The notes below the pieces were generated by a model. It worked only from the letters and a program-made list of their open reading frames with translations, was not told the DNA's origin and searched no databases. The position numbers were made by a program, and so were the translations under genes. Positions 1 to 64,000 of a DNA stretch of 64,000 bases are shown in pieces; position 1 is the stretch's first letter, and every line of letters starts with the position of its first letter. This DNA is from a virus (taxonomy: Duplodnaviria; Caudoviricetes): positions 1,249-65,248 of IMG/VR virus record IMGVR_UViG_3300033064_005393; one strand, written 5' to 3'.

Positions 1-677
1 AAATCTTTTTGTGACACTCCACGAATATCTCTAAAAGTAATCCATCTAAATTGAGGAAACTTCAAGTAGAAAGTTTTCACAATTTTTGCAGTATCACGTG
101 GCTCACGACACTGAATAGAAATAATAGGTTTTGCGGGCTTATCCTTTTTTTCAAAAATACTTGGAATCAATGGTTCAACAACATCGAACGTAACTCCTCG
201 TTGAACTGTTTCAATATATTGTTTTTGTTCGATTGAAGTTGTAATACATTTTAAGAATCCAAATTGAGACCAATTTGAGCCTGGTGGTAGTGTTTCCAAC
301 ATATGATCGTATGCCTGACAAAGAATAATTTTACCAGATGCAATATTGGACAGCTGTTCTAATACGTGTCCGTAAAGTTCAGGTATTACTACAAAATCTT
401 CAGGTGCGATTTGAAGTTCTTGACCTTCAATTGCCGTGTGTGGGATTTTCATATATTCTTCACCCAACCAATCACCTACTCCTTTGTAGTCTTTAGCTTC
501 GTGTAGGATTATTGAGTTATATCCTTGTTTTAGTAGTGAGTTAGCCATTTGATAAATGTATCTAACACCACCTTTTGGGTTGCCTTTTGTGTCTTGTACT
601 AGGAAATAAATTCTTGATTTTTTATTGCCTAAATTTTCAATAGCTCTTTCAACCTTTTTTATAGTTTCTGCGTCCAT
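1..677 (-). CDS. Glycosyltransferase (GT-B/GT4-like), runs off the window edge; not in the ORF track
   Basis: Hand translation from the ATG at 677: MDAETIKKVERAIENLGNKKSRIYFLVQDTKGNPKGGVRYIYQMANSLLKQGYNSIILH..., open to position 1. The 'P-x-GG-xxx-IY-xx-AN-x-L-xxx-GY' N-terminus is typical of GT-B enzymes. Confidence 0.7.
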   Translation of the reverse strand, partial: MDAETIKKVERAIENLGNKKSRIYFLVQDTKGNPKGGVRYIYQMANSLLKQGYNSIILHEAKDYKGVGDWLGEEYMKIPHTAIEGQELQIAPEDFVVIPELYGHVLEQLSNIASGKIILCQAYDHMLETLPPGSNWSQFGFLKCITTSIEQKQYIETVQRGVTFDVVEPLIPSIFEKKDKPAKPIISIQCREPRDTAKIVKTFYLKFPQFRWITFRDIRGVSQKD

Positions 678-678
678 T

Positions 679-948
679 TTAAAATTTTGTTAATATGTTA
701 TGTTTTAATAAGGTATTAAAAGCCAATTTAAAAGGAATACTTAAGTCCGATTGGTTAGTAATACCTAAAGTTTCGTCGAGTTCTTTATGTTCACTCATTA
801 TAACTTCAACCATCAATTTTGACATTTCATATTTGATTGTACTGAATTGATTGTCAGAATTTTCTTCACCATCTTTAGGTGGAATGGATAAGTAAGTTTC
901 GAATCTTTCTAAATCCAAGTAGTAATATTCGTTAAAAATTTTGATCAT
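679..948 (-). CDS. Hypothetical protein
   Basis: 89-aa ORF tightly packed within the minus-strand operon. Confidence 0.7.
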   Translation of the reverse strand: MIKIFNEYYYLDLERFETYLSIPPKDGEENSDNQFSTIKYEMSKLMVEVIMSEHKELDETLGITNQSDLSIPFKLAFNTLLKHNILTKF

Positions 949-950
949 AA

Positions 951-1550
951 TTATAAATTTAGTTGTTGGTATAATTTTGTGAATTCCTCTAAACTTTCGA
1001 TTGTGTAATCTGAAGGAGAATTTATGTTGTAAGTGGTTAAAAACTTGACGGTTTTTTTGTCTGATGGTTTCGATGATAAAATTTTTGGATTAGAAGTTAA
1101 TACTAAGTCAAAATTATCCCAAACTCTATCGAAGGTTACCTCAGAATAAAAAAGGTAATTCTCAATTAAACAACCATATTTTGAAAGAAAGAATAAAGTT
1201 GCTGGTTTTGATTTTTGTATTTCTTCAGAGATAATCCAAATTTCCTGATTGTTTCTTAAATCCTGATATATGTCATTTAGGGTTGCGAATGTATTTGGAA
1301 CTGTTGACCCTGCGTGACCAAATATGTTCATAGGAAAATCCACAAATAAAAAATCATAAAATGAGTCTTTTGATGGGAATTTAAAATGATCCATCATATT
1401 TTCAGAAGTTACTGGTAATTCCAGAGAGTATTCAAACTTTTCTTCACCTTCTTCCATTACGTAGTCATCTATAAAAAATTTTTGGTAAACCTGTCCCATT
1501 TTACCGATAGTATCTCTTAAAACTCCATTTACGTCTATTGCTATTTTCAT
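951..1550 (-). CDS. HAD-fold 5'(3')-deoxyribonucleotidase-like protein, degenerate motifs
   Basis: N-terminal IAIDVNGVLRD resembles HAD motif I (DxDGV) with the second Asp replaced by Asn; size and layout match NT5C-like phage proteins. Confidence 0.6.
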   Translation of the reverse strand: MKIAIDVNGVLRDTIGKMGQVYQKFFIDDYVMEEGEEKFEYSLELPVTSENMMDHFKFPSKDSFYDFLFVDFPMNIFGHAGSTVPNTFATLNDIYQDLRNNQEIWIISEEIQKSKPATLFFLSKYGCLIENYLFYSEVTFDRVWDNFDLVLTSNPKILSSKPSDKKTVKFLTTYNINSPSDYTIESLEEFTKLYQQLNL

Positions 1551-2269
1551 TCCTCGTATCTTTTTAAAATTTCACTTATCAGTGGGTTACGGATAATATC
1601 ATCAACACTAAAGTTGAATATACCAATATTTTTAATATTTCTAAATCTTTCGATTGCATCGTATAGTCCTGAGTGTGTTATATCTTTATATCTGTCAGTT
1701 TGTTCCAAATCACCTGATATAAAAAATTTGGAATTGTGACCTATTCTAGTCATCAAAAGTTTCATTTGTTTCGGTGTACAGTTTTGAGCTTCTTCAAAAA
1801 TTAAAATAGAATTATCAATGTTCATTCCTCTCATATATGCCAAAGCGAATACCTCAACAATGTCATACTCTTTTAATTTTTCTTTAACGTCTTTTCCGAC
1901 AATTTTATTCAAAAGATAGTAGGATGGGAAAATGTAAGGATCAAGTTTTTCTTCTACATTTCCTGGTAGTGATCCTAACTTTTCTTCCGCTTCAACTGCA
2001 GGTCTTACTATAATGATTTTTTCGTATGGTGTATCAGGGTTGACTAATAAATCTATCGCAGCTTTCATTGAGATATAAGATTTACCAACACCTGCAGGTC
2101 CACTACAAATTGTTATTTCATTTTTTTCTAAAGTTTCAAAATAATGTCTTTGATTGTCAGTTAAAAAATTTTTCCTGATTGGTTTGTTTATGATATTTTG
2201 TATTAATTCTTTTCTTGATTGACGAGGGTTACTCGTCGGAGTTACCTCAGGTTTTCTTCTAACTGCCAT
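1547..2269 (-). CDS. phoH: PhoH-like ATPase
   Basis: GPAGVGKS Walker A, RPAVEAEEKLGSLPG, AYMRG, EEAQN and GDLEQTD motifs. Confidence 0.95.
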   Translation of the reverse strand: MAVRRKPEVTPTSNPRQSRKELIQNIINKPIRKNFLTDNQRHYFETLEKNEITICSGPAGVGKSYISMKAAIDLLVNPDTPYEKIIIVRPAVEAEEKLGSLPGNVEEKLDPYIFPSYYLLNKIVGKDVKEKLKEYDIVEVFALAYMRGMNIDNSILIFEEAQNCTPKQMKLLMTRIGHNSKFFISGDLEQTDRYKDITHSGLYDAIERFRNIKNIGIFNFSVDDIIRNPLISEILKRYEE

Positions 2270-2285
2270 ATTTTTATTTCTTAGA

Positions 2286-3419
2286 TTAATTTTTTACTAG
2301 TTCTCTAGTTGTTGGTTTCTGCATAAATTCACGTCTGTAAATTGTTTTTCCGTGATCGGGACTTTCATAGATGTAAACTTTGTCTTCTTGTTCTTTTTGA
2401 ACTTGTTCGTTAATCCATTGATACGTTTTTTTCATACCTTCAATTAATTTAGATTTAGACTCCCATCCGACTTTTTCTTTGAATAGTTTGTTGTCAGAGT
2501 TTCTACCTCTAACGCCAATTGGACACTTAAAACCATACTTGTTTAAAAAGTCTTCTCCGTCTAAATTTTTTATGGTAATACTCTTACCTGAAATATCAAT
2601 TACCATCTGAGCCAATTGATTTATTGTTACCATTTCTTCAGATCCAATATTAACAGGCCCAATAAAATCTGATTCCATAAGTCTGAGTACTGATTCAACA
2701 CACTCATCAACATATAGGAATGAACGTGTCTGTTGACCGTCTCCCCACACTTCTAATTCGTATTCAGGTCTTGGTTGATTGGGAATTTTATCCCGATCAT
2801 TAACCTCCGCCGATTTTCTACACATCGCAGCTGGTGATTTTTCTTTACCACCTTTCCAAGTTCCCTGTGGTCCGAATATATTGTGGAATCTGGCAATTCT
2901 TACATCCAACCCATAGTTTTTATGGAATGCAAGATATACCCTTTCCGAAAATAGTTTTTCCCATCCATATTCTGAATCGGGATTTGCTGGGTATGCCGAT
3001 GACTCCTCAAGATTTAGATTGTTTGGGTCCATTTGATTGTGTTCAGGGTACATACAAGCGGATGAAGAATAGAACACTTTTTTAACACCTTTATTTGAAC
3101 ATTCTTTAACCACGTTTAGATTAATGAGAGAGGAGTTGTGCATCACGTTAGCGTCATTTTCACCGGTAAAAATATAACCAGCACCACCCATATCTGCCGC
3201 CAATTGATATACCTCTTCAATCGTATCGTCTATAACTAAAGAAACAACATTTGGGTCTTTTAAATCTCCAATAATAAACTCATTACAGATATCATCTTGA
3301 TTGAAATATTCGTGCCTTTTTATGTCGCACACACGAACCCAATGTCCTTCAGACTTTAATCTTTTTGCTAAGTGACCGCCAATAAAACCACCACCGCCTA
3401 AAACTACTACTTTTTTCAT
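2286..3419 (-). CDS. NAD-dependent epimerase, GDP-mannose 3,5-epimerase-like, with a short C-terminal extension
   Basis: GGGGFIG, LAADMGG, YSSSACMYP, YGWEK, RFHNIFGP, WGDGQQTRSF and GVRGRNSDN motifs characteristic of the GME subfamily of extended SDRs. Confidence 0.9.
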   Translation of the reverse strand: MKKVVVLGGGGFIGGHLAKRLKSEGHWVRVCDIKRHEYFNQDDICNEFIIGDLKDPNVVSLVIDDTIEEVYQLAADMGGAGYIFTGENDANVMHNSSLINLNVVKECSNKGVKKVFYSSSACMYPEHNQMDPNNLNLEESSAYPANPDSEYGWEKLFSERVYLAFHKNYGLDVRIARFHNIFGPQGTWKGGKEKSPAAMCRKSAEVNDRDKIPNQPRPEYELEVWGDGQQTRSFLYVDECVESVLRLMESDFIGPVNIGSEEMVTINQLAQMVIDISGKSITIKNLDGEDFLNKYGFKCPIGVRGRNSDNKLFKEKVGWESKSKLIEGMKKTYQWINEQVQKEQEDKVYIYESPDHGKTIYRREFMQKPTTRELVKN

Positions 3420-4570
3420 ATTTTAACTTTTTGACCTAATATTAATGTTTTTTCTTCCACAAATCTCACCTTGTTTCCATACTTAGAGATCAATTCTTTT
3501 TCTAAACTATTTCTAACCAAATCGGTTTCATATATAAAACAAGTATACCCCTCATCCAACAAAGAATAAAGTAATAATAATTGTTGGGAATCTGTGGTTA
3601 TGTTTATACCCTTTTTGTATGTAATAGAATCAAATATGAGAGGAAAATTTTTGTTTGGATTTTCTGTAATAACTTTATTGGTTAAAAATTTAAGATGATT
3701 GTTATTGAATTCGTCAATAACATTTGGGATATTGAAATGTAGTCCAATCTTATCTGCGTGTTTTCCGAGTGCTCTGTTGTCACGTGGGAGACAAGGTCCA
3801 CCAAACCCATAACCAAATTTCAGAAACTTATTTCCAACTCTCGAATCTGAACCAATAGTGTCCAACACTGTTGATATTTCGTCTTTAATACCAGTATTAT
3901 GACAAATTTGACCGATCATATTTGCAAAACTAATTTTTGTCGTGAGGTAACAGTTTATACCTATTTTGGTAATTTCTGCCGCTGTTGGTGTCATCTCTTT
4001 AAACACAACATCTTGGGTGAACTTCCTATAAACCTCTTTAATGTCTGAGGTATCGTCTGTAGGTCTGTTACCCAAAAGGATGAAGTCACAATTCATAAGG
4101 TCCTCGATAATGTTACCTTGACGTATAAACTCAGGATTATAAAAGACTTTTATTCCATACTGATTTAATTTTTCTTGGACCGTATCTGTATAACCTGGAT
4201 TTACTGTACAACCGATAACAAACTTTTTGTTTGATAAATCTATTTGATGTGATAAATTGATAAAGTCGTTTACTACCATATCCACAAAAGCGTGGTCGTA
4301 GTCTCCGTCGGGGAGAGATGGTGTTGCAACAAATGTAAAAATTAGATCGGTATTTCGGATAATTTCCGAATTGTGTGTTGTAAATTGTATTTTACGAGAC
4401 ACCTCAAGATATTCCTCAATAAGAGGTTCGTCCGTTTTATATGTTCTGTTGTTCAAACTATCAATATAAGATTGATTAAAGTCCGAACCAATTACCTCAA
4501 ATCCTTTATTTTCTGCCAATAAAGAAAAAGATAATCCTAATTTACCAATACCGATTACTCCAATTTTCAT
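3416..4570 (-). CDS. ugd: UDP-glucose/GDP-mannose 6-dehydrogenase
   Basis: GIGKLG Rossmann motif, FVATP, YNPEF, AEITK and the catalytic GFGGPCLPRD. Confidence 0.9.
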   Translation of the reverse strand: MKIGVIGIGKLGLSFSLLAENKGFEVIGSDFNQSYIDSLNNRTYKTDEPLIEEYLEVSRKIQFTTHNSEIIRNTDLIFTFVATPSLPDGDYDHAFVDMVVNDFINLSHQIDLSNKKFVIGCTVNPGYTDTVQEKLNQYGIKVFYNPEFIRQGNIIEDLMNCDFILLGNRPTDDTSDIKEVYRKFTQDVVFKEMTPTAAEITKIGINCYLTTKISFANMIGQICHNTGIKDEISTVLDTIGSDSRVGNKFLKFGYGFGGPCLPRDNRALGKHADKIGLHFNIPNVIDEFNNNHLKFLTNKVITENPNKNFPLIFDSITYKKGINITTDSQQLLLLYSLLDEGYTCFIYETDLVRNSLEKELISKYGNKVRFVEEKTLILGQKVKI

Positions 4571-4653
4571 AGTATAAATTATTAACTAATCTAAACAATT
4601 TTGACACTAAATAAAGTTATATCAAATAGGGGGTTTTAATTATAAAAATAGTA

Positions 4654-6168
4654 TCAAACATTTTTAAAAATGTTTTGCCATATTGATAGTAACTTTGGTT
4701 TGTGTTGATTAACAAAGGTTAACAGGGATTGAAAATCCTTTTGAAAAAGTGATATTTTTTCAGGGTTTTCATTTCTTGTGACTGACTCATAATGATATGC
4801 TACGGAATTACCTAATGTTACGTTTTTGAATCCACTAATGAGACATTTTAAATTTAGTTCAACATCCTCTAAGCAATCTTCGTAGTTTGTATTAAATCCC
4901 CCAAAGTTTTTAAATGTGGTGGTCCTCATCATTAAGAATGCACCTGTATTACCTACAAGGTTCTTTTTAAAATTCCAAAAGTTATGGTGACTTTTAAAAT
5001 GATGGTGACCAACCTGAAGGTTTGTATTACTGTCTGTATATGCAAAGACACCGGCGTGTTGAACGGTGTTATCTTCAAAGTGTAATCTAATTCCTACAGT
5101 ACCTGCGGTTTTGTTTATTTTAAATTCTTTTACACATTCACTAATCGCATCGTTCAAAATTTTTACATCATTGTTCAAAAACAAAACCAACTCTTCATTA
5201 TTGAGGTGATTAAAGATGACTTCATTATTGATCTTAGCGAAGTTGTAATAATCAAATTCAATTAAATTTATTTTCAAATTATCTTTGTACCTATCCTTAA
5301 TCTCATTCAATTTTTCAAATTCTGATCCTGTGTCGGCAATATAAATTTTGTAGTTTTCGTACCTTGAAATTTCTGTTATTGAATCAACACAATCAAATAA
5401 CAAATTGTTATGATTTTTATGTGGTATTACTATAGCCAACGAAGGGTCGTTTTTCGATGGTTTAATATTAATTGGATTAAAATTAACTTTGTCAGGATAG
5501 ATGGTCAATGGTAAATGTTCACCATATTTGTCTTTGAATTTTACTTTATTGAATTCAAATTCCTGATTTGTTTGACCTACAGATTCGTGAACCAATTCAA
5601 ATGAATTTGTTACTCCAATCTTAACACCTTTAATGTAATTTGGGACGCAAAATGCGTGATCATAAAAGTGAAAACCCTCAATGTATTCATCAAACCTCTC
5701 AACAATTTTTGTTTTATTCACTGCAATAAAAACACCATCAACAGTAACAACAGGTATTATCCCGAACGAAGTGTCTGAATATCTTGAAAGAAATTTCGGT
5801 TTGTCTTTTGGTTTGTGCCAAACCTCACCAACCATATGTATATGTAGTTTTTCCCAATAAACACAAGACTCAGGAAAATGGACACTTCCGGCTTTTCCTA
5901 ATATACCATACTCAGGGTTATCTTGAAAATCTTTTAAAAGTTTTTTACCCCAATTTTTACTCAATTTAACGTCGTTATGAACGAATACCACAATATCGTG
6001 AATAGATTCATCTAAACCCATATTATATATTTGGGATAGGGAAAACTGTCTCATATTAACACTCATTAGGACCTGAATGTCTTTAAGTCCTGAAGTATCT
6101 TTTAAATGTTTGATAAACTCATCGTTTTGTTCGGGAGTTCTATGGGTGGAAAAAACAACACTTATCAT
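4654..6168 (-). CDS. Two-domain GT-A (family 2-like) glycosyltransferase
   Basis: N-domain with FVHNDV, VDGVF and FHFYD; C-domain with IVIP, ADTGS, NFAKINN, FLNND, TGAFL and EDVELNL. Confidence 0.85.
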   Translation of the reverse strand: MISVVFSTHRTPEQNDEFIKHLKDTSGLKDIQVLMSVNMRQFSLSQIYNMGLDESIHDIVVFVHNDVKLSKNWGKKLLKDFQDNPEYGILGKAGSVHFPESCVYWEKLHIHMVGEVWHKPKDKPKFLSRYSDTSFGIIPVVTVDGVFIAVNKTKIVERFDEYIEGFHFYDHAFCVPNYIKGVKIGVTNSFELVHESVGQTNQEFEFNKVKFKDKYGEHLPLTIYPDKVNFNPINIKPSKNDPSLAIVIPHKNHNNLLFDCVDSITEISRYENYKIYIADTGSEFEKLNEIKDRYKDNLKINLIEFDYYNFAKINNEVIFNHLNNEELVLFLNNDVKILNDAISECVKEFKINKTAGTVGIRLHFEDNTVQHAGVFAYTDSNTNLQVGHHHFKSHHNFWNFKKNLVGNTGAFLMMRTTTFKNFGGFNTNYEDCLEDVELNLKCLISGFKNVTLGNSVAYHYESVTRNENPEKISLFQKDFQSLLTFVNQHKPKLLSIWQNIFKNV

Positions 6169-6896
6169 ACTACAAAATTAAAAAAGTTTTTGGCAGATAA
6201 ATCTTCCACCTCATTAAAATTATGATTGTCAAAATCTTGCCAAGTTCTGATACCTTGTCCTTTTTTTGTGTCGGCTCTACCCCTTTTAATTTTTTCTTCA
6301 AACTCGATTTTTGTCTTACAAAAGTAGTGGTTAATTTGTGCCACTTCATCTTTACCTTCGGGGTTAAATGGTCCTGAACCAAGTTTGTTTTCAGGACTTA
6401 CCCACATACCGTCTGTGTTATGTGGAGTCGTAAAATTGTGTTTGGAGGTAACTTTAGAAATTGTTTTAATGTGCCTATTGATTGATTTTTGTCTTTTTGT
6501 AAATCTGTTTACAACACTTGACTCACTCTGAGAAAACTCATCAATATTATTATCACCAAATAAAACCCAATTAATTGCAATATTGTTGAACATCGAATAG
6601 TCTTTGATAAAAGATTTGATGTTGTCGTGTTTTTTTAAAACCAAGTATTCATCCACATCGAAGAAAGCCGCCCAGTCGTATATTCCATCATAATTCTTCA
6701 AAAAGTGATTGTACTTGGGTACTTGAATATTTTCTCCTATAATTTTATATGTTTTTACTTGCGGGTGTTTGATTTCAAAATCCCACTCGTGTTGGAAAAT
6801 AATAATATCATCAAATCCTAATTTTAGGTTATAATCGATCCACTCTTGGATATATAAATCTTCATTTTTAGCGACACAAACTAATGCAACTTTCAT
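6165..6896 (-). CDS. Glycosyltransferase, GT2/GT92-like
   Basis: AKNEDLYIQEWIDY..LGFD, W-x-AFFDVDEY (DxD) and INHY motifs. Confidence 0.85.
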   Translation of the reverse strand: MKVALVCVAKNEDLYIQEWIDYNLKLGFDDIIIFQHEWDFEIKHPQVKTYKIIGENIQVPKYNHFLKNYDGIYDWAAFFDVDEYLVLKKHDNIKSFIKDYSMFNNIAINWVLFGDNNIDEFSQSESSVVNRFTKRQKSINRHIKTISKVTSKHNFTTPHNTDGMWVSPENKLGSGPFNPEGKDEVAQINHYFCKTKIEFEEKIKRGRADTKKGQGIRTWQDFDNHNFNEVEDLSAKNFFNFVV

Positions 6897-7309
6897 TGGA
6901 ATACTTGTATTTTGTGTTCTTTATCGGTTAGTGGTGTCCACTTTCCTTCATATCTTGTGGCTCTAACAATGTGATTATCAATCCAATGATAGTTTCCACC
7001 TCTTGGTTTATTCATTAATAAATTATGGTACAAATATCCTTGGTTCTTTAACCAAATTTCGGTAACCTCACGATGTGATTCTGTTATAGAGGTGAAGAAA
7101 GTTATAATGTGTCCCTTACTATACCACTCATTAATCATTTCAATGGATCCTACATATGGAACACAAGTTTCCATTCTCGAAGGTTCTTCATTAGGAACGT
7201 CTTCGGTGATTGTCCCATCTATATCAATAAGATAATTTTTTAGACCATCAGGTAATACAGGACTAATGGTATTTCCAAGTAAATTACTTCCCTGTAGATC
7301 CAAATCCAT
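6893..7309 (-). CDS. Small HAD-family phosphatase
   Basis: IDIDGT motif I, FFTS motif II, KPRGG and WIDN; resembles Flavobacteriia proteins as I recall them. The start overlaps the dUTPase stop and is uncertain. Confidence 0.8.
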   Translation of the reverse strand: MDLDLQGSNLLGNTISPVLPDGLKNYLIDIDGTITEDVPNEEPSRMETCVPYVGSIEMINEWYSKGHIITFFTSITESHREVTEIWLKNQGYLYHNLLMNKPRGGNYHWIDNHIVRATRYEGKWTPLTDKEHKIQVFQ

Positions 7310-7889
7310 TTTCGTTTCTATCTTTATCGTTGATGTTTAGAACTCTTTTTAGATTTACATTTTTACCTTGAACTACAGGACACAAAACTGCTTGTGCAAT
7401 TTTTTGACCATTTGAAAGGTTGATCGGCAAATTGTTCATATTCATCAAAATCACTTTAATTTCACCGGTGTATCCTTGATCTACAGTACCAGGACTGTTC
7501 AAAACAACTAACCCTTGATTAATAGCTACACCACTTTTGGTTCTAACTTGTATTTCAAAACCTTCGGGTATGTTAACAAACAATCCAGTGGAGACTAATT
7601 TCCTTTCAAAACCTGCAAAACGAACTTCTCCTAAAGAATACAGGTCAAATCCTGAGTCAGTGGGATGTGCATATGAAGGTTCAGGATTTACAGACTTATA
7701 AACATACTCTAACTCAACACTGACATCGGGTGTCATCATCTTTTGGAAGTCATCTTCAAAATCTTTGAAATCTACACCAAGGGATTCCATTAATTTTTCA
7801 GGTGACTGATTGGCGGGATCACTCATCATCTTGCGTAACTCTTTTATGTTACGGAGTCCGTCATTTAAGTTTTTAATATTTTCAAACAT
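7284..7889 (-). CDS. dut: Trimeric dUTPase with an N-terminal extension
   Basis: SGFDL, RTKSG, GTVDQGYTGEI, KIAQ and RNENGFGSTG (motifs 1-5). Confidence 0.95.
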   Translation of the reverse strand: MFENIKNLNDGLRNIKELRKMMSDPANQSPEKLMESLGVDFKDFEDDFQKMMTPDVSVELEYVYKSVNPEPSYAHPTDSGFDLYSLGEVRFAGFERKLVSTGLFVNIPEGFEIQVRTKSGVAINQGLVVLNSPGTVDQGYTGEIKVILMNMNNLPINLSNGQKIAQAVLCPVVQGKNVNLKRVLNINDKDRNENGFGSTGK

Positions 7890-8590
7890 TACGATAAGGT
7901 ATAAAATTTTTCTACGACTTTTATAAGAACTTCAACGTCCTTTTCACAATAATCTTTAATTTGTTCAATCTTCTGATCTTTCCAATATGCTTCGTGAACT
8001 TTGTTACCAACAACTTCCATATTTTTAGAAGACTCAACACCCATACAAACACACATAAGTTCTAGTGAACCGATTGTTGAGAAACTACCAAACTGCCACA
8101 ATTCCTTCGTATCAAGTGCTTTAATTTCCCAAGGTTTAGTATCGTATGAAGGAAGAATTGGTGGTGGTACAAGACCATTAATGACCATTCTTTTTGCCAA
8201 GACCGGAACGTCAAATCCTTTAACATTGTGTCCACAAAGATGAAAATCTAACTTACCGATTCTTTTTAATAGTGTTTGAGTATCCTCAAGGATTTGTTTT
8301 TCGTTGTCTCCATAAAAACTTTGCATTTTTATATCACCATCTGGCCCAACAAAACCAACACTAACACATACAATTTTTAAGAATTCAGCAACTAATGCAG
8401 ACTTGTTATAGAACATTTCTTCAGGTCCTTTTCCCTGATGTTCAGGAAATCTTTTTTCAAACCAATCCAAGTAATGTTCAAATTGGTATGCTAACTCAGG
8501 GTGGAATTGTTGGAGAGTATCGAAGTCAGGTGTAACACCGACAGTTTCGATATCAATGAATAATAATTTTGATATAGGTAAACGTATCAT
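7889..8590 (-). CDS. Stand-alone PolB-related 3'-5' exonuclease (DEDDy)
   Basis: FIDIET (ExoI), GHNVKGFD (ExoII), YCEKD (ExoIII). Confidence 0.9.
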   Translation of the reverse strand: MIRLPISKLLFIDIETVGVTPDFDTLQQFHPELAYQFEHYLDWFEKRFPEHQGKGPEEMFYNKSALVAEFLKIVCVSVGFVGPDGDIKMQSFYGDNEKQILEDTQTLLKRIGKLDFHLCGHNVKGFDVPVLAKRMVINGLVPPPILPSYDTKPWEIKALDTKELWQFGSFSTIGSLELMCVCMGVESSKNMEVVGNKVHEAYWKDQKIEQIKDYCEKDVEVLIKVVEKFYTLS

Positions 8591-9795
8591 TTGATTAGGG
8601 ATTTATAAAATTCTGCTCTTGTTTTTGTCACATTTTGAAGACTGTAAGTGTCTTTGACTGTTTCATATAGTCTTTCACCCAATTCTTTTGCCCAAGACGG
8701 ATTTTGAATTAATTTTTTGATGTTGTACGCCCAGTCACTGTGATTTTTTTTCTCTTCAACGAGAAGAGCGTTACCATCAGTAAACTCACCTTGTTTTAGT
8801 GCGTGTTTTAGGTCGATCGTATATGGACCCAAGTCCGATGCAATAATGGCCTTCTTGTAAAAACCAGCCTCAATAACTTTCAGTTGTGACTTCATTCTAT
8901 TAAAAATATGATTTTTAATTGGGACCAAAGATACATCAAAAAGTGAGTAGTTTCTAGCGTATGAAGTTACAGGTTTAGTCCAAACACGATTGTAGAACTG
9001 ATATCCACCTGAATATTGTTCGTCCTTCCATTGTAGAAGAAACTCTTTGTGTTTGGGATCTACTAAATTATAGTTGTTGGTAAAAATAGCTTCATATTTT
9101 GACCATACAGTTTCGTGTGGAATTATAGGTCTATTCCTTTGTTCTTTTGTTTGTTGGTTAATTTCTGTAACGGTACCTCTTAAATCAAAACCACACAAAT
9201 AGAGCTGATAGTCATTTTTAAATTGTGATAATTTACTAAAAGTACCTGAAAATAATTCAATATCGTGAAGGTGAGAAGATCCACCTAACCATCCAAATCT
9301 TAATTTGTCAGACTCTAAAGTTGGTTCTTTGAATTGTAGTTCTTCAGGATTAACGGCATTTGGAAATACAAATACGTTTTTATTTAATTTTTTAATTTCA
9401 TCTGCAAATATGGATGTTGTTGTGGTAACATACTGCACAGCAACAAGGTTATTTTTGATGAGAGTGTCAAGACCTTTAGAAATGACTAATTGGTATACTG
9501 GATGTTCTTTGGTCGGTAACCAGAAATCGTCGATGTCCATAATTGTAATGATACCCATATTTTTCAATACCTCTAACAATTGTGGACATTGTTCATATGG
9601 TCCTAATGTTCTGTGAAAATGCACAATTTGATATTTCTTCCAAAAGTTTACATCTGTGATTTTTGGTTCATAGTCAATATCTATGTGGAATTCGTCACCA
9701 TATAATGTTTGGAGCATCGTGTGAGGGTCAACCGACCTAAATTTACCCACACCAAATCTATCTGAGGGCACTACTAAAACATTAATTTTGGGCAT
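8587..9795 (-). CDS. Glycosyltransferase (GT-B, GT4-like)
   Basis: GVGKFR..P, DIDD, GWLGGSSHLHD, FNRMKSQLKVIEAG and IIASD..PY motifs. Confidence 0.85.
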   Translation of the reverse strand: MPKINVLVVPSDRFGVGKFRSVDPHTMLQTLYGDEFHIDIDYEPKITDVNFWKKYQIVHFHRTLGPYEQCPQLLEVLKNMGIITIMDIDDFWLPTKEHPVYQLVISKGLDTLIKNNLVAVQYVTTTTSIFADEIKKLNKNVFVFPNAVNPEELQFKEPTLESDKLRFGWLGGSSHLHDIELFSGTFSKLSQFKNDYQLYLCGFDLRGTVTEINQQTKEQRNRPIIPHETVWSKYEAIFTNNYNLVDPKHKEFLLQWKDEQYSGGYQFYNRVWTKPVTSYARNYSLFDVSLVPIKNHIFNRMKSQLKVIEAGFYKKAIIASDLGPYTIDLKHALKQGEFTDGNALLVEEKKNHSDWAYNIKKLIQNPSWAKELGERLYETVKDTYSLQNVTKTRAEFYKSLIK

Positions 9796-9852
9796 ATAAT
9801 AAAGAAAATTTCTCTAAAGTATAACCAAAATTAATTGAAATGAAAAGTGACC

Positions 9853-10437
9853 TTATCTAATTTTTTTGATTTTTGTAACCTTACCTTCAAATATGTGAGA
9901 ACCAACTTTTAGTTGTAGTGAATCGTTAGATATGGTTTCAGATATTACACCTGAAGATTTTAATTCTTCTCTTACTACGTCTCTTACGGTGTCTCTTACA
10001 ACATCCCTAAGCATTTGTTTCAATTCACTCATATCAAAAGAATTGTTGTGTTGAGGAGTGTGGGATTCTTGAACTTGTTGTTTTTTTGTTCCCATCAATC
10101 TTGTTGCTCCCTGAATTATCTCATCAGACAAAACGGAGTCACCTCCACCTATACCATTTTGTTGAACGATAGGATTTTCTATCATTAGTTTTTTAATATC
10201 CTCCGGTAATTTTGAACCCAATATTCTATCCTGTGATGCGGGTCTTGAAACATTCATCTGTGACGGTTGTTTTGTTTCAAGAACCATTTCTTGTGGTATA
10301 TTGTATCTAGCTTCAGGAATTGACTTATCCATAGACATAGGCATTTCACCGTTAGATGCGATACCACCGCGTGGGATTTTATTTTGTGCGTCCATTATCT
10401 CTTTAGATAAGGCTAATTTTTGCATTAAATCACTCAT
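9853..10437 (-). CDS. Hypothetical protein, possibly head-associated
   Basis: 194-aa ORF, last of the minus-strand operon downstream of the TATTTAT motif at 12285-12291. Confidence 0.65.
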   Translation of the reverse strand: MSDLMQKLALSKEIMDAQNKIPRGGIASNGEMPMSMDKSIPEARYNIPQEMVLETKQPSQMNVSRPASQDRILGSKLPEDIKKLMIENPIVQQNGIGGGDSVLSDEIIQGATRLMGTKKQQVQESHTPQHNNSFDMSELKQMLRDVVRDTVRDVVREELKSSGVISETISNDSLQLKVGSHIFEGKVTKIKKIR

Positions 10438-10823
10438 TGATTATCAAATTTTGCGTTTAGTATAACTCGAGTCATACTTTTATCTCCGTCAAAGTTATAC
10501 CCAGTTCTCGCAGATGTAAACTTTTCCGGTGTAATACGATATGATAATATTTTATCAGCTCGGAATAACCTCCATCCTGGTAGAGGTTGTTCACCTGTTG
10601 TTGCTGTGTGAGATGAACCTTCTTCATCCCAAGCTCTTAATACTAGATTACCCGCTTTACTATATCCAACACAGACCGGTTCGATAGTTCTAAGTCCTTT
10701 ACCACCTGGTTCATCACCCTCATAGTATATAATAGTAATAGATTTATCCCTGATTGATTTTTGAATATCATTCAGAGATGCAATCTCAACAATTAAGGAC
10801 TTAATACTTTCGAGTAGTTTCAT
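10434..10823 (-). CDS. Stand-alone WYL-domain protein
   Basis: I-x-Y...R-x-IEP...L-x-AW...WRLFRADKI is the WYL (SH3-like) signature; no HTH or WCX domain is present. Confidence 0.8.
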   Translation of the reverse strand: MKLLESIKSLIVEIASLNDIQKSIRDKSITIIYYEGDEPGGKGLRTIEPVCVGYSKAGNLVLRAWDEEGSSHTATTGEQPLPGWRLFRADKILSYRITPEKFTSARTGYNFDGDKSMTRVILNAKFDNQ

Positions 10824-11119
10824 TATGCTGGCACGTAATACGGTTTACTTGAGTTATATTTGTTAACTTTGATGTCTTCCTTTCTTTCAGATTTATCAGT
10901 TTGTGTACCTGCGTTAGTGTTATTCACATCTAAGAAGTTACCCGTACCACGTCCGATTAAGTCACCATCAGCATTTGCGTCAGGATGTGTTGCAGAGTAA
11001 TTGTCAGACAAAGGAGAATAGTCGTTTCTTGGAAACAATCTTGATCTTTGTGCGTCTGCAATGGCAGACAACTCATTTTCTGGTTGTGAGAAGTCTAATT
11101 TATCGTTTTGAATTGCCAT
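10823..11119 (-). CDS. Hypothetical protein
   Basis: 98-aa ORF translationally coupled to its neighbours. Confidence 0.7.
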   Translation of the reverse strand: MAIQNDKLDFSQPENELSAIADAQRSRLFPRNDYSPLSDNYSATHPDANADGDLIGRGTGNFLDVNNTNAGTQTDKSERKEDIKVNKYNSSKPYYVPA

Positions 11120-11122
11120 AGT

Positions 11123-11578
11123 TTAAATCATTAATTTGTTTATTTTTCTTATTTCTAATGTCACCGCAGTATTGTATTTATTGATACCTTTTTCGTGTTT
11201 GGAACCTGGAGTGACATTTATTCCTGTTTTTTCGTGGCTGTCTATGTATTGGTTTTCCATCCCCGAATCAGCCTTAATTTTTTTTCCTTTTTCTAATGTG
11301 GTTCTCCAATGATTCAAAACTGTTTTACACCAGTTGTTCATTCTATTACCTCCATTTAAAATGAATGGGGCATCTTCCTTATTACCATTGTAAGTGTCAA
11401 ACCAATTTTTAACTCTTTTTAGTTGTTGATAAGTGATAATTCCATTTTCTCTTAATTCTTTGTTTCTGTTAAAACCTTCTGTGTTAGAATCTCCTTGAAT
11501 AGAATTAAAAGAGTCCTCAAGGTGTTTAATCAAAGACTCAGGTAATTTTGATTTTTTATCGTATAGACTTTTATTCAC
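11123..11578 (-). CDS. Hypothetical protein
   Basis: 151-aa ORF in operon context. Confidence 0.7.
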   Translation of the reverse strand: MNKSLYDKKSKLPESLIKHLEDSFNSIQGDSNTEGFNRNKELRENGIITYQQLKRVKNWFDTYNGNKEDAPFILNGGNRMNNWCKTVLNHWRTTLEKGKKIKADSGMENQYIDSHEKTGINVTPGSKHEKGINKYNTAVTLEIRKINKLMI

Positions 11579-12269
11579 GTGAAATCATTTTAAAAAGTTC
11601 TCTTATGGATATACCTTCTTTTTTGGCCATTTTTTTCAGTGATTTTGCATTTCTCAATAAAATATCAGATGCCTGTCCGTTAGATCGTATATCCAAATTA
11701 TTAGATCTTTTTGTTAGAATATCTTCTTCTAGTTCTTTTTCTTGTAAAACCGGTCTACCTACAAAGTTTTTATCATCCTTATATTTTGAATTTTCATCTC
11801 TTTCTTCAGTCTTACCCATCTCAAGAGCTCTTTCTTTTGCATTTTCTGAATCCATACCAAACTCTTTTTCCAAGTACTCGATAGTTTCGTCAGCTGTCAT
11901 ATCTTTAGTTTCTTCATAACCAAAGGCGCCTGACATATCTACCTCAGCAAGTTCACTTTCACCATAGTAAAATCTCATACCTTTGGTTCTTGGATCAAGA
12001 GGGATTCTTGTTGCGGCAACAGTTTGGTCTATTGTTTTTTTAGGGTGTAACGCAGGATCTAAAATTGGAATTTTGGAATTTGATAAGTTTCCATCAAAAT
12101 CAATAAATTCTTCAATTTCACCTTTAGGTTCTTGAAAAACTTTTTCAAATTCCTTGTGTGAGGAGCAAGGCATAAAACCATCGTCCATTTTATGGAATCC
12201 TTTACATCCCAATTCCTTGGCTTTTTTCTCAGCGTTTTCCTGTTTTCTAAATAGATTATACTCTATCAT
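11571..12269 (-). CDS. Hypothetical protein with an N-terminal Cys/His motif
   Basis: GCKGFH...FMPCSSH near the N-terminus; TATTTAT motif upstream on the coding strand. Confidence 0.7.
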   Translation of the reverse strand: MIEYNLFRKQENAEKKAKELGCKGFHKMDDGFMPCSSHKEFEKVFQEPKGEIEEFIDFDGNLSNSKIPILDPALHPKKTIDQTVAATRIPLDPRTKGMRFYYGESELAEVDMSGAFGYEETKDMTADETIEYLEKEFGMDSENAKERALEMGKTEERDENSKYKDDKNFVGRPVLQEKELEEDILTKRSNNLDIRSNGQASDILLRNAKSLKKMAKKEGISIRELFKMISRE

Positions 12270-12284
12270 TTCGGATTTTTATCT

Positions 12285-12310
12285 ATAAATACCATCAATA
12301 AACTATTTAT
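12285..12310. promoter_or_regulatory. Divergent pair of TATTTAT putative late-promoter motifs
   Basis: ATAAATA at 12285-12291 (TATTTAT on the minus strand) and TATTTAT at 12304-12310, each about 15 nt before divergent start codons. Confidence 0.65.
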
Positions 12311-12322
12311 CTTAAAAATCTG

Positions 12323-14476
12323 TTGATGGCCACCCAAAGCATTAATAATTATTACTTCAATCGGTACGATATTAGACTTGATAGTAGTTCATATTTTGAC
12401 ATAACATTGGCGTCCGATGCTCGTGGTTTTGATGAAGAAGTAGTATATTCACAAAAACTAATTGCTGAGGATAATGGTGATAGATTGCCTATTAACATCG
12501 ATCTGAATAGTTTTTATTGTAACCCCAAACAGGATTTGAAGTGGGGTGTTTATTATTCTGCCAATACTTTGGTATCAAAAAACTACTTTGATGTGGGTAA
12601 TTTGGATCAATCTTGTTTACCTGGTTATCAACCATTATGTGATGTTGGTTTGACTGCAACAGACAATGGTTTATATGATTTTATGACCGGACAAACTCTG
12701 TATTTCACAATGAAAGTAGAAAATGATCCTAATTCACAATATTATTTTGATCCACATTATTACAACAGAAGGATGAAATTACATCCCGTGAAAAGTGTAA
12801 TAGATCAACTACCGAATCAAAAGTTTTCAGGAATAACCGCAAATACCGTATATAATATTGTTTCAAAAAAAGATGACAGGGTTGGTTATTATAATGAACT
12901 TTATGGTGGATTTTATCAAGGATTTTACAAACTGTTTGGTTGGGATTATGAAGTTTTTCCTGAAAGAGTAAATAAAGGTTGGACTGCGGAGTTCTTGTTA
13001 AAACCAAGACAGAGAGACGAATTTACAATCAATCCGTCACAAAAATACTTGAATGACATATACCCTGATAATTCCGGTACTTTCTTCTTTTTTGGTACGC
13101 GAGCGGAAAACAAATATTACCATCCTGCTTCAGGTTCTGTCGAAAATGCAATTGGATTTTCTTGCGACTTTGATATTAAAATAAGTGGTGGGACACTTTG
13201 GCAATATGACAGAGTAACCTCAGGATTGACTTGTATCTCTGCTTGTTCCTGTTCATCGACCGCAGTCACAAACTCTAATTGTTTTGCGATTTATCCATAT
13301 TCTTCTACTACCGTTCTTCACAGAATAGGTCCTTGTGAGGTATATGAAACAGTACAAGATATCAAACCATATGATCCTGCTTGGGATGTTGTTTCAAACG
13401 CACTTTCACTACGATTTGAAGGGGATCCAAAAGATCCTCACCTGTGTGTAAAATATATTAAACTGACTGGTGATTGTGTAACTACGGGTGTTTGTACTAC
13501 AGGTTTAACATATGAGTCAGGATATACCATAAATGAGATATGTTCTTCAAGAGGTATCTATTTTGATTGTGACTATGACTCTTTGACTTGTTTGACGGCA
13601 AATACCAAAGAAAGATGGGTTTATATAAGTGCGGTATTCGATAGGTATGAAACTTTGGAAGGGTGTGATTTATTGAATGCCGGTGGTCTTGGTGATATTA
13701 GAAAAGAAGTTTACCCATCCGAACTTAACGGTACATCGTATAATCTTATTATGCCACCACAAACACACTACACTGGCGATACTGGTGTTTTAGCAGATTA
13801 TAACTATTGCACTGACACAATATCAGGAATAACAATAGATTGTTCTAAAAATCAGGGTGTTGAGCAAAAAGAGTCTATCATTCAATTGAATAGAAGATGG
13901 TTGGATGATGTTAGAAATAGAAGAGGGTTATTGAAGTTATACGTTAACGGATATCTTTTTATGATTATTGAAGATTTCGAAGAGATTATACCAAGGGAAT
14001 TGAATACCCAAAAAGAAAAACAAATAGGCGTTCCATTTAATATATCCATAGGCGGAGGAACTCAAGGTTTGAGAGAAAACACTATATTCCCAAATTGCGA
14101 AGACAAATATGGTCCGTATATTCAAGATCCTGAATTATTTCCAAATAATGTTTTGTCAGGGACATCCTTATCAGGTTTGAGTACCGAAATATTAATTGAA
14201 CAAAATTTTGGTGGAACATTTATGGGTGGTCTCTCCCAATTCAGAATGTATGTCGAACCACTCACATCTGCACAAATTCAACATAACGCAAGGATTTTAC
14301 AACCTTGGTTTGATTTATATGATTTTTGGTGTTCCAATTGCTATGATTGTCTATTGGAGTGTTTCTTCGATTTTTCAATTGGAGAAATTGCCTGTAATTT
14401 TGATTGGGTGTTGAGTGAAATTACTTGTGATTTTGGGTTTGTTGCATTTGACCCTGAGTATCCTAATGAATCTTAA
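12323..14476 (+). CDS. Cys-rich putative virion protein with a LamG/concanavalin-like beta-sandwich
   Basis: WTAEF.., W-x-YISAVFDR, LKLYVNG, ISIGG and FMGGLSQFRMY..PLT..QI..N LamG-like pattern; likely start is the ATG at 12326. Confidence 0.7.
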   Translation: MMATQSINNYYFNRYDIRLDSSSYFDITLASDARGFDEEVVYSQKLIAEDNGDRLPINIDLNSFYCNPKQDLKWGVYYSANTLVSKNYFDVGNLDQSCLPGYQPLCDVGLTATDNGLYDFMTGQTLYFTMKVENDPNSQYYFDPHYYNRRMKLHPVKSVIDQLPNQKFSGITANTVYNIVSKKDDRVGYYNELYGGFYQGFYKLFGWDYEVFPERVNKGWTAEFLLKPRQRDEFTINPSQKYLNDIYPDNSGTFFFFGTRAENKYYHPASGSVENAIGFSCDFDIKISGGTLWQYDRVTSGLTCISACSCSSTAVTNSNCFAIYPYSSTTVLHRIGPCEVYETVQDIKPYDPAWDVVSNALSLRFEGDPKDPHLCVKYIKLTGDCVTTGVCTTGLTYESGYTINEICSSRGIYFDCDYDSLTCLTANTKERWVYISAVFDRYETLEGCDLLNAGGLGDIRKEVYPSELNGTSYNLIMPPQTHYTGDTGVLADYNYCTDTISGITIDCSKNQGVEQKESIIQLNRRWLDDVRNRRGLLKLYVNGYLFMIIEDFEEIIPRELNTQKEKQIGVPFNISIGGGTQGLRENTIFPNCEDKYGPYIQDPELFPNNVLSGTSLSGLSTEILIEQNFGGTFMGGLSQFRMYVEPLTSAQIQHNARILQPWFDLYDFWCSNCYDCLLECFFDFSIGEIACNFDWVLSEITCDFGFVAFDPEYPNES

Positions 14477-14492
14477 TGAATATATATAAAAA

Positions 14493-15257
14493 ATGAATTT
14501 CTTCATCAGACAACACAGCAATCTTCCTGTACTTAAAGTTCAACTTTTCAAGGACAGTAGAAACAATTTTAGGGAATTTGCAAATGATTTGTTAGATGCA
14601 ACTATTACATTTTCAATGGTCGATGAGATAACAGGGACATACGTTATTATAGATCAACCAGCATATTTGGAAGAAAATGTTGGATATCCTGGTGAATACT
14701 TTATAGTTTATCAGTTTACTAAAAAACAAACCAAAAAAACAGGTGGTTACATAGGACAATTCAAAGTAAAAAATAATCAGGGTGAGATTATAGTACCTGT
14801 AAGGGAAATATTACAGATAAACATTACAGATTCTTTTAAGTTAGGTGATGCATCTGCAAGTTCATCTTGTTGTAAAGTTAATGGGGGATTTGTACCAACA
14901 CCAAAACCATCAGAGACACCAAATCCTGATTTTGTAACGCCTACGCCAACCGTCACACCAACTGTTACGACGACTCCTACAAATACTCCAACCCCAACTC
15001 CGAGTACGCCCTTTTACTATCTTAGTTTTAAATATAGTAACACCTCTTTCAATGATACTTGTTTAAATTCAGAAGATGGTGATACCTATTTTTCAAATAG
15101 TGTCCCACCTCTTGGTCTCGGGGAACTAATTTATATTAGTACTATTACAGGTAATGAGCCGGCACCTGATGGATATTACATATTGGATGATGATTCTATT
15201 GGTTATAGAGTTGTTTCGTCACAAATTTTGGAAGTCAATATAAACCCTTGTATATAA
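14493..15257 (+). CDS. BppU-like baseplate/fibre-attachment domain, Pro-Thr linker and small C-terminal domain
   Basis: F-x-I...P-x-L...Y-x-F...T-xx-G-x-YIGQF pattern followed by PTPKPSETP...TPTPTVTPTVTTTPTNTPTPTPSTP. Confidence 0.65.
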   Translation: MNFFIRQHSNLPVLKVQLFKDSRNNFREFANDLLDATITFSMVDEITGTYVIIDQPAYLEENVGYPGEYFIVYQFTKKQTKKTGGYIGQFKVKNNQGEIIVPVREILQINITDSFKLGDASASSSCCKVNGGFVPTPKPSETPNPDFVTPTPTVTPTVTTTPTNTPTPTPSTPFYYLSFKYSNTSFNDTCLNSEDGDTYFSNSVPPLGLGELIYISTITGNEPAPDGYYILDDDSIGYRVVSSQILEVNINPCI

Positions 15258-15266
15258 AATTTAGAT

Positions 15267-15620
15267 ATGGAATTCTTTATCAACCAAAATAGTGAATCTC
15301 CCCTCCTTTTAATGCAGGTGGTAAACGATGGAAGGACAAATGCCTATCAGGTGTACAATGCGGAGTTGGACAATGCGGTTATTCGTTTTTCTATGAAGGA
15401 AGAAGCTACGGGTATTATCAAGATTTTAGGTGGTAATGCATATATTACCAATGTGACACTTACGAATCCTGATGCACCAACACAATATTACATTTACTAC
15501 AAGTGGACCAAAAGGGACACGGCAAAAAAGGGTAGATACATCGGGGAGTTTTCAATTACAAACTCATTTGGTGAGTTGATTGCACCGATCAGAGAGACCC
15601 TTTATATCAACATCATTTGA
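15267..15620 (+). CDS. BppU-like domain protein, paralog of the upstream gene
   Basis: Aligns by eye with the N-domain of 14493-15257 (FFI.Q.S..P.L, YIG.F, GE.I.P.RE.L.INI). Confidence 0.7.
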   Translation: MEFFINQNSESPLLLMQVVNDGRTNAYQVYNAELDNAVIRFSMKEEATGIIKILGGNAYITNVTLTNPDAPTQYYIYYKWTKRDTAKKGRYIGEFSITNSFGELIAPIRETLYINII

Positions 15621-15647
15621 CATCCTAAGGGATACTTCTTATACTTA
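15616..15647 (+). promoter_or_regulatory. Putative host-RNAP promoter of the DNA polymerase gene
   Basis: TTGACA (15617-22), 17-nt spacer, TATACT (15640-45); also reads as TTTG-N20-TATACTTA, Bacteroidota-like. Confidence 0.6.
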
Positions 15648-15706
15648 TTGGACAAGAGTAATCTCAACTTAGTTGAGAGTATAATGTCTCAAGAAAAAGT
15701 AATATT

Positions 15707-18529
15707 ATGGTATCACAACAAGAAATCGAAGAATTCCTCTTAGGTGAGGACCCTGAAAAATATATAGTAGCTCTCGAATACGATTACGCTACATCAAAGA
15801 TTTACAAGATTATTCAGGACCCTGAAAAGGGAAAGATGATTAAACCCGATACATTTATTCCGTTTGCTTGGGTTGGTGATCTTCATAGTAAAAACTTTTA
15901 TGGACGTGATAAGTATCGTCAGAAACAAGCAATCACAGAACACGGGATTATAATTGAGAAGTTAGAGACACACGGAGACCCTCGTTTGGAGTTGGGTCTT
16001 CGTTTTTTTATCAAAACAACCAAGACATATCAGAACCTTGTGAACTTTTTTAAGAATGGTGGTTTGGATCCTTGGGATCGTGATAATTCGGGCGTTATAT
16101 CCATTTTACCTCCTGTTGAACAATATCTCGTGCAAAAACAGAAAAGATTGTTCAAGGGTTTTGAAGAATACGATGAGGTTCACCGATTTGTATTTGATAT
16201 TGAGACCACGGGTCTTAACCCGAAGGTCGACAAGATATTCCTTATCGGTATGAAAGATAACAAGGGATTTGTTCACCTGTTGTCTGCACAGAATGAAGAT
16301 GAAGAACGTGAGATGATTAAGGACTTCTTTAGGACAATCGATGTATTGAAACCAACACTTGTTGGTGGTTATAACTCGGCATTCTTTGACTTTCCCTTTA
16401 TTCTTACTCGAGCTCAGATTCTTGGATTGGACATTAAGAAGATTTCAAAAACCCTCCATCCCGATCACCCGTTAAAACAAAAAGAGGGTATTTTAAAACT
16501 TGCCAACGAGATGGAACCTTATACTCAAACACAGATGTGGGGTTATAACATTGTTGATATTGCTCACGCAGTTAGACGTGCTCAGGCAATCAATTCTGAC
16601 ATCAAGAGTTGGGGTCTGAAATACATTACTCAATTTATTGGGGCAGAGAAAGAAAACCGAGTTTACGTTCAGGGTGATAAGATAGGTAAGATTTATTTTG
16701 AAAAGGAGGACTATTACTTTAATCCCCTTTCGGGTGGATTCAAAAAAGTTGGCGATCGTGGAACTGAAGACTTGCAAACCAGATTCCCTGGTAAATTTGA
16801 AATAGTAAAAGGTTCATACCTTATCGAACGATACCTTGATGATGACTTGTATGAAACGATGATTGTTGATGGAGAGTTCAATCAAGCAAACTTCCTTCTT
16901 GCAAAATTAGTTCCAACAACTTATGAGCGTCTTTCTACTATGGGTACTGCAACTCTGTGGAAAATGATTATGGCATCTTGGTCTTACAAACACAATTTGG
17001 CAATTCCAGCAAAGGGTGAGAAACGACCATTTACAGGTGGTCTTTCAAGATTACTACAGGTAGGATACTCGAGAGATGTATTAAAACTTGACTATTCTTC
17101 CCTGTATCCTTCTATTCAGTTGGTTCACGATGTATTCCCAAAGTGTGATGTGACAGGTGCGATGAAAAGTATGTTAAAGTACTTCCGTGATACCCGTATT
17201 AAATACAAAAACCTTGCTGAAGAATACTCAAAGACCGACCCAAAACTATCATCACAATATGGACGTAAACAGTTACCTATCAAAATTTTTATCAATGCGT
17301 TATTCGGTTCTCTATCAGCACCTCACGTATTCCCTTGGGGTGATATGGATATGGGTGAACAGATTACTTGTACTGGTCGCCAGTATCTGCGTCAGATGAT
17401 TATGTGGTTTGGTAATCGTGGTTATGAATCATTGGTTATGGATACGGATGGTGTAAACTTTGCAGTCCCTGAAGAAAGATATTCTTACAAATACATCGGT
17501 AAAGGACTAAATGGTCTTGTAACAAAAGGAAAGGAATATGTTGGGACTGAGGCGGATGTTGCGGAATACAACGACATTTTTATGAGGGATGAGATGGGTC
17601 TTGATACAGATGGACAATGGCCAGCAACTATTAACGTTGCTCGTAAAAACTATGCCCTTTTGACCGATAAGGGTAAGGTAAAACTTATAGGTAATACCAT
17701 CAAATCAAAGAGACTTCAGACCTACGTTGCGGAGTTCTTGGATTCAGGTCTACGTATGTTGTTGGATGGTAAGGGTCACGAATTCTTGGATTCATACTAT
17801 GATTATGTAGACAAACTTTACAACAAAAAAATTCCAATAGCAAAAATTGCGAATAAAGCACGTGTAAAACAATCTGTTCAGGAATACAAACAACATATCA
17901 CAAAAAAAACCAAATCCGGTTCTTTTATGTCTCGTCAAGCTCATATGGAATTGTTATTGAAATCAGGTGTAAATGTAGGATTGGGTGATACGGTTTTCTA
18001 TGTGAACAATGGTGAAAGAAAATCACACGGGGATGTTCAAAAAAAGGGTGATGTACTTCTCTTGAATTGTTATTTGGTAAACGAAAAAGACATTGAACAA
18101 AATCCTGATATGTTGGGTGAATATAATGTTCCTCGGTACCTGACGGCCTTCAACAAAAGAATAGAACCTTTGTTGGTTGTATTTTCTCCAAAAATCAGAG
18201 ATGAAATTTTGGTCGAAGATCCTGAAAAGAGACCATATTTTACTAAGACACAGACACAACTTGTTCGTGGGTTCCCTCGACGCGATGGTGATCAAGATAA
18301 TATTGATGAAGTATTAACTTTGTCCGATGGTGAAATTGCTTTTTGGAGACACCGAGAAATCGACCCGTATTATATGTATCTTGATTCTACTATGGAACTA
18401 GTAAATGGTGAGTATATTGCAAAAAATAAAGACCTGATATATGGAGATTATGAGGTCAAAACGCAAATTCCTAAGGATGAGTTGTATGAGATGGACGAAA
18501 ACGGTGACTATTTAATTTACTCTTTATGA
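15707..18529 (+). CDS. Family B DNA polymerase with proofreading exonuclease
   Basis: FDIETTG, YNSAFFD, LDYSSLYPS, KIFINALFG, MDTDG and RKNYA motifs. Confidence 0.95.
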   Translation: MVSQQEIEEFLLGEDPEKYIVALEYDYATSKIYKIIQDPEKGKMIKPDTFIPFAWVGDLHSKNFYGRDKYRQKQAITEHGIIIEKLETHGDPRLELGLRFFIKTTKTYQNLVNFFKNGGLDPWDRDNSGVISILPPVEQYLVQKQKRLFKGFEEYDEVHRFVFDIETTGLNPKVDKIFLIGMKDNKGFVHLLSAQNEDEEREMIKDFFRTIDVLKPTLVGGYNSAFFDFPFILTRAQILGLDIKKISKTLHPDHPLKQKEGILKLANEMEPYTQTQMWGYNIVDIAHAVRRAQAINSDIKSWGLKYITQFIGAEKENRVYVQGDKIGKIYFEKEDYYFNPLSGGFKKVGDRGTEDLQTRFPGKFEIVKGSYLIERYLDDDLYETMIVDGEFNQANFLLAKLVPTTYERLSTMGTATLWKMIMASWSYKHNLAIPAKGEKRPFTGGLSRLLQVGYSRDVLKLDYSSLYPSIQLVHDVFPKCDVTGAMKSMLKYFRDTRIKYKNLAEEYSKTDPKLSSQYGRKQLPIKIFINALFGSLSAPHVFPWGDMDMGEQITCTGRQYLRQMIMWFGNRGYESLVMDTDGVNFAVPEERYSYKYIGKGLNGLVTKGKEYVGTEADVAEYNDIFMRDEMGLDTDGQWPATINVARKNYALLTDKGKVKLIGNTIKSKRLQTYVAEFLDSGLRMLLDGKGHEFLDSYYDYVDKLYNKKIPIAKIANKARVKQSVQEYKQHITKKTKSGSFMSRQAHMELLLKSGVNVGLGDTVFYVNNGERKSHGDVQKKGDVLLLNCYLVNEKDIEQNPDMLGEYNVPRYLTAFNKRIEPLLVVFSPKIRDEILVEDPEKRPYFTKTQTQLVRGFPRRDGDQDNIDEVLTLSDGEIAFWRHREIDPYYMYLDSTMELVNGEYIAKNKDLIYGDYEVKTQIPKDELYEMDENGDYLIYSL

Positions 18530-18865
18530 GTTTTTCAAACCATCAGATGACATAATATACCATTTATCGATGATGTATCTTAACTCAACACAAGCACCGA
18601 TTGATAGTTCAATCTCATCATAGAGATCATCAATGGACGAGTCTTCATTATTATCCAAAATAATTACTTTTGTCATCGCTTTGATTGTTATGTGGTCGGT
18701 TGTATTGTGATCCAAATAGACCTTACATTCGGGAATATCTCGGCACACAACCACAGATTCTCCATTTGTGGTGTATTCAGAGTTGTTTGTAACCACTAAG
18801 TCGGAAGTTTTAATCTCTCTACCCGCGATAATTTTTATGCTCGGTACAGATTTAAATGTTGTCAT
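18524..18865 (-). CDS. Small putative structural protein (fibre-like beta module)
   Basis: TIKA...ID...IEL...VELRY..KWYI pattern resembles fibre repeat modules; co-transcribed with the neck gene. Confidence 0.55.
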   Translation of the reverse strand: MTTFKSVPSIKIIAGREIKTSDLVVTNNSEYTTNGESVVVCRDIPECKVYLDHNTTDHITIKAMTKVIILDNNEDSSIDDLYDEIELSIGACVELRYIIDKWYIMSSDGLKNS

Positions 18866-18866
18866 T

Positions 18867-19973
18867 TTATATTACCATTATACTTGCTGGAAGTGCTCTG
18901 TATTGTAGTGACTTATTTAGTGCTTCTGCTTGATTGGCTTTCACTTCCATCATTTTATCCGGTCTCAGTCTCTCTAACCTTGCTGAAAGTTCCTCAAGAA
19001 GTTTCATCTTTTCGTCTTTTGCTTCGGTAAGAAGTGAGTCGTATTCCAATTGTAGTTCAGAATCTGGAGTTTTCAAGTTTCCACTATACTTTCCTCTTAC
19101 ACGACCCAAAGTTTCCTTAACATATGATGTAAACCAACGTCTTACCCAGTTTTGTGCAGGTGAGTTAAGTTCATCCCACCTTGTTTCATCAATAGGAATA
19201 TCAGATGGAAGTCTAACTACGTCAGGATTTTTTGATAAACAATCTTCTCTGTCTTCGGTATCGTAGTACCAATACCAAACACGATAGTCGTTTGTTGCAA
19301 TATTTCCAAAGTCAAATTTACCACCAGGTACGTTGTATAAATGAAGTGCTTTTGCGCCACCTGGTAATGCTGTGATTCTGTAAGTCAAATCACCTGTGAT
19401 CAGTCTTCTCTTCATTGTGATGTCTTGCATTCTCAACAAAATATCAAATGCTGGCGTGATAAAGTAATTACCCGTTGTACCCATTTGTGAGAAACCTGCG
19501 CCACCACCCAAACCAATACCTCCAAATCCACCCATAAATGGATCAAAGTAAGCAGCACTAAGTTCTGATCTCGCAAACCACAAAAGTTCGTTTACTTCAC
19601 GACCTTTCGGAATTTCATAAATCTGTTGGTCAGTTACAAGATCAATATAGTCTTTTTTCAAGACACTATCACCACCTGCTTGTAGTCCTACTATTTTAGA
19701 GTATGCATAAGTATATTTGGTTTCCCAGTCCAAACTGCGGGTTAGAAAGGCTTTGGTTAAAGACTGAGTATCTAAGTCTAATCCGTATAATGAAGTCCAC
19801 TGAGATTCGATTAACCAATCATTTACATATTGTGCATAATCCTGAATTGCAAACTCCAACAAAGAGTCCATCATCTCATCTTCAACCTCTACACTACGAA
19901 TTGGGGCACCTAAAAGGTGTTTGATTCTTGTGTATAATTTGGTCCTACCAGGTTCAGCAATTAGTACAGCCAT
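18867..19973 (-). CDS. Neck/head-completion protein (T4 gp13-like)
   Basis: LGAPIRSVEV..E near the N-terminus and WVRRW...KETLGRVRGKY...L..EA..E...L.EEL near the C-terminus. Confidence 0.75.
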   Translation of the reverse strand: MAVLIAEPGRTKLYTRIKHLLGAPIRSVEVEDEMMDSLLEFAIQDYAQYVNDWLIESQWTSLYGLDLDTQSLTKAFLTRSLDWETKYTYAYSKIVGLQAGGDSVLKKDYIDLVTDQQIYEIPKGREVNELLWFARSELSAAYFDPFMGGFGGIGLGGGAGFSQMGTTGNYFITPAFDILLRMQDITMKRRLITGDLTYRITALPGGAKALHLYNVPGGKFDFGNIATNDYRVWYWYYDTEDREDCLSKNPDVVRLPSDIPIDETRWDELNSPAQNWVRRWFTSYVKETLGRVRGKYSGNLKTPDSELQLEYDSLLTEAKDEKMKLLEELSARLERLRPDKMMEVKANQAEALNKSLQYRALPASIMVI

Positions 19974-19999
19974 TCAAGTAATTTCTATATAAATATCAT

Positions 20000-21559
20000 T
20001 TAACCTTTAATTTGGTCTTCTGCGTGAAAAACATAATTTCCATAAACAATTTCAGTTCTGTTGTTTTGAAAAACCATTGTTTCTCTGTTGTTGTGGAAAA
20101 CCAAATAGTCGGTTTTGTAAGGTTTTACTTGTGCGGTTTTGTATACCGTAATTTTACCATCCTTTTCTTCATAACTCCCAAATGGTTTGATTTGCATTGT
20201 TTTGGTTCCTTCGGGTGTTTGCATAAATGCGTCCACACCTTTCAACATATCTTCACCACTTCCGAGTTCACCAGTTTTGAATATCTCGTCAGTATTAAAA
20301 ATCTTTTTTAGTTGAACCACAGCATCAAATTCACGTTGATCTCCCTGTTTGTGTTTTGCATCCAAAGTAGACATAATCGCACTAAATGTTCCTGAGTTTG
20401 TGTCAAAAATTCTAAATTGAAGATCTCTTATAACTTTGACCAATCTTTGAGTTTCTTTAATTTGAATATCAGAATTTTGACCAACTATATTGATGGCATC
20501 TAACCCTTGATGACGTAGGTATGTGTTTATATCATTTACTATTGTACAAAACAAAGTGTAGTTGGTATTCAATTTGTTGATAACAGATCTACCTGGTTGT
20601 TCAAAGTCATAAACGCCATAAAAAGAACCAGGTTCGTATTGGTTTTGATCGTACCAATATTCTTTATACACAGTTTTTAGGATTGAATCAATACCTCTAC
20701 GATATGTTGCCTTAACATCGGGATTTGTGTTGAATACTTCTCTGAATGCCTCAAGTTGATTTCTGTTACAACCTCTTGATTGACCTTCAGAAATTATTTG
20801 TTTGAATTTTACACTTTCTTTCAACTTTTTTTCTGTTCTTTCAATATATATTTTGTTAACAAATTTCCAATTTACAACCCGCCAAAAGTTTTTTATGTAT
20901 TGATCTCTTCTGTTACGATATTTTAAGTAGTAGGCGTGTTCCCATATATCAAGACCTAATAGTGGGTATCCACCGTCCTTAATGGTGTCCATCAGGGGAT
21001 TATCTTGATTAGTTGTTGTCATAATTTTTAGTTTACCTGAATTGGTGAGAACCAACCAAACCCAACCTGATCCAAACTTCTTTGTTGCTTCTTCATTGAA
21101 TTTTGTTTTAAAGTCCTCCATAGAACCAAAATCCTTTTTTATTCTTTGGATTACTGGACCTATTGCTCTTGATTCGGTTGGTGTCAACATCTTCCAAAAT
21201 AATGCGTGGTTAAAAGCACCACCTGCATTATTTCTAATGTCATCGGTAAATCTGTTTATTGATTGAACTATTTGTTCAAGTTCCATATCGGAACCTTTTC
21301 TCTTTTCTAAGGCTTTGTTGAGTTTGTCTACGTATCCTTTGTAGTGTTTGTTGTAGTGAGTTGACATTGTTTCTTGGTCAATGAAAACCTCAAGGGCAGA
21401 AAAGGAGTATGGTAATCTATCTATACCTACTTTCTTCATTTCTAATAAGATTGGTTTGTTAATTCCTTCGGATTCTTCAATCTGACGAGAGATAACCTCA
21501 TCAAATTCCATCATTTCTTCGAGTTTGGAAATCCTTTTGTGGAGTTTAGAAAATTTCAT
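20000..21559 (-). CDS. Fe/Mn superoxide dismutase fused to a C-terminal region ending in a PD-(D/E)xK-like domain
   Basis: LPY..ALE, HYNKH, NHALFW, FGSGWVWL, NQDNP and DIWEHAYY, then about 280 extra residues including G..RE...KGVDAF...TMQIKP. Confidence 0.9.
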   Translation of the reverse strand: MKFSKLHKRISKLEEMMEFDEVISRQIEESEGINKPILLEMKKVGIDRLPYSFSALEVFIDQETMSTHYNKHYKGYVDKLNKALEKRKGSDMELEQIVQSINRFTDDIRNNAGGAFNHALFWKMLTPTESRAIGPVIQRIKKDFGSMEDFKTKFNEEATKKFGSGWVWLVLTNSGKLKIMTTTNQDNPLMDTIKDGGYPLLGLDIWEHAYYLKYRNRRDQYIKNFWRVVNWKFVNKIYIERTEKKLKESVKFKQIISEGQSRGCNRNQLEAFREVFNTNPDVKATYRRGIDSILKTVYKEYWYDQNQYEPGSFYGVYDFEQPGRSVINKLNTNYTLFCTIVNDINTYLRHQGLDAINIVGQNSDIQIKETQRLVKVIRDLQFRIFDTNSGTFSAIMSTLDAKHKQGDQREFDAVVQLKKIFNTDEIFKTGELGSGEDMLKGVDAFMQTPEGTKTMQIKPFGSYEEKDGKITVYKTAQVKPYKTDYLVFHNNRETMVFQNNRTEIVYGNYVFHAEDQIKG

Positions 21560-21589
21560 TCTGTTATTTTAAAGATAAATACATAGAAA

Positions 21590-23356
21590 TTATAAGTTTC
21601 TCCGCATCGATATCTCATTTAATATTTGTTCGAGGATATCACCCTTTTGTGGGTTGTCCCCCATCACGATTTCAAATATGTTCTTTTTGTTTTGGAGTAT
21701 ATCATAAATAATAGACTCTATAGTATTTTCAAAAATAGGATAATACACCAATACGTTATTTTTTTGTCCGTATCGGTATGCCCTATCTTCTGCTTGTGAG
21801 TGATCAGAAGGCACAAAAGACAAGTCGTTCATAATAACGGCCTCTGCGGATGTCAGATTAATACCAACACCTGCAGCTTTTATATTACCAACAAACACTT
21901 GAATTTTTTCATCTGTTTGAAATCTGTCAACTGATTTCTGACGTTCATCTTTTGACATTGATCCGTCCAATTTAACCGCAGTCTTTCCAAAGTGTTCAAC
22001 AATTTGGTTTAGACTATTCGTAAAGTTTGTAAAGATGATAACCTTCTTTCCTTGTTCTATAATGTTCTCGGCAATTTCACAAGTGTTCTTTATTTTTTCT
22101 TCAGCGATCACTTGTCTTACTTTCATAAGTTTACTGAACTGAACAGTGAGTGAACCCGATTCTTGTCCTTGATCAAACCACCTGTAATATTCTCCCATAA
22201 GTTCCTCATAATCCCGTGACTTGAGTTTTAAATAAATTGGAGTAACAATCTTATCAGGGAGATCCAAAATTTCTTCTTTCAATCTTCTTAGCACCTGAGG
22301 TTTTATTCTATCACGTAATTCCTCTAAATTAGATGCCCCCTGAACATTCCAAATTTTCTTTCTACCAACGGTGAATTGATATCCGTTACAATATCTTCTA
22401 ACATAACCCATCCAATTAAAGGCAACTGGTGAATCAACCAAATTGAGTAGGTTGTAGTAGTTCATAGGTCTTGAAGTCATCGGAGTACCCGTCAACAACC
22501 AAACCTTACCGACTTTGTTAATAATATCGTTTGCTATTTTGGTTCTCGCTGCTTGTGTGTTTTGGATGTAGTGAGCTTCATCGGCAACGATTAAGTCAAA
22601 CCCCTCGTTTAGGATCACAGAATTTTTTCTGTCTTGTGGGTCGTGAAAGTTTTTTAGGATGTCGTAGTTGATGATTACAAAGTCGGCAGACTCCCAAATC
22701 TTTCCCTCAACGATGGATACGCTCTTATCGGTATAGTTTGCAATTTCTCTTTTCCAGTTAATCTTTAGTGATGCGGGACATACAATCAAAACCTTTTTCA
22801 GGTTTGCCTCTAAAGCGGCAATCACCGCAGATGTTGTTTTACCAAGACCCATATCATCCGCCAAAATAAATTTGTCATTTCCGACAAGTTTTTCGATTGA
22901 TTCTTTTTGGTGGTTCAGGGGTGGTCGTTGCGAATATTTCGAATAATCAATCTCTACCTTACGTTCTCTGTTAATAGGAATCGCGCTCTTTGGTAACCAA
23001 AAATCGTGAAGTTCTTCAGATTCAAAAATTTTACCCCAAACGTGGTAGGATTTATCTTTTTCCAACAACAATTTTTCTATGTAGACTTTTTTGGGTTCTT
23101 TGGTGTATAGTTTGTCTTCCATCATCTTCTTTGAGAAGTATGTATCAAGATCAACCCACTTACGAGCCACCTTCGGAACAACCTCGTGATAATCTATTAT
23201 ATAGTCACATTGGTTTCTTGTTATCTTAAAGTTTTTGTTTGTTAAGAATTTTTTCTTGAGCCGGAGTATATAATTGTTAGACCCCTCGTATGTTTCCAAA
23301 ATACGATGAGCCCTAACCTCGGGAATATGTGATATTATGTTTAGATCTTGTTCCAC
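21590..23356 (-). CDS. SNF2-family (SMARCAL1/HARP-like) helicase
   Basis: LADDMGLGKT, CPASLK.NW, DEAH, LLTGTP, GVGINLT and QAEDRAYRYGQ. Confidence 0.93.
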   Translation of the reverse strand: MEQDLNIISHIPEVRAHRILETYEGSNNYILRLKKKFLTNKNFKITRNQCDYIIDYHEVVPKVARKWVDLDTYFSKKMMEDKLYTKEPKKVYIEKLLLEKDKSYHVWGKIFESEELHDFWLPKSAIPINRERKVEIDYSKYSQRPPLNHQKESIEKLVGNDKFILADDMGLGKTTSAVIAALEANLKKVLIVCPASLKINWKREIANYTDKSVSIVEGKIWESADFVIINYDILKNFHDPQDRKNSVILNEGFDLIVADEAHYIQNTQAARTKIANDIINKVGKVWLLTGTPMTSRPMNYYNLLNLVDSPVAFNWMGYVRRYCNGYQFTVGRKKIWNVQGASNLEELRDRIKPQVLRRLKEEILDLPDKIVTPIYLKLKSRDYEELMGEYYRWFDQGQESGSLTVQFSKLMKVRQVIAEEKIKNTCEIAENIIEQGKKVIIFTNFTNSLNQIVEHFGKTAVKLDGSMSKDERQKSVDRFQTDEKIQVFVGNIKAAGVGINLTSAEAVIMNDLSFVPSDHSQAEDRAYRYGQKNNVLVYYPIFENTIESIIYDILQNKKNIFEIVMGDNPQKGDILEQILNEISMRRNL

Positions 23357-23402
23357 AAAAATTACTTAATGAAATATAATTGATTTGTCAATATTTATCA
23401 AT

Positions 23403-23921
23403 ATGAGTGTAAATCGTAAAAATCCTATTACTCGTTTAAATAAATTCTTCGGCGGTGAAGATTATATTTTGGATATCTCAATGGGTCGTGAATGGCTTAA
23501 TGGGGATATGAATTTTACTTTGGTATTATATTCTGTTGATATTGCACGAACAATAAAGGATGATGTCTACGGTGAAGTAACCTCTGATGGTATTCAATAC
23601 AAAGCACCTGTGGAGTTTAAGGCATATGTAAAAATTGCAGAGGCAACCAACGATTTTATCAACGGATCAAGAATTTTGCAAAATGAACCAGGTAATATGA
23701 CTTTCTCAGTATACCATAAAGAACTTGAAGAATTAAAAACCAACATCAAACTCGGTGACTACATTGGTTACTGGATCGATGAGAATGAAATGAGATTTTA
23801 TTCCGTCGTTGATGCTGCAACACCTGACTACGATAACAAACACACCTATGGAGGTTATAAATCTTTCTATTATTCTTACACGGCAACACCGGTAAGTGCA
23901 ACGGAATTTGACGGATTCTAA
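23403..23921 (+). CDS. Putative neck/head-closure protein (gp14-like)
   Basis: Position before the tail terminator and sheath; DDVYGE motif. Start moved to the ATG at 23403, just after a TATTTAT motif. Confidence 0.6.
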   Translation: MSVNRKNPITRLNKFFGGEDYILDISMGREWLNGDMNFTLVLYSVDIARTIKDDVYGEVTSDGIQYKAPVEFKAYVKIAEATNDFINGSRILQNEPGNMTFSVYHKELEELKTNIKLGDYIGYWIDENEMRFYSVVDAATPDYDNKHTYGGYKSFYYSYTATPVSATEFDGF

Positions 23922-24961
23922 TGGCAGTACCTAAAAAAATAAAATCCACATTACCTCTTGTTCCAAAAAAGGAACTATACCCAAGAAGAGAACAACTTTT
24001 GGAATTTATCCAAAAGGACGGCACCTATTTACCAAAAAGTGTTTTGCACGCGGACTTAGACAGGGGGATGTTAGACTTTGTTCGTGACGACCTAAAATTA
24101 TATAGTGACGGTAAGATTGTTCCTGCTGTTGATATTATCATCACCACACAAAATTGGGCTCAGTTTACTGAAACTTGGAATTTTCAGGATTTGAATGGTA
24201 ATGTTCTTCCTCCTTTTATTACAACGGTCAGACAACCTGATGTAAAATACGGTAGTAATCCAGCGTTGTTCTATAACATACCCAACAGAAAAGAATTCAT
24301 TTATGCCAAAGTTCCTACTTGGGACGGAACGAGAAAGGGTGTTGATATCTACAAGATACCTCAACCTGTTCCTGTAGATATTGTCTACAACGTGAAGATT
24401 GTTTGTAATAGAATGAGAGAATTAAATTCTTTCAACAAAAATGTGATGCAAACATTTGCCTCACGACAGGCATATACATTCATCAAGGGACATTATGTTC
24501 CAATTATTTTGGACAATGTTAGTGATGAGTCTGAAATGTCAGTTGATAAGAGAAAATATTACATTCAAACCTACACATTTACTATGTTAGGGTTTTTGAT
24601 TGATGAAGAAGAGTTTCAAGTATCACCTGGTATTTCTCGAGCATTTACGATGGTGGAAGTTGCATCAAGAACAGGAGCAAGAAGAGCAAAAGGTCAACCT
24701 CCACGTCCCGACAATTTTGATTTAGATTTTAGGTATTCAGGTGACACCACAACTATTAGTGAAACCTTTAGATATACGGCAAACCTTATTGTGAACGATA
24801 CAAACAATGTTGAGTCATTCTCCGTTTATTTCAATGACTTATATGTTGGTGATAATGTTTACAACATTCAGGTTACAAATGGTGACCTTGTAAGAGTCGA
24901 AGTAGTCAAATCAATACCTGATCAGTATTCCAATATTGAGGTGAGAGCATTCCTCCTTTAA
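23921..24961 (+). CDS. Tail terminator/sheath stabiliser (gp15-like)
   Basis: LPPFIT.., P.PVPVDIVYNV and F.MLGFL pattern; lies directly before the sheath gene. Confidence 0.65.
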   Translation: MAVPKKIKSTLPLVPKKELYPRREQLLEFIQKDGTYLPKSVLHADLDRGMLDFVRDDLKLYSDGKIVPAVDIIITTQNWAQFTETWNFQDLNGNVLPPFITTVRQPDVKYGSNPALFYNIPNRKEFIYAKVPTWDGTRKGVDIYKIPQPVPVDIVYNVKIVCNRMRELNSFNKNVMQTFASRQAYTFIKGHYVPIILDNVSDESEMSVDKRKYYIQTYTFTMLGFLIDEEEFQVSPGISRAFTMVEVASRTGARRAKGQPPRPDNFDLDFRYSGDTTTISETFRYTANLIVNDTNNVESFSVYFNDLYVGDNVYNIQVTNGDLVRVEVVKSIPDQYSNIEVRAFLL

Positions 24962-25110
24962 CCTTCCCCGTAGATATCTTTTTCTTCTTTACAGTTTTCC
25001 TGTATTAGTAACTCCAAATACTTGTGGATCTTGTAACCTTTTTTGTTGCAGTGGTTTTTCAACAATCTGTGAGTAGACTCCGATATTTTAATATTTTTAA
25101 TAGATTCCAT
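24958..25110 (-). CDS. Small ribbon-helix-helix DNA-binding protein; not in the ORF track
   Basis: Hand translation MESIKNIKISESTHRLLKNHCNKKGYKIHKYLELLIQENCKEEKDIYGEG* (50 aa): beta strand KNIKI, helix, Gly turn, helix. Confidence 0.7.
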   Translation of the reverse strand: MESIKNIKISESTHRLLKNHCNKKGYKIHKYLELLIQENCKEEKDIYGEG

Positions 25111-25230
25111 AACAAAGATAAAAAAAGCAGAAAAATAGGCGCTTTTTCAATAAATATGGAATATAGCATAAATCCTTTTGAAAAAAACTGAATATTTATG
25201 ATAAATAAAAAACTGTAACACGCAATTTAA

Positions 25231-28200
25231 ATGGCAACATCAAACAAAGTATTTGTCTCACCTGGAGTATACACTTCTGAAAGAGACTTGAGTTTTGTGG
25301 CACAAAGCGTCGGTGTAACAACCTTAGGTATCGTTGGTGAAACTTTCCAAGGACCCGCTTTTGAACCAATATTCATAACAAATTTTGACGAGTTTGCAGC
25401 AATTTTCGGTGGTACTTCTCCACAGAAATTTGTCAACACTCAGATCCCAAAATACGAAGCAGCCTATATCGCTAAGGCTTATCTTCAGCAATCTAACCAA
25501 CTATTCGTAACAAGAGTACTTGGTCTTTCAGGTTACGATGCGGGTCCTTCTTGGACTATTTCAACCATCGGTAACATAAACCCATCAACTGTTGAGTTAT
25601 TGGGAGTATCAGGCCCACACAACGTTTTCTTCACAGGATCGACTGGTTCAACTTCATCGTTAGACATTTCAAACCTTCCTCAAGACGTTCAGGACGATTT
25701 TTACAATCCTTACACTCTGTATAACGGTAATGAGTCTTCTATTGATGCTGACTTCACAACTTCAGTATTGAACGAAATTAGCTTATTCGCTAACTCAGCG
25801 GTCAATTCAGGTACCACAGCATATTTGTGGGGAGCTCTCGACGGAACAGATTTCGGAACTTTAACAGGATCTACAACACTCAATACTGTTTCTGGTGTTA
25901 CTGAATACTTTGATGTTGATAACTACATCTTTGAAGATATGACATTATCGGCAAACACCAATGATGTTTGGTGGTATGGTACTTTTGATTATCAAACAGG
26001 TGTTACATCTACTGGTTCTTACCTAAGTTCATACACAGGTTACAGTTTAGGTGCTGTGTTGACTGACATCGTTACCTTAGGTGGTGGTTTGTATAGTGGT
26101 ACAATGGAAACCTATGTAAATGATTTTTCAGGTCAAACTTATCCAACATATGATAACGTAGTTGTTGCAACTCTTCGTTCAAGAGGTATTAATACAAACA
26201 CAAGTGGTGGTCCTGTATATACTGTTTCAGGTACTTCACAAGTCACTATGATCGGATCAGGATCATACAGTGGAATTTCTCTTAATCCATTTGAAACTTT
26301 CGTAATTTCGGGAAATACTGTTGAGGGTGAGTCATTCAATTTTGAAACCTCTATGAACTTGGCAGACACAAATTACTTAACTAAAGTATTTGGTGGTTCT
26401 AATTTTGGTAAACCAAGAAATGAGGTTCCTCTTTTTGTTGAAGAGGTCTTTAATTCAATATTAGTTGATGGTTACAATCAGGGAGAAATTCGTGGTCTTT
26501 CCGCAAATATATTAGGACTTGGAGAAGCACGTGGTTTTAATGACTCATCATCGATTGCATATTATCTTCAACAATTTCAGACACCCGAAACACCTTATTT
26601 AGTTTCTGAATTACGTGGTAACATTGTATACAGATTGTTTAAGTTTATTTTGGTTTCAGATGGTAACGCAGCAAACGCACAAGTTAAAATTTCAATCGGT
26701 AATATTTCTTTTGGAAACGGAACATTCGATGTAATCGTAAGAGATTTCTTTGATACCGATCAGAACCCTGTAGTCATTGAAAAGTTTACTAATTGTTCTC
26801 TTAATCCTACTGCTAATAGTTTCGTAGCTAAGAAAATTGGATCAGCTAATGGTGAATTCTTACTTCAATCAAAATATATTATGGTTGAAATGGATGAAGA
26901 ATCACCTGTAGACGCACTACCTTGTGGTTTTGAAGGTTACAATATGAGGGAATATGCTGGATTAACACCTCCATTCCCTGTTTATAAAACACAATACTAT
27001 ACACCAGGACAAATCATTGCAAATCCACCTTTTGGTACTCCACTCGGAACTGATAATGCAATAAGAAGTTCAGGTGATAAAGTAAGAAGAGCGTATTTAG
27101 GTATTTCTACCTCTGTAGGTATTGACCCATCTTTCTACAACTACAAAGGTCAACAAATAATTAGTTCAACACCAACATCTCAACCTTGGCCGTACATTAC
27201 CAAAGGTTTCCATATGGACTCAGGAGCTACTGTAGTAACAATCCAAGGGGGTTATGTTGACTCAGGTCAAACAGCATTCGATTGTGGTGTAGGATCGTTC
27301 CAATCGGATCCCACAAGTCAGTCAAACCCTTACTACTTCCTATATTCTAGAAAGTTCACATTACTAGCACAAGGAGGTTTTGATGGATGGGATGTGTATC
27401 GTGAGTATCGTTCTAATAACGACTCATTCACTTTGGGTAACACAGGTTACTTGATAAATGCACAATACAGTCCGTCTTATCCTGAGGCAACAGGATGGGG
27501 AGCATTCAAACAGATTACAGGTCCAGACCAACAAGAATGGGATAACTCTGATTTCTACGCTTACCTATGGGGTCAACAGACATTTGCAAATCCTGAAGCG
27601 GTTAATATCAATGTATTTGTTACACCTGGTATTGATTTCATCAATAACTCGAACTTGGTTGAAAATGCAATTGATGTTGTTGAACAAGATAGAGCTGACT
27701 CAATTTATATTATGACGGCACCTGACTACAATATGTTTGTACCTAATACTAATAACTTTGATGGTGACTTTATTTACCCACAAGAAATTGTGGATAGTTT
27801 AGAAGAGTCAGGAATTGATTCGAACTACACCGCGACTTACTACCCTTGGATTTTGGTCAGAGATGGTGTTAACAACACCCAAGTATACATCCCACCAACT
27901 TCTGAAGTTGTGAGAAACTTGGCTTTGACCGATAATATCGCATTCCCTTGGTTCGCAACTGCGGGTTACACAAGAGGTTTGGTAAATGCGGTTAAAGCAC
28001 GTAAGAAATTGACTCAAGAAGATAGAGATACTCTATATAATGGTAGAATTAACCCGATTGCGACCTTCTCAGATGTTGGTACCGTTATTTGGGGTAACAA
28101 AACAACTCAAATTAGACAGTCTGCTCTTGATAGAATAAACGTAAGAAGATTGTTACTACAAGCTCGTAAGTTGATATCTTCAGTTGCTGTTAGATTACTA

Positions 28201-28440
28201 TTCGAACAAAATGACGATCAAGTTCGTCAACAGTTCTTGGATTCGGTTAACCCTATTCTTGACTCAATCAGAAGAGATAGAGGATTAATTGACTTCCGTG
28301 TGACGGTCTCAAGTTCACCTGAAGACTTGGATGCAAACCAACTTGTTGGTAAAATTTATCTAAAACCAACGAGAGCTCTCGAATTCATCGACATTGAATT
28401 CTTGATCACTCCAACAGGTGCATCTTTTGAAGATGTGTGA
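25231..28440 (+). CDS. Contractile tail sheath protein with a large inserted region
   Basis: SPGVYTSERDLS N-terminus; PWFATAGYTRG, RDTLY..RINPI, WGNKT, ALDRINVRRLL, LFEQND and P.RALEFI C-terminus. Confidence 0.97.
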   Translation: MATSNKVFVSPGVYTSERDLSFVAQSVGVTTLGIVGETFQGPAFEPIFITNFDEFAAIFGGTSPQKFVNTQIPKYEAAYIAKAYLQQSNQLFVTRVLGLSGYDAGPSWTISTIGNINPSTVELLGVSGPHNVFFTGSTGSTSSLDISNLPQDVQDDFYNPYTLYNGNESSIDADFTTSVLNEISLFANSAVNSGTTAYLWGALDGTDFGTLTGSTTLNTVSGVTEYFDVDNYIFEDMTLSANTNDVWWYGTFDYQTGVTSTGSYLSSYTGYSLGAVLTDIVTLGGGLYSGTMETYVNDFSGQTYPTYDNVVVATLRSRGINTNTSGGPVYTVSGTSQVTMIGSGSYSGISLNPFETFVISGNTVEGESFNFETSMNLADTNYLTKVFGGSNFGKPRNEVPLFVEEVFNSILVDGYNQGEIRGLSANILGLGEARGFNDSSSIAYYLQQFQTPETPYLVSELRGNIVYRLFKFILVSDGNAANAQVKISIGNISFGNGTFDVIVRDFFDTDQNPVVIEKFTNCSLNPTANSFVAKKIGSANGEFLLQSKYIMVEMDEESPVDALPCGFEGYNMREYAGLTPPFPVYKTQYYTPGQIIANPPFGTPLGTDNAIRSSGDKVRRAYLGISTSVGIDPSFYNYKGQQIISSTPTSQPWPYITKGFHMDSGATVVTIQGGYVDSGQTAFDCGVGSFQSDPTSQSNPYYFLYSRKFTLLAQGGFDGWDVYREYRSNNDSFTLGNTGYLINAQYSPSYPEATGWGAFKQITGPDQQEWDNSDFYAYLWGQQTFANPEAVNINVFVTPGIDFINNSNLVENAIDVVEQDRADSIYIMTAPDYNMFVPNTNNFDGDFIYPQEIVDSLEESGIDSNYTATYYPWILVRDGVNNTQVYIPPTSEVVRNLALTDNIAFPWFATAGYTRGLVNAVKARKKLTQEDRDTLYNGRINPIATFSDVGTVIWGNKTTQIRQSALDRINVRRLLLQARKLISSVAVRLLFEQNDDQVRQQFLDSVNPILDSIRRDRGLIDFRVTVSSSPEDLDANQLVGKIYLKPTRALEFIDIEFLITPTGASFEDV

Positions 28441-28450
28441 TAATAAAAAT

Positions 28451-28478
28451 AAAAGGTGGTCGTAAGATCACCTTTTTT
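28451..28478 (+). terminator. Intrinsic terminator after the sheath gene
   Basis: GGTGGTC-GTAA-GATCACC stem with a GNRA loop followed by TTTTTT. Confidence 0.8.
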
Positions 28479-28499
28479 GCCTTTTTAATATTTATTAGT

Positions 28500-28643
28500 A
28501 TGGAATTTAATAAAAAAACTTTTTTGGAGTCTTTAAGTAAGGACTCTAATGGTGTAAAAACATTTTCTGAAAAACCTCAGAATATCGTAATTAACGAAAC
28601 TCAATTAGAGAGATTGATTGATAAGTTATATTCTAACGATTAA
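28500..28643 (+). CDS. Small hypothetical protein (47 aa)
   Basis: MEFNKKTFLESL...NIVINETQLERLIDKLYSND; the ATG at 28500 follows the terminator and a TATTTAT motif at 28489-95. Confidence 0.65.
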   Translation: MEFNKKTFLESLSKDSNGVKTFSEKPQNIVINETQLERLIDKLYSND

Positions 28644-28646
28644 CAA

Positions 28647-29504
28647 ATGTCTTTACGTAAAACAGTTAAAAGTGTTCTTACGGAACGTTTTTTATCTGAG
28701 GGATTTACCCAAGAGGGTAGTCCTGATATGAAATACTATGCTTTTGATTGGGATGATAATATCGTCACAATGCCAACTCAAATTGTGGTCTTAACAGACA
28801 AAGAGGAAGAGATAGGTATGTCTACAGAAGATTTTGCAGAACACAGAAACGATATCGGAAAAAAACCTTTTGAATATAAGGGTAAAATGATTATTGGTTA
28901 TGCACCAAACCCTTACAGACACTTTACGGAACAGGGTGATAAAAATTTTATTGTCGATGCGATGTTGGCAAAACTTGGACCGTCTTGGGATGATTTCAGA
29001 GAAGCTGTAAACGGAGGATCTATTTTTTCAATTATTACGGCTAGAGGTCACAACCCTGAAACACTTAAACAAGGTGTCTACAATTATATCATTAATGGAT
29101 TCGGTGGGATTAACAAAGAAGAACTTGTAAGAAATCTGAAAAGGTATCGTGAGTTTGCAAATGAAGACACAATATCAGATGAAGAAATAATACAACAATA
29201 TTTGGAATTTTTGAAATTCTACCCTGTGACTTATGGTGAAGGTAGTGCTGCAAGTCCTGAAGAAGGAAAAATTAAAGCTCTAAGAGAATTTATTGATTAC
29301 GTTCGAAATATGTCAGAAAAACTTGGTCAAGGAAAAGTTTTTTTCAAAAATGATGTAAAAAACAAATTTGTACCACAGATCGGTTTTTCAGATGACGATC
29401 CCAGTAATATAGATTCTATTAAAAGCTTCTTAGAAAAAGAATATGGTAAAGAAAATCCAGTAAAAACTTATTTAACTAAAGGAGGAGAAAAAATAGAAGT
29501 TTAA
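28647..29504 (+). CDS. HAD-superfamily hydrolase with an N-terminal pro-peptide-like leader
   Basis: FDWDDN (motif I), IITARGH (II), K (III), GFSDDD (IV). Confidence 0.75.
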   Translation: MSLRKTVKSVLTERFLSEGFTQEGSPDMKYYAFDWDDNIVTMPTQIVVLTDKEEEIGMSTEDFAEHRNDIGKKPFEYKGKMIIGYAPNPYRHFTEQGDKNFIVDAMLAKLGPSWDDFREAVNGGSIFSIITARGHNPETLKQGVYNYIINGFGGINKEELVRNLKRYREFANEDTISDEEIIQQYLEFLKFYPVTYGEGSAASPEEGKIKALREFIDYVRNMSEKLGQGKVFFKNDVKNKFVPQIGFSDDDPSNIDSIKSFLEKEYGKENPVKTYLTKGGEKIEV

Positions 29505-29608
29505 AAATTCTAGATAGTTATAGAGTAATAAACAAAATCAAATTTAAAGTAAATAGAAAAACTTTTTACGATATATTTATAAACAAATAAAAGAAAAAAA
29601 ATACAACA

Positions 29609-30097
29609 ATGGCGGACTTATTAATGAAAATGCCCATACCTTACGAACCTAAAAGGAAAAATAGATTTATATTATCTTTCCCATCTTCGTTGGGTATCAA
29701 CTCTTGGTATGTAGAATCTACATCAAGACCTTCAGTAAGCATTGGAGCTACTGAAATTCCATTCTTGAACACATCTACCTATGTTGCTGGTAGATTTGTT
29801 TGGAATACAATTACCGTAACTTTCCGTGACCCAATCGGGCCATCTGCTGCTCAGGCGCTTATGGAATGGGTACGTCTACACGCAGAATCTGTAACTGGTC
29901 GTATGGGATATGCTGCGGGTTATAAAAAAGATTTGGACTTAGAATTACTTGACCCAACAGGTGTTGCCGTTGAAAAGTGGATTCTACAAGGAACCTTCTT
30001 AACCGAGGTGAACTTTGATTCTTTAGGTTATAGTGAAGACGGGTTGGCAACAATCACAGCAACACTTCGCCCCGATAGATGTATATTAGTTTACTAA
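29609..30097 (+). CDS. Tail tube protein (gp19-like)
   Basis: EPKR.NRF, RPS, YVAGR..W..IT.TF.D, W...G, YKKD and EKW.L.G.F motifs; 162 aa. Confidence 0.93.
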   Translation: MADLLMKMPIPYEPKRKNRFILSFPSSLGINSWYVESTSRPSVSIGATEIPFLNTSTYVAGRFVWNTITVTFRDPIGPSAAQALMEWVRLHAESVTGRMGYAAGYKKDLDLELLDPTGVAVEKWILQGTFLTEVNFDSLGYSEDGLATITATLRPDRCILVY

Positions 30098-30130
30098 GAA
30101 ATCTTTATTAAAAATAAGTCTGTATTATAT

Positions 30131-30165
30131 TTAACCATAGGTAACCCCTATGGTTAATTTTTTTT
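30131..30165 (+). terminator. Intrinsic terminator after the tube gene
   Basis: TTAACCATAGG-TAACC-CCTATGGTTAA followed by T8, ending right at the next ATG. Confidence 0.75.
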
Positions 30166-30918
30166 ATGGATACATCACAACAATACGGACAATCTGACTT
30201 TAATCTACCACACGATGTGGTAGTGTTACCTTCAAAAGGTAAATTATACAAGAATAAAAAATCGGCACTAAAAGTCGGGTATTTAACTGCTCAGGATGAG
30301 AACATCCTTATAGGACAAGTTAATTCAGATATGATTATTTCAAATTTATTGAGAAATAAAATATATGAACCTGGATTCAATGTTGATGAATTAATAGACG
30401 GGGACGTTCAAGCAATTCTCATTTTTTTGAGAAATACTGCATTTGGACCTGACTATACATTTCTTATCAAAGATCCAAAAACTGGAAAGGACTTTGAGGC
30501 TATTGTAAGATTGGATGAGTTGGATATTGAAAAACCAATTCACGAACCTGATGAAGAAGGATTATTTACTACCCAATTGCCAAAATCAAATGTAGGTGTT
30601 AAATGTAAGGTTTTGACTATGGCAGATCAAAGAGAAATTGAAAAAATGACAAAGTCATACCCGAATGGAATGACAGTACCTGTTATCACTAAAAGATTGG
30701 AAATGATGATTGTCGAAATAGATGGAGATAGGACTAGAGAAAAAATATCTTCATTTATCAATCAAATGCCGATATCGGATTCAAAACACGTAAGAACTTT
30801 CATTGCTCAGTGTGAACCTAAATTGAATTTAACAAGAAAAGTAACAGCCCCGTCAGGAGATTCCCTCGAAGTATCGATAGGGTTTGGGGCTGAGTTTTTT
30901 CGGCCTTTCTATTTCTAA
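30166..30918 (+). CDS. Baseplate-hub/tail assembly chaperone (gp26-like)
   Basis: LPSKG..Y, LTA.DE.IL, GD..AIL..LR...FG..Y, a second LP repeat and an ..FFRP end; located between tube and tape measure. Confidence 0.75.
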   Translation: MDTSQQYGQSDFNLPHDVVVLPSKGKLYKNKKSALKVGYLTAQDENILIGQVNSDMIISNLLRNKIYEPGFNVDELIDGDVQAILIFLRNTAFGPDYTFLIKDPKTGKDFEAIVRLDELDIEKPIHEPDEEGLFTTQLPKSNVGVKCKVLTMADQREIEKMTKSYPNGMTVPVITKRLEMMIVEIDGDRTREKISSFINQMPISDSKHVRTFIAQCEPKLNLTRKVTAPSGDSLEVSIGFGAEFFRPFYF

Positions 30919-31060
30919 CAGAAAAGATATTTTAGACGAAATTTTTTATTTGACAAAACTGATAGGTTTCTCCTATACAGAGGTTTTGAATATGCCAACT
31001 TTTGAAAGAAAATATTTTATTGACAAGTTGATTAGTGATTTGGAGAAACAACAAAAATAA
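30902..31060 (+). CDS. gp51-like second chaperone segment, probably reached by +1 frameshift; not in the ORF track
   Basis: Frame +1 reads GLSISNRKDILDEIFYLTKLIGFSYTEVLNMPTFERKYFIDKLISDLEKQQK*; the only ATG lies inside the conserved motif. Confidence 0.7.
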   Translation, partial: GLSISNRKDILDEIFYLTKLIGFSYTEVLNMPTFERKYFIDKLISDLEKQQK

Positions 31061-31089
31061 TACTTTGGTATTTATAGAAAAAAAGAAAA

Positions 31090-32919
31090 ATGTTTTTACA
31101 AGATTCAGGAACTTCCTCTGAAAAGAGTTTTTCAAGTTTAAGTGTATTATTAGGTCAGTTCAAGGAGGCCGCATCTGAGGCGTTAAGTCCAAACAGACTT
31201 GCTGTTAGATATGCACAAATAGAGGATCTTACAAAAAAAACAACTAAAAGTATTTCAGGTATGTTTGGAGCAAGTGCGGACGCGCTCCAAAAGGCTTCTG
31301 TAAAGGCGTACTTGACAACATTAAACATTGGTGCTTCATATGAAGAAGTACTGTCTATTCAACAAGAAATAGCGACACAACAACAAAAAGCATTAAGTTT
31401 AACCGAAGCTGAGGTTAGTGCAGCAGTTGAGTTCTCAAAGGCAACTGGTGTGGCGGCAAAGGATGTCGGTAGTATAGTTTTGGCTTTTGCCGATTTGGGT
31501 CAGTCTACATCTACTGCTTTAGAGAGTATGTCTGGTATGGCGGCAGAGGCACGTAAGTACGGTCTGAATGTGGGACAGTTTATGAGCACTGTTGCTAAAA
31601 ACTTAACTTTAGTAAACGCATATGGATTCAAAAATGGTGTAGAAGGATTTACCAAAATGGTTGCAAGATCACAGGCGCTTAGGATTGATATGGCTCAGAC
31701 AACAAAGTTGGCTGAAAAATTATTGAATCCCGAAGACGCGATTGAGTTGGCAGCAAACTTCCAAATGTTAGGAGGAGCCATAGGAGATCTTGGAGACCCA
31801 TTTAAGCTAATGCATATGGCTCAGAATGATATGGAGGGTCTTCAAGAAGCGGTAGTACAGGCGGCTAAATCATCTGTTATGTTCAACAAAGAAACCGGAT
31901 CATTTAAAATATCCGGTACAGAAATGTACCGTTTAAGGGCTCAAGCAACGGCTCTCGGAATATCTTATGAAGAGTTAGCTAACACTGCGGTAAAAGCCGC
32001 CAAAGAAACGGAAATTTTATCAAGGATAAGATTTTCGGGATTAGACGAAGAAACTCAACAATTAGTTGCTAACTTAGGTGAAATTAAAGACGGACAGGTT
32101 CAAATAAAACTACCCACGATGGATAAGGCCATCACTGATTTTTCTAAGTTACAAGATAAAAATAGTACAGAATTTAAAGCTCTTGAAGAGTATCAAAAAA
32201 GTACTCAAATGTCTGATAGACAGATAGCTGAGAGTCAGTTGTCTGTTTTACAAAATATCAGTAATAGTTTACAAGGATTAAAGGATCTCACGGTAACACA
32301 ACCTAACTTTCAGAAGTTAGGTAAAGAAGCAGCAGAAGGGTTTAAACAAGGTTTTGAAAATGTTGGAGGTAAAATAAAAGGTGTTGCTAAGAATCCTGAG
32401 TATCAAAAAGCCCTTAGTGGTACCACCAATGCTATTACCTCAGGATTTAGTGATGTCTTAAAAGAATTAGGAAAAGGTAATTTTGTTGGTGCCACTTCTG
32501 CTGTTGCTGAAATAGGTACAAAGTTAATAGAAACAACTGGTATTTTAGATATTGTCAACGAAGGACTTAAGAAAGTATCAGATAAGATCAAACAGGGTTT
32601 GCCGATACCATTTAGACAAGGTAATGATAATCTTATGAGTTCATCTAAAAATGCCGTACTTTCGGCACCACAGGGTACATTTAAATTGAATGAAAAAGAA
32701 AAAGTGATTGCGGGTACAAATTTATTTGACAAAGGACAATCACAAATACAAAAATTGGAGTTTGCAAATGCGGCGGAAGTAAGAGTAGGTGGTTCCATTC
32801 AAATAAATGGAATTCAACCTGGAACTATCGGTGATATGTTGTTACGTGATCCTGATTTTCAATCAGGTGTCAAGAATTTGTTCAGTAAGAGTTTCAAAGA
32901 ACAATTGGGAACTGCTTAA
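31090..32919 (+). CDS. Tape measure protein
   Basis: Ala/Gly/Gln-rich predicted helical sequence directly after the chaperone genes. Confidence 0.8.
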   Translation: MFLQDSGTSSEKSFSSLSVLLGQFKEAASEALSPNRLAVRYAQIEDLTKKTTKSISGMFGASADALQKASVKAYLTTLNIGASYEEVLSIQQEIATQQQKALSLTEAEVSAAVEFSKATGVAAKDVGSIVLAFADLGQSTSTALESMSGMAAEARKYGLNVGQFMSTVAKNLTLVNAYGFKNGVEGFTKMVARSQALRIDMAQTTKLAEKLLNPEDAIELAANFQMLGGAIGDLGDPFKLMHMAQNDMEGLQEAVVQAAKSSVMFNKETGSFKISGTEMYRLRAQATALGISYEELANTAVKAAKETEILSRIRFSGLDEETQQLVANLGEIKDGQVQIKLPTMDKAITDFSKLQDKNSTEFKALEEYQKSTQMSDRQIAESQLSVLQNISNSLQGLKDLTVTQPNFQKLGKEAAEGFKQGFENVGGKIKGVAKNPEYQKALSGTTNAITSGFSDVLKELGKGNFVGATSAVAEIGTKLIETTGILDIVNEGLKKVSDKIKQGLPIPFRQGNDNLMSSSKNAVLSAPQGTFKLNEKEKVIAGTNLFDKGQSQIQKLEFANAAEVRVGGSIQINGIQPGTIGDMLLRDPDFQSGVKNLFSKSFKEQLGTA

Positions 32920-32959
32920 AAAATTGGTTGAGTATCTATTTATCAATAAAACCGCATAG

Positions 32960-35900
32960 ATGTCAAGTCCTCTATCATTTAATTCAACAGAAGTATTCAG
33001 AAAGAAACTACTCGTAAGAAACTTAAAGGCTTACGGAAATGGAAACTTTACTGCAAATTCAAATGCGGGAACAACAGAATATAATGTCAACGATTACTCA
33101 GTTGTCGATACTCCGAGTTTAGAAGACACTGGTAGAGTAGAGGCTAAAAACTTATATAAAATTAATGAGTTTGGACCTGAAGGTGGTTATAATAGTTTTG
33201 TTGATGTTAATATTAATCAACAGACCACCGCAAACTTAGGTGAGTTTGATTATGCATCATCTTCACCGTCTAAAACAATACCTCAATCTCAAAAAGATGC
33301 GTTTATTCAAAACGTGTACGGACCCTCAGATGGTTTTAATGATTTAATTTCAATTAATGATGTTCAAAGGATAATTGGTGTAAGAGACACCTATTATAAG
33401 TTTGTTGCTTCAACATATTCACCTGGTAACATTTTATTACAAATTGACCCATTAGGTTCAGACGGATTAGTATCACAAGATTCTGAACTTGCTCAAATAG
33501 CGGCAGCAAGTCTTAAGAGAGAGTTTTTAGCAAGAATTGCACAAGAAACATATGAGGAAACTTTGGGTAGAGCAAACTTTCTACCAGGTAATAATCCAGC
33601 ATATGGTCCTTTAGGTGTTTTAACAGGTAGAGTCCCACTTATAGAACCGAACTGGGAGATATCAGTACCTTCAAGTATTATAGGTAAGGGTTTAAATTTC
33701 ATCAGTAGAATTACTGGTGTTTACTCTCCATTTTCTTGGATACCTGGTGATTACTTTGCGGCTGAAGATAAAAAAAGTTTTCTAAACCAAGCGGCAAACA
33801 AGTTACTTGGTAAATTTTACAAAAAGGGTACTTTAAAGTTACCTGAAAATAGAAGTTCTTCTGATATATTTTTAGCAAATAGTGGTGGTGGAACAAGACA
33901 AACATTGTTCAGAAATTTAACATTCAATGATTACAGACCTGACTATAAAGGTAATTTTATTGGCGAAATTAATTTAGCGGCACCTACAGGAAATTATTAC
34001 GTTGGTAGTAGAACTTCCGATCCAATTGATATCGTATCACCAAACAACGAGTTACCACAAGATAAGGATGGAAATAAAATTCAGACTGCGATTAGAGGTT
34101 ATGGTGAACTTGGTAAGTTGTATGAAAATAACCAACAATTTGGGTTTGGTTTAAATACTACCGCACTTTATGATGACGGTGGACTACAGGGTGGATTTAC
34201 TTGGATAAGTCAACAAAATTCTCCTATCGGTCTTCGATTAGGTCAGGGAGGTCAACCTGAAGGTGAAGATGGTGAATTTAATCAGATTGCAGCAACATTT
34301 CAGGCAGGACAATCAACTAATTATTCTGAAAACTTCAGAGAGGGTTCTATTCTTTACGATACACAGAATCTCATTGATGCAGCAGAAAGATTACAAGGAG
34401 ATGCCAGATTACAACACGTAGGAAATGCCATAAATCAGGTTTCGAAAGTTTTTAATGATGGATATAAAGAACTTACGAAAGGTTCAAGAGTAATTCGTTA
34501 TAGTCAAGACAATGGATATGAAGTTGGGTTTGAATACTGTCGGGTTTTTGCAAAAGACATACCTTACTACACAAACGCTGATTTACAAAAAAGTAGTGGT
34601 AACATTAGGAACTTTGATTACTCCGTTTTATCTAACACATATAATTTAAACATTGCTCCTACATCTGGAAATGAGTCTACTACTTTGGATGTACAAAATG
34701 GTAGAGTAAAAAAATATATGTTTTCATTGGAAAACTTAGCTTGGAGAACTTCTAATCGTGATGGATTTACATTTGAAGATCTACCGACTTGTGAAAAAGG
34801 ACCGAATGGTGGAAGAATTATGTGGTTTCCACCCTATGATTTGGCCGTTTCGGAACAAGTTTCCGCCCGTTGGACTGATACGTCATTTTTAGGTAGACCT
34901 GAACCAATATATACATATAATAATACGACACGAACTGGTAATATATCTTGGACTATTTTGGTAGACAATCCGTCAATTATGAATTTGATAGTGGACAGAG
35001 AATTAGAAAAAATTACACCTGACTCAAAAGTTACAAAAATTATGGACTCCTTTTTTGCTGGTTGTTTGACCTATGATATCTACGAATTAGCAGCAAAGTT
35101 TCCTCAGTTTTCACTAAAAGATATTTATGAAATTGTTGAAACTACTCAGAGTTTGTCCGACTACGAAGAGGCGGTCAATGAAATACCACAGGCAAACCCT
35201 CAAACCGCTCAGTCTTCTTTTACTAGTCAATTGAGTCAGTTTACTAACTTGGCCTTTTATTATGATAATGCACAACCAACGTCTCCAACCAACACGGCAA
35301 TAGCACCAAATGCATTTAATGTATATTATAACAATTACATTACATTACAAGGAACAACATATACGACGCAACCAACAGATGCTCAAAAACAACCAATACA
35401 AAACTTCTTTAACACTGAAATAAAAGGAAGCTTTGATAATACGAACAATTTTTTAATTCAACTTTCAAAAGAATTAAACCAAGGTGCAACTATCAATGTG
35501 TCCATTGCCTCTTCGGCTTCTTCACCTGGTAATGCAAGTGCAAACCAAAAACTTTCTGAAAGACGAGCTGATAGTGTCAAAAAATATATTTTAGGTTACA
35601 ATTTAGGTCCTGATACCAAGTCATTTCAACAATGGAATAACGAAGGTAAATTAAACATCAATATGAATGCCACAGGTGAGTTGACTCAAGTTGGTGGTAC
35701 GGATTGTTCACAAAATTTACCAATACCTGATAACGAATACTCGGTCCAAGCGATGGGATGTAGAAGAGCGTATATATCAAATATTGCGGTTACCCCACCA
35801 GTTAATGAACAACCTGCACCTGACCCTGAAATTATTTCAGAATTAAATCAGGATGTACCAAACACACCACAGACACAACAGACTTTTCTTCAAACAAACG

Positions 35901-37720
35901 TCAAGCCTGATATCGCAAAAAGAGTATTGAGAAGAATATTGAGTGAGTGTAGTTACTTTGAATTAATGAAGGAGGATTCTCCGTTTTTATACAACAGTAT
36001 CAAAGAAAAGATTAAATACTTTCAACCCGCCTTTCACTCAATAACACCAGAAGGTTTAAACTCAAGATTAACGTTCCTTCAACAGTGTATGAGACCTGGT
36101 GACACTATTCCGACAATTCAAAAAGATGAGTCAGGAAGGGTCACAAAAGTTTATAACGATGCATACAACACTGCGTTCGGTGCACCACCCGTTTGTATCC
36201 TTAGGGTTGGTGATTTTTACCATACCAAGATTGTAATTGATAGTTTGGATATCAGATATGAGCCATTTTTGTTGGACTTAAACCCTGAGGGTATTGGAGT
36301 TCAACCGATGTTAGCTAAGGTAAGTATGACATTCAAATTCATCGGAGGACAAGGACTAAAAGAACCTGTAGCTAAATTACAAAACGCATTATCCTTTAAT
36401 TATTATGCTAATACCGAAATGTATGATGAAAGGGCTGACGTAACTGAGGACGTAAAACAAAAGTATAATTCTCAGGTATTACAGGCGATTGAAAATATTA
36501 TCGGATTTTCATCTTCTGATTCGAGAAATCAACAAGGTAGGGAAGGTGGAAATACTATAGGTACCGTAACCTCTGAAGTTATATCAGGTGCCAGTACAGG
36601 TTCAACAATTGATTCAGTTACAGGTCAAATCAATTATAAACAATTTTTTGCAGATTTACTTAACACAACAAAAAATACCACAGGAACGATATTGGGTCAG
36701 TTAGAGGAGGTAAACAACAACTATTATGTTGGTGGTTTAAGAATGTTTACATCGTTGAGATCATATACGAGTGGTACTTTTGGTGGTGGATCTTTATTAG
36801 TGAGTCCACCATTGTTTGGTAAACCTGAAAACTTAGAAACAAAAATTCAAAATTTGTTTCAATTGGCGGTACAGGATGTTGAAAACAACACAAATCCTTA
36901 TTTAGGTAGCGACTTTAATAATCAAAACTTCAAAGAGATTGATATTAAATCTTTCAAGAGAACTATTACTGATTTGATTGTTGCCAAGAGAACAGATTAT
37001 CAACAATTCTTTGATAGTGCGATTCAAACTATGGTAATTGCAGAACAGGATTTGGTTAGATATATTGACAAGACAAACCTTGTTTTAAATGAAAGTGAAG
37101 GTGCGAATACAGGATCCGATGGATATATTTTATCTAAAGGTAGTCCTGTGGTTTATGCTCTGACGGGTACTACACAAGTTGCGCCAACATCAACAGCGGC
37201 TAATACTTTAGCTGAGTTATCTGATGACTATACGACCGTTGGAAACGATTTGACCTCGTTTGCAACTAGTTTGATTCAATACCAAATTGATTTAGACGAC
37301 TTCAACGATTCATTCACTTTTGATTGTTTAGATCCAAGTATTAGCACACCTGCTCAAGTTAGATTTTTTATGATTTTTGCAAAAGAGATTGTGGAAAACA
37401 GTGAAGAATTTTTGGTTAAGTTGACAAGAGGAGGTACACTTGAATCTATGGTTGATTATCTTAGAAATGTGACTAACAATTTAAAAAAAGATTATATAGA
37501 TTCTAAAAAAGTCTCAGACAAATATTTTGTGGACTTCAAACAAAAATATTATGAAAAAACTTTTTCATCAAATTACGGAAAAAACCTGGCGGATAAACAA
37601 AGAAACTTTGATTTTAGTAAAGTTGACAATCCTACCATAGGTGAAAATCTTCAAAACTTATATGCTAACAAAAATCAGGGTCCAAAAACCGATTACAATC
37701 AAAAAGTTAAATTTAACTAA
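32960..37720 (+). CDS. Large baseplate/tube-initiator protein containing an OmpA-like peptidoglycan-binding domain
   Basis: W....FLGRPEPIYTY..T.R and PP...LR.GD tube-initiator-like motifs flank SASSPG..N.KLSERRA.SV...CRR. Confidence 0.7.
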   Translation: MSSPLSFNSTEVFRKKLLVRNLKAYGNGNFTANSNAGTTEYNVNDYSVVDTPSLEDTGRVEAKNLYKINEFGPEGGYNSFVDVNINQQTTANLGEFDYASSSPSKTIPQSQKDAFIQNVYGPSDGFNDLISINDVQRIIGVRDTYYKFVASTYSPGNILLQIDPLGSDGLVSQDSELAQIAAASLKREFLARIAQETYEETLGRANFLPGNNPAYGPLGVLTGRVPLIEPNWEISVPSSIIGKGLNFISRITGVYSPFSWIPGDYFAAEDKKSFLNQAANKLLGKFYKKGTLKLPENRSSSDIFLANSGGGTRQTLFRNLTFNDYRPDYKGNFIGEINLAAPTGNYYVGSRTSDPIDIVSPNNELPQDKDGNKIQTAIRGYGELGKLYENNQQFGFGLNTTALYDDGGLQGGFTWISQQNSPIGLRLGQGGQPEGEDGEFNQIAATFQAGQSTNYSENFREGSILYDTQNLIDAAERLQGDARLQHVGNAINQVSKVFNDGYKELTKGSRVIRYSQDNGYEVGFEYCRVFAKDIPYYTNADLQKSSGNIRNFDYSVLSNTYNLNIAPTSGNESTTLDVQNGRVKKYMFSLENLAWRTSNRDGFTFEDLPTCEKGPNGGRIMWFPPYDLAVSEQVSARWTDTSFLGRPEPIYTYNNTTRTGNISWTILVDNPSIMNLIVDRELEKITPDSKVTKIMDSFFAGCLTYDIYELAAKFPQFSLKDIYEIVETTQSLSDYEEAVNEIPQANPQTAQSSFTSQLSQFTNLAFYYDNAQPTSPTNTAIAPNAFNVYYNNYITLQGTTYTTQPTDAQKQPIQNFFNTEIKGSFDNTNNFLIQLSKELNQGATINVSIASSASSPGNASANQKLSERRADSVKKYILGYNLGPDTKSFQQWNNEGKLNINMNATGELTQVGGTDCSQNLPIPDNEYSVQAMGCRRAYISNIAVTPPVNEQPAPDPEIISELNQDVPNTPQTQQTFLQTNVKPDIAKRVLRRILSECSYFELMKEDSPFLYNSIKEKIKYFQPAFHSITPEGLNSRLTFLQQCMRPGDTIPTIQKDESGRVTKVYNDAYNTAFGAPPVCILRVGDFYHTKIVIDSLDIRYEPFLLDLNPEGIGVQPMLAKVSMTFKFIGGQGLKEPVAKLQNALSFNYYANTEMYDERADVTEDVKQKYNSQVLQAIENIIGFSSSDSRNQQGREGGNTIGTVTSEVISGASTGSTIDSVTGQINYKQFFADLLNTTKNTTGTILGQLEEVNNNYYVGGLRMFTSLRSYTSGTFGGGSLLVSPPLFGKPENLETKIQNLFQLAVQDVENNTNPYLGSDFNNQNFKEIDIKSFKRTITDLIVAKRTDYQQFFDSAIQTMVIAEQDLVRYIDKTNLVLNESEGANTGSDGYILSKGSPVVYALTGTTQVAPTSTAANTLAELSDDYTTVGNDLTSFATSLIQYQIDLDDFNDSFTFDCLDPSISTPAQVRFFMIFAKEIVENSEEFLVKLTRGGTLESMVDYLRNVTNNLKKDYIDSKKVSDKYFVDFKQKYYEKTFSSNYGKNLADKQRNFDFSKVDNPTIGENLQNLYANKNQGPKTDYNQKVKFN

Positions 37721-38037
37721 TGCAATACTACAATAGATACCAAAACTTTTTATTGAACGGAGAACAGACAGTTGTCCCTTATGTAACTTTACCTACAAAA
37801 CCGACAGACAAAAGATTTATATATCGTCAAGGTAGAAGTAGATTGGACAAGATTAGCCAAGAATATTACGGTACGCCATATTTTGGTTGGTTAATTATGA
37901 TTGCAAATCCTAACTACGGTGGGTTGGAACAAAATATTCCTGACAATACAAAATTGGTTGTACCATTTCCGTTAGTTGCGTCTTTACAAGACTATAAATC
38001 GGCATTAGATAACCATTTCTTGTATTATGGCAGATAA
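37720..38037 (+). CDS. LysM-like/gp53-like baseplate wedge protein
   Basis: RLDKISQEYYG....WLI..ANP.......IP....L.VP. Confidence 0.8.
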   Translation: MQYYNRYQNFLLNGEQTVVPYVTLPTKPTDKRFIYRQGRSRLDKISQEYYGTPYFGWLIMIANPNYGGLEQNIPDNTKLVVPFPLVASLQDYKSALDNHFLYYGR

Positions 38038-41000
38038 TAGATTTGCTTCAAAAAACATTTATGTTGAAGAGGATTACCAAAACATTATTTTGGTTGACCC
38101 TAATAAGGTTGTTTTACCCGATGGTAGTGTGCAAGAAAGACTCGTCGATCACGAGGATTTGGTATATTATGCTAATTTACAAGCAAGAGTTCTTCCTCGT
38201 ACAAAATTAGCGGTAGGTGCCGATTTGGATAATGTGGTTCAAAATACCATAGTTGCAGAATTCAGAAGTCCTGACAACTACGGGATTGATTTTTTAAACC
38301 CACAAAATTCTACAAATGCTCTTGACACCAGTTGGTCTGATCAGATAACAGGACAGGGATCAAGAGAGGGTCAAGGAAGAGGTCAAACACAAGAAAGTAT
38401 AACTAACTCAAAACAATTTATTAGAAGACAAAGACAAGATTTACAGGTGGATTCACAGGGATTTGGGATTAAATCTATTTCTATAAAATTGAATCAAGCC
38501 TACATTCCTCAGGTCACCATTGATATGGTAGACGTTCAGGGAAGAACTTTATTTGAGCAAGGTGAAAATTCACCATACGCCGCGTTTTTCAATCTACCAT
38601 ATCCTATTTTCTTTTTGACAGTGAAAGGATACTACGGTAAGGCTGTCAGATATGAGTTAATGTTAAAAAGTTTCAACGCCTCTTTTGATCCTGGTACGGG
38701 TAACTACAATGTAACTACAGAGTTTATTGGTAGAACTGCGGCAATTTTATCGGACCTGATCATTTCACATTTGTTTACACTACCACATATGTATAACTCA
38801 ATTTTAACGGTTGAGGGACAAACTGCGGGTAACACACAACAACAAATTGGTGCAACAGCAACCACAGGAATACCAACTAATAGTAATTTGAGAATAAACA
38901 CCACAAAGGGTATTCAAAAACTTAATGAGGTTTATTCGATTTATGAATCGAAAGGTTTGATTGAAAAAGGATTTCCACGATTAACACTGAATGCTCTTGT
39001 TTATAAATTACAAACCTTAGATAAATTAATAAATGAATCTTTTGGTAAACAAGATATGTCTGTATTAAGTGATATTGAAGAATACGGAAAAATAATCACA
39101 GATTTCAGAGCTAATGTTTATGGTAATTTTGACGGAAACTGGTACACAAAATATATTGATCCGACAGATGTTATAATCATAGGAAACAAAAAGTTTTACG
39201 GTTTGAAGAAAACTCTTCAGGATGGTTTGAGCCAACAAACGGCGTTGACAGATTTAGACAAAATTATAACTGAAAATAAAAAAGAGTTGTTAAATAATAA
39301 AACATTTGGTAACAACGGAAGTTATACTATAAATGGTAAAACTCAACAATCTGAACTTTCGTTTAACTTAAGTATTGGAAATTTGGTTGGGACAATTAAT
39401 CCTGACGAGTTGACACCACAGGATATTGAACAAACTTTTATTATAAGGAAAAATAGACTTCCAAGTCCAAATGATAATTTAGAATTATTCGGGAATGAAC
39501 TTAAGACTGAGTTAAGTTTTTCTGCAAAATACTTGGACCCAAAAACCTCACAAGTTGTTGATGAACCAAAACGTTTTTATATTTTTGGTGAACCAGCATT
39601 AAATGGATCATCACCACCTAATACCTTTTTACCAATATTAGATGCGTTACAAAAAAATTTTTCAACTCAATCACAAAGAATTGAGGAAGCCTTGTCTAAA
39701 GCTCTTGCAGAAAAAATTAAGAACAGTGAAACTGGTTTAGGATTCAATCCAACTATAAGAAACGTAATGGCGGTTCTTATGGCCAGTGGTGATGCTTTTT
39801 TGAGATTGATGGATGAAGTCCACAGAAACGCTTGGGAGGTAAGGAAAAACCCCAACAGATTACAGGCGATAATTTCAGGTAGTAAAAATTTTGGTGTTGA
39901 TAACAAAGATGTTGTACAAAAAGACGTTTCAAGTACTGAAAGTTTGAGTGATAACAACATTGTATACCCTTGGCCACAATACTTTGAAGAAGAACAAGAC
40001 AATAAAGGTAATGTTAAGTTTACTGTAAAATACCCTGGTGACCCTGAAGTGATTAATAGAACCAAAGGTTACCTTTGGGATATATGGCCTGAAGTAGAAT
40101 TCACAGAGCAATACATCACGGGATCAATTCAAAAACAAGAAATACCAGATCCAATTGATTACAATAACGAATTGGAGTTTACACAATATATTGGTGTTAA
40201 TGCTGTTGAATTTCCTAACGTAAATCAACCATATCTTAACTTGACAGAAGTATCATTCTTTTATGAGATGTGGGAAAGACAGTATTTGGGTACTAACTAT
40301 ACAAAGCTGTTTAAGGAAACAGGATACGAAAATGAACTGTATGCTGCTTTAGGTGACTTCGAGTTTTACAATATCAAACAAGCGGTTGAAGAATCCCCCC
40401 AACTACAAGGGATACTGAAAAGATTTAAGTTCAATTACAACAATTTTATCAATTTCCTTAAGAATATATCTTTGGGTGGTGAGGGACAAAATTGGAACTT
40501 ATTTGTAAGAGATGAGTTTGTAACTCCCTATATCAAAGAATATATCACTCAGGATTTTGAACTTTATAGTGTTGCGACTTTAAGTGAAAACTCACCATCG
40601 GTTCAGGGTCTTGAGAGTTCGACCAAAAAGATTCAGGATTATATTTCAAGTACCAAGTCCAATAGTGTGTCGTTTATTGACTCACCACCTTTTACAAATT
40701 TGAATTGGGTTAAGACAAATCTTGCAAACGGTCAGTCTATTGGTGTATTGGAAGATGCGAACCAAACAACAAAGTCACTATCTTTTTATCAGGACAAGAA
40801 AGCTATTTCGAACATATTTGATGATCCATACTATAATAATTTTTGGACTTCTATTGATTGGTTAAATAATGATGGGTCTAATGTTGCTCAGTCAATATTG
40901 AACATCAATACATTCCTTCAGTCAAATGGACAAGCATATCCAACACAATCTTTGGGTGGACTGTCCACTCAAACACAACTTGCCGATTTTTATCAAAATA

Positions 41001-44000
41001 GAGAACATAAGAACTTTTTCCCAACGGAATCTACATTGAACTATGGAAATGACTATGTAATTACCAGTGGGAATGTAAGTTCAATACAGACAACGTCACT
41101 ATTCAATACCCCTTATTTTGCAAATGCGATTAACGTTGGTGCTGAAAAACAAAAGCAAGATGATGTAAATCCTTATGTTGGGTTGGGTTATCTTGCATTG
41201 AATTCATTACCACTTATCACCCTACGTGAAAAGTTGAAGGAGGTTAATTTAACCAACAAGACAATCACAGATTTGGATTATCTGTATGCTGCATTTACTA
41301 AGTTTGCTGCGATTCACAGGATACCCTACGCTTGGATGTTAAAATACGGATCGATATGGTATCGTTACAAAACATTTATCAATAATCAAACTGACATCTT
41401 GGATGACATTTGGACTGATTTCCCTTATTTGGAAAACTACGATCCAATCAGCCAAAATCCATCCACACAATACACGGTGAAGGATTATAATGGTGGTAAT
41501 ACAAATATATCACTTCAGTTATCCTTGAATGTTACGACACCAATTAACTTAAATCACGATTCAATCAGTGCGGGATTCTACCCACAACTGATTAATAATT
41601 TTTATTATTTCTTTGCTAATGAGGATTTGGTATCGGGATATACCGCTTCTGATTGGTCCAATGCGTATTCACAATCTTTTAGGATTGCAAAAACAAACCA
41701 ATCAACAATTACCTTCGGACCTGGTAGTGATTTAAATGACACCGGTAAAACTTTCTCACAGGTTAACTGGTATCAGTTTTATGATACGACTAACGATCCT
41801 TACTTGAAGTATAACTTATCTCAGGGTTATATGTTATTTCCCTCGACAGGAGCATTAAACTTCAACCAAGCCAAGTTTGAGTGTACAAATTCTACAGGAC
41901 AGATTGTGAAACCATTCTTAAACAACCCTGCGGTTTACAACGGAACAACAAGAGGGGTTTGGTTGGCACCACAATTTGGTTATTACGACAACTCGTTGAT
42001 TGAAAGACCGACACCATTACAATACTTAAAGGTTGTATATTCTGCCACTTCACAACAAGAGGCGTTCAGTATTCAAAGTGAGAGTGTGTATTCTTCAATC
42101 GAAGAGGTGTTAGCAGTTTTCAAACCTGAGGTTCTTGATTTGTTTGAACAATACTTCTTGAATTGGTGTGAACCATTAAACAAACTTATTGAGGTTAGGG
42201 ATCCATTTGAATTATTAAAATCTGCATCATCATTCTTCTCATCTGAGGATTTGGGTAACGATTTATATTATTCAAATTTATATACCCTGATGATGAACTT
42301 CTTTATTGTGCCCAAAGTACAACTTACGGGGCAAGAAAATAAGGATGGATCTATTTTGGCGACAAGTCAAATGGGTAGTATAGTAACATACTTGAAAGGA
42401 TTTTTTAATAAGGATATTGTCTTAAAGTTGGGTAACCCAAGTAACTTTAGTAGAAGAACATTCGGTAGTTTCACCAACAACAGAAACCTACAACCTGTAG
42501 ATAAAATTAACTTTGGTCCTTATGTGAATGGTTCTGTACCTGGTGATGCGGGCACCACATTGGCTCAGAGCATCGGAACATTCCCTGAGGTGTGGTCCGC
42601 ACTACAAAACAAAATTGGATTCTCATCAATACCTGATCTACAATATACAAACAGCGGATCATACTATACCAACTTCTTTAAAGATTTTGGAATTGCCTTT
42701 ACTGAAACAAACGTAAATGAGTTGTATCAGATTATCAAAATGTACGCAGGGGCAAAATTGGCAGACAACTCCCTGACACCTGCACAATTCTATAGTGCGT
42801 TCTCTGATTTCTTAACCCTTCAGGAAAAGTTCCAATTCAATGCTATGAACCACACGTTCATCCAACTGAACAAGAACCTACCAAATGTAACGGAAACTAG
42901 AGTTAACAACACAATATCATCTGTTGATGGTAAAACAACCAAGGTGGAATTATGGGAAACATTCAAAAATTTAAACGATAAATGGATCGCTGGTGGTGAC
43001 TTCGAAACAAGAACACTATTTGAGGATTTCTTGTTTATGGATAGAGGTAACAGAGATGTTGGTAACCAAATAATCGTTGATGTAATGTCACTATTAGGAT
43101 ATCTACAATCGAAATCAGCAACTTTCTCAATGTATAACTTAATAGGGGAACTATTAGGTAAAAACAATTTTATATTCTTTGCCCTTCCGTCATACGTAAA
43201 CTTCTACGGAATACAAAACGCAGTAAAAACGGCAGGAAGACAACTTGATCCCGAAATCGCAAACTCAGCCTTTGGAACATTCTTAACGGTAGATTATCAA
43301 AACTCCAAACCAAAGTTCCTTTGTATGTATGTCGACAAACCATCAGAACACCTTGATTTAAAAGAAAATCAAAGTGTTAGATTCAAGACAGATACATTTG
43401 ATCTGAGACGAGGGGTCAATAATCCAATTTTAGAAAATCAGGAAAATAAAACTGACTGGGCGTTTTCAAATAAGGTTGTCGGATTCAATTTGGATTTTGG
43501 TATAAGAAATCAGAATATGTTTCAATCGATTAGTTTGAATCAGAACCAATACAAAAATACTGCAGAGACCTTCCAAGTTTACACAAATTTGGGTAATCAG
43601 GCTAGTGGTGATAAAGTTGCTCAACAATCACAATCGTTGTATAATGTCTACAGATCAAGAAGTTATACTTGTGAAGTGGTTTCAATGGGTAATGTAATGA
43701 TTCAACCTACGATGTATTTTAACTTGAGACACGTTCCGATGTTCACAGGTCCATATCTAATTACAAACGTATCACATAATATCACCGAAAATGGGTTTAA
43801 CACTCAATTTACTGGTGTCAGAGTTCCAATTTATTCGTTTCCTGATATCGATTCGTTGGTTGTTTCAGTAAATAAGGATTTGCTAAAGAGATACAAAGAA
43901 AGGTATAAAACTAAAGCGTCATCATCGGTAAGTGCTGAAAACGCAAGTAATACTACGAATTCGGGAACTACAGCAAATGGACAAGGATCTGCTATGGGTG

Positions 44001-44602
44001 TCAACCAACCTTGTAGGGATCTTACAAAATACCAAAATCTTGATTTCGTTGATACTCAAAAAGTATTGATACATAAAGCTGAAATCAAAAATTATTTAGA
44101 TACTTTGACAACTACTACTCAAAACCTCAAGATTTATGCCTATGGAGTTGTCAACATTAAAAATGGAACGGCAAGTAATGTTGTAGTTCAGGCAAATAAT
44201 AACAACTTATTTGGTGTTGGTACTAATGCTGAGTGGAAGGGTAGTGCTTCTACATTTATATCGGCACAAACCTGTATTCAAATTTCAAACGGACAAACAC
44301 AACCAATTGCGGTATTTGAGAATTTTACAGATTCAATAGATTTCTTTATATCTTACAATAATAACTTTACTGGTATGATAAGTAATCTTGTTAATTTAAA
44401 TGCTAATATCATAGAGGCTCAGAGTATTGCGGACGCATTGACACAACTATACCTATCGACTTGGGTTAACCGATATGGGTATGGTAAGTCGGCAGTACAA
44501 ATCCAACAGGAAGTTATAGGACAAATTGGCACGAAAATTACTCAAAAGGAGTATGATGAAATAAAAACCGCATTTTACAACGCTGTGGTATATCTACAGT
44601 GA
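38027..44602 (+). CDS. Very large baseplate hub protein (gp27-like) with a C-terminal lysozyme-fold-like domain
   Basis: N-terminal FGIKSISI..P.V.I...D..G; late YTCEV.SMGN..IQP..YF...G.YLIT.VSH.I...F.T.F.G.R hub motif; C-terminal NNLFGV...F..F.DSI. Confidence 0.7.
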   Translation: MADNRFASKNIYVEEDYQNIILVDPNKVVLPDGSVQERLVDHEDLVYYANLQARVLPRTKLAVGADLDNVVQNTIVAEFRSPDNYGIDFLNPQNSTNALDTSWSDQITGQGSREGQGRGQTQESITNSKQFIRRQRQDLQVDSQGFGIKSISIKLNQAYIPQVTIDMVDVQGRTLFEQGENSPYAAFFNLPYPIFFLTVKGYYGKAVRYELMLKSFNASFDPGTGNYNVTTEFIGRTAAILSDLIISHLFTLPHMYNSILTVEGQTAGNTQQQIGATATTGIPTNSNLRINTTKGIQKLNEVYSIYESKGLIEKGFPRLTLNALVYKLQTLDKLINESFGKQDMSVLSDIEEYGKIITDFRANVYGNFDGNWYTKYIDPTDVIIIGNKKFYGLKKTLQDGLSQQTALTDLDKIITENKKELLNNKTFGNNGSYTINGKTQQSELSFNLSIGNLVGTINPDELTPQDIEQTFIIRKNRLPSPNDNLELFGNELKTELSFSAKYLDPKTSQVVDEPKRFYIFGEPALNGSSPPNTFLPILDALQKNFSTQSQRIEEALSKALAEKIKNSETGLGFNPTIRNVMAVLMASGDAFLRLMDEVHRNAWEVRKNPNRLQAIISGSKNFGVDNKDVVQKDVSSTESLSDNNIVYPWPQYFEEEQDNKGNVKFTVKYPGDPEVINRTKGYLWDIWPEVEFTEQYITGSIQKQEIPDPIDYNNELEFTQYIGVNAVEFPNVNQPYLNLTEVSFFYEMWERQYLGTNYTKLFKETGYENELYAALGDFEFYNIKQAVEESPQLQGILKRFKFNYNNFINFLKNISLGGEGQNWNLFVRDEFVTPYIKEYITQDFELYSVATLSENSPSVQGLESSTKKIQDYISSTKSNSVSFIDSPPFTNLNWVKTNLANGQSIGVLEDANQTTKSLSFYQDKKAISNIFDDPYYNNFWTSIDWLNNDGSNVAQSILNINTFLQSNGQAYPTQSLGGLSTQTQLADFYQNREHKNFFPTESTLNYGNDYVITSGNVSSIQTTSLFNTPYFANAINVGAEKQKQDDVNPYVGLGYLALNSLPLITLREKLKEVNLTNKTITDLDYLYAAFTKFAAIHRIPYAWMLKYGSIWYRYKTFINNQTDILDDIWTDFPYLENYDPISQNPSTQYTVKDYNGGNTNISLQLSLNVTTPINLNHDSISAGFYPQLINNFYYFFANEDLVSGYTASDWSNAYSQSFRIAKTNQSTITFGPGSDLNDTGKTFSQVNWYQFYDTTNDPYLKYNLSQGYMLFPSTGALNFNQAKFECTNSTGQIVKPFLNNPAVYNGTTRGVWLAPQFGYYDNSLIERPTPLQYLKVVYSATSQQEAFSIQSESVYSSIEEVLAVFKPEVLDLFEQYFLNWCEPLNKLIEVRDPFELLKSASSFFSSEDLGNDLYYSNLYTLMMNFFIVPKVQLTGQENKDGSILATSQMGSIVTYLKGFFNKDIVLKLGNPSNFSRRTFGSFTNNRNLQPVDKINFGPYVNGSVPGDAGTTLAQSIGTFPEVWSALQNKIGFSSIPDLQYTNSGSYYTNFFKDFGIAFTETNVNELYQIIKMYAGAKLADNSLTPAQFYSAFSDFLTLQEKFQFNAMNHTFIQLNKNLPNVTETRVNNTISSVDGKTTKVELWETFKNLNDKWIAGGDFETRTLFEDFLFMDRGNRDVGNQIIVDVMSLLGYLQSKSATFSMYNLIGELLGKNNFIFFALPSYVNFYGIQNAVKTAGRQLDPEIANSAFGTFLTVDYQNSKPKFLCMYVDKPSEHLDLKENQSVRFKTDTFDLRRGVNNPILENQENKTDWAFSNKVVGFNLDFGIRNQNMFQSISLNQNQYKNTAETFQVYTNLGNQASGDKVAQQSQSLYNVYRSRSYTCEVVSMGNVMIQPTMYFNLRHVPMFTGPYLITNVSHNITENGFNTQFTGVRVPIYSFPDIDSLVVSVNKDLLKRYKERYKTKASSSVSAENASNTTNSGTTANGQGSAMGVNQPCRDLTKYQNLDFVDTQKVLIHKAEIKNYLDTLTTTTQNLKIYAYGVVNIKNGTASNVVVQANNNNLFGVGTNAEWKGSASTFISAQTCIQISNGQTQPIAVFENFTDSIDFFISYNNNFTGMISNLVNLNANIIEAQSIADALTQLYLSTWVNRYGYGKSAVQIQQEVIGQIGTKITQKEYDEIKTAFYNAVVYLQ

Positions 44603-44648
44603 TATGTATTATTTTGGTTTTTTAATATATTTATAAGAAAAAAGTTTT

Positions 44649-44873
44649 ATGAACTTAAAAAATTTATTAGATAATTATCTTAGAAAAGATACGAGAATCT
44701 CTGAAAAACAAATTTCTCAGGAATATAAAGAGGTTTGTGATTTAGACACCGGTGATTGCTACACCGTAAGAATGAAAGACGGACTTATTGAAAGAGTTGA
44801 TAATTCTATGAAAATAAACAGAACATTAAAAGTTGAAACACCACACGGTGTTAAAACACTTTTAAATGGTTAA
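44649..44873 (+). CDS. Hypothetical protein
   Basis: 74-aa ORF after the TATTTAT motif at 44628-34; contains VCD..TGDC. Confidence 0.7.
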   Translation: MNLKNLLDNYLRKDTRISEKQISQEYKEVCDLDTGDCYTVRMKDGLIERVDNSMKINRTLKVETPHGVKTLLNG

Positions 44874-44885
44874 AAAAATTACAAA

Positions 44886-45521
44886 ATGAAGATTGACGAA
44901 AAAATCATTTCAGAATTAAGAAGACATAATGAAATTAATTCATACATCATAGAGCAAGAGGTTACTGACCCCTTAGCTGAACCAACAGGAACAGAAGAGG
45001 CACCTGCTGACGATACTGCTGCTGATTTAACTGCAGATGAGGTTCCCGAACCTGTAGATGTTGCTACCGATCCTGATGTTGAGGTTGTTAATAATTCTGT
45101 AGACTCTGTGGATGATACTGGAACCGAAGAATTAGATATTACAGATTTGGTTACAACACAGAAAAAAGTTTCAGAGAAGCAGGATGAGTATATGGATATG
45201 ATGATTTCTAAGTTGGAAGATTTGGAAAACAAACTATCCACAATGGATTTAATCTTAGACAAAATTAATTCTTTGGAGAATAAAATTGAAAAATATAGAG
45301 AGAAAACTCCTGAAGAAAAATTACATCTTAGAAGTTTAGACTCATATCCATATAATCAGAAGTTAACTGATTTCTTTGTGGATAAGCAAGATGAGATGGA
45401 AAAATCTGGCAAACACGAATATGTTTTGACCGATGAGGATGTGGAAAACTATTCACCAAATGAGATCAAAACCACTTTCAATTCTTATTTACAGAATAAG
45501 AATCAAAATCAAATGAGATAA
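44886..45521 (+). CDS. Acidic coiled-coil protein, possibly scaffold/internal head protein
   Basis: Leader rich in I-x-E, acidic low-complexity linker, then a heptad coiled coil. Confidence 0.6.
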   Translation: MKIDEKIISELRRHNEINSYIIEQEVTDPLAEPTGTEEAPADDTAADLTADEVPEPVDVATDPDVEVVNNSVDSVDDTGTEELDITDLVTTQKKVSEKQDEYMDMMISKLEDLENKLSTMDLILDKINSLENKIEKYREKTPEEKLHLRSLDSYPYNQKLTDFFVDKQDEMEKSGKHEYVLTDEDVENYSPNEIKTTFNSYLQNKNQNQMR

Positions 45522-45542
45522 ATAATCGTTCAGATTATAACC

Positions 45543-45577
45543 AAACAAACTCTCACCTCGGTGAGAGTTTTTTGTTT
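45543..45577 (+). terminator. Intrinsic terminator
   Basis: AAACTCTCAC-CTCG-GTGAGAGTTT followed by TTTGTTT. Confidence 0.85.
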
Positions 45578-45584
45578 AGGGTAG

Positions 45585-45615
45585 TTTGACTCTTCTATGT
45601 TTTCACTTATACTTG
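45585..45615 (+). promoter_or_regulatory. Putative host-RNAP promoter of the replication operon
   Basis: TTGACT-N16-TATACT; equivalently TTTG-N19-TATACTTG, close to the Bacteroidota TTTG/TAnnTTTG consensus. Confidence 0.6.
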
Positions 45616-45639
45616 ATAAAGATAAAAGAGTAAATAATT

Positions 45640-46488
45640 ATGACAAATTCAAGTTTAGACGCGGTACTCGCTCAATATGAGAAGAATACCACAAGGTACG
45701 ACTCTGGTAACCAGATGTCACAGGAAGAACGTATGAAGAAATACTTCACCACGATTCTTGATAAGAACAACAAATCAGGACAAAAAAGAGTTCGGATCCT
45801 CCCAACCAAGGATGGTTCTTCTCCTTTTGTTGAGGTATGGTATCACGAAATTCAAGTTAATGGACAATGGGTTAAATTATACGATCCAGGTCAAAACGAT
45901 AATGAGCGTTCACCACTAACCGAGGTTTATGAGGCGCTTATTTCAACAGGTAAGGAATCAGATAAAGATTTGAGTCGTCAATACAAACCCCGAAAGTTTT
46001 ACATTGTAAAAGTTGTAGACCGTGATGCTGAAGATGATGGTGTTAAGTTTTGGAGATTCAAAGACAACTACAAACAAGAAGGTATCCTTGATAAAATTAT
46101 ACCAATTTGGAGAGCAAAAGGTGATGTTACTGATTCAGAAAATGGTCGTGACCTTATCATAGAATTGACAAAGTCTAAGACACCTGCAGGTAAGGAATAT
46201 ACTGTTGTTCAGACTATTATGTATGATGATCCTTCACCTCTTCACACAGACAAAGTATTAATGAAGGAATGGATGGAAGATGAAATGACTTGGTCAAATG
46301 TATACTCCAAAAAAGCAGTAGAATACTTGGAAGCTATTGCTCGTGGAGAAACTCCAATTTGGGATAATGAAACTAAAAAGTATATTTACGGTGATGACGT
46401 AGAAATTAGTATGGGTGGTAAATCAGAATCAAAACAAATTGTTGACCCACAAGCGAATGCTACGGTCGACGAAGACCTTCCATTTTAA
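45640..46488 (+). CDS. Single-stranded DNA-binding protein (T4 gp32-like)
   Basis: VRILP, PF...WYH, G...W.F, D...GRD and an acidic C-terminus ending DEDLPF. Confidence 0.85.
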   Translation: MTNSSLDAVLAQYEKNTTRYDSGNQMSQEERMKKYFTTILDKNNKSGQKRVRILPTKDGSSPFVEVWYHEIQVNGQWVKLYDPGQNDNERSPLTEVYEALISTGKESDKDLSRQYKPRKFYIVKVVDRDAEDDGVKFWRFKDNYKQEGILDKIIPIWRAKGDVTDSENGRDLIIELTKSKTPAGKEYTVVQTIMYDDPSPLHTDKVLMKEWMEDEMTWSNVYSKKAVEYLEAIARGETPIWDNETKKYIYGDDVEISMGGKSESKQIVDPQANATVDEDLPF

Positions 46489-46493
46489 TTAAT

Positions 46494-46523
46494 AAGGTGC
46501 AGGAAATACCTGCACCTTTTTTT
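46494..46523 (+). terminator. Intrinsic terminator after SSB
   Basis: AAGGTGCAGG-AAATA-CCTGCACCTT followed by a T run. Confidence 0.85.
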
Positions 46524-46546
46524 AACTTTCAAAACTCCAAAAAAAT

Positions 46547-46759
46547 ATGAACAAAAGACTTAATGACGCGCTAGTCAAAAAATACGAAGCTCAGATCGCT
46601 GAAGCTGAGGCCACACTCGAAATATACTTTACTAATTCAGTGGGTATTGGAGAACATCCACAACACTTGGAAGAAATGGATAAGTTTGTTACACAACTTA
46701 CGGATGCTATAGATAAGAAAAAAGTTCTTGAAGAATTTTGGAAATACAATCAAAAGTAA
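46547..46759 (+). CDS. Small conserved phage protein
   Basis: Helical hairpin with a GIGEHP motif common in T4-like phages. Confidence 0.7.
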   Translation: MNKRLNDALVKKYEAQIAEAEATLEIYFTNSVGIGEHPQHLEEMDKFVTQLTDAIDKKKVLEEFWKYNQK

Positions 46760-47766
46760 TGGCACTCAAGAAAAAAGATTTTGGAGATATTAAAAAGAAG
46801 TTCTCAACTTCTGCAAAATACAAACCACAAAGATTTTTTGATTTAGGTCAGGATTTCTTAGAGGCTGTTGGACTTCCTGGTCCTGCGATTGGTCACTTGA
46901 ATATGCTCTTGGGACACTCAGATACGGGTAAAACAACTGCATTAATCAAGAATGCAGTTGATGCTCAAAAAAAAGGAATACTACCTGTCTTTATTATCAC
47001 TGAGCAGAAATGGAGTTTTGAACACGCAAGACTTATGGGTTTTGAGTGTGAAGAAGTTGTAGATAAAGAAACGGGTGAACTTGATTGGGATGGTTTCTTT
47101 ATATTCAACAATAATTTTACTTATATTGAACAGATTACGGATTATATTAACGAGTTGTTAGATGCTCAAAAAAATGGAGAAATCGAGTACGACCTTTTGT
47201 TTATGTGGGACTCTGTTGGTTCGGTACCTTGTAAGATGACTTATGAAGGTAAAGGGGGTAAACAACACAATGCAGCTGTATTAGCGGACAAAATTGGTAT
47301 GGGTATCAACCAAAGAATATCAGGGTCACGTAAAGCAGATTCAAAGTGGGAAAACACTTTGGTTATTGTAAACCAACCTTGGGTAGAATTACCAGACAAC
47401 CCCTTCGGACAACCCAAAATTAAAGCAAAGGGTGGGGAAGCAATTTGGTTGAACTCGTCTTTGGTATTCTTATTTGGTAATCAGAAAGGTGCAGGTACGA
47501 CTAAAATCACAGCAACAAAAGACAAAAGAACTGTTAAGTTTGCAAGTCGTACTAAAGTATCGGTGTTGAAAAATCACATTAATGGTTTGGGTTATGAAGA
47601 CGGTAAGATTATTGTGACACCTCACGGTTTCTTGGCGGGTAAGGAAGCATCCGAGGAAAAAACTTCGATTGAGGCTTACAAGAAAGAATACTCTGAGTAT
47701 TGGAAAAGTATCATCGGAGCTGATGGTGATTTTGATTTGAAGGAAGAAAGAGAAGTTATTGAATAA
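46759..47766 (+). CDS. recA: RecA/UvsX-like recombinase
   Basis: GHSDTGKTT Walker A, WDSVG Walker B, VNQ, KGG.A and KNH; likely start is the ATG at 46759 overlapping the previous stop. Confidence 0.88.
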   Translation: MALKKKDFGDIKKKFSTSAKYKPQRFFDLGQDFLEAVGLPGPAIGHLNMLLGHSDTGKTTALIKNAVDAQKKGILPVFIITEQKWSFEHARLMGFECEEVVDKETGELDWDGFFIFNNNFTYIEQITDYINELLDAQKNGEIEYDLLFMWDSVGSVPCKMTYEGKGGKQHNAAVLADKIGMGINQRISGSRKADSKWENTLVIVNQPWVELPDNPFGQPKIKAKGGEAIWLNSSLVFLFGNQKGAGTTKITATKDKRTVKFASRTKVSVLKNHINGLGYEDGKIIVTPHGFLAGKEASEEKTSIEAYKKEYSEYWKSIIGADGDFDLKEEREVIE

Positions 47767-47782
47767 CATTAACTAAACATAG

Positions 47783-48787
47783 GTGATTCGTACATTAATT
47801 GTTGATGCAGACAATCTGTTTAAAATAGGTTTCCACGGGGTAAGAGAATTTTACCACGACGGTAAACATATTGGAGGTATTTTTCATTTTTTGAATGTTG
47901 TTCGTAAACTTTTAATTAACCAAGAATACGATAAGGTTTTCGTGGTATGGGATGGTCCTAACAATTCCATTCAGCGTAAAGCCATTTATTCGGAATATAA
48001 AAACAATAGGACTTCTTCTTTGACTGAATCAAAGAGGGAGTCCTTTTATTTTCAAAAGAACCGAGTCAAACAATATTTGGAAGAAATGTTTGTGCGACAG
48101 GTTTGTTTGGAAGGATGTGAATCGGATGATGTTATTGCCTATTATTGTCAAATATCACTTGATGAACAAAAAACTATTTTTTCATCCGATAAGGATTTAA
48201 CACAACTTATTTCTGATAAGGTTATGATATATTCACCGATTCATCGGGAGACTTATGGGTATGGAGAAAAAGTTAAAATTGGTCAATTAATTATACCAAT
48301 CGAAAATGTCGTAACACTCAAGGTTTTCTTGGGTGACAAATCCGATAACATTCCTGGTATTGATCGTTTAGGTGAGAAAACTTTTGTTAAATTCTTTCCT
48401 GAGATTTTGGACAAACCTGTTTCTGTTGATTACATTATAGAACGGACCAAGGAGATCCTTTCTGAGGACAATTCCTTGACCGTGTTAAACAATGTAATCA
48501 ATGGTAAGACAAAGACACAAACACTCGGAGAAGAGTTCGTTAAAACGAATATTTCACTTATTGATCTTAGTCGACCACTATTATCAGAAGAAAACAAAGA
48601 GGAAATTAGAAACTATTATTCTGAGGAGTTAGACCCCGAAGATAGAGGGTATAGAAATATACTTAGATTTATGGAAGAAGATGGGATCTTTAAGTATCTT
48701 CCAAAAACAAACGACGGGTGGGTAGAGTTTGTACAGCCGTTTTTAAAGCTCACCAGAAAAGAAAAAAGAAGAACTAAAAAAAATTAA
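47783..48787 (+). CDS. 5'-3' exonuclease/flap endonuclease (PolI N-terminal/T4 RNase H-like)
   Basis: LIVDAD, VWDG, R...Y..YK.NR, ESDD, SSDKD..QL and GDKSDNIPGI..LGEKT. Confidence 0.93.
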   Translation: MIRTLIVDADNLFKIGFHGVREFYHDGKHIGGIFHFLNVVRKLLINQEYDKVFVVWDGPNNSIQRKAIYSEYKNNRTSSLTESKRESFYFQKNRVKQYLEEMFVRQVCLEGCESDDVIAYYCQISLDEQKTIFSSDKDLTQLISDKVMIYSPIHRETYGYGEKVKIGQLIIPIENVVTLKVFLGDKSDNIPGIDRLGEKTFVKFFPEILDKPVSVDYIIERTKEILSEDNSLTVLNNVINGKTKTQTLGEEFVKTNISLIDLSRPLLSEENKEEIRNYYSEELDPEDRGYRNILRFMEEDGIFKYLPKTNDGWVEFVQPFLKLTRKEKRRTKKN

Positions 48788-48790
48788 ACT

Positions 48791-49243
48791 ATGAAAGAAA
48801 TTAATGATGTAACGAAGATGGAGTTTTTGTTGACCCTCAATGACAATATTGTGGTACAACGATACTTTAACGTTAAGAATTACAATCCGAGAGCTCGTAA
48901 CAGCTACACTATGGTTGAACTTATGAATCAGATTAAAGAACAGATCCACGAGGACTTAAAAGCGAAATCTTGTTACTTTTTGCTCGACAACTACCATCAA
49001 ATTTTGATGGACCCAAGTGTACTTTCCACCTCAAATACCGACGATCCCGAGTCGTTTAATATGTATTTGAAGCTCGGAGACCTGACAATTTGTCAATCAG
49101 GGTGGGATGCTAAAATATACCCGCCTAAAATAAGATACACCGTAGATGTGCGTCCACACCTAAAAAGTGTACTTTCACACCTAACTGACATTTTTTCAAA
49201 TCAAAATTTAGTATACAACTACTTGAATATTCAGCTAGTATAA
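48791..49243 (+). CDS. Hypothetical protein
   Basis: 150-aa ORF within the replication operon. Confidence 0.7.
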   Translation: MKEINDVTKMEFLLTLNDNIVVQRYFNVKNYNPRARNSYTMVELMNQIKEQIHEDLKAKSCYFLLDNYHQILMDPSVLSTSNTDDPESFNMYLKLGDLTICQSGWDAKIYPPKIRYTVDVRPHLKSVLSHLTDIFSNQNLVYNYLNIQLV

Positions 49244-49283
49244 ATGTATTTATAAAACACGAAAAACGTATTAACGATAGACT

Positions 49284-50657
49284 ATGAGCGACGAAAAAAA
49301 CTTTGGATACCTTGGAAACACATTTCAAATACAATTACTTAATAACATTATACTTTACAAGGACTTCGCAGCATCAATCGTTGATGTAATAGATCCCAAG
49401 TACTTCGATAACCAATACTTCCGTTTGATTATGCAAATAATCAAAGAATATTATGTCAAGTATGAACACGTCCCAAATTTTGATACACTTGATCAACTTA
49501 CTAAAAGTGAAATAAGTGCACCTATGGCTCAAAAAATGGTTTTGGATATGGTCAAACAGGTAAAGGACGCACCATTCGAAGGTCATAATTTTGTACAAGA
49601 AAAATCCCTGAAGTTTTGTAAACAACAAGAGCTACAGAAGGTAATGACAAAGGCACAAAAGATTATCGATAAAGGTGATTTTGAAAGTTACGACCATTTG
49701 GAAGAGATGGTTCGTGAAGCCCTAATGGTCGGTGAAATTGATCCAGGAACTAACGATGTGTTCAGTAATTTAGATGAGGTGTTACAAGACGATTACCGAC
49801 ATCCAATTCCAATTGGAATTACTGGTATTGACAACCTTCTTAAAGGTGGATTGGCTAAAGGTGAGATCGGAGTAATTCTTGCACCTACCGGTGTTGGTAA
49901 AACAACAGTTCTTACAAAATTTGCTAATCACGCTTTTAATTTGGGTTATAACGTACTTCAAGTATTTTTTGAGGACAATCCAAAAATCATTCAAAGAAAA
50001 CACTTCACATTGTGGACAGGTATTGCACCTGACAATCTATCACAATGTAGGGATGAAGTAATGGAAAAAGTTAGAAGAGTTCAGGATACTATGCAAAATA
50101 AATTGACACTAAAGAAATTACCCTCAGATACGTTGACACTAAATCAGATCAAAAATCAGGTTAGAAAGTTAATTGCTGAAGGAACAAAAGTTGATTTGAT
50201 TGTATTAGACTACATTGACTGTATTATGCCTGATAAAAACTTAGGTGATGAATGGAAAAGTGAAGGATCTGTGATGAGAGGTTTTGAGTCGATGTGTCAC
50301 GAACTTGGTTTAGTAGGATGGACAGCAACACAAGGTAACCGATCTTCCATATCATCTGACGTGGTAACTAATGACCAAATGGGAGGTTCAATTAAAAAAG
50401 CTCAAGTTGGTCACGTAATTATAACTGTTGCAAAATCTCTCCAACAAAAAGAGATGAATTTAGCAACTATTGCCATCACAAAATCTCGTATTGGAAAGGA
50501 TGGAATCGTATTCGAAAACTGCAAATTTGATAACGAAATGATTGTTATAGATACTGAACAAAGTGTCACCTTCTTAGGTCTTGAAGAACAAAAGGAAGAA
50601 AAAAACAAACTACGTATCAAAGAACTGTTGGAGAGAAGAAAACAACAAACAACTTAA
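49284..50657 (+). CDS. Replicative DnaB/gp41-like helicase
   Basis: APTGVGKT, LDYID, WTATQGNR and KSR.G.DG. Confidence 0.93.
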   Translation: MSDEKNFGYLGNTFQIQLLNNIILYKDFAASIVDVIDPKYFDNQYFRLIMQIIKEYYVKYEHVPNFDTLDQLTKSEISAPMAQKMVLDMVKQVKDAPFEGHNFVQEKSLKFCKQQELQKVMTKAQKIIDKGDFESYDHLEEMVREALMVGEIDPGTNDVFSNLDEVLQDDYRHPIPIGITGIDNLLKGGLAKGEIGVILAPTGVGKTTVLTKFANHAFNLGYNVLQVFFEDNPKIIQRKHFTLWTGIAPDNLSQCRDEVMEKVRRVQDTMQNKLTLKKLPSDTLTLNQIKNQVRKLIAEGTKVDLIVLDYIDCIMPDKNLGDEWKSEGSVMRGFESMCHELGLVGWTATQGNRSSISSDVVTNDQMGGSIKKAQVGHVIITVAKSLQQKEMNLATIAITKSRIGKDGIVFENCKFDNEMIVIDTEQSVTFLGLEEQKEEKNKLRIKELLERRKQQTT

Positions 50658-50675
50658 TTAAAATAAATAAAAAAT

Positions 50676-51959
50676 ATGAATAACAACATTTTTAGTATGG
50701 CACTAAAAGATCACCGATATGTGATCAAAAGAAGTGGTGAAAAAGTCTTCTTTGAATCTGAAAAAATAAAAAACGCAGTCACTAAAGCAATGGCTTCAGT
50801 TGGAAAAGTTGACTTAGAGATGGCTGAAAAAATTGCAAGAATTGCAAAAAGAAGTCTTTTCAAAGGAGATAAGGATAGAGTTCCTCACGTGGACGAAGTT
50901 CACGATATGGTGGAGAACAAACTTATGGACAATGGTTTAAATGACGTTGCTAAGGAATACATCATTTATAGATTGAAACACAGGCCAAATATTTTTCAAA
51001 AAAGAGTAAATTTGAAACCTTATGAATACCCTCAATTAGTTGAATATGTTGATGCGATAAGACACTCATATTGGGTTCACACGGAGTTTAATTTTACTTC
51101 CGATATTCAGGACTTTAAAGTTCACCTTTCCGAAAAAGAACAAAGTGCGGTACAAAGAGCAATGTTGGCGATTTCACAAATTGAAATAGCGGTAAAATCT
51201 TTTTGGGGAGACATCTTCAAGAAACTACCGAAACCTGAAATCGGAAATGTTGGGGCTACCTTTGCAGAATCAGAAGTAAGACACGCGGACGCGTACTCAC
51301 ATTTGATCCAACTTCTTGGTTTAAATAAAGAGTTTGAAAATATCCTTGAAGTACCAGCAATTCGCAGAAGAATCAAATACTTGGAAAAAACAATTCACAA
51401 TTCTAAATCTGTTGAAAATCAAGATTATTTTGAATCTGTAGTATTGTTCTCGATGTTTGTCGAGAATGTATCACTATTTTCTCAGTTTTTGATTATTATG
51501 TCCTTCAACAAACATAAAAATGTTTTGAAAGGGATAAGTAACGCAGTTGAGGCTACGTCTAAAGAAGAAAATATTCACGCAAGTTTTGGATTCGACTTGG
51601 TTAATTTAATCAAGGAAGAAAATCCAACTTGGTGGAATGAAGAATTAATTGAAGATCTGATTGATGCAACAAAAGATGCTTACGAAGCGGAATCTGAAAT
51701 TGTTGATTGGATTTTTGAAAAAGGAGATCTTTCTTTCCTAACGAAGGCACAAACAATGGAATTTATCAAACATAGATTTAATACCTCCTTGAATTCTATT
51801 GGAATTGATAGTATATTTGAAATCAATCACCCTTTGTTGGAAACAACTGAATGGTTTGATGATGAAATTTTAACCACGAAACACACCGATTTCTTTAATA
51901 AGAGAAGTATCAATTACAGTAAGAAATCGAAATCGATAACAATGAATGATTTATTTTAA
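50676..51959 (+). CDS. nrdB: Class I ribonucleotide reductase beta subunit with an N-terminal ATP-cone (class Id/NrdBi-like)
   Basis: VIKRSG...F..EKI..AV..A...V...LM......AKEYI.YR ATP-cone, then ferritin-like ISQIE.AVK, ESEVRH..AY, E.VSLF and EENIH. Confidence 0.93.
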   Translation: MNNNIFSMALKDHRYVIKRSGEKVFFESEKIKNAVTKAMASVGKVDLEMAEKIARIAKRSLFKGDKDRVPHVDEVHDMVENKLMDNGLNDVAKEYIIYRLKHRPNIFQKRVNLKPYEYPQLVEYVDAIRHSYWVHTEFNFTSDIQDFKVHLSEKEQSAVQRAMLAISQIEIAVKSFWGDIFKKLPKPEIGNVGATFAESEVRHADAYSHLIQLLGLNKEFENILEVPAIRRRIKYLEKTIHNSKSVENQDYFESVVLFSMFVENVSLFSQFLIIMSFNKHKNVLKGISNAVEATSKEENIHASFGFDLVNLIKEENPTWWNEELIEDLIDATKDAYEAESEIVDWIFEKGDLSFLTKAQTMEFIKHRFNTSLNSIGIDSIFEINHPLLETTEWFDDEILTTKHTDFFNKRSINYSKKSKSITMNDLF

Positions 51960-51968
51960 TATATAGAT

Positions 51969-53675
51969 ATGGAAGATAAAAAACCTTTTGATTGGATTAA
52001 CGAAGAGTCTATTACTTTTCTTCGTAGAGGATATTTGAGTGAGGGTGAAGAACCTTTAGAAAGAATTATGACGATAGCAAAACACGCTGAAGAACTTTTG
52101 GGTATGAAGGGTTTTGCCGATAAGTTTTATGAGTATATGGGTAAAGGTTGGTATTCTTTATCTTCACCTGTATGGGCTAACTTCGGTAAAAAAAGAGGTC
52201 TACCGGTTAGTTGTTTTGGATCAAACATCGGAGATAATATTGAGTCTATTCTTTACACTCAGGCCGAAGTTGGTGAAATGAGTAAAATGGGTGGAGGTAC
52301 CTCAGGATATTTTGGGAACATTCGTGGTAGAGGTGCAAAAATCACCGACAATGGACAAGCACCAGGATCAGTTCACTTTATGAACCTATTCCAAAGTGTG
52401 GTTGATAACATTTCACAGGGGTCTACCCGTAGAGGTCGTTTTTCACCGTACCTACCAGTGGAACATCCCGATATTATGGAGTTCTTGGAAATAGGAACAG
52501 AAGGGTTTCCAATTCAAGAGTTGACTCACGCGGTTACTGTTACTGATGAGTTTATGAATGATATGATTGATGGTGACAAAAAGAAAAGAGCTATTTGGGC
52601 TAAGATCATTCAACGCAGAGGTGAGATTGGTTATCCATACATTATGTTCACCGATACAATGAACAAAAATGCTCCCGAGGTTTACAAGGACAAAGAAATG
52701 AAAATTTATAACTCTAACTTGTGTTCCGAGATTGCATTACATAACTCTGAAGAAGAATCTTTTGTGTGTGTATTGTCATCTATGAATCTCCTTCACTATG
52801 ATGAGTGGAAGGACACAGACGCGATTGAGTTGATGGTTTACTTTCTTGATGTTGTTGTAACAGAATTCATCACCAAAATTGATGACATTAGAAATAATGG
52901 GACTATTGAGGGACAAAGAGCATTCTTCTACCTTGAAAAGGCATACAATTTTGCTAAAAGACAAAGAGCACTCGGTTTGGGTGTATTGGGATGGCACTCA
53001 CTTCTTCAGTCTAAGGGACTTCCCTTTGATAGTAAGGACAGTGCGAGATTGAATGTAGAAGTTTTTAAACTAATAAAAGAAAAGTCGTATGAAGCTTCTG
53101 CTACTTTGGCTAAAATGTTTGGAGAACCCGAACATTTGATAGGATACGGGAGAAGAAATGTTACCTTGAATGCAATTGCACCGACAACATCTTCAGCATT
53201 TATCTTAGGACAGGTATCTCAGTCAATTGAACCAATTTGGTCTAACGCTTATGTTAAGGACGTGGCTAAATTGAAAGTCACCATTAAGAACCGAGTACTT
53301 CAGAAGTTGTTGGCATCTATGAAAAAGGATACCAAAGCGACTTGGGATAGTATTAAAAAACACGATGGTTCGGTTCAACACTTAGATTTCTTAACACAAG
53401 AAGAAAAAGATGTATTCAGAACTTTTTCGGAAGTCACCCAATCAACAATCATCAATCAAGCTGCGGTTAGACAGGATTTCATTGACCAATCACAGTCATT
53501 GAACTTAATGATTTCACCTGATATGCCAACCAAAGATGTTAACAAACTTCTTATAGATGCTTGGCAGTTAGGAGTCAAAACATTATACTACCAACACTCA
53601 ATGAACTCAGCACAGGCATTCGCGAGAAAAAAACTCAATCTAAATGATTTGGTTTGTACTTCCTGTGAAGCGTAA
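51969..53675 (+). CDS. nrdA: Class I ribonucleotide reductase alpha subunit lacking an ATP-cone
   Basis: PVSCF, GGGTS, SNLCSEI, VCVLSS, RALGLG, APTTSS, KTLYY and C-terminal CTSC. Confidence 0.95.
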   Translation: MEDKKPFDWINEESITFLRRGYLSEGEEPLERIMTIAKHAEELLGMKGFADKFYEYMGKGWYSLSSPVWANFGKKRGLPVSCFGSNIGDNIESILYTQAEVGEMSKMGGGTSGYFGNIRGRGAKITDNGQAPGSVHFMNLFQSVVDNISQGSTRRGRFSPYLPVEHPDIMEFLEIGTEGFPIQELTHAVTVTDEFMNDMIDGDKKKRAIWAKIIQRRGEIGYPYIMFTDTMNKNAPEVYKDKEMKIYNSNLCSEIALHNSEEESFVCVLSSMNLLHYDEWKDTDAIELMVYFLDVVVTEFITKIDDIRNNGTIEGQRAFFYLEKAYNFAKRQRALGLGVLGWHSLLQSKGLPFDSKDSARLNVEVFKLIKEKSYEASATLAKMFGEPEHLIGYGRRNVTLNAIAPTTSSAFILGQVSQSIEPIWSNAYVKDVAKLKVTIKNRVLQKLLASMKKDTKATWDSIKKHDGSVQHLDFLTQEEKDVFRTFSEVTQSTIINQAAVRQDFIDQSQSLNLMISPDMPTKDVNKLLIDAWQLGVKTLYYQHSMNSAQAFARKKLNLNDLVCTSCEA

Positions 53676-53698
53676 TATTTGAAATAGTAGATATAAAG

Positions 53699-53727
53699 AA
53701 ACTCGACAAAACTTGTCGGGTTTTTTT
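53699..53727 (+). terminator. Intrinsic terminator after nrdA
   Basis: AAACTCGACAA-AAC-TTGTCGGGTTT followed by further T residues. Confidence 0.8.
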
Positions 53728-53764
53728 ATTTCAAAAAAAAATATCAGGAATATATTTATGAAAT

Positions 53765-54229
53765 ATGGCAGACGGTCAAACATACGGTATTAATTTTCCA
53801 TTCAGAGATAGCCCTGTTGGGGATTACCTTTCTTTATCTGTAACAACTGAGGAAGAGATTAGAAGTAATCTTCTTCATCTATTGTTAACAAGAAGAGGTA
53901 GTAGATATTATCTACCTACATTTGGTACAAGGTTGTATGAGTTTATTTTCGAACCATTGGATGGACCTTCTTTTGAGGCTATTAAATCAGACATTAAAGA
54001 CGCGGTCGGGGAATTTATTCCTAACCTTACGATAAACAATATTTCAATTACACCATACACTGACGATGCTGAACTGATCGGAGATCTAAACGTCACTAAT
54101 TTAGGTGTGGGGGGTGTTTACAGAGTACCTGGTAGAGGGACTGAAGAATATACTGCAAAAATAAGAATAGATTTCACAGCAGACGATATTGCTTTCGGAC
54201 AACGAGATTTCGTAATTATAAATATTTAA
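53765..54229 (+). CDS. Baseplate wedge protein gp25-like
   Basis: GI.FPF, IRSNL..LLLT.RG.R...P.FGT.L..FIFEP. Confidence 0.92.
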   Translation: MADGQTYGINFPFRDSPVGDYLSLSVTTEEEIRSNLLHLLLTRRGSRYYLPTFGTRLYEFIFEPLDGPSFEAIKSDIKDAVGEFIPNLTINNISITPYTDDAELIGDLNVTNLGVGGVYRVPGRGTEEYTAKIRIDFTADDIAFGQRDFVIINI

Positions 54230-54235
54230 TACCAA

Positions 54236-56074
54236 ATGGCAAACAGAAGAATTTCCTATACTGAAAGAGACTTTGAAGGATTACGTCAGGATCTTATCAA
54301 CTATACTCAACAATACTATCCAGATACTATTGATAACTTCAATGATGCTTCTGTGTATTCAGTATTTTTGGATTTAAATGCTGCTATCGGTGACAACCTA
54401 CACTACCATATTGACAGAAGTATTCAGGAGACTGTCCTTCAATATGCACAACAAAGATCATCAATCTATAATATCGCAAGGACTTACGGACTTAAAATAC
54501 CTGGAAACAGACCATCAGTCGCTTTGGTTGACTTATCAATTACAGTTCCTGCATTTGGCGACAAAGAAGACACACGTTATTTGGGGATCTTGAGATCAGG
54601 TTCACAATTTCTTGGTGCAGGTCAAGTATTTGAGAATGTATACGACATTGACTTCTCATCACAATACAACAATCAGGGGTTTCCAAACCAAACAAAGATT
54701 CCAAATTTTGATTCAAACAACAGACTAATCAACTACACGATAACCAAAAGAGAAGTGGTTGTTAACGGTGTCACCAAAATATTCAAAAAGGTTATCAACC
54801 CGTCAGATGTGAGACCATTCTACGAATTTTTCCTCCCCGACAGAAATGTGTTGTCGGTAAGTGCTATTATTCAAAAAGACGGAACAACTTATCAAACCAC
54901 ACCGACATATCAGGAGTTTCTTAATCCATTGAATAGATGGTATGAAGTGGATGCGTTAGCTGAAAATACCATATTTGTAGAAGATCCAACAAAACCAAGT
55001 GACAGAGCCGGTATCAAAGTTGGAAGATACATCGAGACAGATACAAGATTTATAACAGAATTCACACCTGAAGGTTTCTTAAAATTGACCTTTGGTAATG
55101 GAACCACAACTCCTGAACAACAATTGTCTCAGTTTTCTAGAACAGGAGTTCCTTTAAGAATTCAGGATTACCAAAACAATATTGGATTAGGTACAACCGT
55201 AAAACCAAATACCACTTTGTTTGTTCAATATAGAATTGGTGGTGGATTGGCATCTAACGTGGGGGTTAATGTAATCAATCAGGTTGGAACAATTAACTTT
55301 TTTGTTAATGGACCGTCAGAGAATCTTAACCAAACAGTTAATGGTTCACTACAGGTAAACAACGTAACAGCTGCGATAGGAGGGGCAAACCAACCAACAA
55401 TTGAAGAGGCAAGACAGATGGTAAGTTTTAACTTTGCTGCACAGAAGAGAGCGGTAACAATCAACGATTATAAGTCATTGATTTCTACAATGCCTGGTAA
55501 GTTTGGTGCACCTGCTAAGGTATCAATTACAGAACAAAACAACAAAATTTTAATTCAAATTTTATCTTACGATACAAATGGTTCTTTGACTGCTAATGTG
55601 TCAAATACTTTAGCTCAAAATATCGCAACCTATTTGTCAAACTATCGTATGATAAATGATTATATTCAAGTTGAAGCGGCACAAGTTATTGACTTGGAAT
55701 TTGAATATTCAATTGTATTTGATTCAACACAAAATCAGGGTCAAGTTATTACACAAGTTATCGATCAAACTCAAACATTTATGAGTCCACAAGTCAGAGA
55801 TTTAGGTGAGAATGTTAATATATCAAATTTACGAAGAATCATTCAAGATATACCAGGTGTTGTATCGGTTGCAGATATCAAAGTTTTTAATAAAGTTGGG
55901 GGACAATATTCATCAAGTGAAACATCTCAAAGATACTCAAACAATGAGACAAAACAGATTCAATTAATTGACGAAACGATTTACGCACAACCAAATCAAA
56001 TTTATCAGGTTAGATTCCCTAACAAAGACATCAAAGTTAGAATCAAAAATCTCAAAACAGTAGATTTCACCTAA
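54236..56074 (+). CDS. Baseplate wedge protein gp6/J-like
   Basis: Y..RDF, DN...D...QE....A....S...IA...G, L.FG.G, YR.GGG..SN, GG.....EE.R and Q.RAVT..DY. Confidence 0.92.
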   Translation: MANRRISYTERDFEGLRQDLINYTQQYYPDTIDNFNDASVYSVFLDLNAAIGDNLHYHIDRSIQETVLQYAQQRSSIYNIARTYGLKIPGNRPSVALVDLSITVPAFGDKEDTRYLGILRSGSQFLGAGQVFENVYDIDFSSQYNNQGFPNQTKIPNFDSNNRLINYTITKREVVVNGVTKIFKKVINPSDVRPFYEFFLPDRNVLSVSAIIQKDGTTYQTTPTYQEFLNPLNRWYEVDALAENTIFVEDPTKPSDRAGIKVGRYIETDTRFITEFTPEGFLKLTFGNGTTTPEQQLSQFSRTGVPLRIQDYQNNIGLGTTVKPNTTLFVQYRIGGGLASNVGVNVINQVGTINFFVNGPSENLNQTVNGSLQVNNVTAAIGGANQPTIEEARQMVSFNFAAQKRAVTINDYKSLISTMPGKFGAPAKVSITEQNNKILIQILSYDTNGSLTANVSNTLAQNIATYLSNYRMINDYIQVEAAQVIDLEFEYSIVFDSTQNQGQVITQVIDQTQTFMSPQVRDLGENVNISNLRRIIQDIPGVVSVADIKVFNKVGGQYSSSETSQRYSNNETKQIQLIDETIYAQPNQIYQVRFPNKDIKVRIKNLKTVDFT

Positions 56075-56143
56075 CCTTATATTCAGTTTAATTTACTACC
56101 ACCTAAAATTTGATAAATAACTATTTATCACAAAAGGATAACT

Positions 56144-59100
56144 ATGCCGAAATCTTATAGAATTAGAACACAACCTGGTGTTGATAAGTCGATACAAGTA
56201 CAAGTAGAACAAGATTTTGATTTTCTTGAAATTCTTTCCTTGAAATTAAGACAGGAAGATGTTTATACTAGATTCTGTGCGGACTATGGTGTTGTTGTTG
56301 GACGAGTTTTTGCTAATGGGGGAACAGGTGTACCGAATGCAAGGATATCTATTTTTATTCCTTTAGACAATTTAGATGTTGAGGATCCGATTATATCGAC
56401 GCTATATCCTTATACTTCTGTTGATCAAAAAAATGAAGATGGTTATAGATATAATCTTCTACCTTATCGTCCATCTTATCGTGGACACTCAGCCACAGGA
56501 ACGTTTCCTGACGTTCAAGATGTATTAACAAGAAGTGAGGTTCTTGAAGTTTACGAAAAATATTACAAATACACCACGAAAACAAATGAGTCAGGTGACT
56601 TTATGATTGTTGGTGTACCTCTTGGACAACAACAAATTTTTATGGATTTGGATTTGTCAGATATGGGTTGTTTTTCATTAAGACCACAGGATTTGATCCG
56701 TACTGGTTTGGGGGTTGTAGAACAATTTGATGGAACACAATTTAGATCATCTCAGGATTTGGCATCACTTCCACAGATCGTAACAAGTGCTGCTGACATC
56801 GATGTGGGTAGTTTTTGGGGTCAGGAAGACTTATGTAATATCGGAATTACAAGACTTGATTTTGATTTGGAGGGTTTGGGTGTAAAGATAGAACCAACTG
56901 CCGTGTTTATGGGTTCTATTTTTTCTTCAGAAGATGCCGATTCAATTAGGAAAAATTGTAAACCCACAAGTGAAGGTGGTAACTTATGTGACTTAATAAC
57001 AGGGGAAGGTACAATTCAATCCATTAGACAAACAATACTTGTTGATGAAAACGGAGACCCTGTATTGGAGGAATTTAAATTAGCTAATGGTGGTAAGATT
57101 ATCGATACTGATGGTGCGTTCTTGGTGGAAGTGCCTATGAATATGGATTATGTTATTACCAATGAATTTGGTGAACAAATTTTATCAAACGACCCGTCAG
57201 TGGGAATTCCAACTACCGGTAAGTACAGATTCAAAGTTAAGTTTCAAGCGGAAGTTGAAAGTGTACCCACACCATTTCAACAATTCTTACCGATTTTAGG
57301 AACGGCACAAAGGGCCAATTTTATCATACCTCAAATCAGAGAATATGGGTGGAGTGGAACTTCTGCAAATCCAGGTATAGATCCTGATTCACTTTCTGAT
57401 TCCGACAGCCCAAATTATAATGTCAACTATACTGCGAATACTCAGTGGCAACAATACAATAAATCGTATTCTTTTTCAGTAGATTGGAATGATTACGCTG
57501 ACAAACCAGCGGCAATTGCCTGTGAGGATTTTTTCTATAAAATGAAATACAACAAGGTTTATACTCCATCTGTTCTAATTGACGAGTATAGAAAAGGTTC
57601 AGGAAGAGCTAAATTCATTGGAATCAAAGAAATAACAGAAAGAAGTTGTCGTACAACAAACAACCCTTTTCCGGTTACAGAAGGATTAAGAAATTTTGAT
57701 TTAATATTCTTTTTGTTCAATATTCTTTTAACAATTTTTACACCTGTAATTTTGTCTTTAATTTTAATTGGTCACATCATTTGTTTCATATGGCCAGTAT
57801 TACGATTTATTTTGAATGTCGTAATAAATGCTGTTATAGGTGTTATTTTCCTTATATGTTTGGCTATAAGGGCAATAACCTTTGGTTTATTAAAACTAAA
57901 ATGTTCTCGAATAAGAACAGTAAATATACCAAAAAATTGTCCGTTAACATCTATACCGTTACCCAATTTATCATATCCAGATTGTGATGCTTGTGATTGT
58001 GAATCAAGACCTGCCGGACAAGCTGAAAATTTACCTGAAGGTGTAGATAACTCGACAGTATTGTTTAATGCCAATCAATACGAATTTTATGACAGATTGA
58101 TCGCACTTGATGGTGATGATGAAATCAAAGAAAGTTGGATGGCAAAATATCAGTATGGTTTTCAATCATCAATGGCTGGATTCGATGATGGTGAAAATAA
58201 CTATGATTTCACAAAGGCTCCATTTATGGATGACGATAGAGATGCTGGTGGAAACCCATTCACAAAATATAAAACTTGGTCTGCCGATTTACCGTTACCT
58301 GAAAGGATGAACTTATTTAACGTAAAGTCAAAGTATCACACCAATGGGGGTTGGAATCAAATTACTGTAAAGGTAAACCCTAACAATCCTTCTAATGCTG
58401 CTTTGTTTCACAAAGATAATGTATTGGCGATTGTTTGTGACCCTGAAACCTTAAATCTTTTTCCTACTGGTCAAATACTGACATTCCAAAATGTTGATAA
58501 TTCTGTTGATCCTAATATTAGTGGATTTACTACAGGATATACAAAAACAGGTACATTTGGAGCAACAGTAGTTAATGCTAACGCATCTAATGTCGGTTTA
58601 GCAGCAACAAGAACATATCAAATTACAGGGACGACAGAAGGTTTGGTTCAGGATGGGACAGGTCAATATATTGTTCAGTATAAATTTCCTTCTGATGTTG
58701 AATACTACCAAGTTATAACGGCTCAGACTGTTTCATCATATACTGATGTGACTCAATCTGTTGGTGGGCCGATGCCATTTGCTGGTACCGAAAGTGCTTA
58801 CAATAATATTTCTAATACAACTCAGAACAATACGTTTATGAGGAGATTCTTATTTGGATATCAAAGAATTAGAAGATTTGGTACAGCAGTAAACGATCCA
58901 TATGAATACCCTGATGATAACACTACAGGTTTTGGTGATACAGGTATGTTTGAACAAAACGGACCTAACTTTCAATTGAATTCAGATTATCGTAATCACA
59001 TTGTTGTTTTCTTGGTTAGGGGTGTTGATATGTACACTGACAGACAAGATATTGAATATGACCTATCTCGTCTTTACGGGTTGTCCAGTGGAGGACCTAA

Positions 59101-61210
59101 GGTTAGAGGTTACTATAAAATGAACGTACCGATACAACCTTACACTTCAGGTACGGATTGGAGATTACCCAGACACAATTTGATACCAAACAACGCTGGT
59201 ACGTCAAATGGATTTTTATTTTTCGGTAGTTACAGTTTTACACCAGGAAGTAACTATCAAAGTTATTTAACTAAAAATCACTTAGATTATTCTTGTTTAG
59301 ATACATCAAACACAAGATTGGGTAATGGAAATAACAATAATTACTCATCTTTATTTAGTTCAACGAACCAATCATTGACCTTAAATAGTTCGGTAACATC
59401 TTGGGATAAAATGATAAATTTTGGATCTCCGTCTAATGATTTCAGAAATGGTTATTCTAATTTAGAAATTATTGAAGGTGGTACGGTGATAATGTCAGAC
59501 GACTCATCCCCAAGTTTGATTGCAAGTGATAATCCTGATAGAAATAATTACAAGTATTTTTCACCAACATATTTTACACAATATCCAACTGATACTTTAC
59601 CAATGACAAGCTCATCCAAAATCGTTATGAGAGCTGAGAGACTGCCAAGTTCAGATGTTAGGGACAGAAGATTTGTTTTACATCAAAATGGTGCATTTGC
59701 GATGTATCAATTGAGTGATGGTGGTGAGTCATCTTTATTGGTCCCAACATATACAACAGGAACTGAAACTAACGGGGATCTATCAGATGATTTTGCAGAA
59801 GACGGAGGAAATGTTGCACAAACTGTTTTAGCGACATTTAATTGTGAAAGTATGGTTCCGTTAAAATGTTACTCAGGAGACGGAGAAAATTTTGACGTAA
59901 GACCGTTGACTGACGATTGTTATTACGTTGGTGATGCTCAACAAGGAGTCACAAAGATGTATAAGGGTTGTTACTACTTACTTCAAAGAAACTTCTTTAT
60001 TGCTGCTGACTTTAACATATTCGCAGAATGGAGACAAAGGTTTAGATTTATGTTTGCACTTTGTAGGGGTGTTGTTTCTTTAACTTTCACTAATAATTGG
60101 ATTAATGGTGGACTTTATATGTATAGTTTCTTCAAAGATGACATTTATAATCAACCATTAAGTGCCACAACATATAATAGTTTACCCACTTACAAATATT
60201 GTAGAAATTGTGTTGCATTTGGTGAAACAAACAACCAATTCTTCTATAGGGCAAGTCCATATAATGAAGGAACAGATCAATTCACAGGTAAACCATCACC
60301 AACTAAAAACGACGGAGATCCATATAGTGCTCAGAATCTTAGACTTTTAGGTAACCCTACAACTTTAATGGACTTAGGACCAAAGGATCAATTGTTAGCT
60401 GAGGTTTGTTTAAGTGGTGATTTTGATGGTTATGTAGCAAACCAAGTTCCGTCTACTACTTATCAAGAAACTGCGGATCTTTTACAATTATTTGCTATAA
60501 GTAGGTTGTCGAATTCAAATCTACTTGAATTATGGACTAGTACAGGTGACTCTTCGATACAAAGTTTATTTAGTAGATCGAAAGACAGATTGGATGGTGA
60601 TATAGTTCAACTACTAAGTATCAATTCAGAGTTAGGTGTTAAACCATATACTGGTGACAATTATGGTGATAGTAATTTGTCATTTACAAATAACCCTGTG
60701 GGACCAACCTTAGGTTTATTTTTCTCAGCAAATACTATTACACGTGATTTAATAACACCTGGGAGAATTACGTTCCAAGATTCTACGACAAGTTATTTAA
60801 TAAATTACTATGGATTCGAAGATCAAACGGTACCATATCAGGCTTGGAAAATAGACCCTGCAGGTGGAACAATTTTCGGTACACAATTAAACGATTGGAG
60901 TGCTAAATACAGTACCGATATTACAGTAATAAAATATCAGAGTGTTGATAGACTATTGGGTGGAAATACATCATCTCAACAACCAACATTCCCATCTGAA
61001 GTAACTACACCTACCACTCAAATTCCTGGATTTATTTATAATACTCAATCTACAGGGGGAATAAATCCGACAATCACACCTAAGAATACTTTGAGTGGTC
61101 CATTACCCGGATCAATGATTACGGGGGCACCTTTCTTCTTCTATTTTGGATTAAGAAGAGGTAAGACTGCTATGAATAAATTTATAACTACTTATCTGAT
61201 AGGTGCATAA
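56144..61210 (+). CDS. Large baseplate-region protein with a prealbumin/CarboxypepD-like N-domain and a hydrophobic hairpin
   Basis: GVVVGRV....G.PNA.I...TNESGDF...GVP.G near the N-terminus; about 65 hydrophobic residues at 57700-57900; many Cys. Confidence 0.65.
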   Translation: MPKSYRIRTQPGVDKSIQVQVEQDFDFLEILSLKLRQEDVYTRFCADYGVVVGRVFANGGTGVPNARISIFIPLDNLDVEDPIISTLYPYTSVDQKNEDGYRYNLLPYRPSYRGHSATGTFPDVQDVLTRSEVLEVYEKYYKYTTKTNESGDFMIVGVPLGQQQIFMDLDLSDMGCFSLRPQDLIRTGLGVVEQFDGTQFRSSQDLASLPQIVTSAADIDVGSFWGQEDLCNIGITRLDFDLEGLGVKIEPTAVFMGSIFSSEDADSIRKNCKPTSEGGNLCDLITGEGTIQSIRQTILVDENGDPVLEEFKLANGGKIIDTDGAFLVEVPMNMDYVITNEFGEQILSNDPSVGIPTTGKYRFKVKFQAEVESVPTPFQQFLPILGTAQRANFIIPQIREYGWSGTSANPGIDPDSLSDSDSPNYNVNYTANTQWQQYNKSYSFSVDWNDYADKPAAIACEDFFYKMKYNKVYTPSVLIDEYRKGSGRAKFIGIKEITERSCRTTNNPFPVTEGLRNFDLIFFLFNILLTIFTPVILSLILIGHIICFIWPVLRFILNVVINAVIGVIFLICLAIRAITFGLLKLKCSRIRTVNIPKNCPLTSIPLPNLSYPDCDACDCESRPAGQAENLPEGVDNSTVLFNANQYEFYDRLIALDGDDEIKESWMAKYQYGFQSSMAGFDDGENNYDFTKAPFMDDDRDAGGNPFTKYKTWSADLPLPERMNLFNVKSKYHTNGGWNQITVKVNPNNPSNAALFHKDNVLAIVCDPETLNLFPTGQILTFQNVDNSVDPNISGFTTGYTKTGTFGATVVNANASNVGLAATRTYQITGTTEGLVQDGTGQYIVQYKFPSDVEYYQVITAQTVSSYTDVTQSVGGPMPFAGTESAYNNISNTTQNNTFMRRFLFGYQRIRRFGTAVNDPYEYPDDNTTGFGDTGMFEQNGPNFQLNSDYRNHIVVFLVRGVDMYTDRQDIEYDLSRLYGLSSGGPKVRGYYKMNVPIQPYTSGTDWRLPRHNLIPNNAGTSNGFLFFGSYSFTPGSNYQSYLTKNHLDYSCLDTSNTRLGNGNNNNYSSLFSSTNQSLTLNSSVTSWDKMINFGSPSNDFRNGYSNLEIIEGGTVIMSDDSSPSLIASDNPDRNNYKYFSPTYFTQYPTDTLPMTSSSKIVMRAERLPSSDVRDRRFVLHQNGAFAMYQLSDGGESSLLVPTYTTGTETNGDLSDDFAEDGGNVAQTVLATFNCESMVPLKCYSGDGENFDVRPLTDDCYYVGDAQQGVTKMYKGCYYLLQRNFFIAADFNIFAEWRQRFRFMFALCRGVVSLTFTNNWINGGLYMYSFFKDDIYNQPLSATTYNSLPTYKYCRNCVAFGETNNQFFYRASPYNEGTDQFTGKPSPTKNDGDPYSAQNLRLLGNPTTLMDLGPKDQLLAEVCLSGDFDGYVANQVPSTTYQETADLLQLFAISRLSNSNLLELWTSTGDSSIQSLFSRSKDRLDGDIVQLLSINSELGVKPYTGDNYGDSNLSFTNNPVGPTLGLFFSANTITRDLITPGRITFQDSTTSYLINYYGFEDQTVPYQAWKIDPAGGTIFGTQLNDWSAKYSTDITVIKYQSVDRLLGGNTSSQQPTFPSEVTTPTTQIPGFIYNTQSTGGINPTITPKNTLSGPLPGSMITGAPFFFYFGLRRGKTAMNKFITTYLIGA

Positions 61211-62910
61211 TGAGTAACACGGATTCTGGTATATTATATATTCCTGGCTCTCTTAGATTTAAGAGTAACACAAACAAATCTTTGTTTGTGCAGGTTCCTT
61301 TGCAAAATGATTTTAGAGAATTTATTGAAGGTGACAGAAGTTCTTTGATAAATCTTGAACAAATTTTTGAGGCAGAAAGACAAGGTAGTTCGAGATTTAG
61401 AGTGGCTGGTAAAATTACTAATATTTTTGATAACACAATAACAGGTAAAACTAATTACACTCCGTTTACCAACTCCCTTTATTACGTTGATGCTGTAAAT
61501 TCTGTCAACACGGGAATTTGGAAAGGTTACCCTCAGTCAAGTGAGTTTTCTTTTTTTAGAACACAAGGAATAAGTGGACATACCACATACATTCCTAAAA
61601 GTGCTGGAACATATAACTATAATGTTTACTTGTCATATAATTATAGTAGTTCCACCACACAAGTTATGAGTTATAGAGACTCAGATTTAGGTGTTAGCGT
61701 TGATAATTTTATTTCAGGTGATGGTATCCCATTTGTTATCCAAAACAATCAATTCGATGGAAAACCATATATCTATTTTTATTGTGCTACTCCACATAAT
61801 TTACAAATAGGTCAGTATGTTGAATTATCCGTAACTTCAAATAATACTAACCTATTTCAAGTTTATGATTTGGGAGATGAAAATTTTGGTTCTGCTGAAA
61901 CGGTTTTTGCTTTGTATGATATTGGTTACACCGCGTTAACAAATAATATAGGTGGAACCTTCAAAAGAATTGTTGATATTCAAAATAGTGGTGAAACAAA
62001 ATCAAAATATTATGTTAGACTACACAAAATTTTAACAACACCTTCACAGTCTGATGTAACCAAAATGGGATTCGAAAATTCTATTTTCGCAAGTCAAAAA
62101 AAATTAGAATATTCTGCGTTGACACCAAACAACATAGAAAGGATATCTCAAAAAAATGACACTCAAAGTTTTTCATTTTCATTTGACGAAGACATAGACA
62201 TAAGTGGACTTTTGGATTCTAATAAAAAACCAATAAAAGAACTTTTTGTAACTGTAATAGAAAAGGGTTATATGGGTTGGTTCAACAAACCATATAACTC
62301 CACATTCTCAAGTGCTATTGATATTGGGTGGTCATTTAACTTTGAAAAGGATATGGTTTCTAACTGGTGGAACCACTCGTCTTATGACAACAAAGATGAT
62401 ATTCCTGTCAGTAGTTATACGATCAATGGTAGAACTTTCTTTTACAATCAGGACCTACCCGTTGGACACGTAATCAAAGGTGATTTTTGTGAATATAATG
62501 AAACTGAACAACAAGAATATGTTCTATCAAAAATGTCACACAAGTTTTCATACAACCCTGATGTTTTTCAGAATAACGACACCCCTGAATTTCCTTCAGG
62601 TTATGCATACCAAACACATTATTCAATTCCGATCAGACAGTATTCAACATATATAGAATCTGCTGAACCTCAAGAAGTTGATAATCTTCCTGATTGGGCG
62701 TATTACTCTCAATATTATGAAGCTTGGTATTGGAGGGATATCTACACATATGGATTTACAGATGCCGATGGATTCGGGGTGGACCTACCATTTATTAACG
62801 GATCCCATTACCCCTTTGCTCAGGTGTTGTTTTTACAAACCCCTGTAATCAAAGACACGAGTATTTATGCACAACTCATAATACAGCCTATAATTGACGA
62901 ATGTGAATAA
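61210..62910 (+). CDS. Putative structural (baseplate) protein
   Basis: Translationally coupled within the baseplate operon; aromatic, beta-rich composition. Confidence 0.65.
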   Translation: MSNTDSGILYIPGSLRFKSNTNKSLFVQVPLQNDFREFIEGDRSSLINLEQIFEAERQGSSRFRVAGKITNIFDNTITGKTNYTPFTNSLYYVDAVNSVNTGIWKGYPQSSEFSFFRTQGISGHTTYIPKSAGTYNYNVYLSYNYSSSTTQVMSYRDSDLGVSVDNFISGDGIPFVIQNNQFDGKPYIYFYCATPHNLQIGQYVELSVTSNNTNLFQVYDLGDENFGSAETVFALYDIGYTALTNNIGGTFKRIVDIQNSGETKSKYYVRLHKILTTPSQSDVTKMGFENSIFASQKKLEYSALTPNNIERISQKNDTQSFSFSFDEDIDISGLLDSNKKPIKELFVTVIEKGYMGWFNKPYNSTFSSAIDIGWSFNFEKDMVSNWWNHSSYDNKDDIPVSSYTINGRTFFYNQDLPVGHVIKGDFCEYNETEQQEYVLSKMSHKFSYNPDVFQNNDTPEFPSGYAYQTHYSIPIRQYSTYIESAEPQEVDNLPDWAYYSQYYEAWYWRDIYTYGFTDADGFGVDLPFINGSHYPFAQVLFLQTPVIKDTSIYAQLIIQPIIDECE

Positions 62911-63724
62911 GTATCGTTTTACTCTTAATCCTAACACTCAACAGATTACGATTCCAATTGATTTGTCTTGGGAAAATGCTGGACGTGGTGATGCGGTCAG
63001 TGCTTATGAATCTGATATAATTTCACAGGTCATCAACCCAATAGATGACTTCGAAGTCACAAGATTTGCACACAGTTTTTGGAACATAGAAAACACCAAA
63101 ACAAATATTAATTACGAGTTTTTCTTTTTTGATGATCAAGATAACCAAGTTACCGCAACGACGGATTGTAGTTTATGGTTGAGTGATTATCAATCAGCAG
63201 GATTCACAGATGACGAAATTTATTATTTTGCCAACTCGTTTAAAAATAGTTTTTTCAAGTTGGATTTTTATGATAACAAACAGACAGAAACTCAAAGACT
63301 TTATTTTACGGTTATTTTACCGACACAACAGGGATTGGTAGAGCCAGGATTTATCGGTAGTGTAGATAACCCAACAGAAGTTTTGGTAAAGTACCCAACT
63401 TATGTTTTAGATTATGTTGGTGACAAAGAAGGTTTCTTTTTGTATTGGTTGAAAGATACGTCTTACTTGGATATCGATACTTTTTATTTTACTGTCAAGT
63501 TTTTTAACGCAAAAACAGGACAATTTGTTCGTATGATGAACCAATGTCAGGGACAACTACCAAACAAATTTAACTTCAATCAATCTGAAAAATTCTACTA
63601 CAAATGTGAGTTGGATTATTCTAACTATGAATATAAAATGTATTCAGAGGCGCCTGGTGGATCAACAACAAGAGTTGGTACGGAAACAAATCCGATAAAA
63701 TGGTACGAATATATTAATCCCTAA
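62894..63724 (+). CDS. Putative structural protein
   Basis: Overlapping coupled ORF in the same operon. Confidence 0.65.
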   Translation: MTNVNKYRFTLNPNTQQITIPIDLSWENAGRGDAVSAYESDIISQVINPIDDFEVTRFAHSFWNIENTKTNINYEFFFFDDQDNQVTATTDCSLWLSDYQSAGFTDDEIYYFANSFKNSFFKLDFYDNKQTETQRLYFTVILPTQQGLVEPGFIGSVDNPTEVLVKYPTYVLDYVGDKEGFFLYWLKDTSYLDIDTFYFTVKFFNAKTGQFVRMMNQCQGQLPNKFNFNQSEKFYYKCELDYSNYEYKMYSEAPGGSTTRVGTETNPIKWYEYINP

Positions 63725-64000
63725 TGGAGCCTATTATCTACAAATATAGAGTATCACCTGAGGTTCTCAAAACGGACATTGTTCAGGTAACCTACGACAA
63801 CGAAACGTTTGGGGTATATTCAGGTATGCCACAGATTTTAAGTGGAGGGACAGGAGGATCAAGTTTACTGACAGGTTTATCTCTAACAATATTGTTCACA
63901 CAAACTTATAATGATTTGGGTTATTATTCACCATTTGATGGACTTATGGTTCAGAAAGATGTTGTAACCAATTTCTTATATTCTGCCGATACAACTGACA
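63724..64000 (+). CDS. Putative structural protein, truncated by the window end; not in the ORF track
   Basis: ATG overlaps the preceding TAA; MEPIIYKYRVSPEVLKTDIVQVTYDNETFGVYSGMPQILSGGTGGSSLLTGLS... stays open to the end. Confidence 0.75.
   Translation, partial: MEPIIYKYRVSPEVLKTDIVQVTYDNETFGVYSGMPQILSGGTGGSSLLTGLSLTILFTQTYNDLGYYSPFDGLMVQKDVVTNFLYSADTTD

What the first reader, a model, noticed from the sequence alone, without database searches (positions are those of the whole stretch)
1..64000. Apparent complete avoidance of the tetramer CATG
Seen: reading many kilobases across all modules I found no CATG, while GATC, GGCC, CCGG, TCGA, AGCT, GTAC and TGCA all occur. His codons before G-starting codons are CAC (cacgat, cacgaa, cacgta) despite the AT-rich bias. 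Base composition predicts very roughly a couple of hundred sites in 64 kb. Known: CATG is the target of NlaIII-type enzymes, including FatI from Flavobacterium aquatile. Inference: long-term selection by a host CATG-specific restriction system, or by a phage-encoded CATG nuclease that degrades host DNA. It also suggests this DNA is not globally protected by hypermodification.
Basis: partly seen in the sequence, partly recalled or inferred. Interest (0 to 1): 0.7.

Follow-up and report, generated by a model that had tools for sequence, protein, structure and literature searches.

The report
Phage genome purged of CATG sites
This 65-kb piece of an uncultured freshwater jumbo phage contains no CATG at all, most likely because its host cuts DNA at that word, and related phages have erased other four-letter palindromes in the same way.

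Summary
CATG occurs 0 times in the window and in the whole 65,248-nt contig. Base composition predicts 206, a Markov model 139-144, and synonymous-codon shuffles 99 +/- 8. It is the only absent tetramer. The sites were removed through silent codon choices. His before G is CAC in 62 of 62 cases, 0 of 368 codons before an internal Met end in C, and 0 of 69 NCN codons before TGN are NCA.

The contig is about 21% of an uncultured ~300-kb freshwater myovirus. Its closest relatives also lack CATG and have not regained it despite hundreds of substitutions.

Other members of the clade have erased other 4-bp palindromes: GATC (0 of ~875 in 297 kb), CATG plus GATC (0 of 766 and 0 of 845 in a complete 308.6-kb genome), ACGT, TCGA, GTAC, CCGG and GGCC.

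The best reading is avoidance of type II restriction sites met in the host population. The host is probably a Bacteroidota, but neither the host nor its enzyme was identified.

No phage nuclease gene tracks the pattern. The nuclease-like domain fused to SOD does not correlate with it. This is a known kind of feature at an unusual scale.

The parts
1..64000 (.). CATG-free stretch. It covers the whole window and also the 1,248 nt of the contig before it.
   Evidence: 0 CATG against 99-206 expected. The window is 97% coding by a simple ORF call.
15707..18529 (+). Family B DNA polymerase, used to find relatives and to compare orthologous sites.
   Evidence: phrog_262, E 1e-53. 216 relatives in IMG/VR, of which the best 80 were kept. 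At 48 alignment positions where a relative has CATG, the window has a synonymous alternative at 23 and an amino-acid change or gap at 25.
20000..21559 (-). Fe/Mn superoxide dismutase (residues 47-238) fused to a C-terminal domain whose last ~117 residues resemble a PD-(D/E)XK nuclease.
   Evidence: Pfam Sod_Fe_N and Sod_Fe_C. AlphaFold2 model of residues 241-519, mean pLDDT 75. Hjc Z 7.4, I-Ssp6803I Z 7.2, HhaI Z 7.0. Foldseek best E 0.02. Residues E410, D443, Q456 and K458 are invariant in 12 sequences. Presence of the domain does not follow CATG loss.
2286..6896 (-). Variable sugar-metabolism island: NAD-dependent epimerase, UDP-glucose/GDP-mannose dehydrogenase and two family-2 glycosyltransferases. 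The epimerase gives the host hint.
   Evidence: Pfam. The epimerase and one glycosyltransferase have no homologue in the 297-kb relative G002. The epimerase is 72-77% identical to genes of Flavobacterium and Chitinophagaceae; 19 of the 20 best GTDB loci are named Bacteroidota.
25231..30918 (+). Tail sheath, tail tube and baseplate hub genes. They identify a contractile-tailed phage.
   Evidence: PHROGs phrog_23, phrog_4542 and phrog_150.
12323..15257 (+). Variable region where the 96.5%-identical relative L001 carries 2.35 kb of different genes, including the only two CATG of that locus.
   Evidence: blastn aligns L001 only from window 15268 onward. The two CATG lie at L001 positions 85 and 96, in the part that does not align.

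Best explanation
The window is about one fifth of the genome of an uncultured freshwater jumbo myovirus, probably infecting Bacteroidota. Its lineage has removed every CATG under selection by a restriction enzyme that cuts unmethylated CATG (NlaIII/FatI type) in the host population.

Each site in incoming phage DNA is a chance of being cut before the host methylase can protect it. Every lost site therefore raises the chance of a successful infection. CATG can always be avoided silently: CAT|G becomes CAC|G, NNC|ATG becomes NNT/A/G|ATG, and NCA|TGN becomes NCT/C/G|TGN. The purge can therefore run to completion without changing proteins.

Shown here: the absence, its silent codon-level mechanism, continued purifying selection in the lineage, and a clade-wide patchwork of different purged palindromes.

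Inferred: that the selecting agent is a host type II restriction enzyme, and that the host is a Bacteroidota.
For: (1) 0 CATG against 99-206 expected, and it is the only absent tetramer.

(2) Removal is silent and uses a different base of the tetramer in each frame. CAT before G occurs 0 of 62 times. Codons ending in C before an internal ATG occur 0 of 368 times, although 14% of all codons end in C. NCA before TGN occurs 0 of 69 times. At conserved PolB positions the relatives' CATG is replaced by CACG, by NNT-ATG or by NCT-TGG.

(3) Selection is ongoing. L001 differs from the window by 434 substitutions in 13.3 kb and L007 by 838 in 5.9 kb, and none creates a CATG. Random substitutions of the same number and spectrum create 6.0 (P0 = 0.0015) and 9.6 (0 of 2000 trials without a site). 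Three further contigs of the lineage have 0/42, 0/25 and 0/29; one of them reaches 9.7 kb beyond the window.

(4) The trait is derived and specific to this lineage. In a PolB tree, WIN+L001+L007 form a supported subclade inside a clade whose other members keep CATG at about 0.4-0.8 of expectation but lack GATC.

(5) Across relatives the purged words are all 4-bp palindromes of the kind type II enzymes cut. GATC is at or below 0.15 of expectation in 45 of 80 PolB loci (zero in 41), CATG in 5, TCGA in 3, ACGT in 2 and CCGG in 2. GTAC, GGCC and GCGC appear in other samples.

Whole records confirm this. G002 (297 kb) has GATC 0/875. G001 (219.5 kb) has GATC 0/634. G004 (166 kb) has ACGT 7/198. The complete 308.6-kb G010 has CATG 0/766 and GATC 0/845.

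(6) Switches occur between phages 88-96% identical in PolB DNA.

(7) Published surveys report that complete or near-complete elimination of orthodox type II sites occurs in about one tenth of prokaryotic virus genomes, mostly non-temperate dsDNA phages (PMC6286503, abstract read).

(8) Two Bacteroidota genomes sampled here are themselves almost free of CATG (2/188 and 2/156). Each carries 8-9 Dam-class methyltransferase matches.
Against: No host was identified. PolB found nothing in 185,579 GTDB species genomes, and the Bacteroidota hint rests on one gene in a variable island. No CATG-specific restriction enzyme or methylase was found in any candidate host.

Only about 21% of the genome is in the contig. 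A phage-borne cause elsewhere in the genome cannot be excluded.

The clade carries conserved DNA methyltransferases of unknown specificity. Their role in the pattern is not understood.

The loci counted are not independent: many are near-identical, and some come from the same records.
Confidence: 0.8

Rival explanations
1. The phage itself encodes a CATG-specific endonuclease that degrades host DNA, as chloroviruses do with CviAII. It protects its own genome by having no sites instead of by methylation.
For: The C-terminal ~117 residues of the SOD fusion (window 20000-21559) resemble PD-(D/E)XK nucleases (Z 7.4-5.9 to Hjc, I-Ssp6803I, HhaI, NhoI and DpnI; Foldseek E 0.02) and carry an invariant D...QxK. 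About 79% of the genome is unseen. Many window ORFs have no family assignment.
Against: The SOD-fused domain occurs in 16 GATC-free relatives that keep CATG and in L002, which has no purged word. It was not detected in the CATG-poor L030, L067 and L077. Apart from two sugar-island genes and a 55-aa ORF, every window ORF has a homologue in the CATG-containing G002. Between the collinear G001 (GATC-free) and G004 (ACGT-free) the differing genes are sugar-island genes, unknowns and one HNH_3 gene that the GATC-free G002 lacks. The DpnII family was found in 0 of 5 relatives. At least eight different purged tetramers in one clade would require frequent swapping of phage nucleases.
Confidence: 0.07
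2. The purge is driven by methylation-dependent restriction. A phage or host methyltransferase methylates CATG, and hosts carrying a methyl-directed nuclease select against the methylated sites.
For: All six large relatives examined carry one Dam-family (D12) and at least one N6_N4 methyltransferase gene. The D12 enzyme scores below the Dam subfamily cut-off (61.6 against 114.85 bits), so its target is unknown.
Against: The same two methyltransferase families are present whatever word is purged: GATC in G001 and G002, ACGT in G004, CATG plus GATC in G010, none in G005. Losing a methyltransferase gene is a far shorter route than losing hundreds of sites.
Confidence: 0.05
3. CATG is excluded for a reason unrelated to nucleases, such as a unique regulatory or packaging signal or a mutational bias at this word.
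For: In pandoraviruses the total loss of AGCT could not be explained by restriction-modification (bioRxiv 10.1101/712018, abstract and discussion read).
Against: Relatives with the same gene set keep hundreds of CATG (G002 has 530, G001 has 390). The base changed differs with the reading frame (C to T, A to T, T to C), so no single mutational path explains it. Other lineages purge other palindromes.
Confidence: 0.03
4. The absence is an artefact of sequencing or assembly, for example systematic miscalls at a modified CATG.
For: Nothing beyond the general possibility. The record is a metagenome assembly.
Against: A miscall would turn CATG into one fixed other word and would damage Met and His codons. 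Instead the proteins are conserved and the change is silent and frame-dependent. Independent contigs from other records are also CATG-free. Contigs of four public runs from four coded studies cover the 10-kb stretch laid. None of the 40 listed differences (of 393) creates a CATG.
Confidence: 0.01

Closest known systems
Avoidance of orthodox type II restriction sites by virulent dsDNA phages (survey: Rusinov et al. 2018, PMC6286503, abstract and passages read)
   Same: A short palindromic word is eliminated from a dsDNA phage genome far beyond compositional expectation. Complete or near-complete elimination is reported for about one tenth of viral genomes.
   Different: Here the host and its enzymes are unknown. 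The genomes are very large (about 300 kb). One clade shows at least eight different purged tetramers, with switches between phages 88-96% identical in PolB DNA.
HF1-group haloviruses lacking CTAG and GATC (PMC7230728, passages and Table 3 read)
   Same: Whole virus genomes have zero copies of one or two 4-bp palindromes. This is attributed to host restriction-modification systems. CATG is also under-represented there (0.24-0.44).
   Different: Those are ~76-kb archaeal viruses in which CATG is only reduced. Here CATG is the word removed entirely, in a bacterial jumbo-phage lineage.
Jumbo enterobacterial phages (345-359 kb) lacking GCGC, and pandoraviruses lacking AGCT (Poirot et al. 2019, bioRxiv 10.1101/712018, abstract and sections 7 and 11 read)
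   Same: A single tetramer is totally absent from a very large viral genome, the absence correlates with phylogeny, and replacement is undirected.
   Different: GCGC is rare anyway in AT-rich genomes, whereas CATG and GATC here have expectations of about 770-875 per genome. The pandavirus case was judged not explicable by restriction-modification; here all purged words are classical type II targets.
Chlorovirus CviAII restriction-modification system (recalled; Poirot et al. mention only that such hijacked systems occur in chloroviruses)
   Same: A virus-linked CATG-specific nuclease is a known precedent for the rival reading.
   Different: Chloroviruses protect their own DNA by a cognate methylase and keep the sites. 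No such nuclease or cognate methylase was found here.

Membership tests
Type II restriction-site avoidance in a phage genome | The avoided word is a short palindrome that known type II enzymes cut | tested here: met
   CATG is a 4-bp palindrome. FatI is stated to cut CATG in the abstract of PMC10055417 (listing). NlaIII and the Flavobacterium origin of FatI are recalled, not checked.
Type II restriction-site avoidance in a phage genome | Depletion far beyond composition, Markov and codon-usage expectations | tested here: met
   0 against 206, 139-144 and 99 +/- 7.7.
Type II restriction-site avoidance in a phage genome | Specific to one or a few words, not a general loss of palindromes | tested here: met
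   It is the only absent tetramer. GATC is at 0.67-0.92, TGCA 0.83-0.88 and AGCT 0.58-0.97 of expectation. No comparable 5-mer or 6-mer was found.
Type II restriction-site avoidance in a phage genome | Sites removed by selection on DNA with proteins preserved | tested here: met
   Frame-specific silent choices. Synonymous replacement at 23 of 48 orthologous PolB positions. No site regained over 434 and 838 substitutions.
Type II restriction-site avoidance in a phage genome | The host encodes a restriction enzyme with that specificity | not testable with these tools
   The host is unknown. PolB gave no hit in GTDB genomes. There is only a phylum-level hint from the epimerase.
Type II restriction-site avoidance in a phage genome | Virulent (non-temperate) dsDNA phage | tested here: inconclusive
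   It is a contractile-tailed phage with its own replication genes, and no integrase family was seen among the window ORFs scanned. Only about 21% of the genome is present.
Virus-encoded restriction-modification used against host DNA (chlorovirus CviAII type) | A virus gene for a site-specific endonuclease | tested here: inconclusive
   No restriction-enzyme family was found in the window. DpnII family 0 of 5 relatives. The PD-(D/E)XK-like domain on SOD does not track the purged word. Most of the genome is unseen.
Virus-encoded restriction-modification used against host DNA (chlorovirus CviAII type) | A cognate methyltransferase that protects the viral genome, so that the sites are kept | tested here: not met
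   The sites are absent, not kept. PF02086 and PF01555 gave 0 matches in the contig. In relatives the methyltransferase families are the same whatever word is purged.
PD-(D/E)XK nuclease superfamily (C-terminal domain of the SOD fusion) | Alpha-beta-beta-beta-alpha-beta core fold | tested here: inconclusive
   Model residues 163-279 align to Hjc (Z 7.4, rmsd 3.7, 103 residues), I-Ssp6803I (7.2) and HhaI (7.0). Foldseek best E is 0.02. The tool's own note says Z under 8 may reflect only a common arrangement.
PD-(D/E)XK nuclease superfamily (C-terminal domain of the SOD fusion) | Catalytic D...(D/E)xK motif on strands 2 and 3 | tested here: inconclusive
   D443 lies just before a predicted strand and Q456-I-K458 within the next one. 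All are invariant in 12 sequences. The middle acidic residue is Q, so activity is uncertain.

The most novel reading that the evidence does not exclude
The purge is self-immunity and not evasion. Phages of this clade carry interchangeable 4-bp-specific nucleases, either in the unseen part of this genome or as the PD-(D/E)XK-like domain fused to SOD. These nucleases shred the host chromosome, and each lineage is safe from its own enzyme because it has erased that word instead of methylating it.
Probability: 0.07. Interest if true: 0.8.

Novelty: new member of a known kind. Interest (0 to 1): 0.5.

Why it matters
Avoidance of restriction sites is textbook biology, so the mechanism is not new. 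The scale and clarity here are unusual.

- One widespread uncultured clade of ~300-kb freshwater phages holds genomes with zero copies of words expected about 770-875 times.
- One complete genome lacks two such words.
- Closely related lineages have purged different words, or have begun to regain one.

This is a natural record of which restriction specificities the hosts have used. It could be used to match uncultured phages to host strains through their restriction-modification and methylation repertoires. It also offers a way to measure how fast such constraints arise and decay.

There is a practical use as well. Digesting lake virome DNA with a CATG or GATC cutter should leave these genomes intact, which gives a simple enrichment method.

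Tried and rejected
- **GenBank phages, near search:** a megablast of 25 kb found nothing (one search was a one-base size slip). Protein searches gave only distant hits. PolB was about 25% identical to Salinibacter and Nostoc phages. The sheath was 28% identical to Microcystis phage Mel-JY01 and 32% to part of the sheath of the Flavobacterium 'immuto' phages. No cultured relative or host follows from these.
- **Host search:** PolB found no relative in GTDB genomes.
- **tRNA genes:** none in the window.
- **Tree:** the maximum-likelihood run did not finish in time. The tree used is FastTree with SH-like support only.
- **Left-end extension:** searching with window gene 951-1550 found no close relative, best 64%. 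Only the right end could be extended.
- **The lineage's methyltransferase genes:** searching with a relative's D12 gene returned three CATG-poor loci (L109, L118, L129). I could not show that they belong to the window's own lineage.
- **Read laying:** all four runs are kept as contigs. Only 40 of 393 differences were listed, so this is a weak check.
- **DpnII family:** no match in 5 relatives. This covers one enzyme family only.
- **C5 methyltransferase (PF00145):** 0 of 5 relatives.
- **Literature:** the term sets 'CATG / restriction site avoidance / phage' (0 papers), 'CATG / avoidance / bacteriophage / restriction', 'FatI / CATG / Flavobacterium', 'jumbo phage / GATC / avoidance / freshwater' and 'CATG / underrepresented / phage genome / palindrome' turned up no description of this clade or of a CATG-free phage. 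That is no proof that none exists. Supplementary tables of the papers cited could not be seen.
- **CCAG/CTGG depletion:** I considered it a second restriction target and rejected that, because it is similar in all five genomes checked whatever word they purge.


Full report
**1. The observation**

An exact count gives 0 CATG in the 64,000-nt window. The count is also 0 in the whole 65,248-nt contig of which the window is bases 1249-65248.

Three models give the expected count:
- Base composition (A 33%, T 32%, G 18%, C 17%): 206.
- Maximal-order Markov model: 139 for the window and 144 for the contig.
- Permuting synonymous codons among all ORFs, 300 times: 99.0 +/- 7.7, minimum 77.

The codon permutation keeps every protein sequence and the exact codon usage, which is itself already shaped by the avoidance. 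It is therefore the hardest of the three nulls.

CATG is the only tetramer with a zero count. The next lowest are CTAG (24 against 94, O/E 0.26), CCGG (28 against 72, 0.39) and the pair CCAG/CTGG (0.42 and 0.56). GATC, GTAC, TGCA, TCGA, ACGT and AGCT lie between 0.58 and 0.97 of expectation, depending on the null. No 5-mer or 6-mer with a usable expectation is comparably depleted.

**2. How the sites are avoided**

The window is 97% coding by a simple ORF call. The avoidance can be seen in each reading frame.
- His codons followed by G are CAC in 62 of 62 cases. Before A, C or T they are CAT 86 times and CAC 103 times.
- None of the 368 codons that precede an internal ATG ends in C, although 14% of all codons do.
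- None of the 69 NCN codons that precede TGN is NCA, although NCA makes up 44% of NCN codons elsewhere.

I aligned the PolB gene with 80 relatives. At 48 positions at least one relative has CATG. At 23 of these the window encodes the same two residues with a silent alternative (CAT-G to CAC-G, NNC-ATG to NNT/G-ATG, NCA-TGG to NCT-TGG). At the other 25 the residues differ or there is a gap.

The base of the tetramer that is changed depends on the frame. This rules out a fixed miscall or a single mutational path. It points to selection on the DNA word under protein constraint. Every CATG can be avoided synonymously in all three frames (standard genetic code), so the purge costs nothing at the protein level.

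**3. What the DNA is**

The ORFs include the following:
- Structural genes: a tail sheath, tail tube and baseplate proteins.
- Replication genes: a family B DNA polymerase, a DnaB-like helicase, an SNF2-type helicase, SSB, a UvsX-like recombinase and a 5'-3' exonuclease.
- Nucleotide metabolism: both subunits of ribonucleotide reductase, a dUTPase-like protein and PhoH.
- A Fe/Mn superoxide dismutase fusion.
- A small sugar-metabolism island.

There are no tRNA genes. There is no near match in GenBank phages, and protein matches to cultured phages are distant.

IMG/VR holds 216 contigs with a PolB relative, and the best 80 are 72-99% identical. Several of these contigs are 166-297 kb long. One of them (G002, 297,164 nt) is rated 99% complete, and the window's contig is rated 21% complete. 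The window is collinear with G002 positions 125.6-199 kb. Of 52 window ORFs, 48 have a homologue there.

Public runs that hold a 10-kb stretch of the window are labelled freshwater, lake-water, aquatic or plain 'metagenome' and come from eight coded studies. Contigs of four runs from four studies cover the stretch. In three of them the strains differ by about 2-4%.

The epimerase gene in the sugar island is the only host hint. Among 185,579 GTDB species genomes its best matches (72-77% identity) are Flavobacterium, Chitinophagaceae and other Bacteroidota. That is 19 of the 20 best loci by name, with one unnamed.

**4. The trait in relatives**

The lineage closest to the window shares the trait.
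- L001 is 96.5% identical in DNA over 13.3 kb and has no CATG in the aligned part. Its only two CATG lie 11 nt apart, in 2.35 kb of different genes at the contig end.
- L007 has 0 of 18 expected.
- L315, L316 and L317 have 0 of 42, 25 and 29 expected. L315 reaches 9.7 kb beyond the window.

The 434 and 838 substitutions that separate the window from L001 and L007 create no CATG. The same number and spectrum of random substitutions create 6.0 (P of none 0.0015) and 9.6 (none in 0 of 2000 trials). The constraint has therefore been active during the recent divergence of these strains.

In a FastTree PolB tree these three rows form a supported subclade (SH-like 100). It sits inside a 20-row clade whose other members keep CATG at about 0.4-0.8 of expectation. 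Of those other 17 members, 16 have GATC at or below 0.15 of expectation.

**5. The clade-wide pattern**

I flagged a word when its expectation was at least 8-10 and its O/E was at most 0.15.
- **80 PolB loci:** GATC 45 (zero in 41), CATG 5, TCGA 3, ACGT 2, CCGG 2, none 27.
- **80 loci around a conserved methyltransferase gene:** GATC 30, ACGT 5, TCGA 5, CCGG 5, GTAC 4, CATG 3, GGCC 1, none 35.
- **80 loci found with the window's last gene:** GATC 64, CATG 21 (18 of them together with GATC), plus TCGA, CCGG, GCGC and GGCC combinations, none 13.

These loci are not independent samples, because many are near-identical or lie on the same records.

| Record | Length | Result |
|---|---|---|
| G002 | 297 kb | GATC 0 of 875 expected, CATG 530 of 977 |
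| G001 | 219.5 kb | GATC 0 of 634 |
| G004 | 166 kb | ACGT 7 of 198, GATC 443 of 566 |
| G010 | 308,574 nt, complete, 123-nt terminal repeat | CATG 0 of 766 and GATC 0 of 845 |

G010 is a more distant relative: PolB is 58% identical, and 46 of 52 window ORFs have a hit in it.

On the PolB tree the states need 12 changes, where 6 is the minimum possible. CATG loss needs at least two origins.

Switches separate phages that are 88-96% identical in PolB DNA. For example, L026 has GATC 11 of 46 and L031 has 0 of 70, at 95.7% identity. This looks like recent relaxation, though that is my inference.

**6. Why host restriction is the best explanation**

All purged words are 4-bp palindromes of the kind orthodox type II enzymes cut. 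The pattern is word-specific, differs between lineages and is reversible. It is achieved by undirected silent substitutions.

This is the signature described for restriction-site avoidance. A survey of about 4000 viruses reports complete or near-complete elimination in about one tenth of genomes, mainly for orthodox type II sites in non-temperate dsDNA phages (PMC6286503, abstract). HF1-group haloviruses lack CTAG and GATC entirely (PMC7230728, passages and Table 3). Jumbo enterobacterial phages of 345-359 kb lack GCGC (bioRxiv 10.1101/712018, section 7).

What is not shown here is the enzyme. The host is unknown and no CATG restriction-modification system was located.

As context only, two Bacteroidota genomes were reached through the epimerase search: a Raineya orbicola record and a Cytophagales MAG. 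They are themselves nearly free of CATG (2 of 188 and 2 of 156 expected) and of five other palindromes. Each carries 8-9 Dam-class methyltransferase matches. Pressure on this word therefore exists within the phylum, but these are not proposed as the host.

**7. The rival readings**

*A phage-encoded CATG nuclease.* No restriction-enzyme or DNA-methyltransferase family was found in the window's ORFs or by six-frame search.

An AlphaFold2 model of residues 241-519 (12-sequence alignment, mean pLDDT 75) has a C-terminal alpha/beta part. That part aligns to Holliday-junction resolvase Hjc (Z 7.4), I-Ssp6803I (7.2), HhaI (7.0), NhoI (6.7) and DpnI (5.9). Foldseek gives E 0.02 at best. E410, D443, Q456 and K458 are invariant. 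These scores are middling, so the fold assignment is tentative.

The domain is present at 43-57% identity in L002 and in 16 relatives that lack GATC but keep CATG. It was not detected in the CATG-poor L030, L067 and L077. It does not track the trait.

Between the collinear G001 and G004, which purge different words, the genes that differ are:
- sugar-island genes (NeuB, a short-chain dehydrogenase, a class IV aminotransferase, glycosyltransferases and an asparagine-synthase-like gene);
- several ORFs with no family match;
- one HNH_3 gene that the GATC-free G002 lacks.

The DpnII family is absent from five relatives. This rival is not excluded, because 79% of this genome is unseen, but nothing supports it.

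*Methylation-dependent restriction.* All six large relatives examined carry one Dam-family and at least one N6_N4 methyltransferase gene, whatever word they purge. No C5 methyltransferase was found in the five checked. The specificity of the Dam-family enzyme is unknown. A constant gene set cannot by itself explain a variable pattern.

*Artefact.* This is very unlikely, given the silent, frame-dependent replacements, the independent CATG-free contigs and the coverage by contigs of other runs.

**8. On hypermodification**

A word-specific purge implies that the DNA is exposed to at least that enzyme. The purged words in the clade together involve all four bases, so no single blanket base modification seems to protect these genomes. 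This is an inference. The conserved methyltransferases show that some methylation is likely.

**9. Verdict**

The finding is real and statistically overwhelming. Its most likely cause is the classical one, so I file it as a new member of a known kind. Its value lies in the clade. These are abundant uncultured ~300-kb freshwater phages. Whole genomes lack one or two words expected about 770-875 times, and neighbouring lineages differ in which word is forbidden.

Noticed in passing
G010 (record of L391), whole 308,574 nt; loci L413-L428: A complete jumbo-phage genome (123-nt direct terminal repeat, rated 100% complete) has 0 CATG (766 expected) and 0 GATC (845 expected). It still carries one Dam-family and one N6_N4 methyltransferase gene.
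   Followed up: partly
G006 (record of L248, Raineya orbicola) and G007 (record of L233, Cytophagales MAG); loci L307-L314: In 75-80 kb sampled from each, two Bacteroidota genomes are nearly free of six 4-bp palindromes. The counts are GCGC 0/133 and 0/115, CATG 2/188 and 2/156, GGCC 2/215 and 2/206, GATC 8/160 and 7/162, TCGA 9/158 and 9/188, and CTAG 13/183 and 10/160. Each has 8-9 Dam-class methyltransferase matches, several as adjacent pairs.
   Followed up: partly
window 20000-21559 (-): Superoxide dismutase is a core gene of the clade: the N-terminal part is found in 80 of 80 PolB loci. In the window's 20-row subclade it is fused to a ~280-residue domain that ends in a PD-(D/E)XK-like fold with D...QxK. 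Why an SOD would be joined to a nuclease-like module is unexplained.
   Followed up: partly
window 2286-6896 (-); G001 86.2-98.1 kb; G004 47.6-55.8 kb: At one position the phages carry a hypervariable island of sugar-nucleotide and glycosyltransferase genes. The window has an epimerase, UDP-glucose dehydrogenase and GT2s. G001 has NeuB, a short-chain dehydrogenase, an aminotransferase and fucosyltransferase-like GTs. G004 has GT11 and an asparagine-synthase-like gene. The target of the glycosylation is unknown.
   Followed up: partly
L082:1363-2238 (-) and its orthologues (518 tblastn-confirmed matches in IMG/VR, best 80 kept): A Dam-family (D12) methyltransferase is conserved across the clade, including in genomes with no GATC at all. 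If it targets GATC it has no substrate in the phage's own DNA. Its specificity is unknown: it scores 61.6 bits against a Dam subfamily cut-off of 114.85.
   Followed up: partly
whole contig; G001, G002, G004, G010: The non-palindromic pair CCAG/CTGG is at 0.35-0.54 of Markov expectation in all five genomes, while CAGG/CCTG is at 1.3-1.8. This is clade-wide and independent of which palindrome is purged.
   Followed up: partly
L001:1-2354 against window 12323-15267: The 96.5%-identical relative carries different genes here: a partial ORF and an ORF with Gly/Ser-rich repeats. These hold the locus's only two CATG, 11 nt apart near the contig end. This could be a recently imported module or an assembly chimera. 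G002 has about 8.6 kb of extra DNA at the same junction.
   Followed up: partly
GATC is 11/46 in L026 against 0/70 in L031. L029 and L032 are ACGT-free with GATC present, while L023 and L024 are GATC-free. This suggests rapid relaxation and replacement of the constraint.
   Followed up: partly
L317 (83% identical in the window's last gene): A more distant member of the window's lineage has CATG 0/29 and GATC 2/41. It may be an intermediate between a GATC-free ancestor and the CATG-only state of the window.
   Followed up: no
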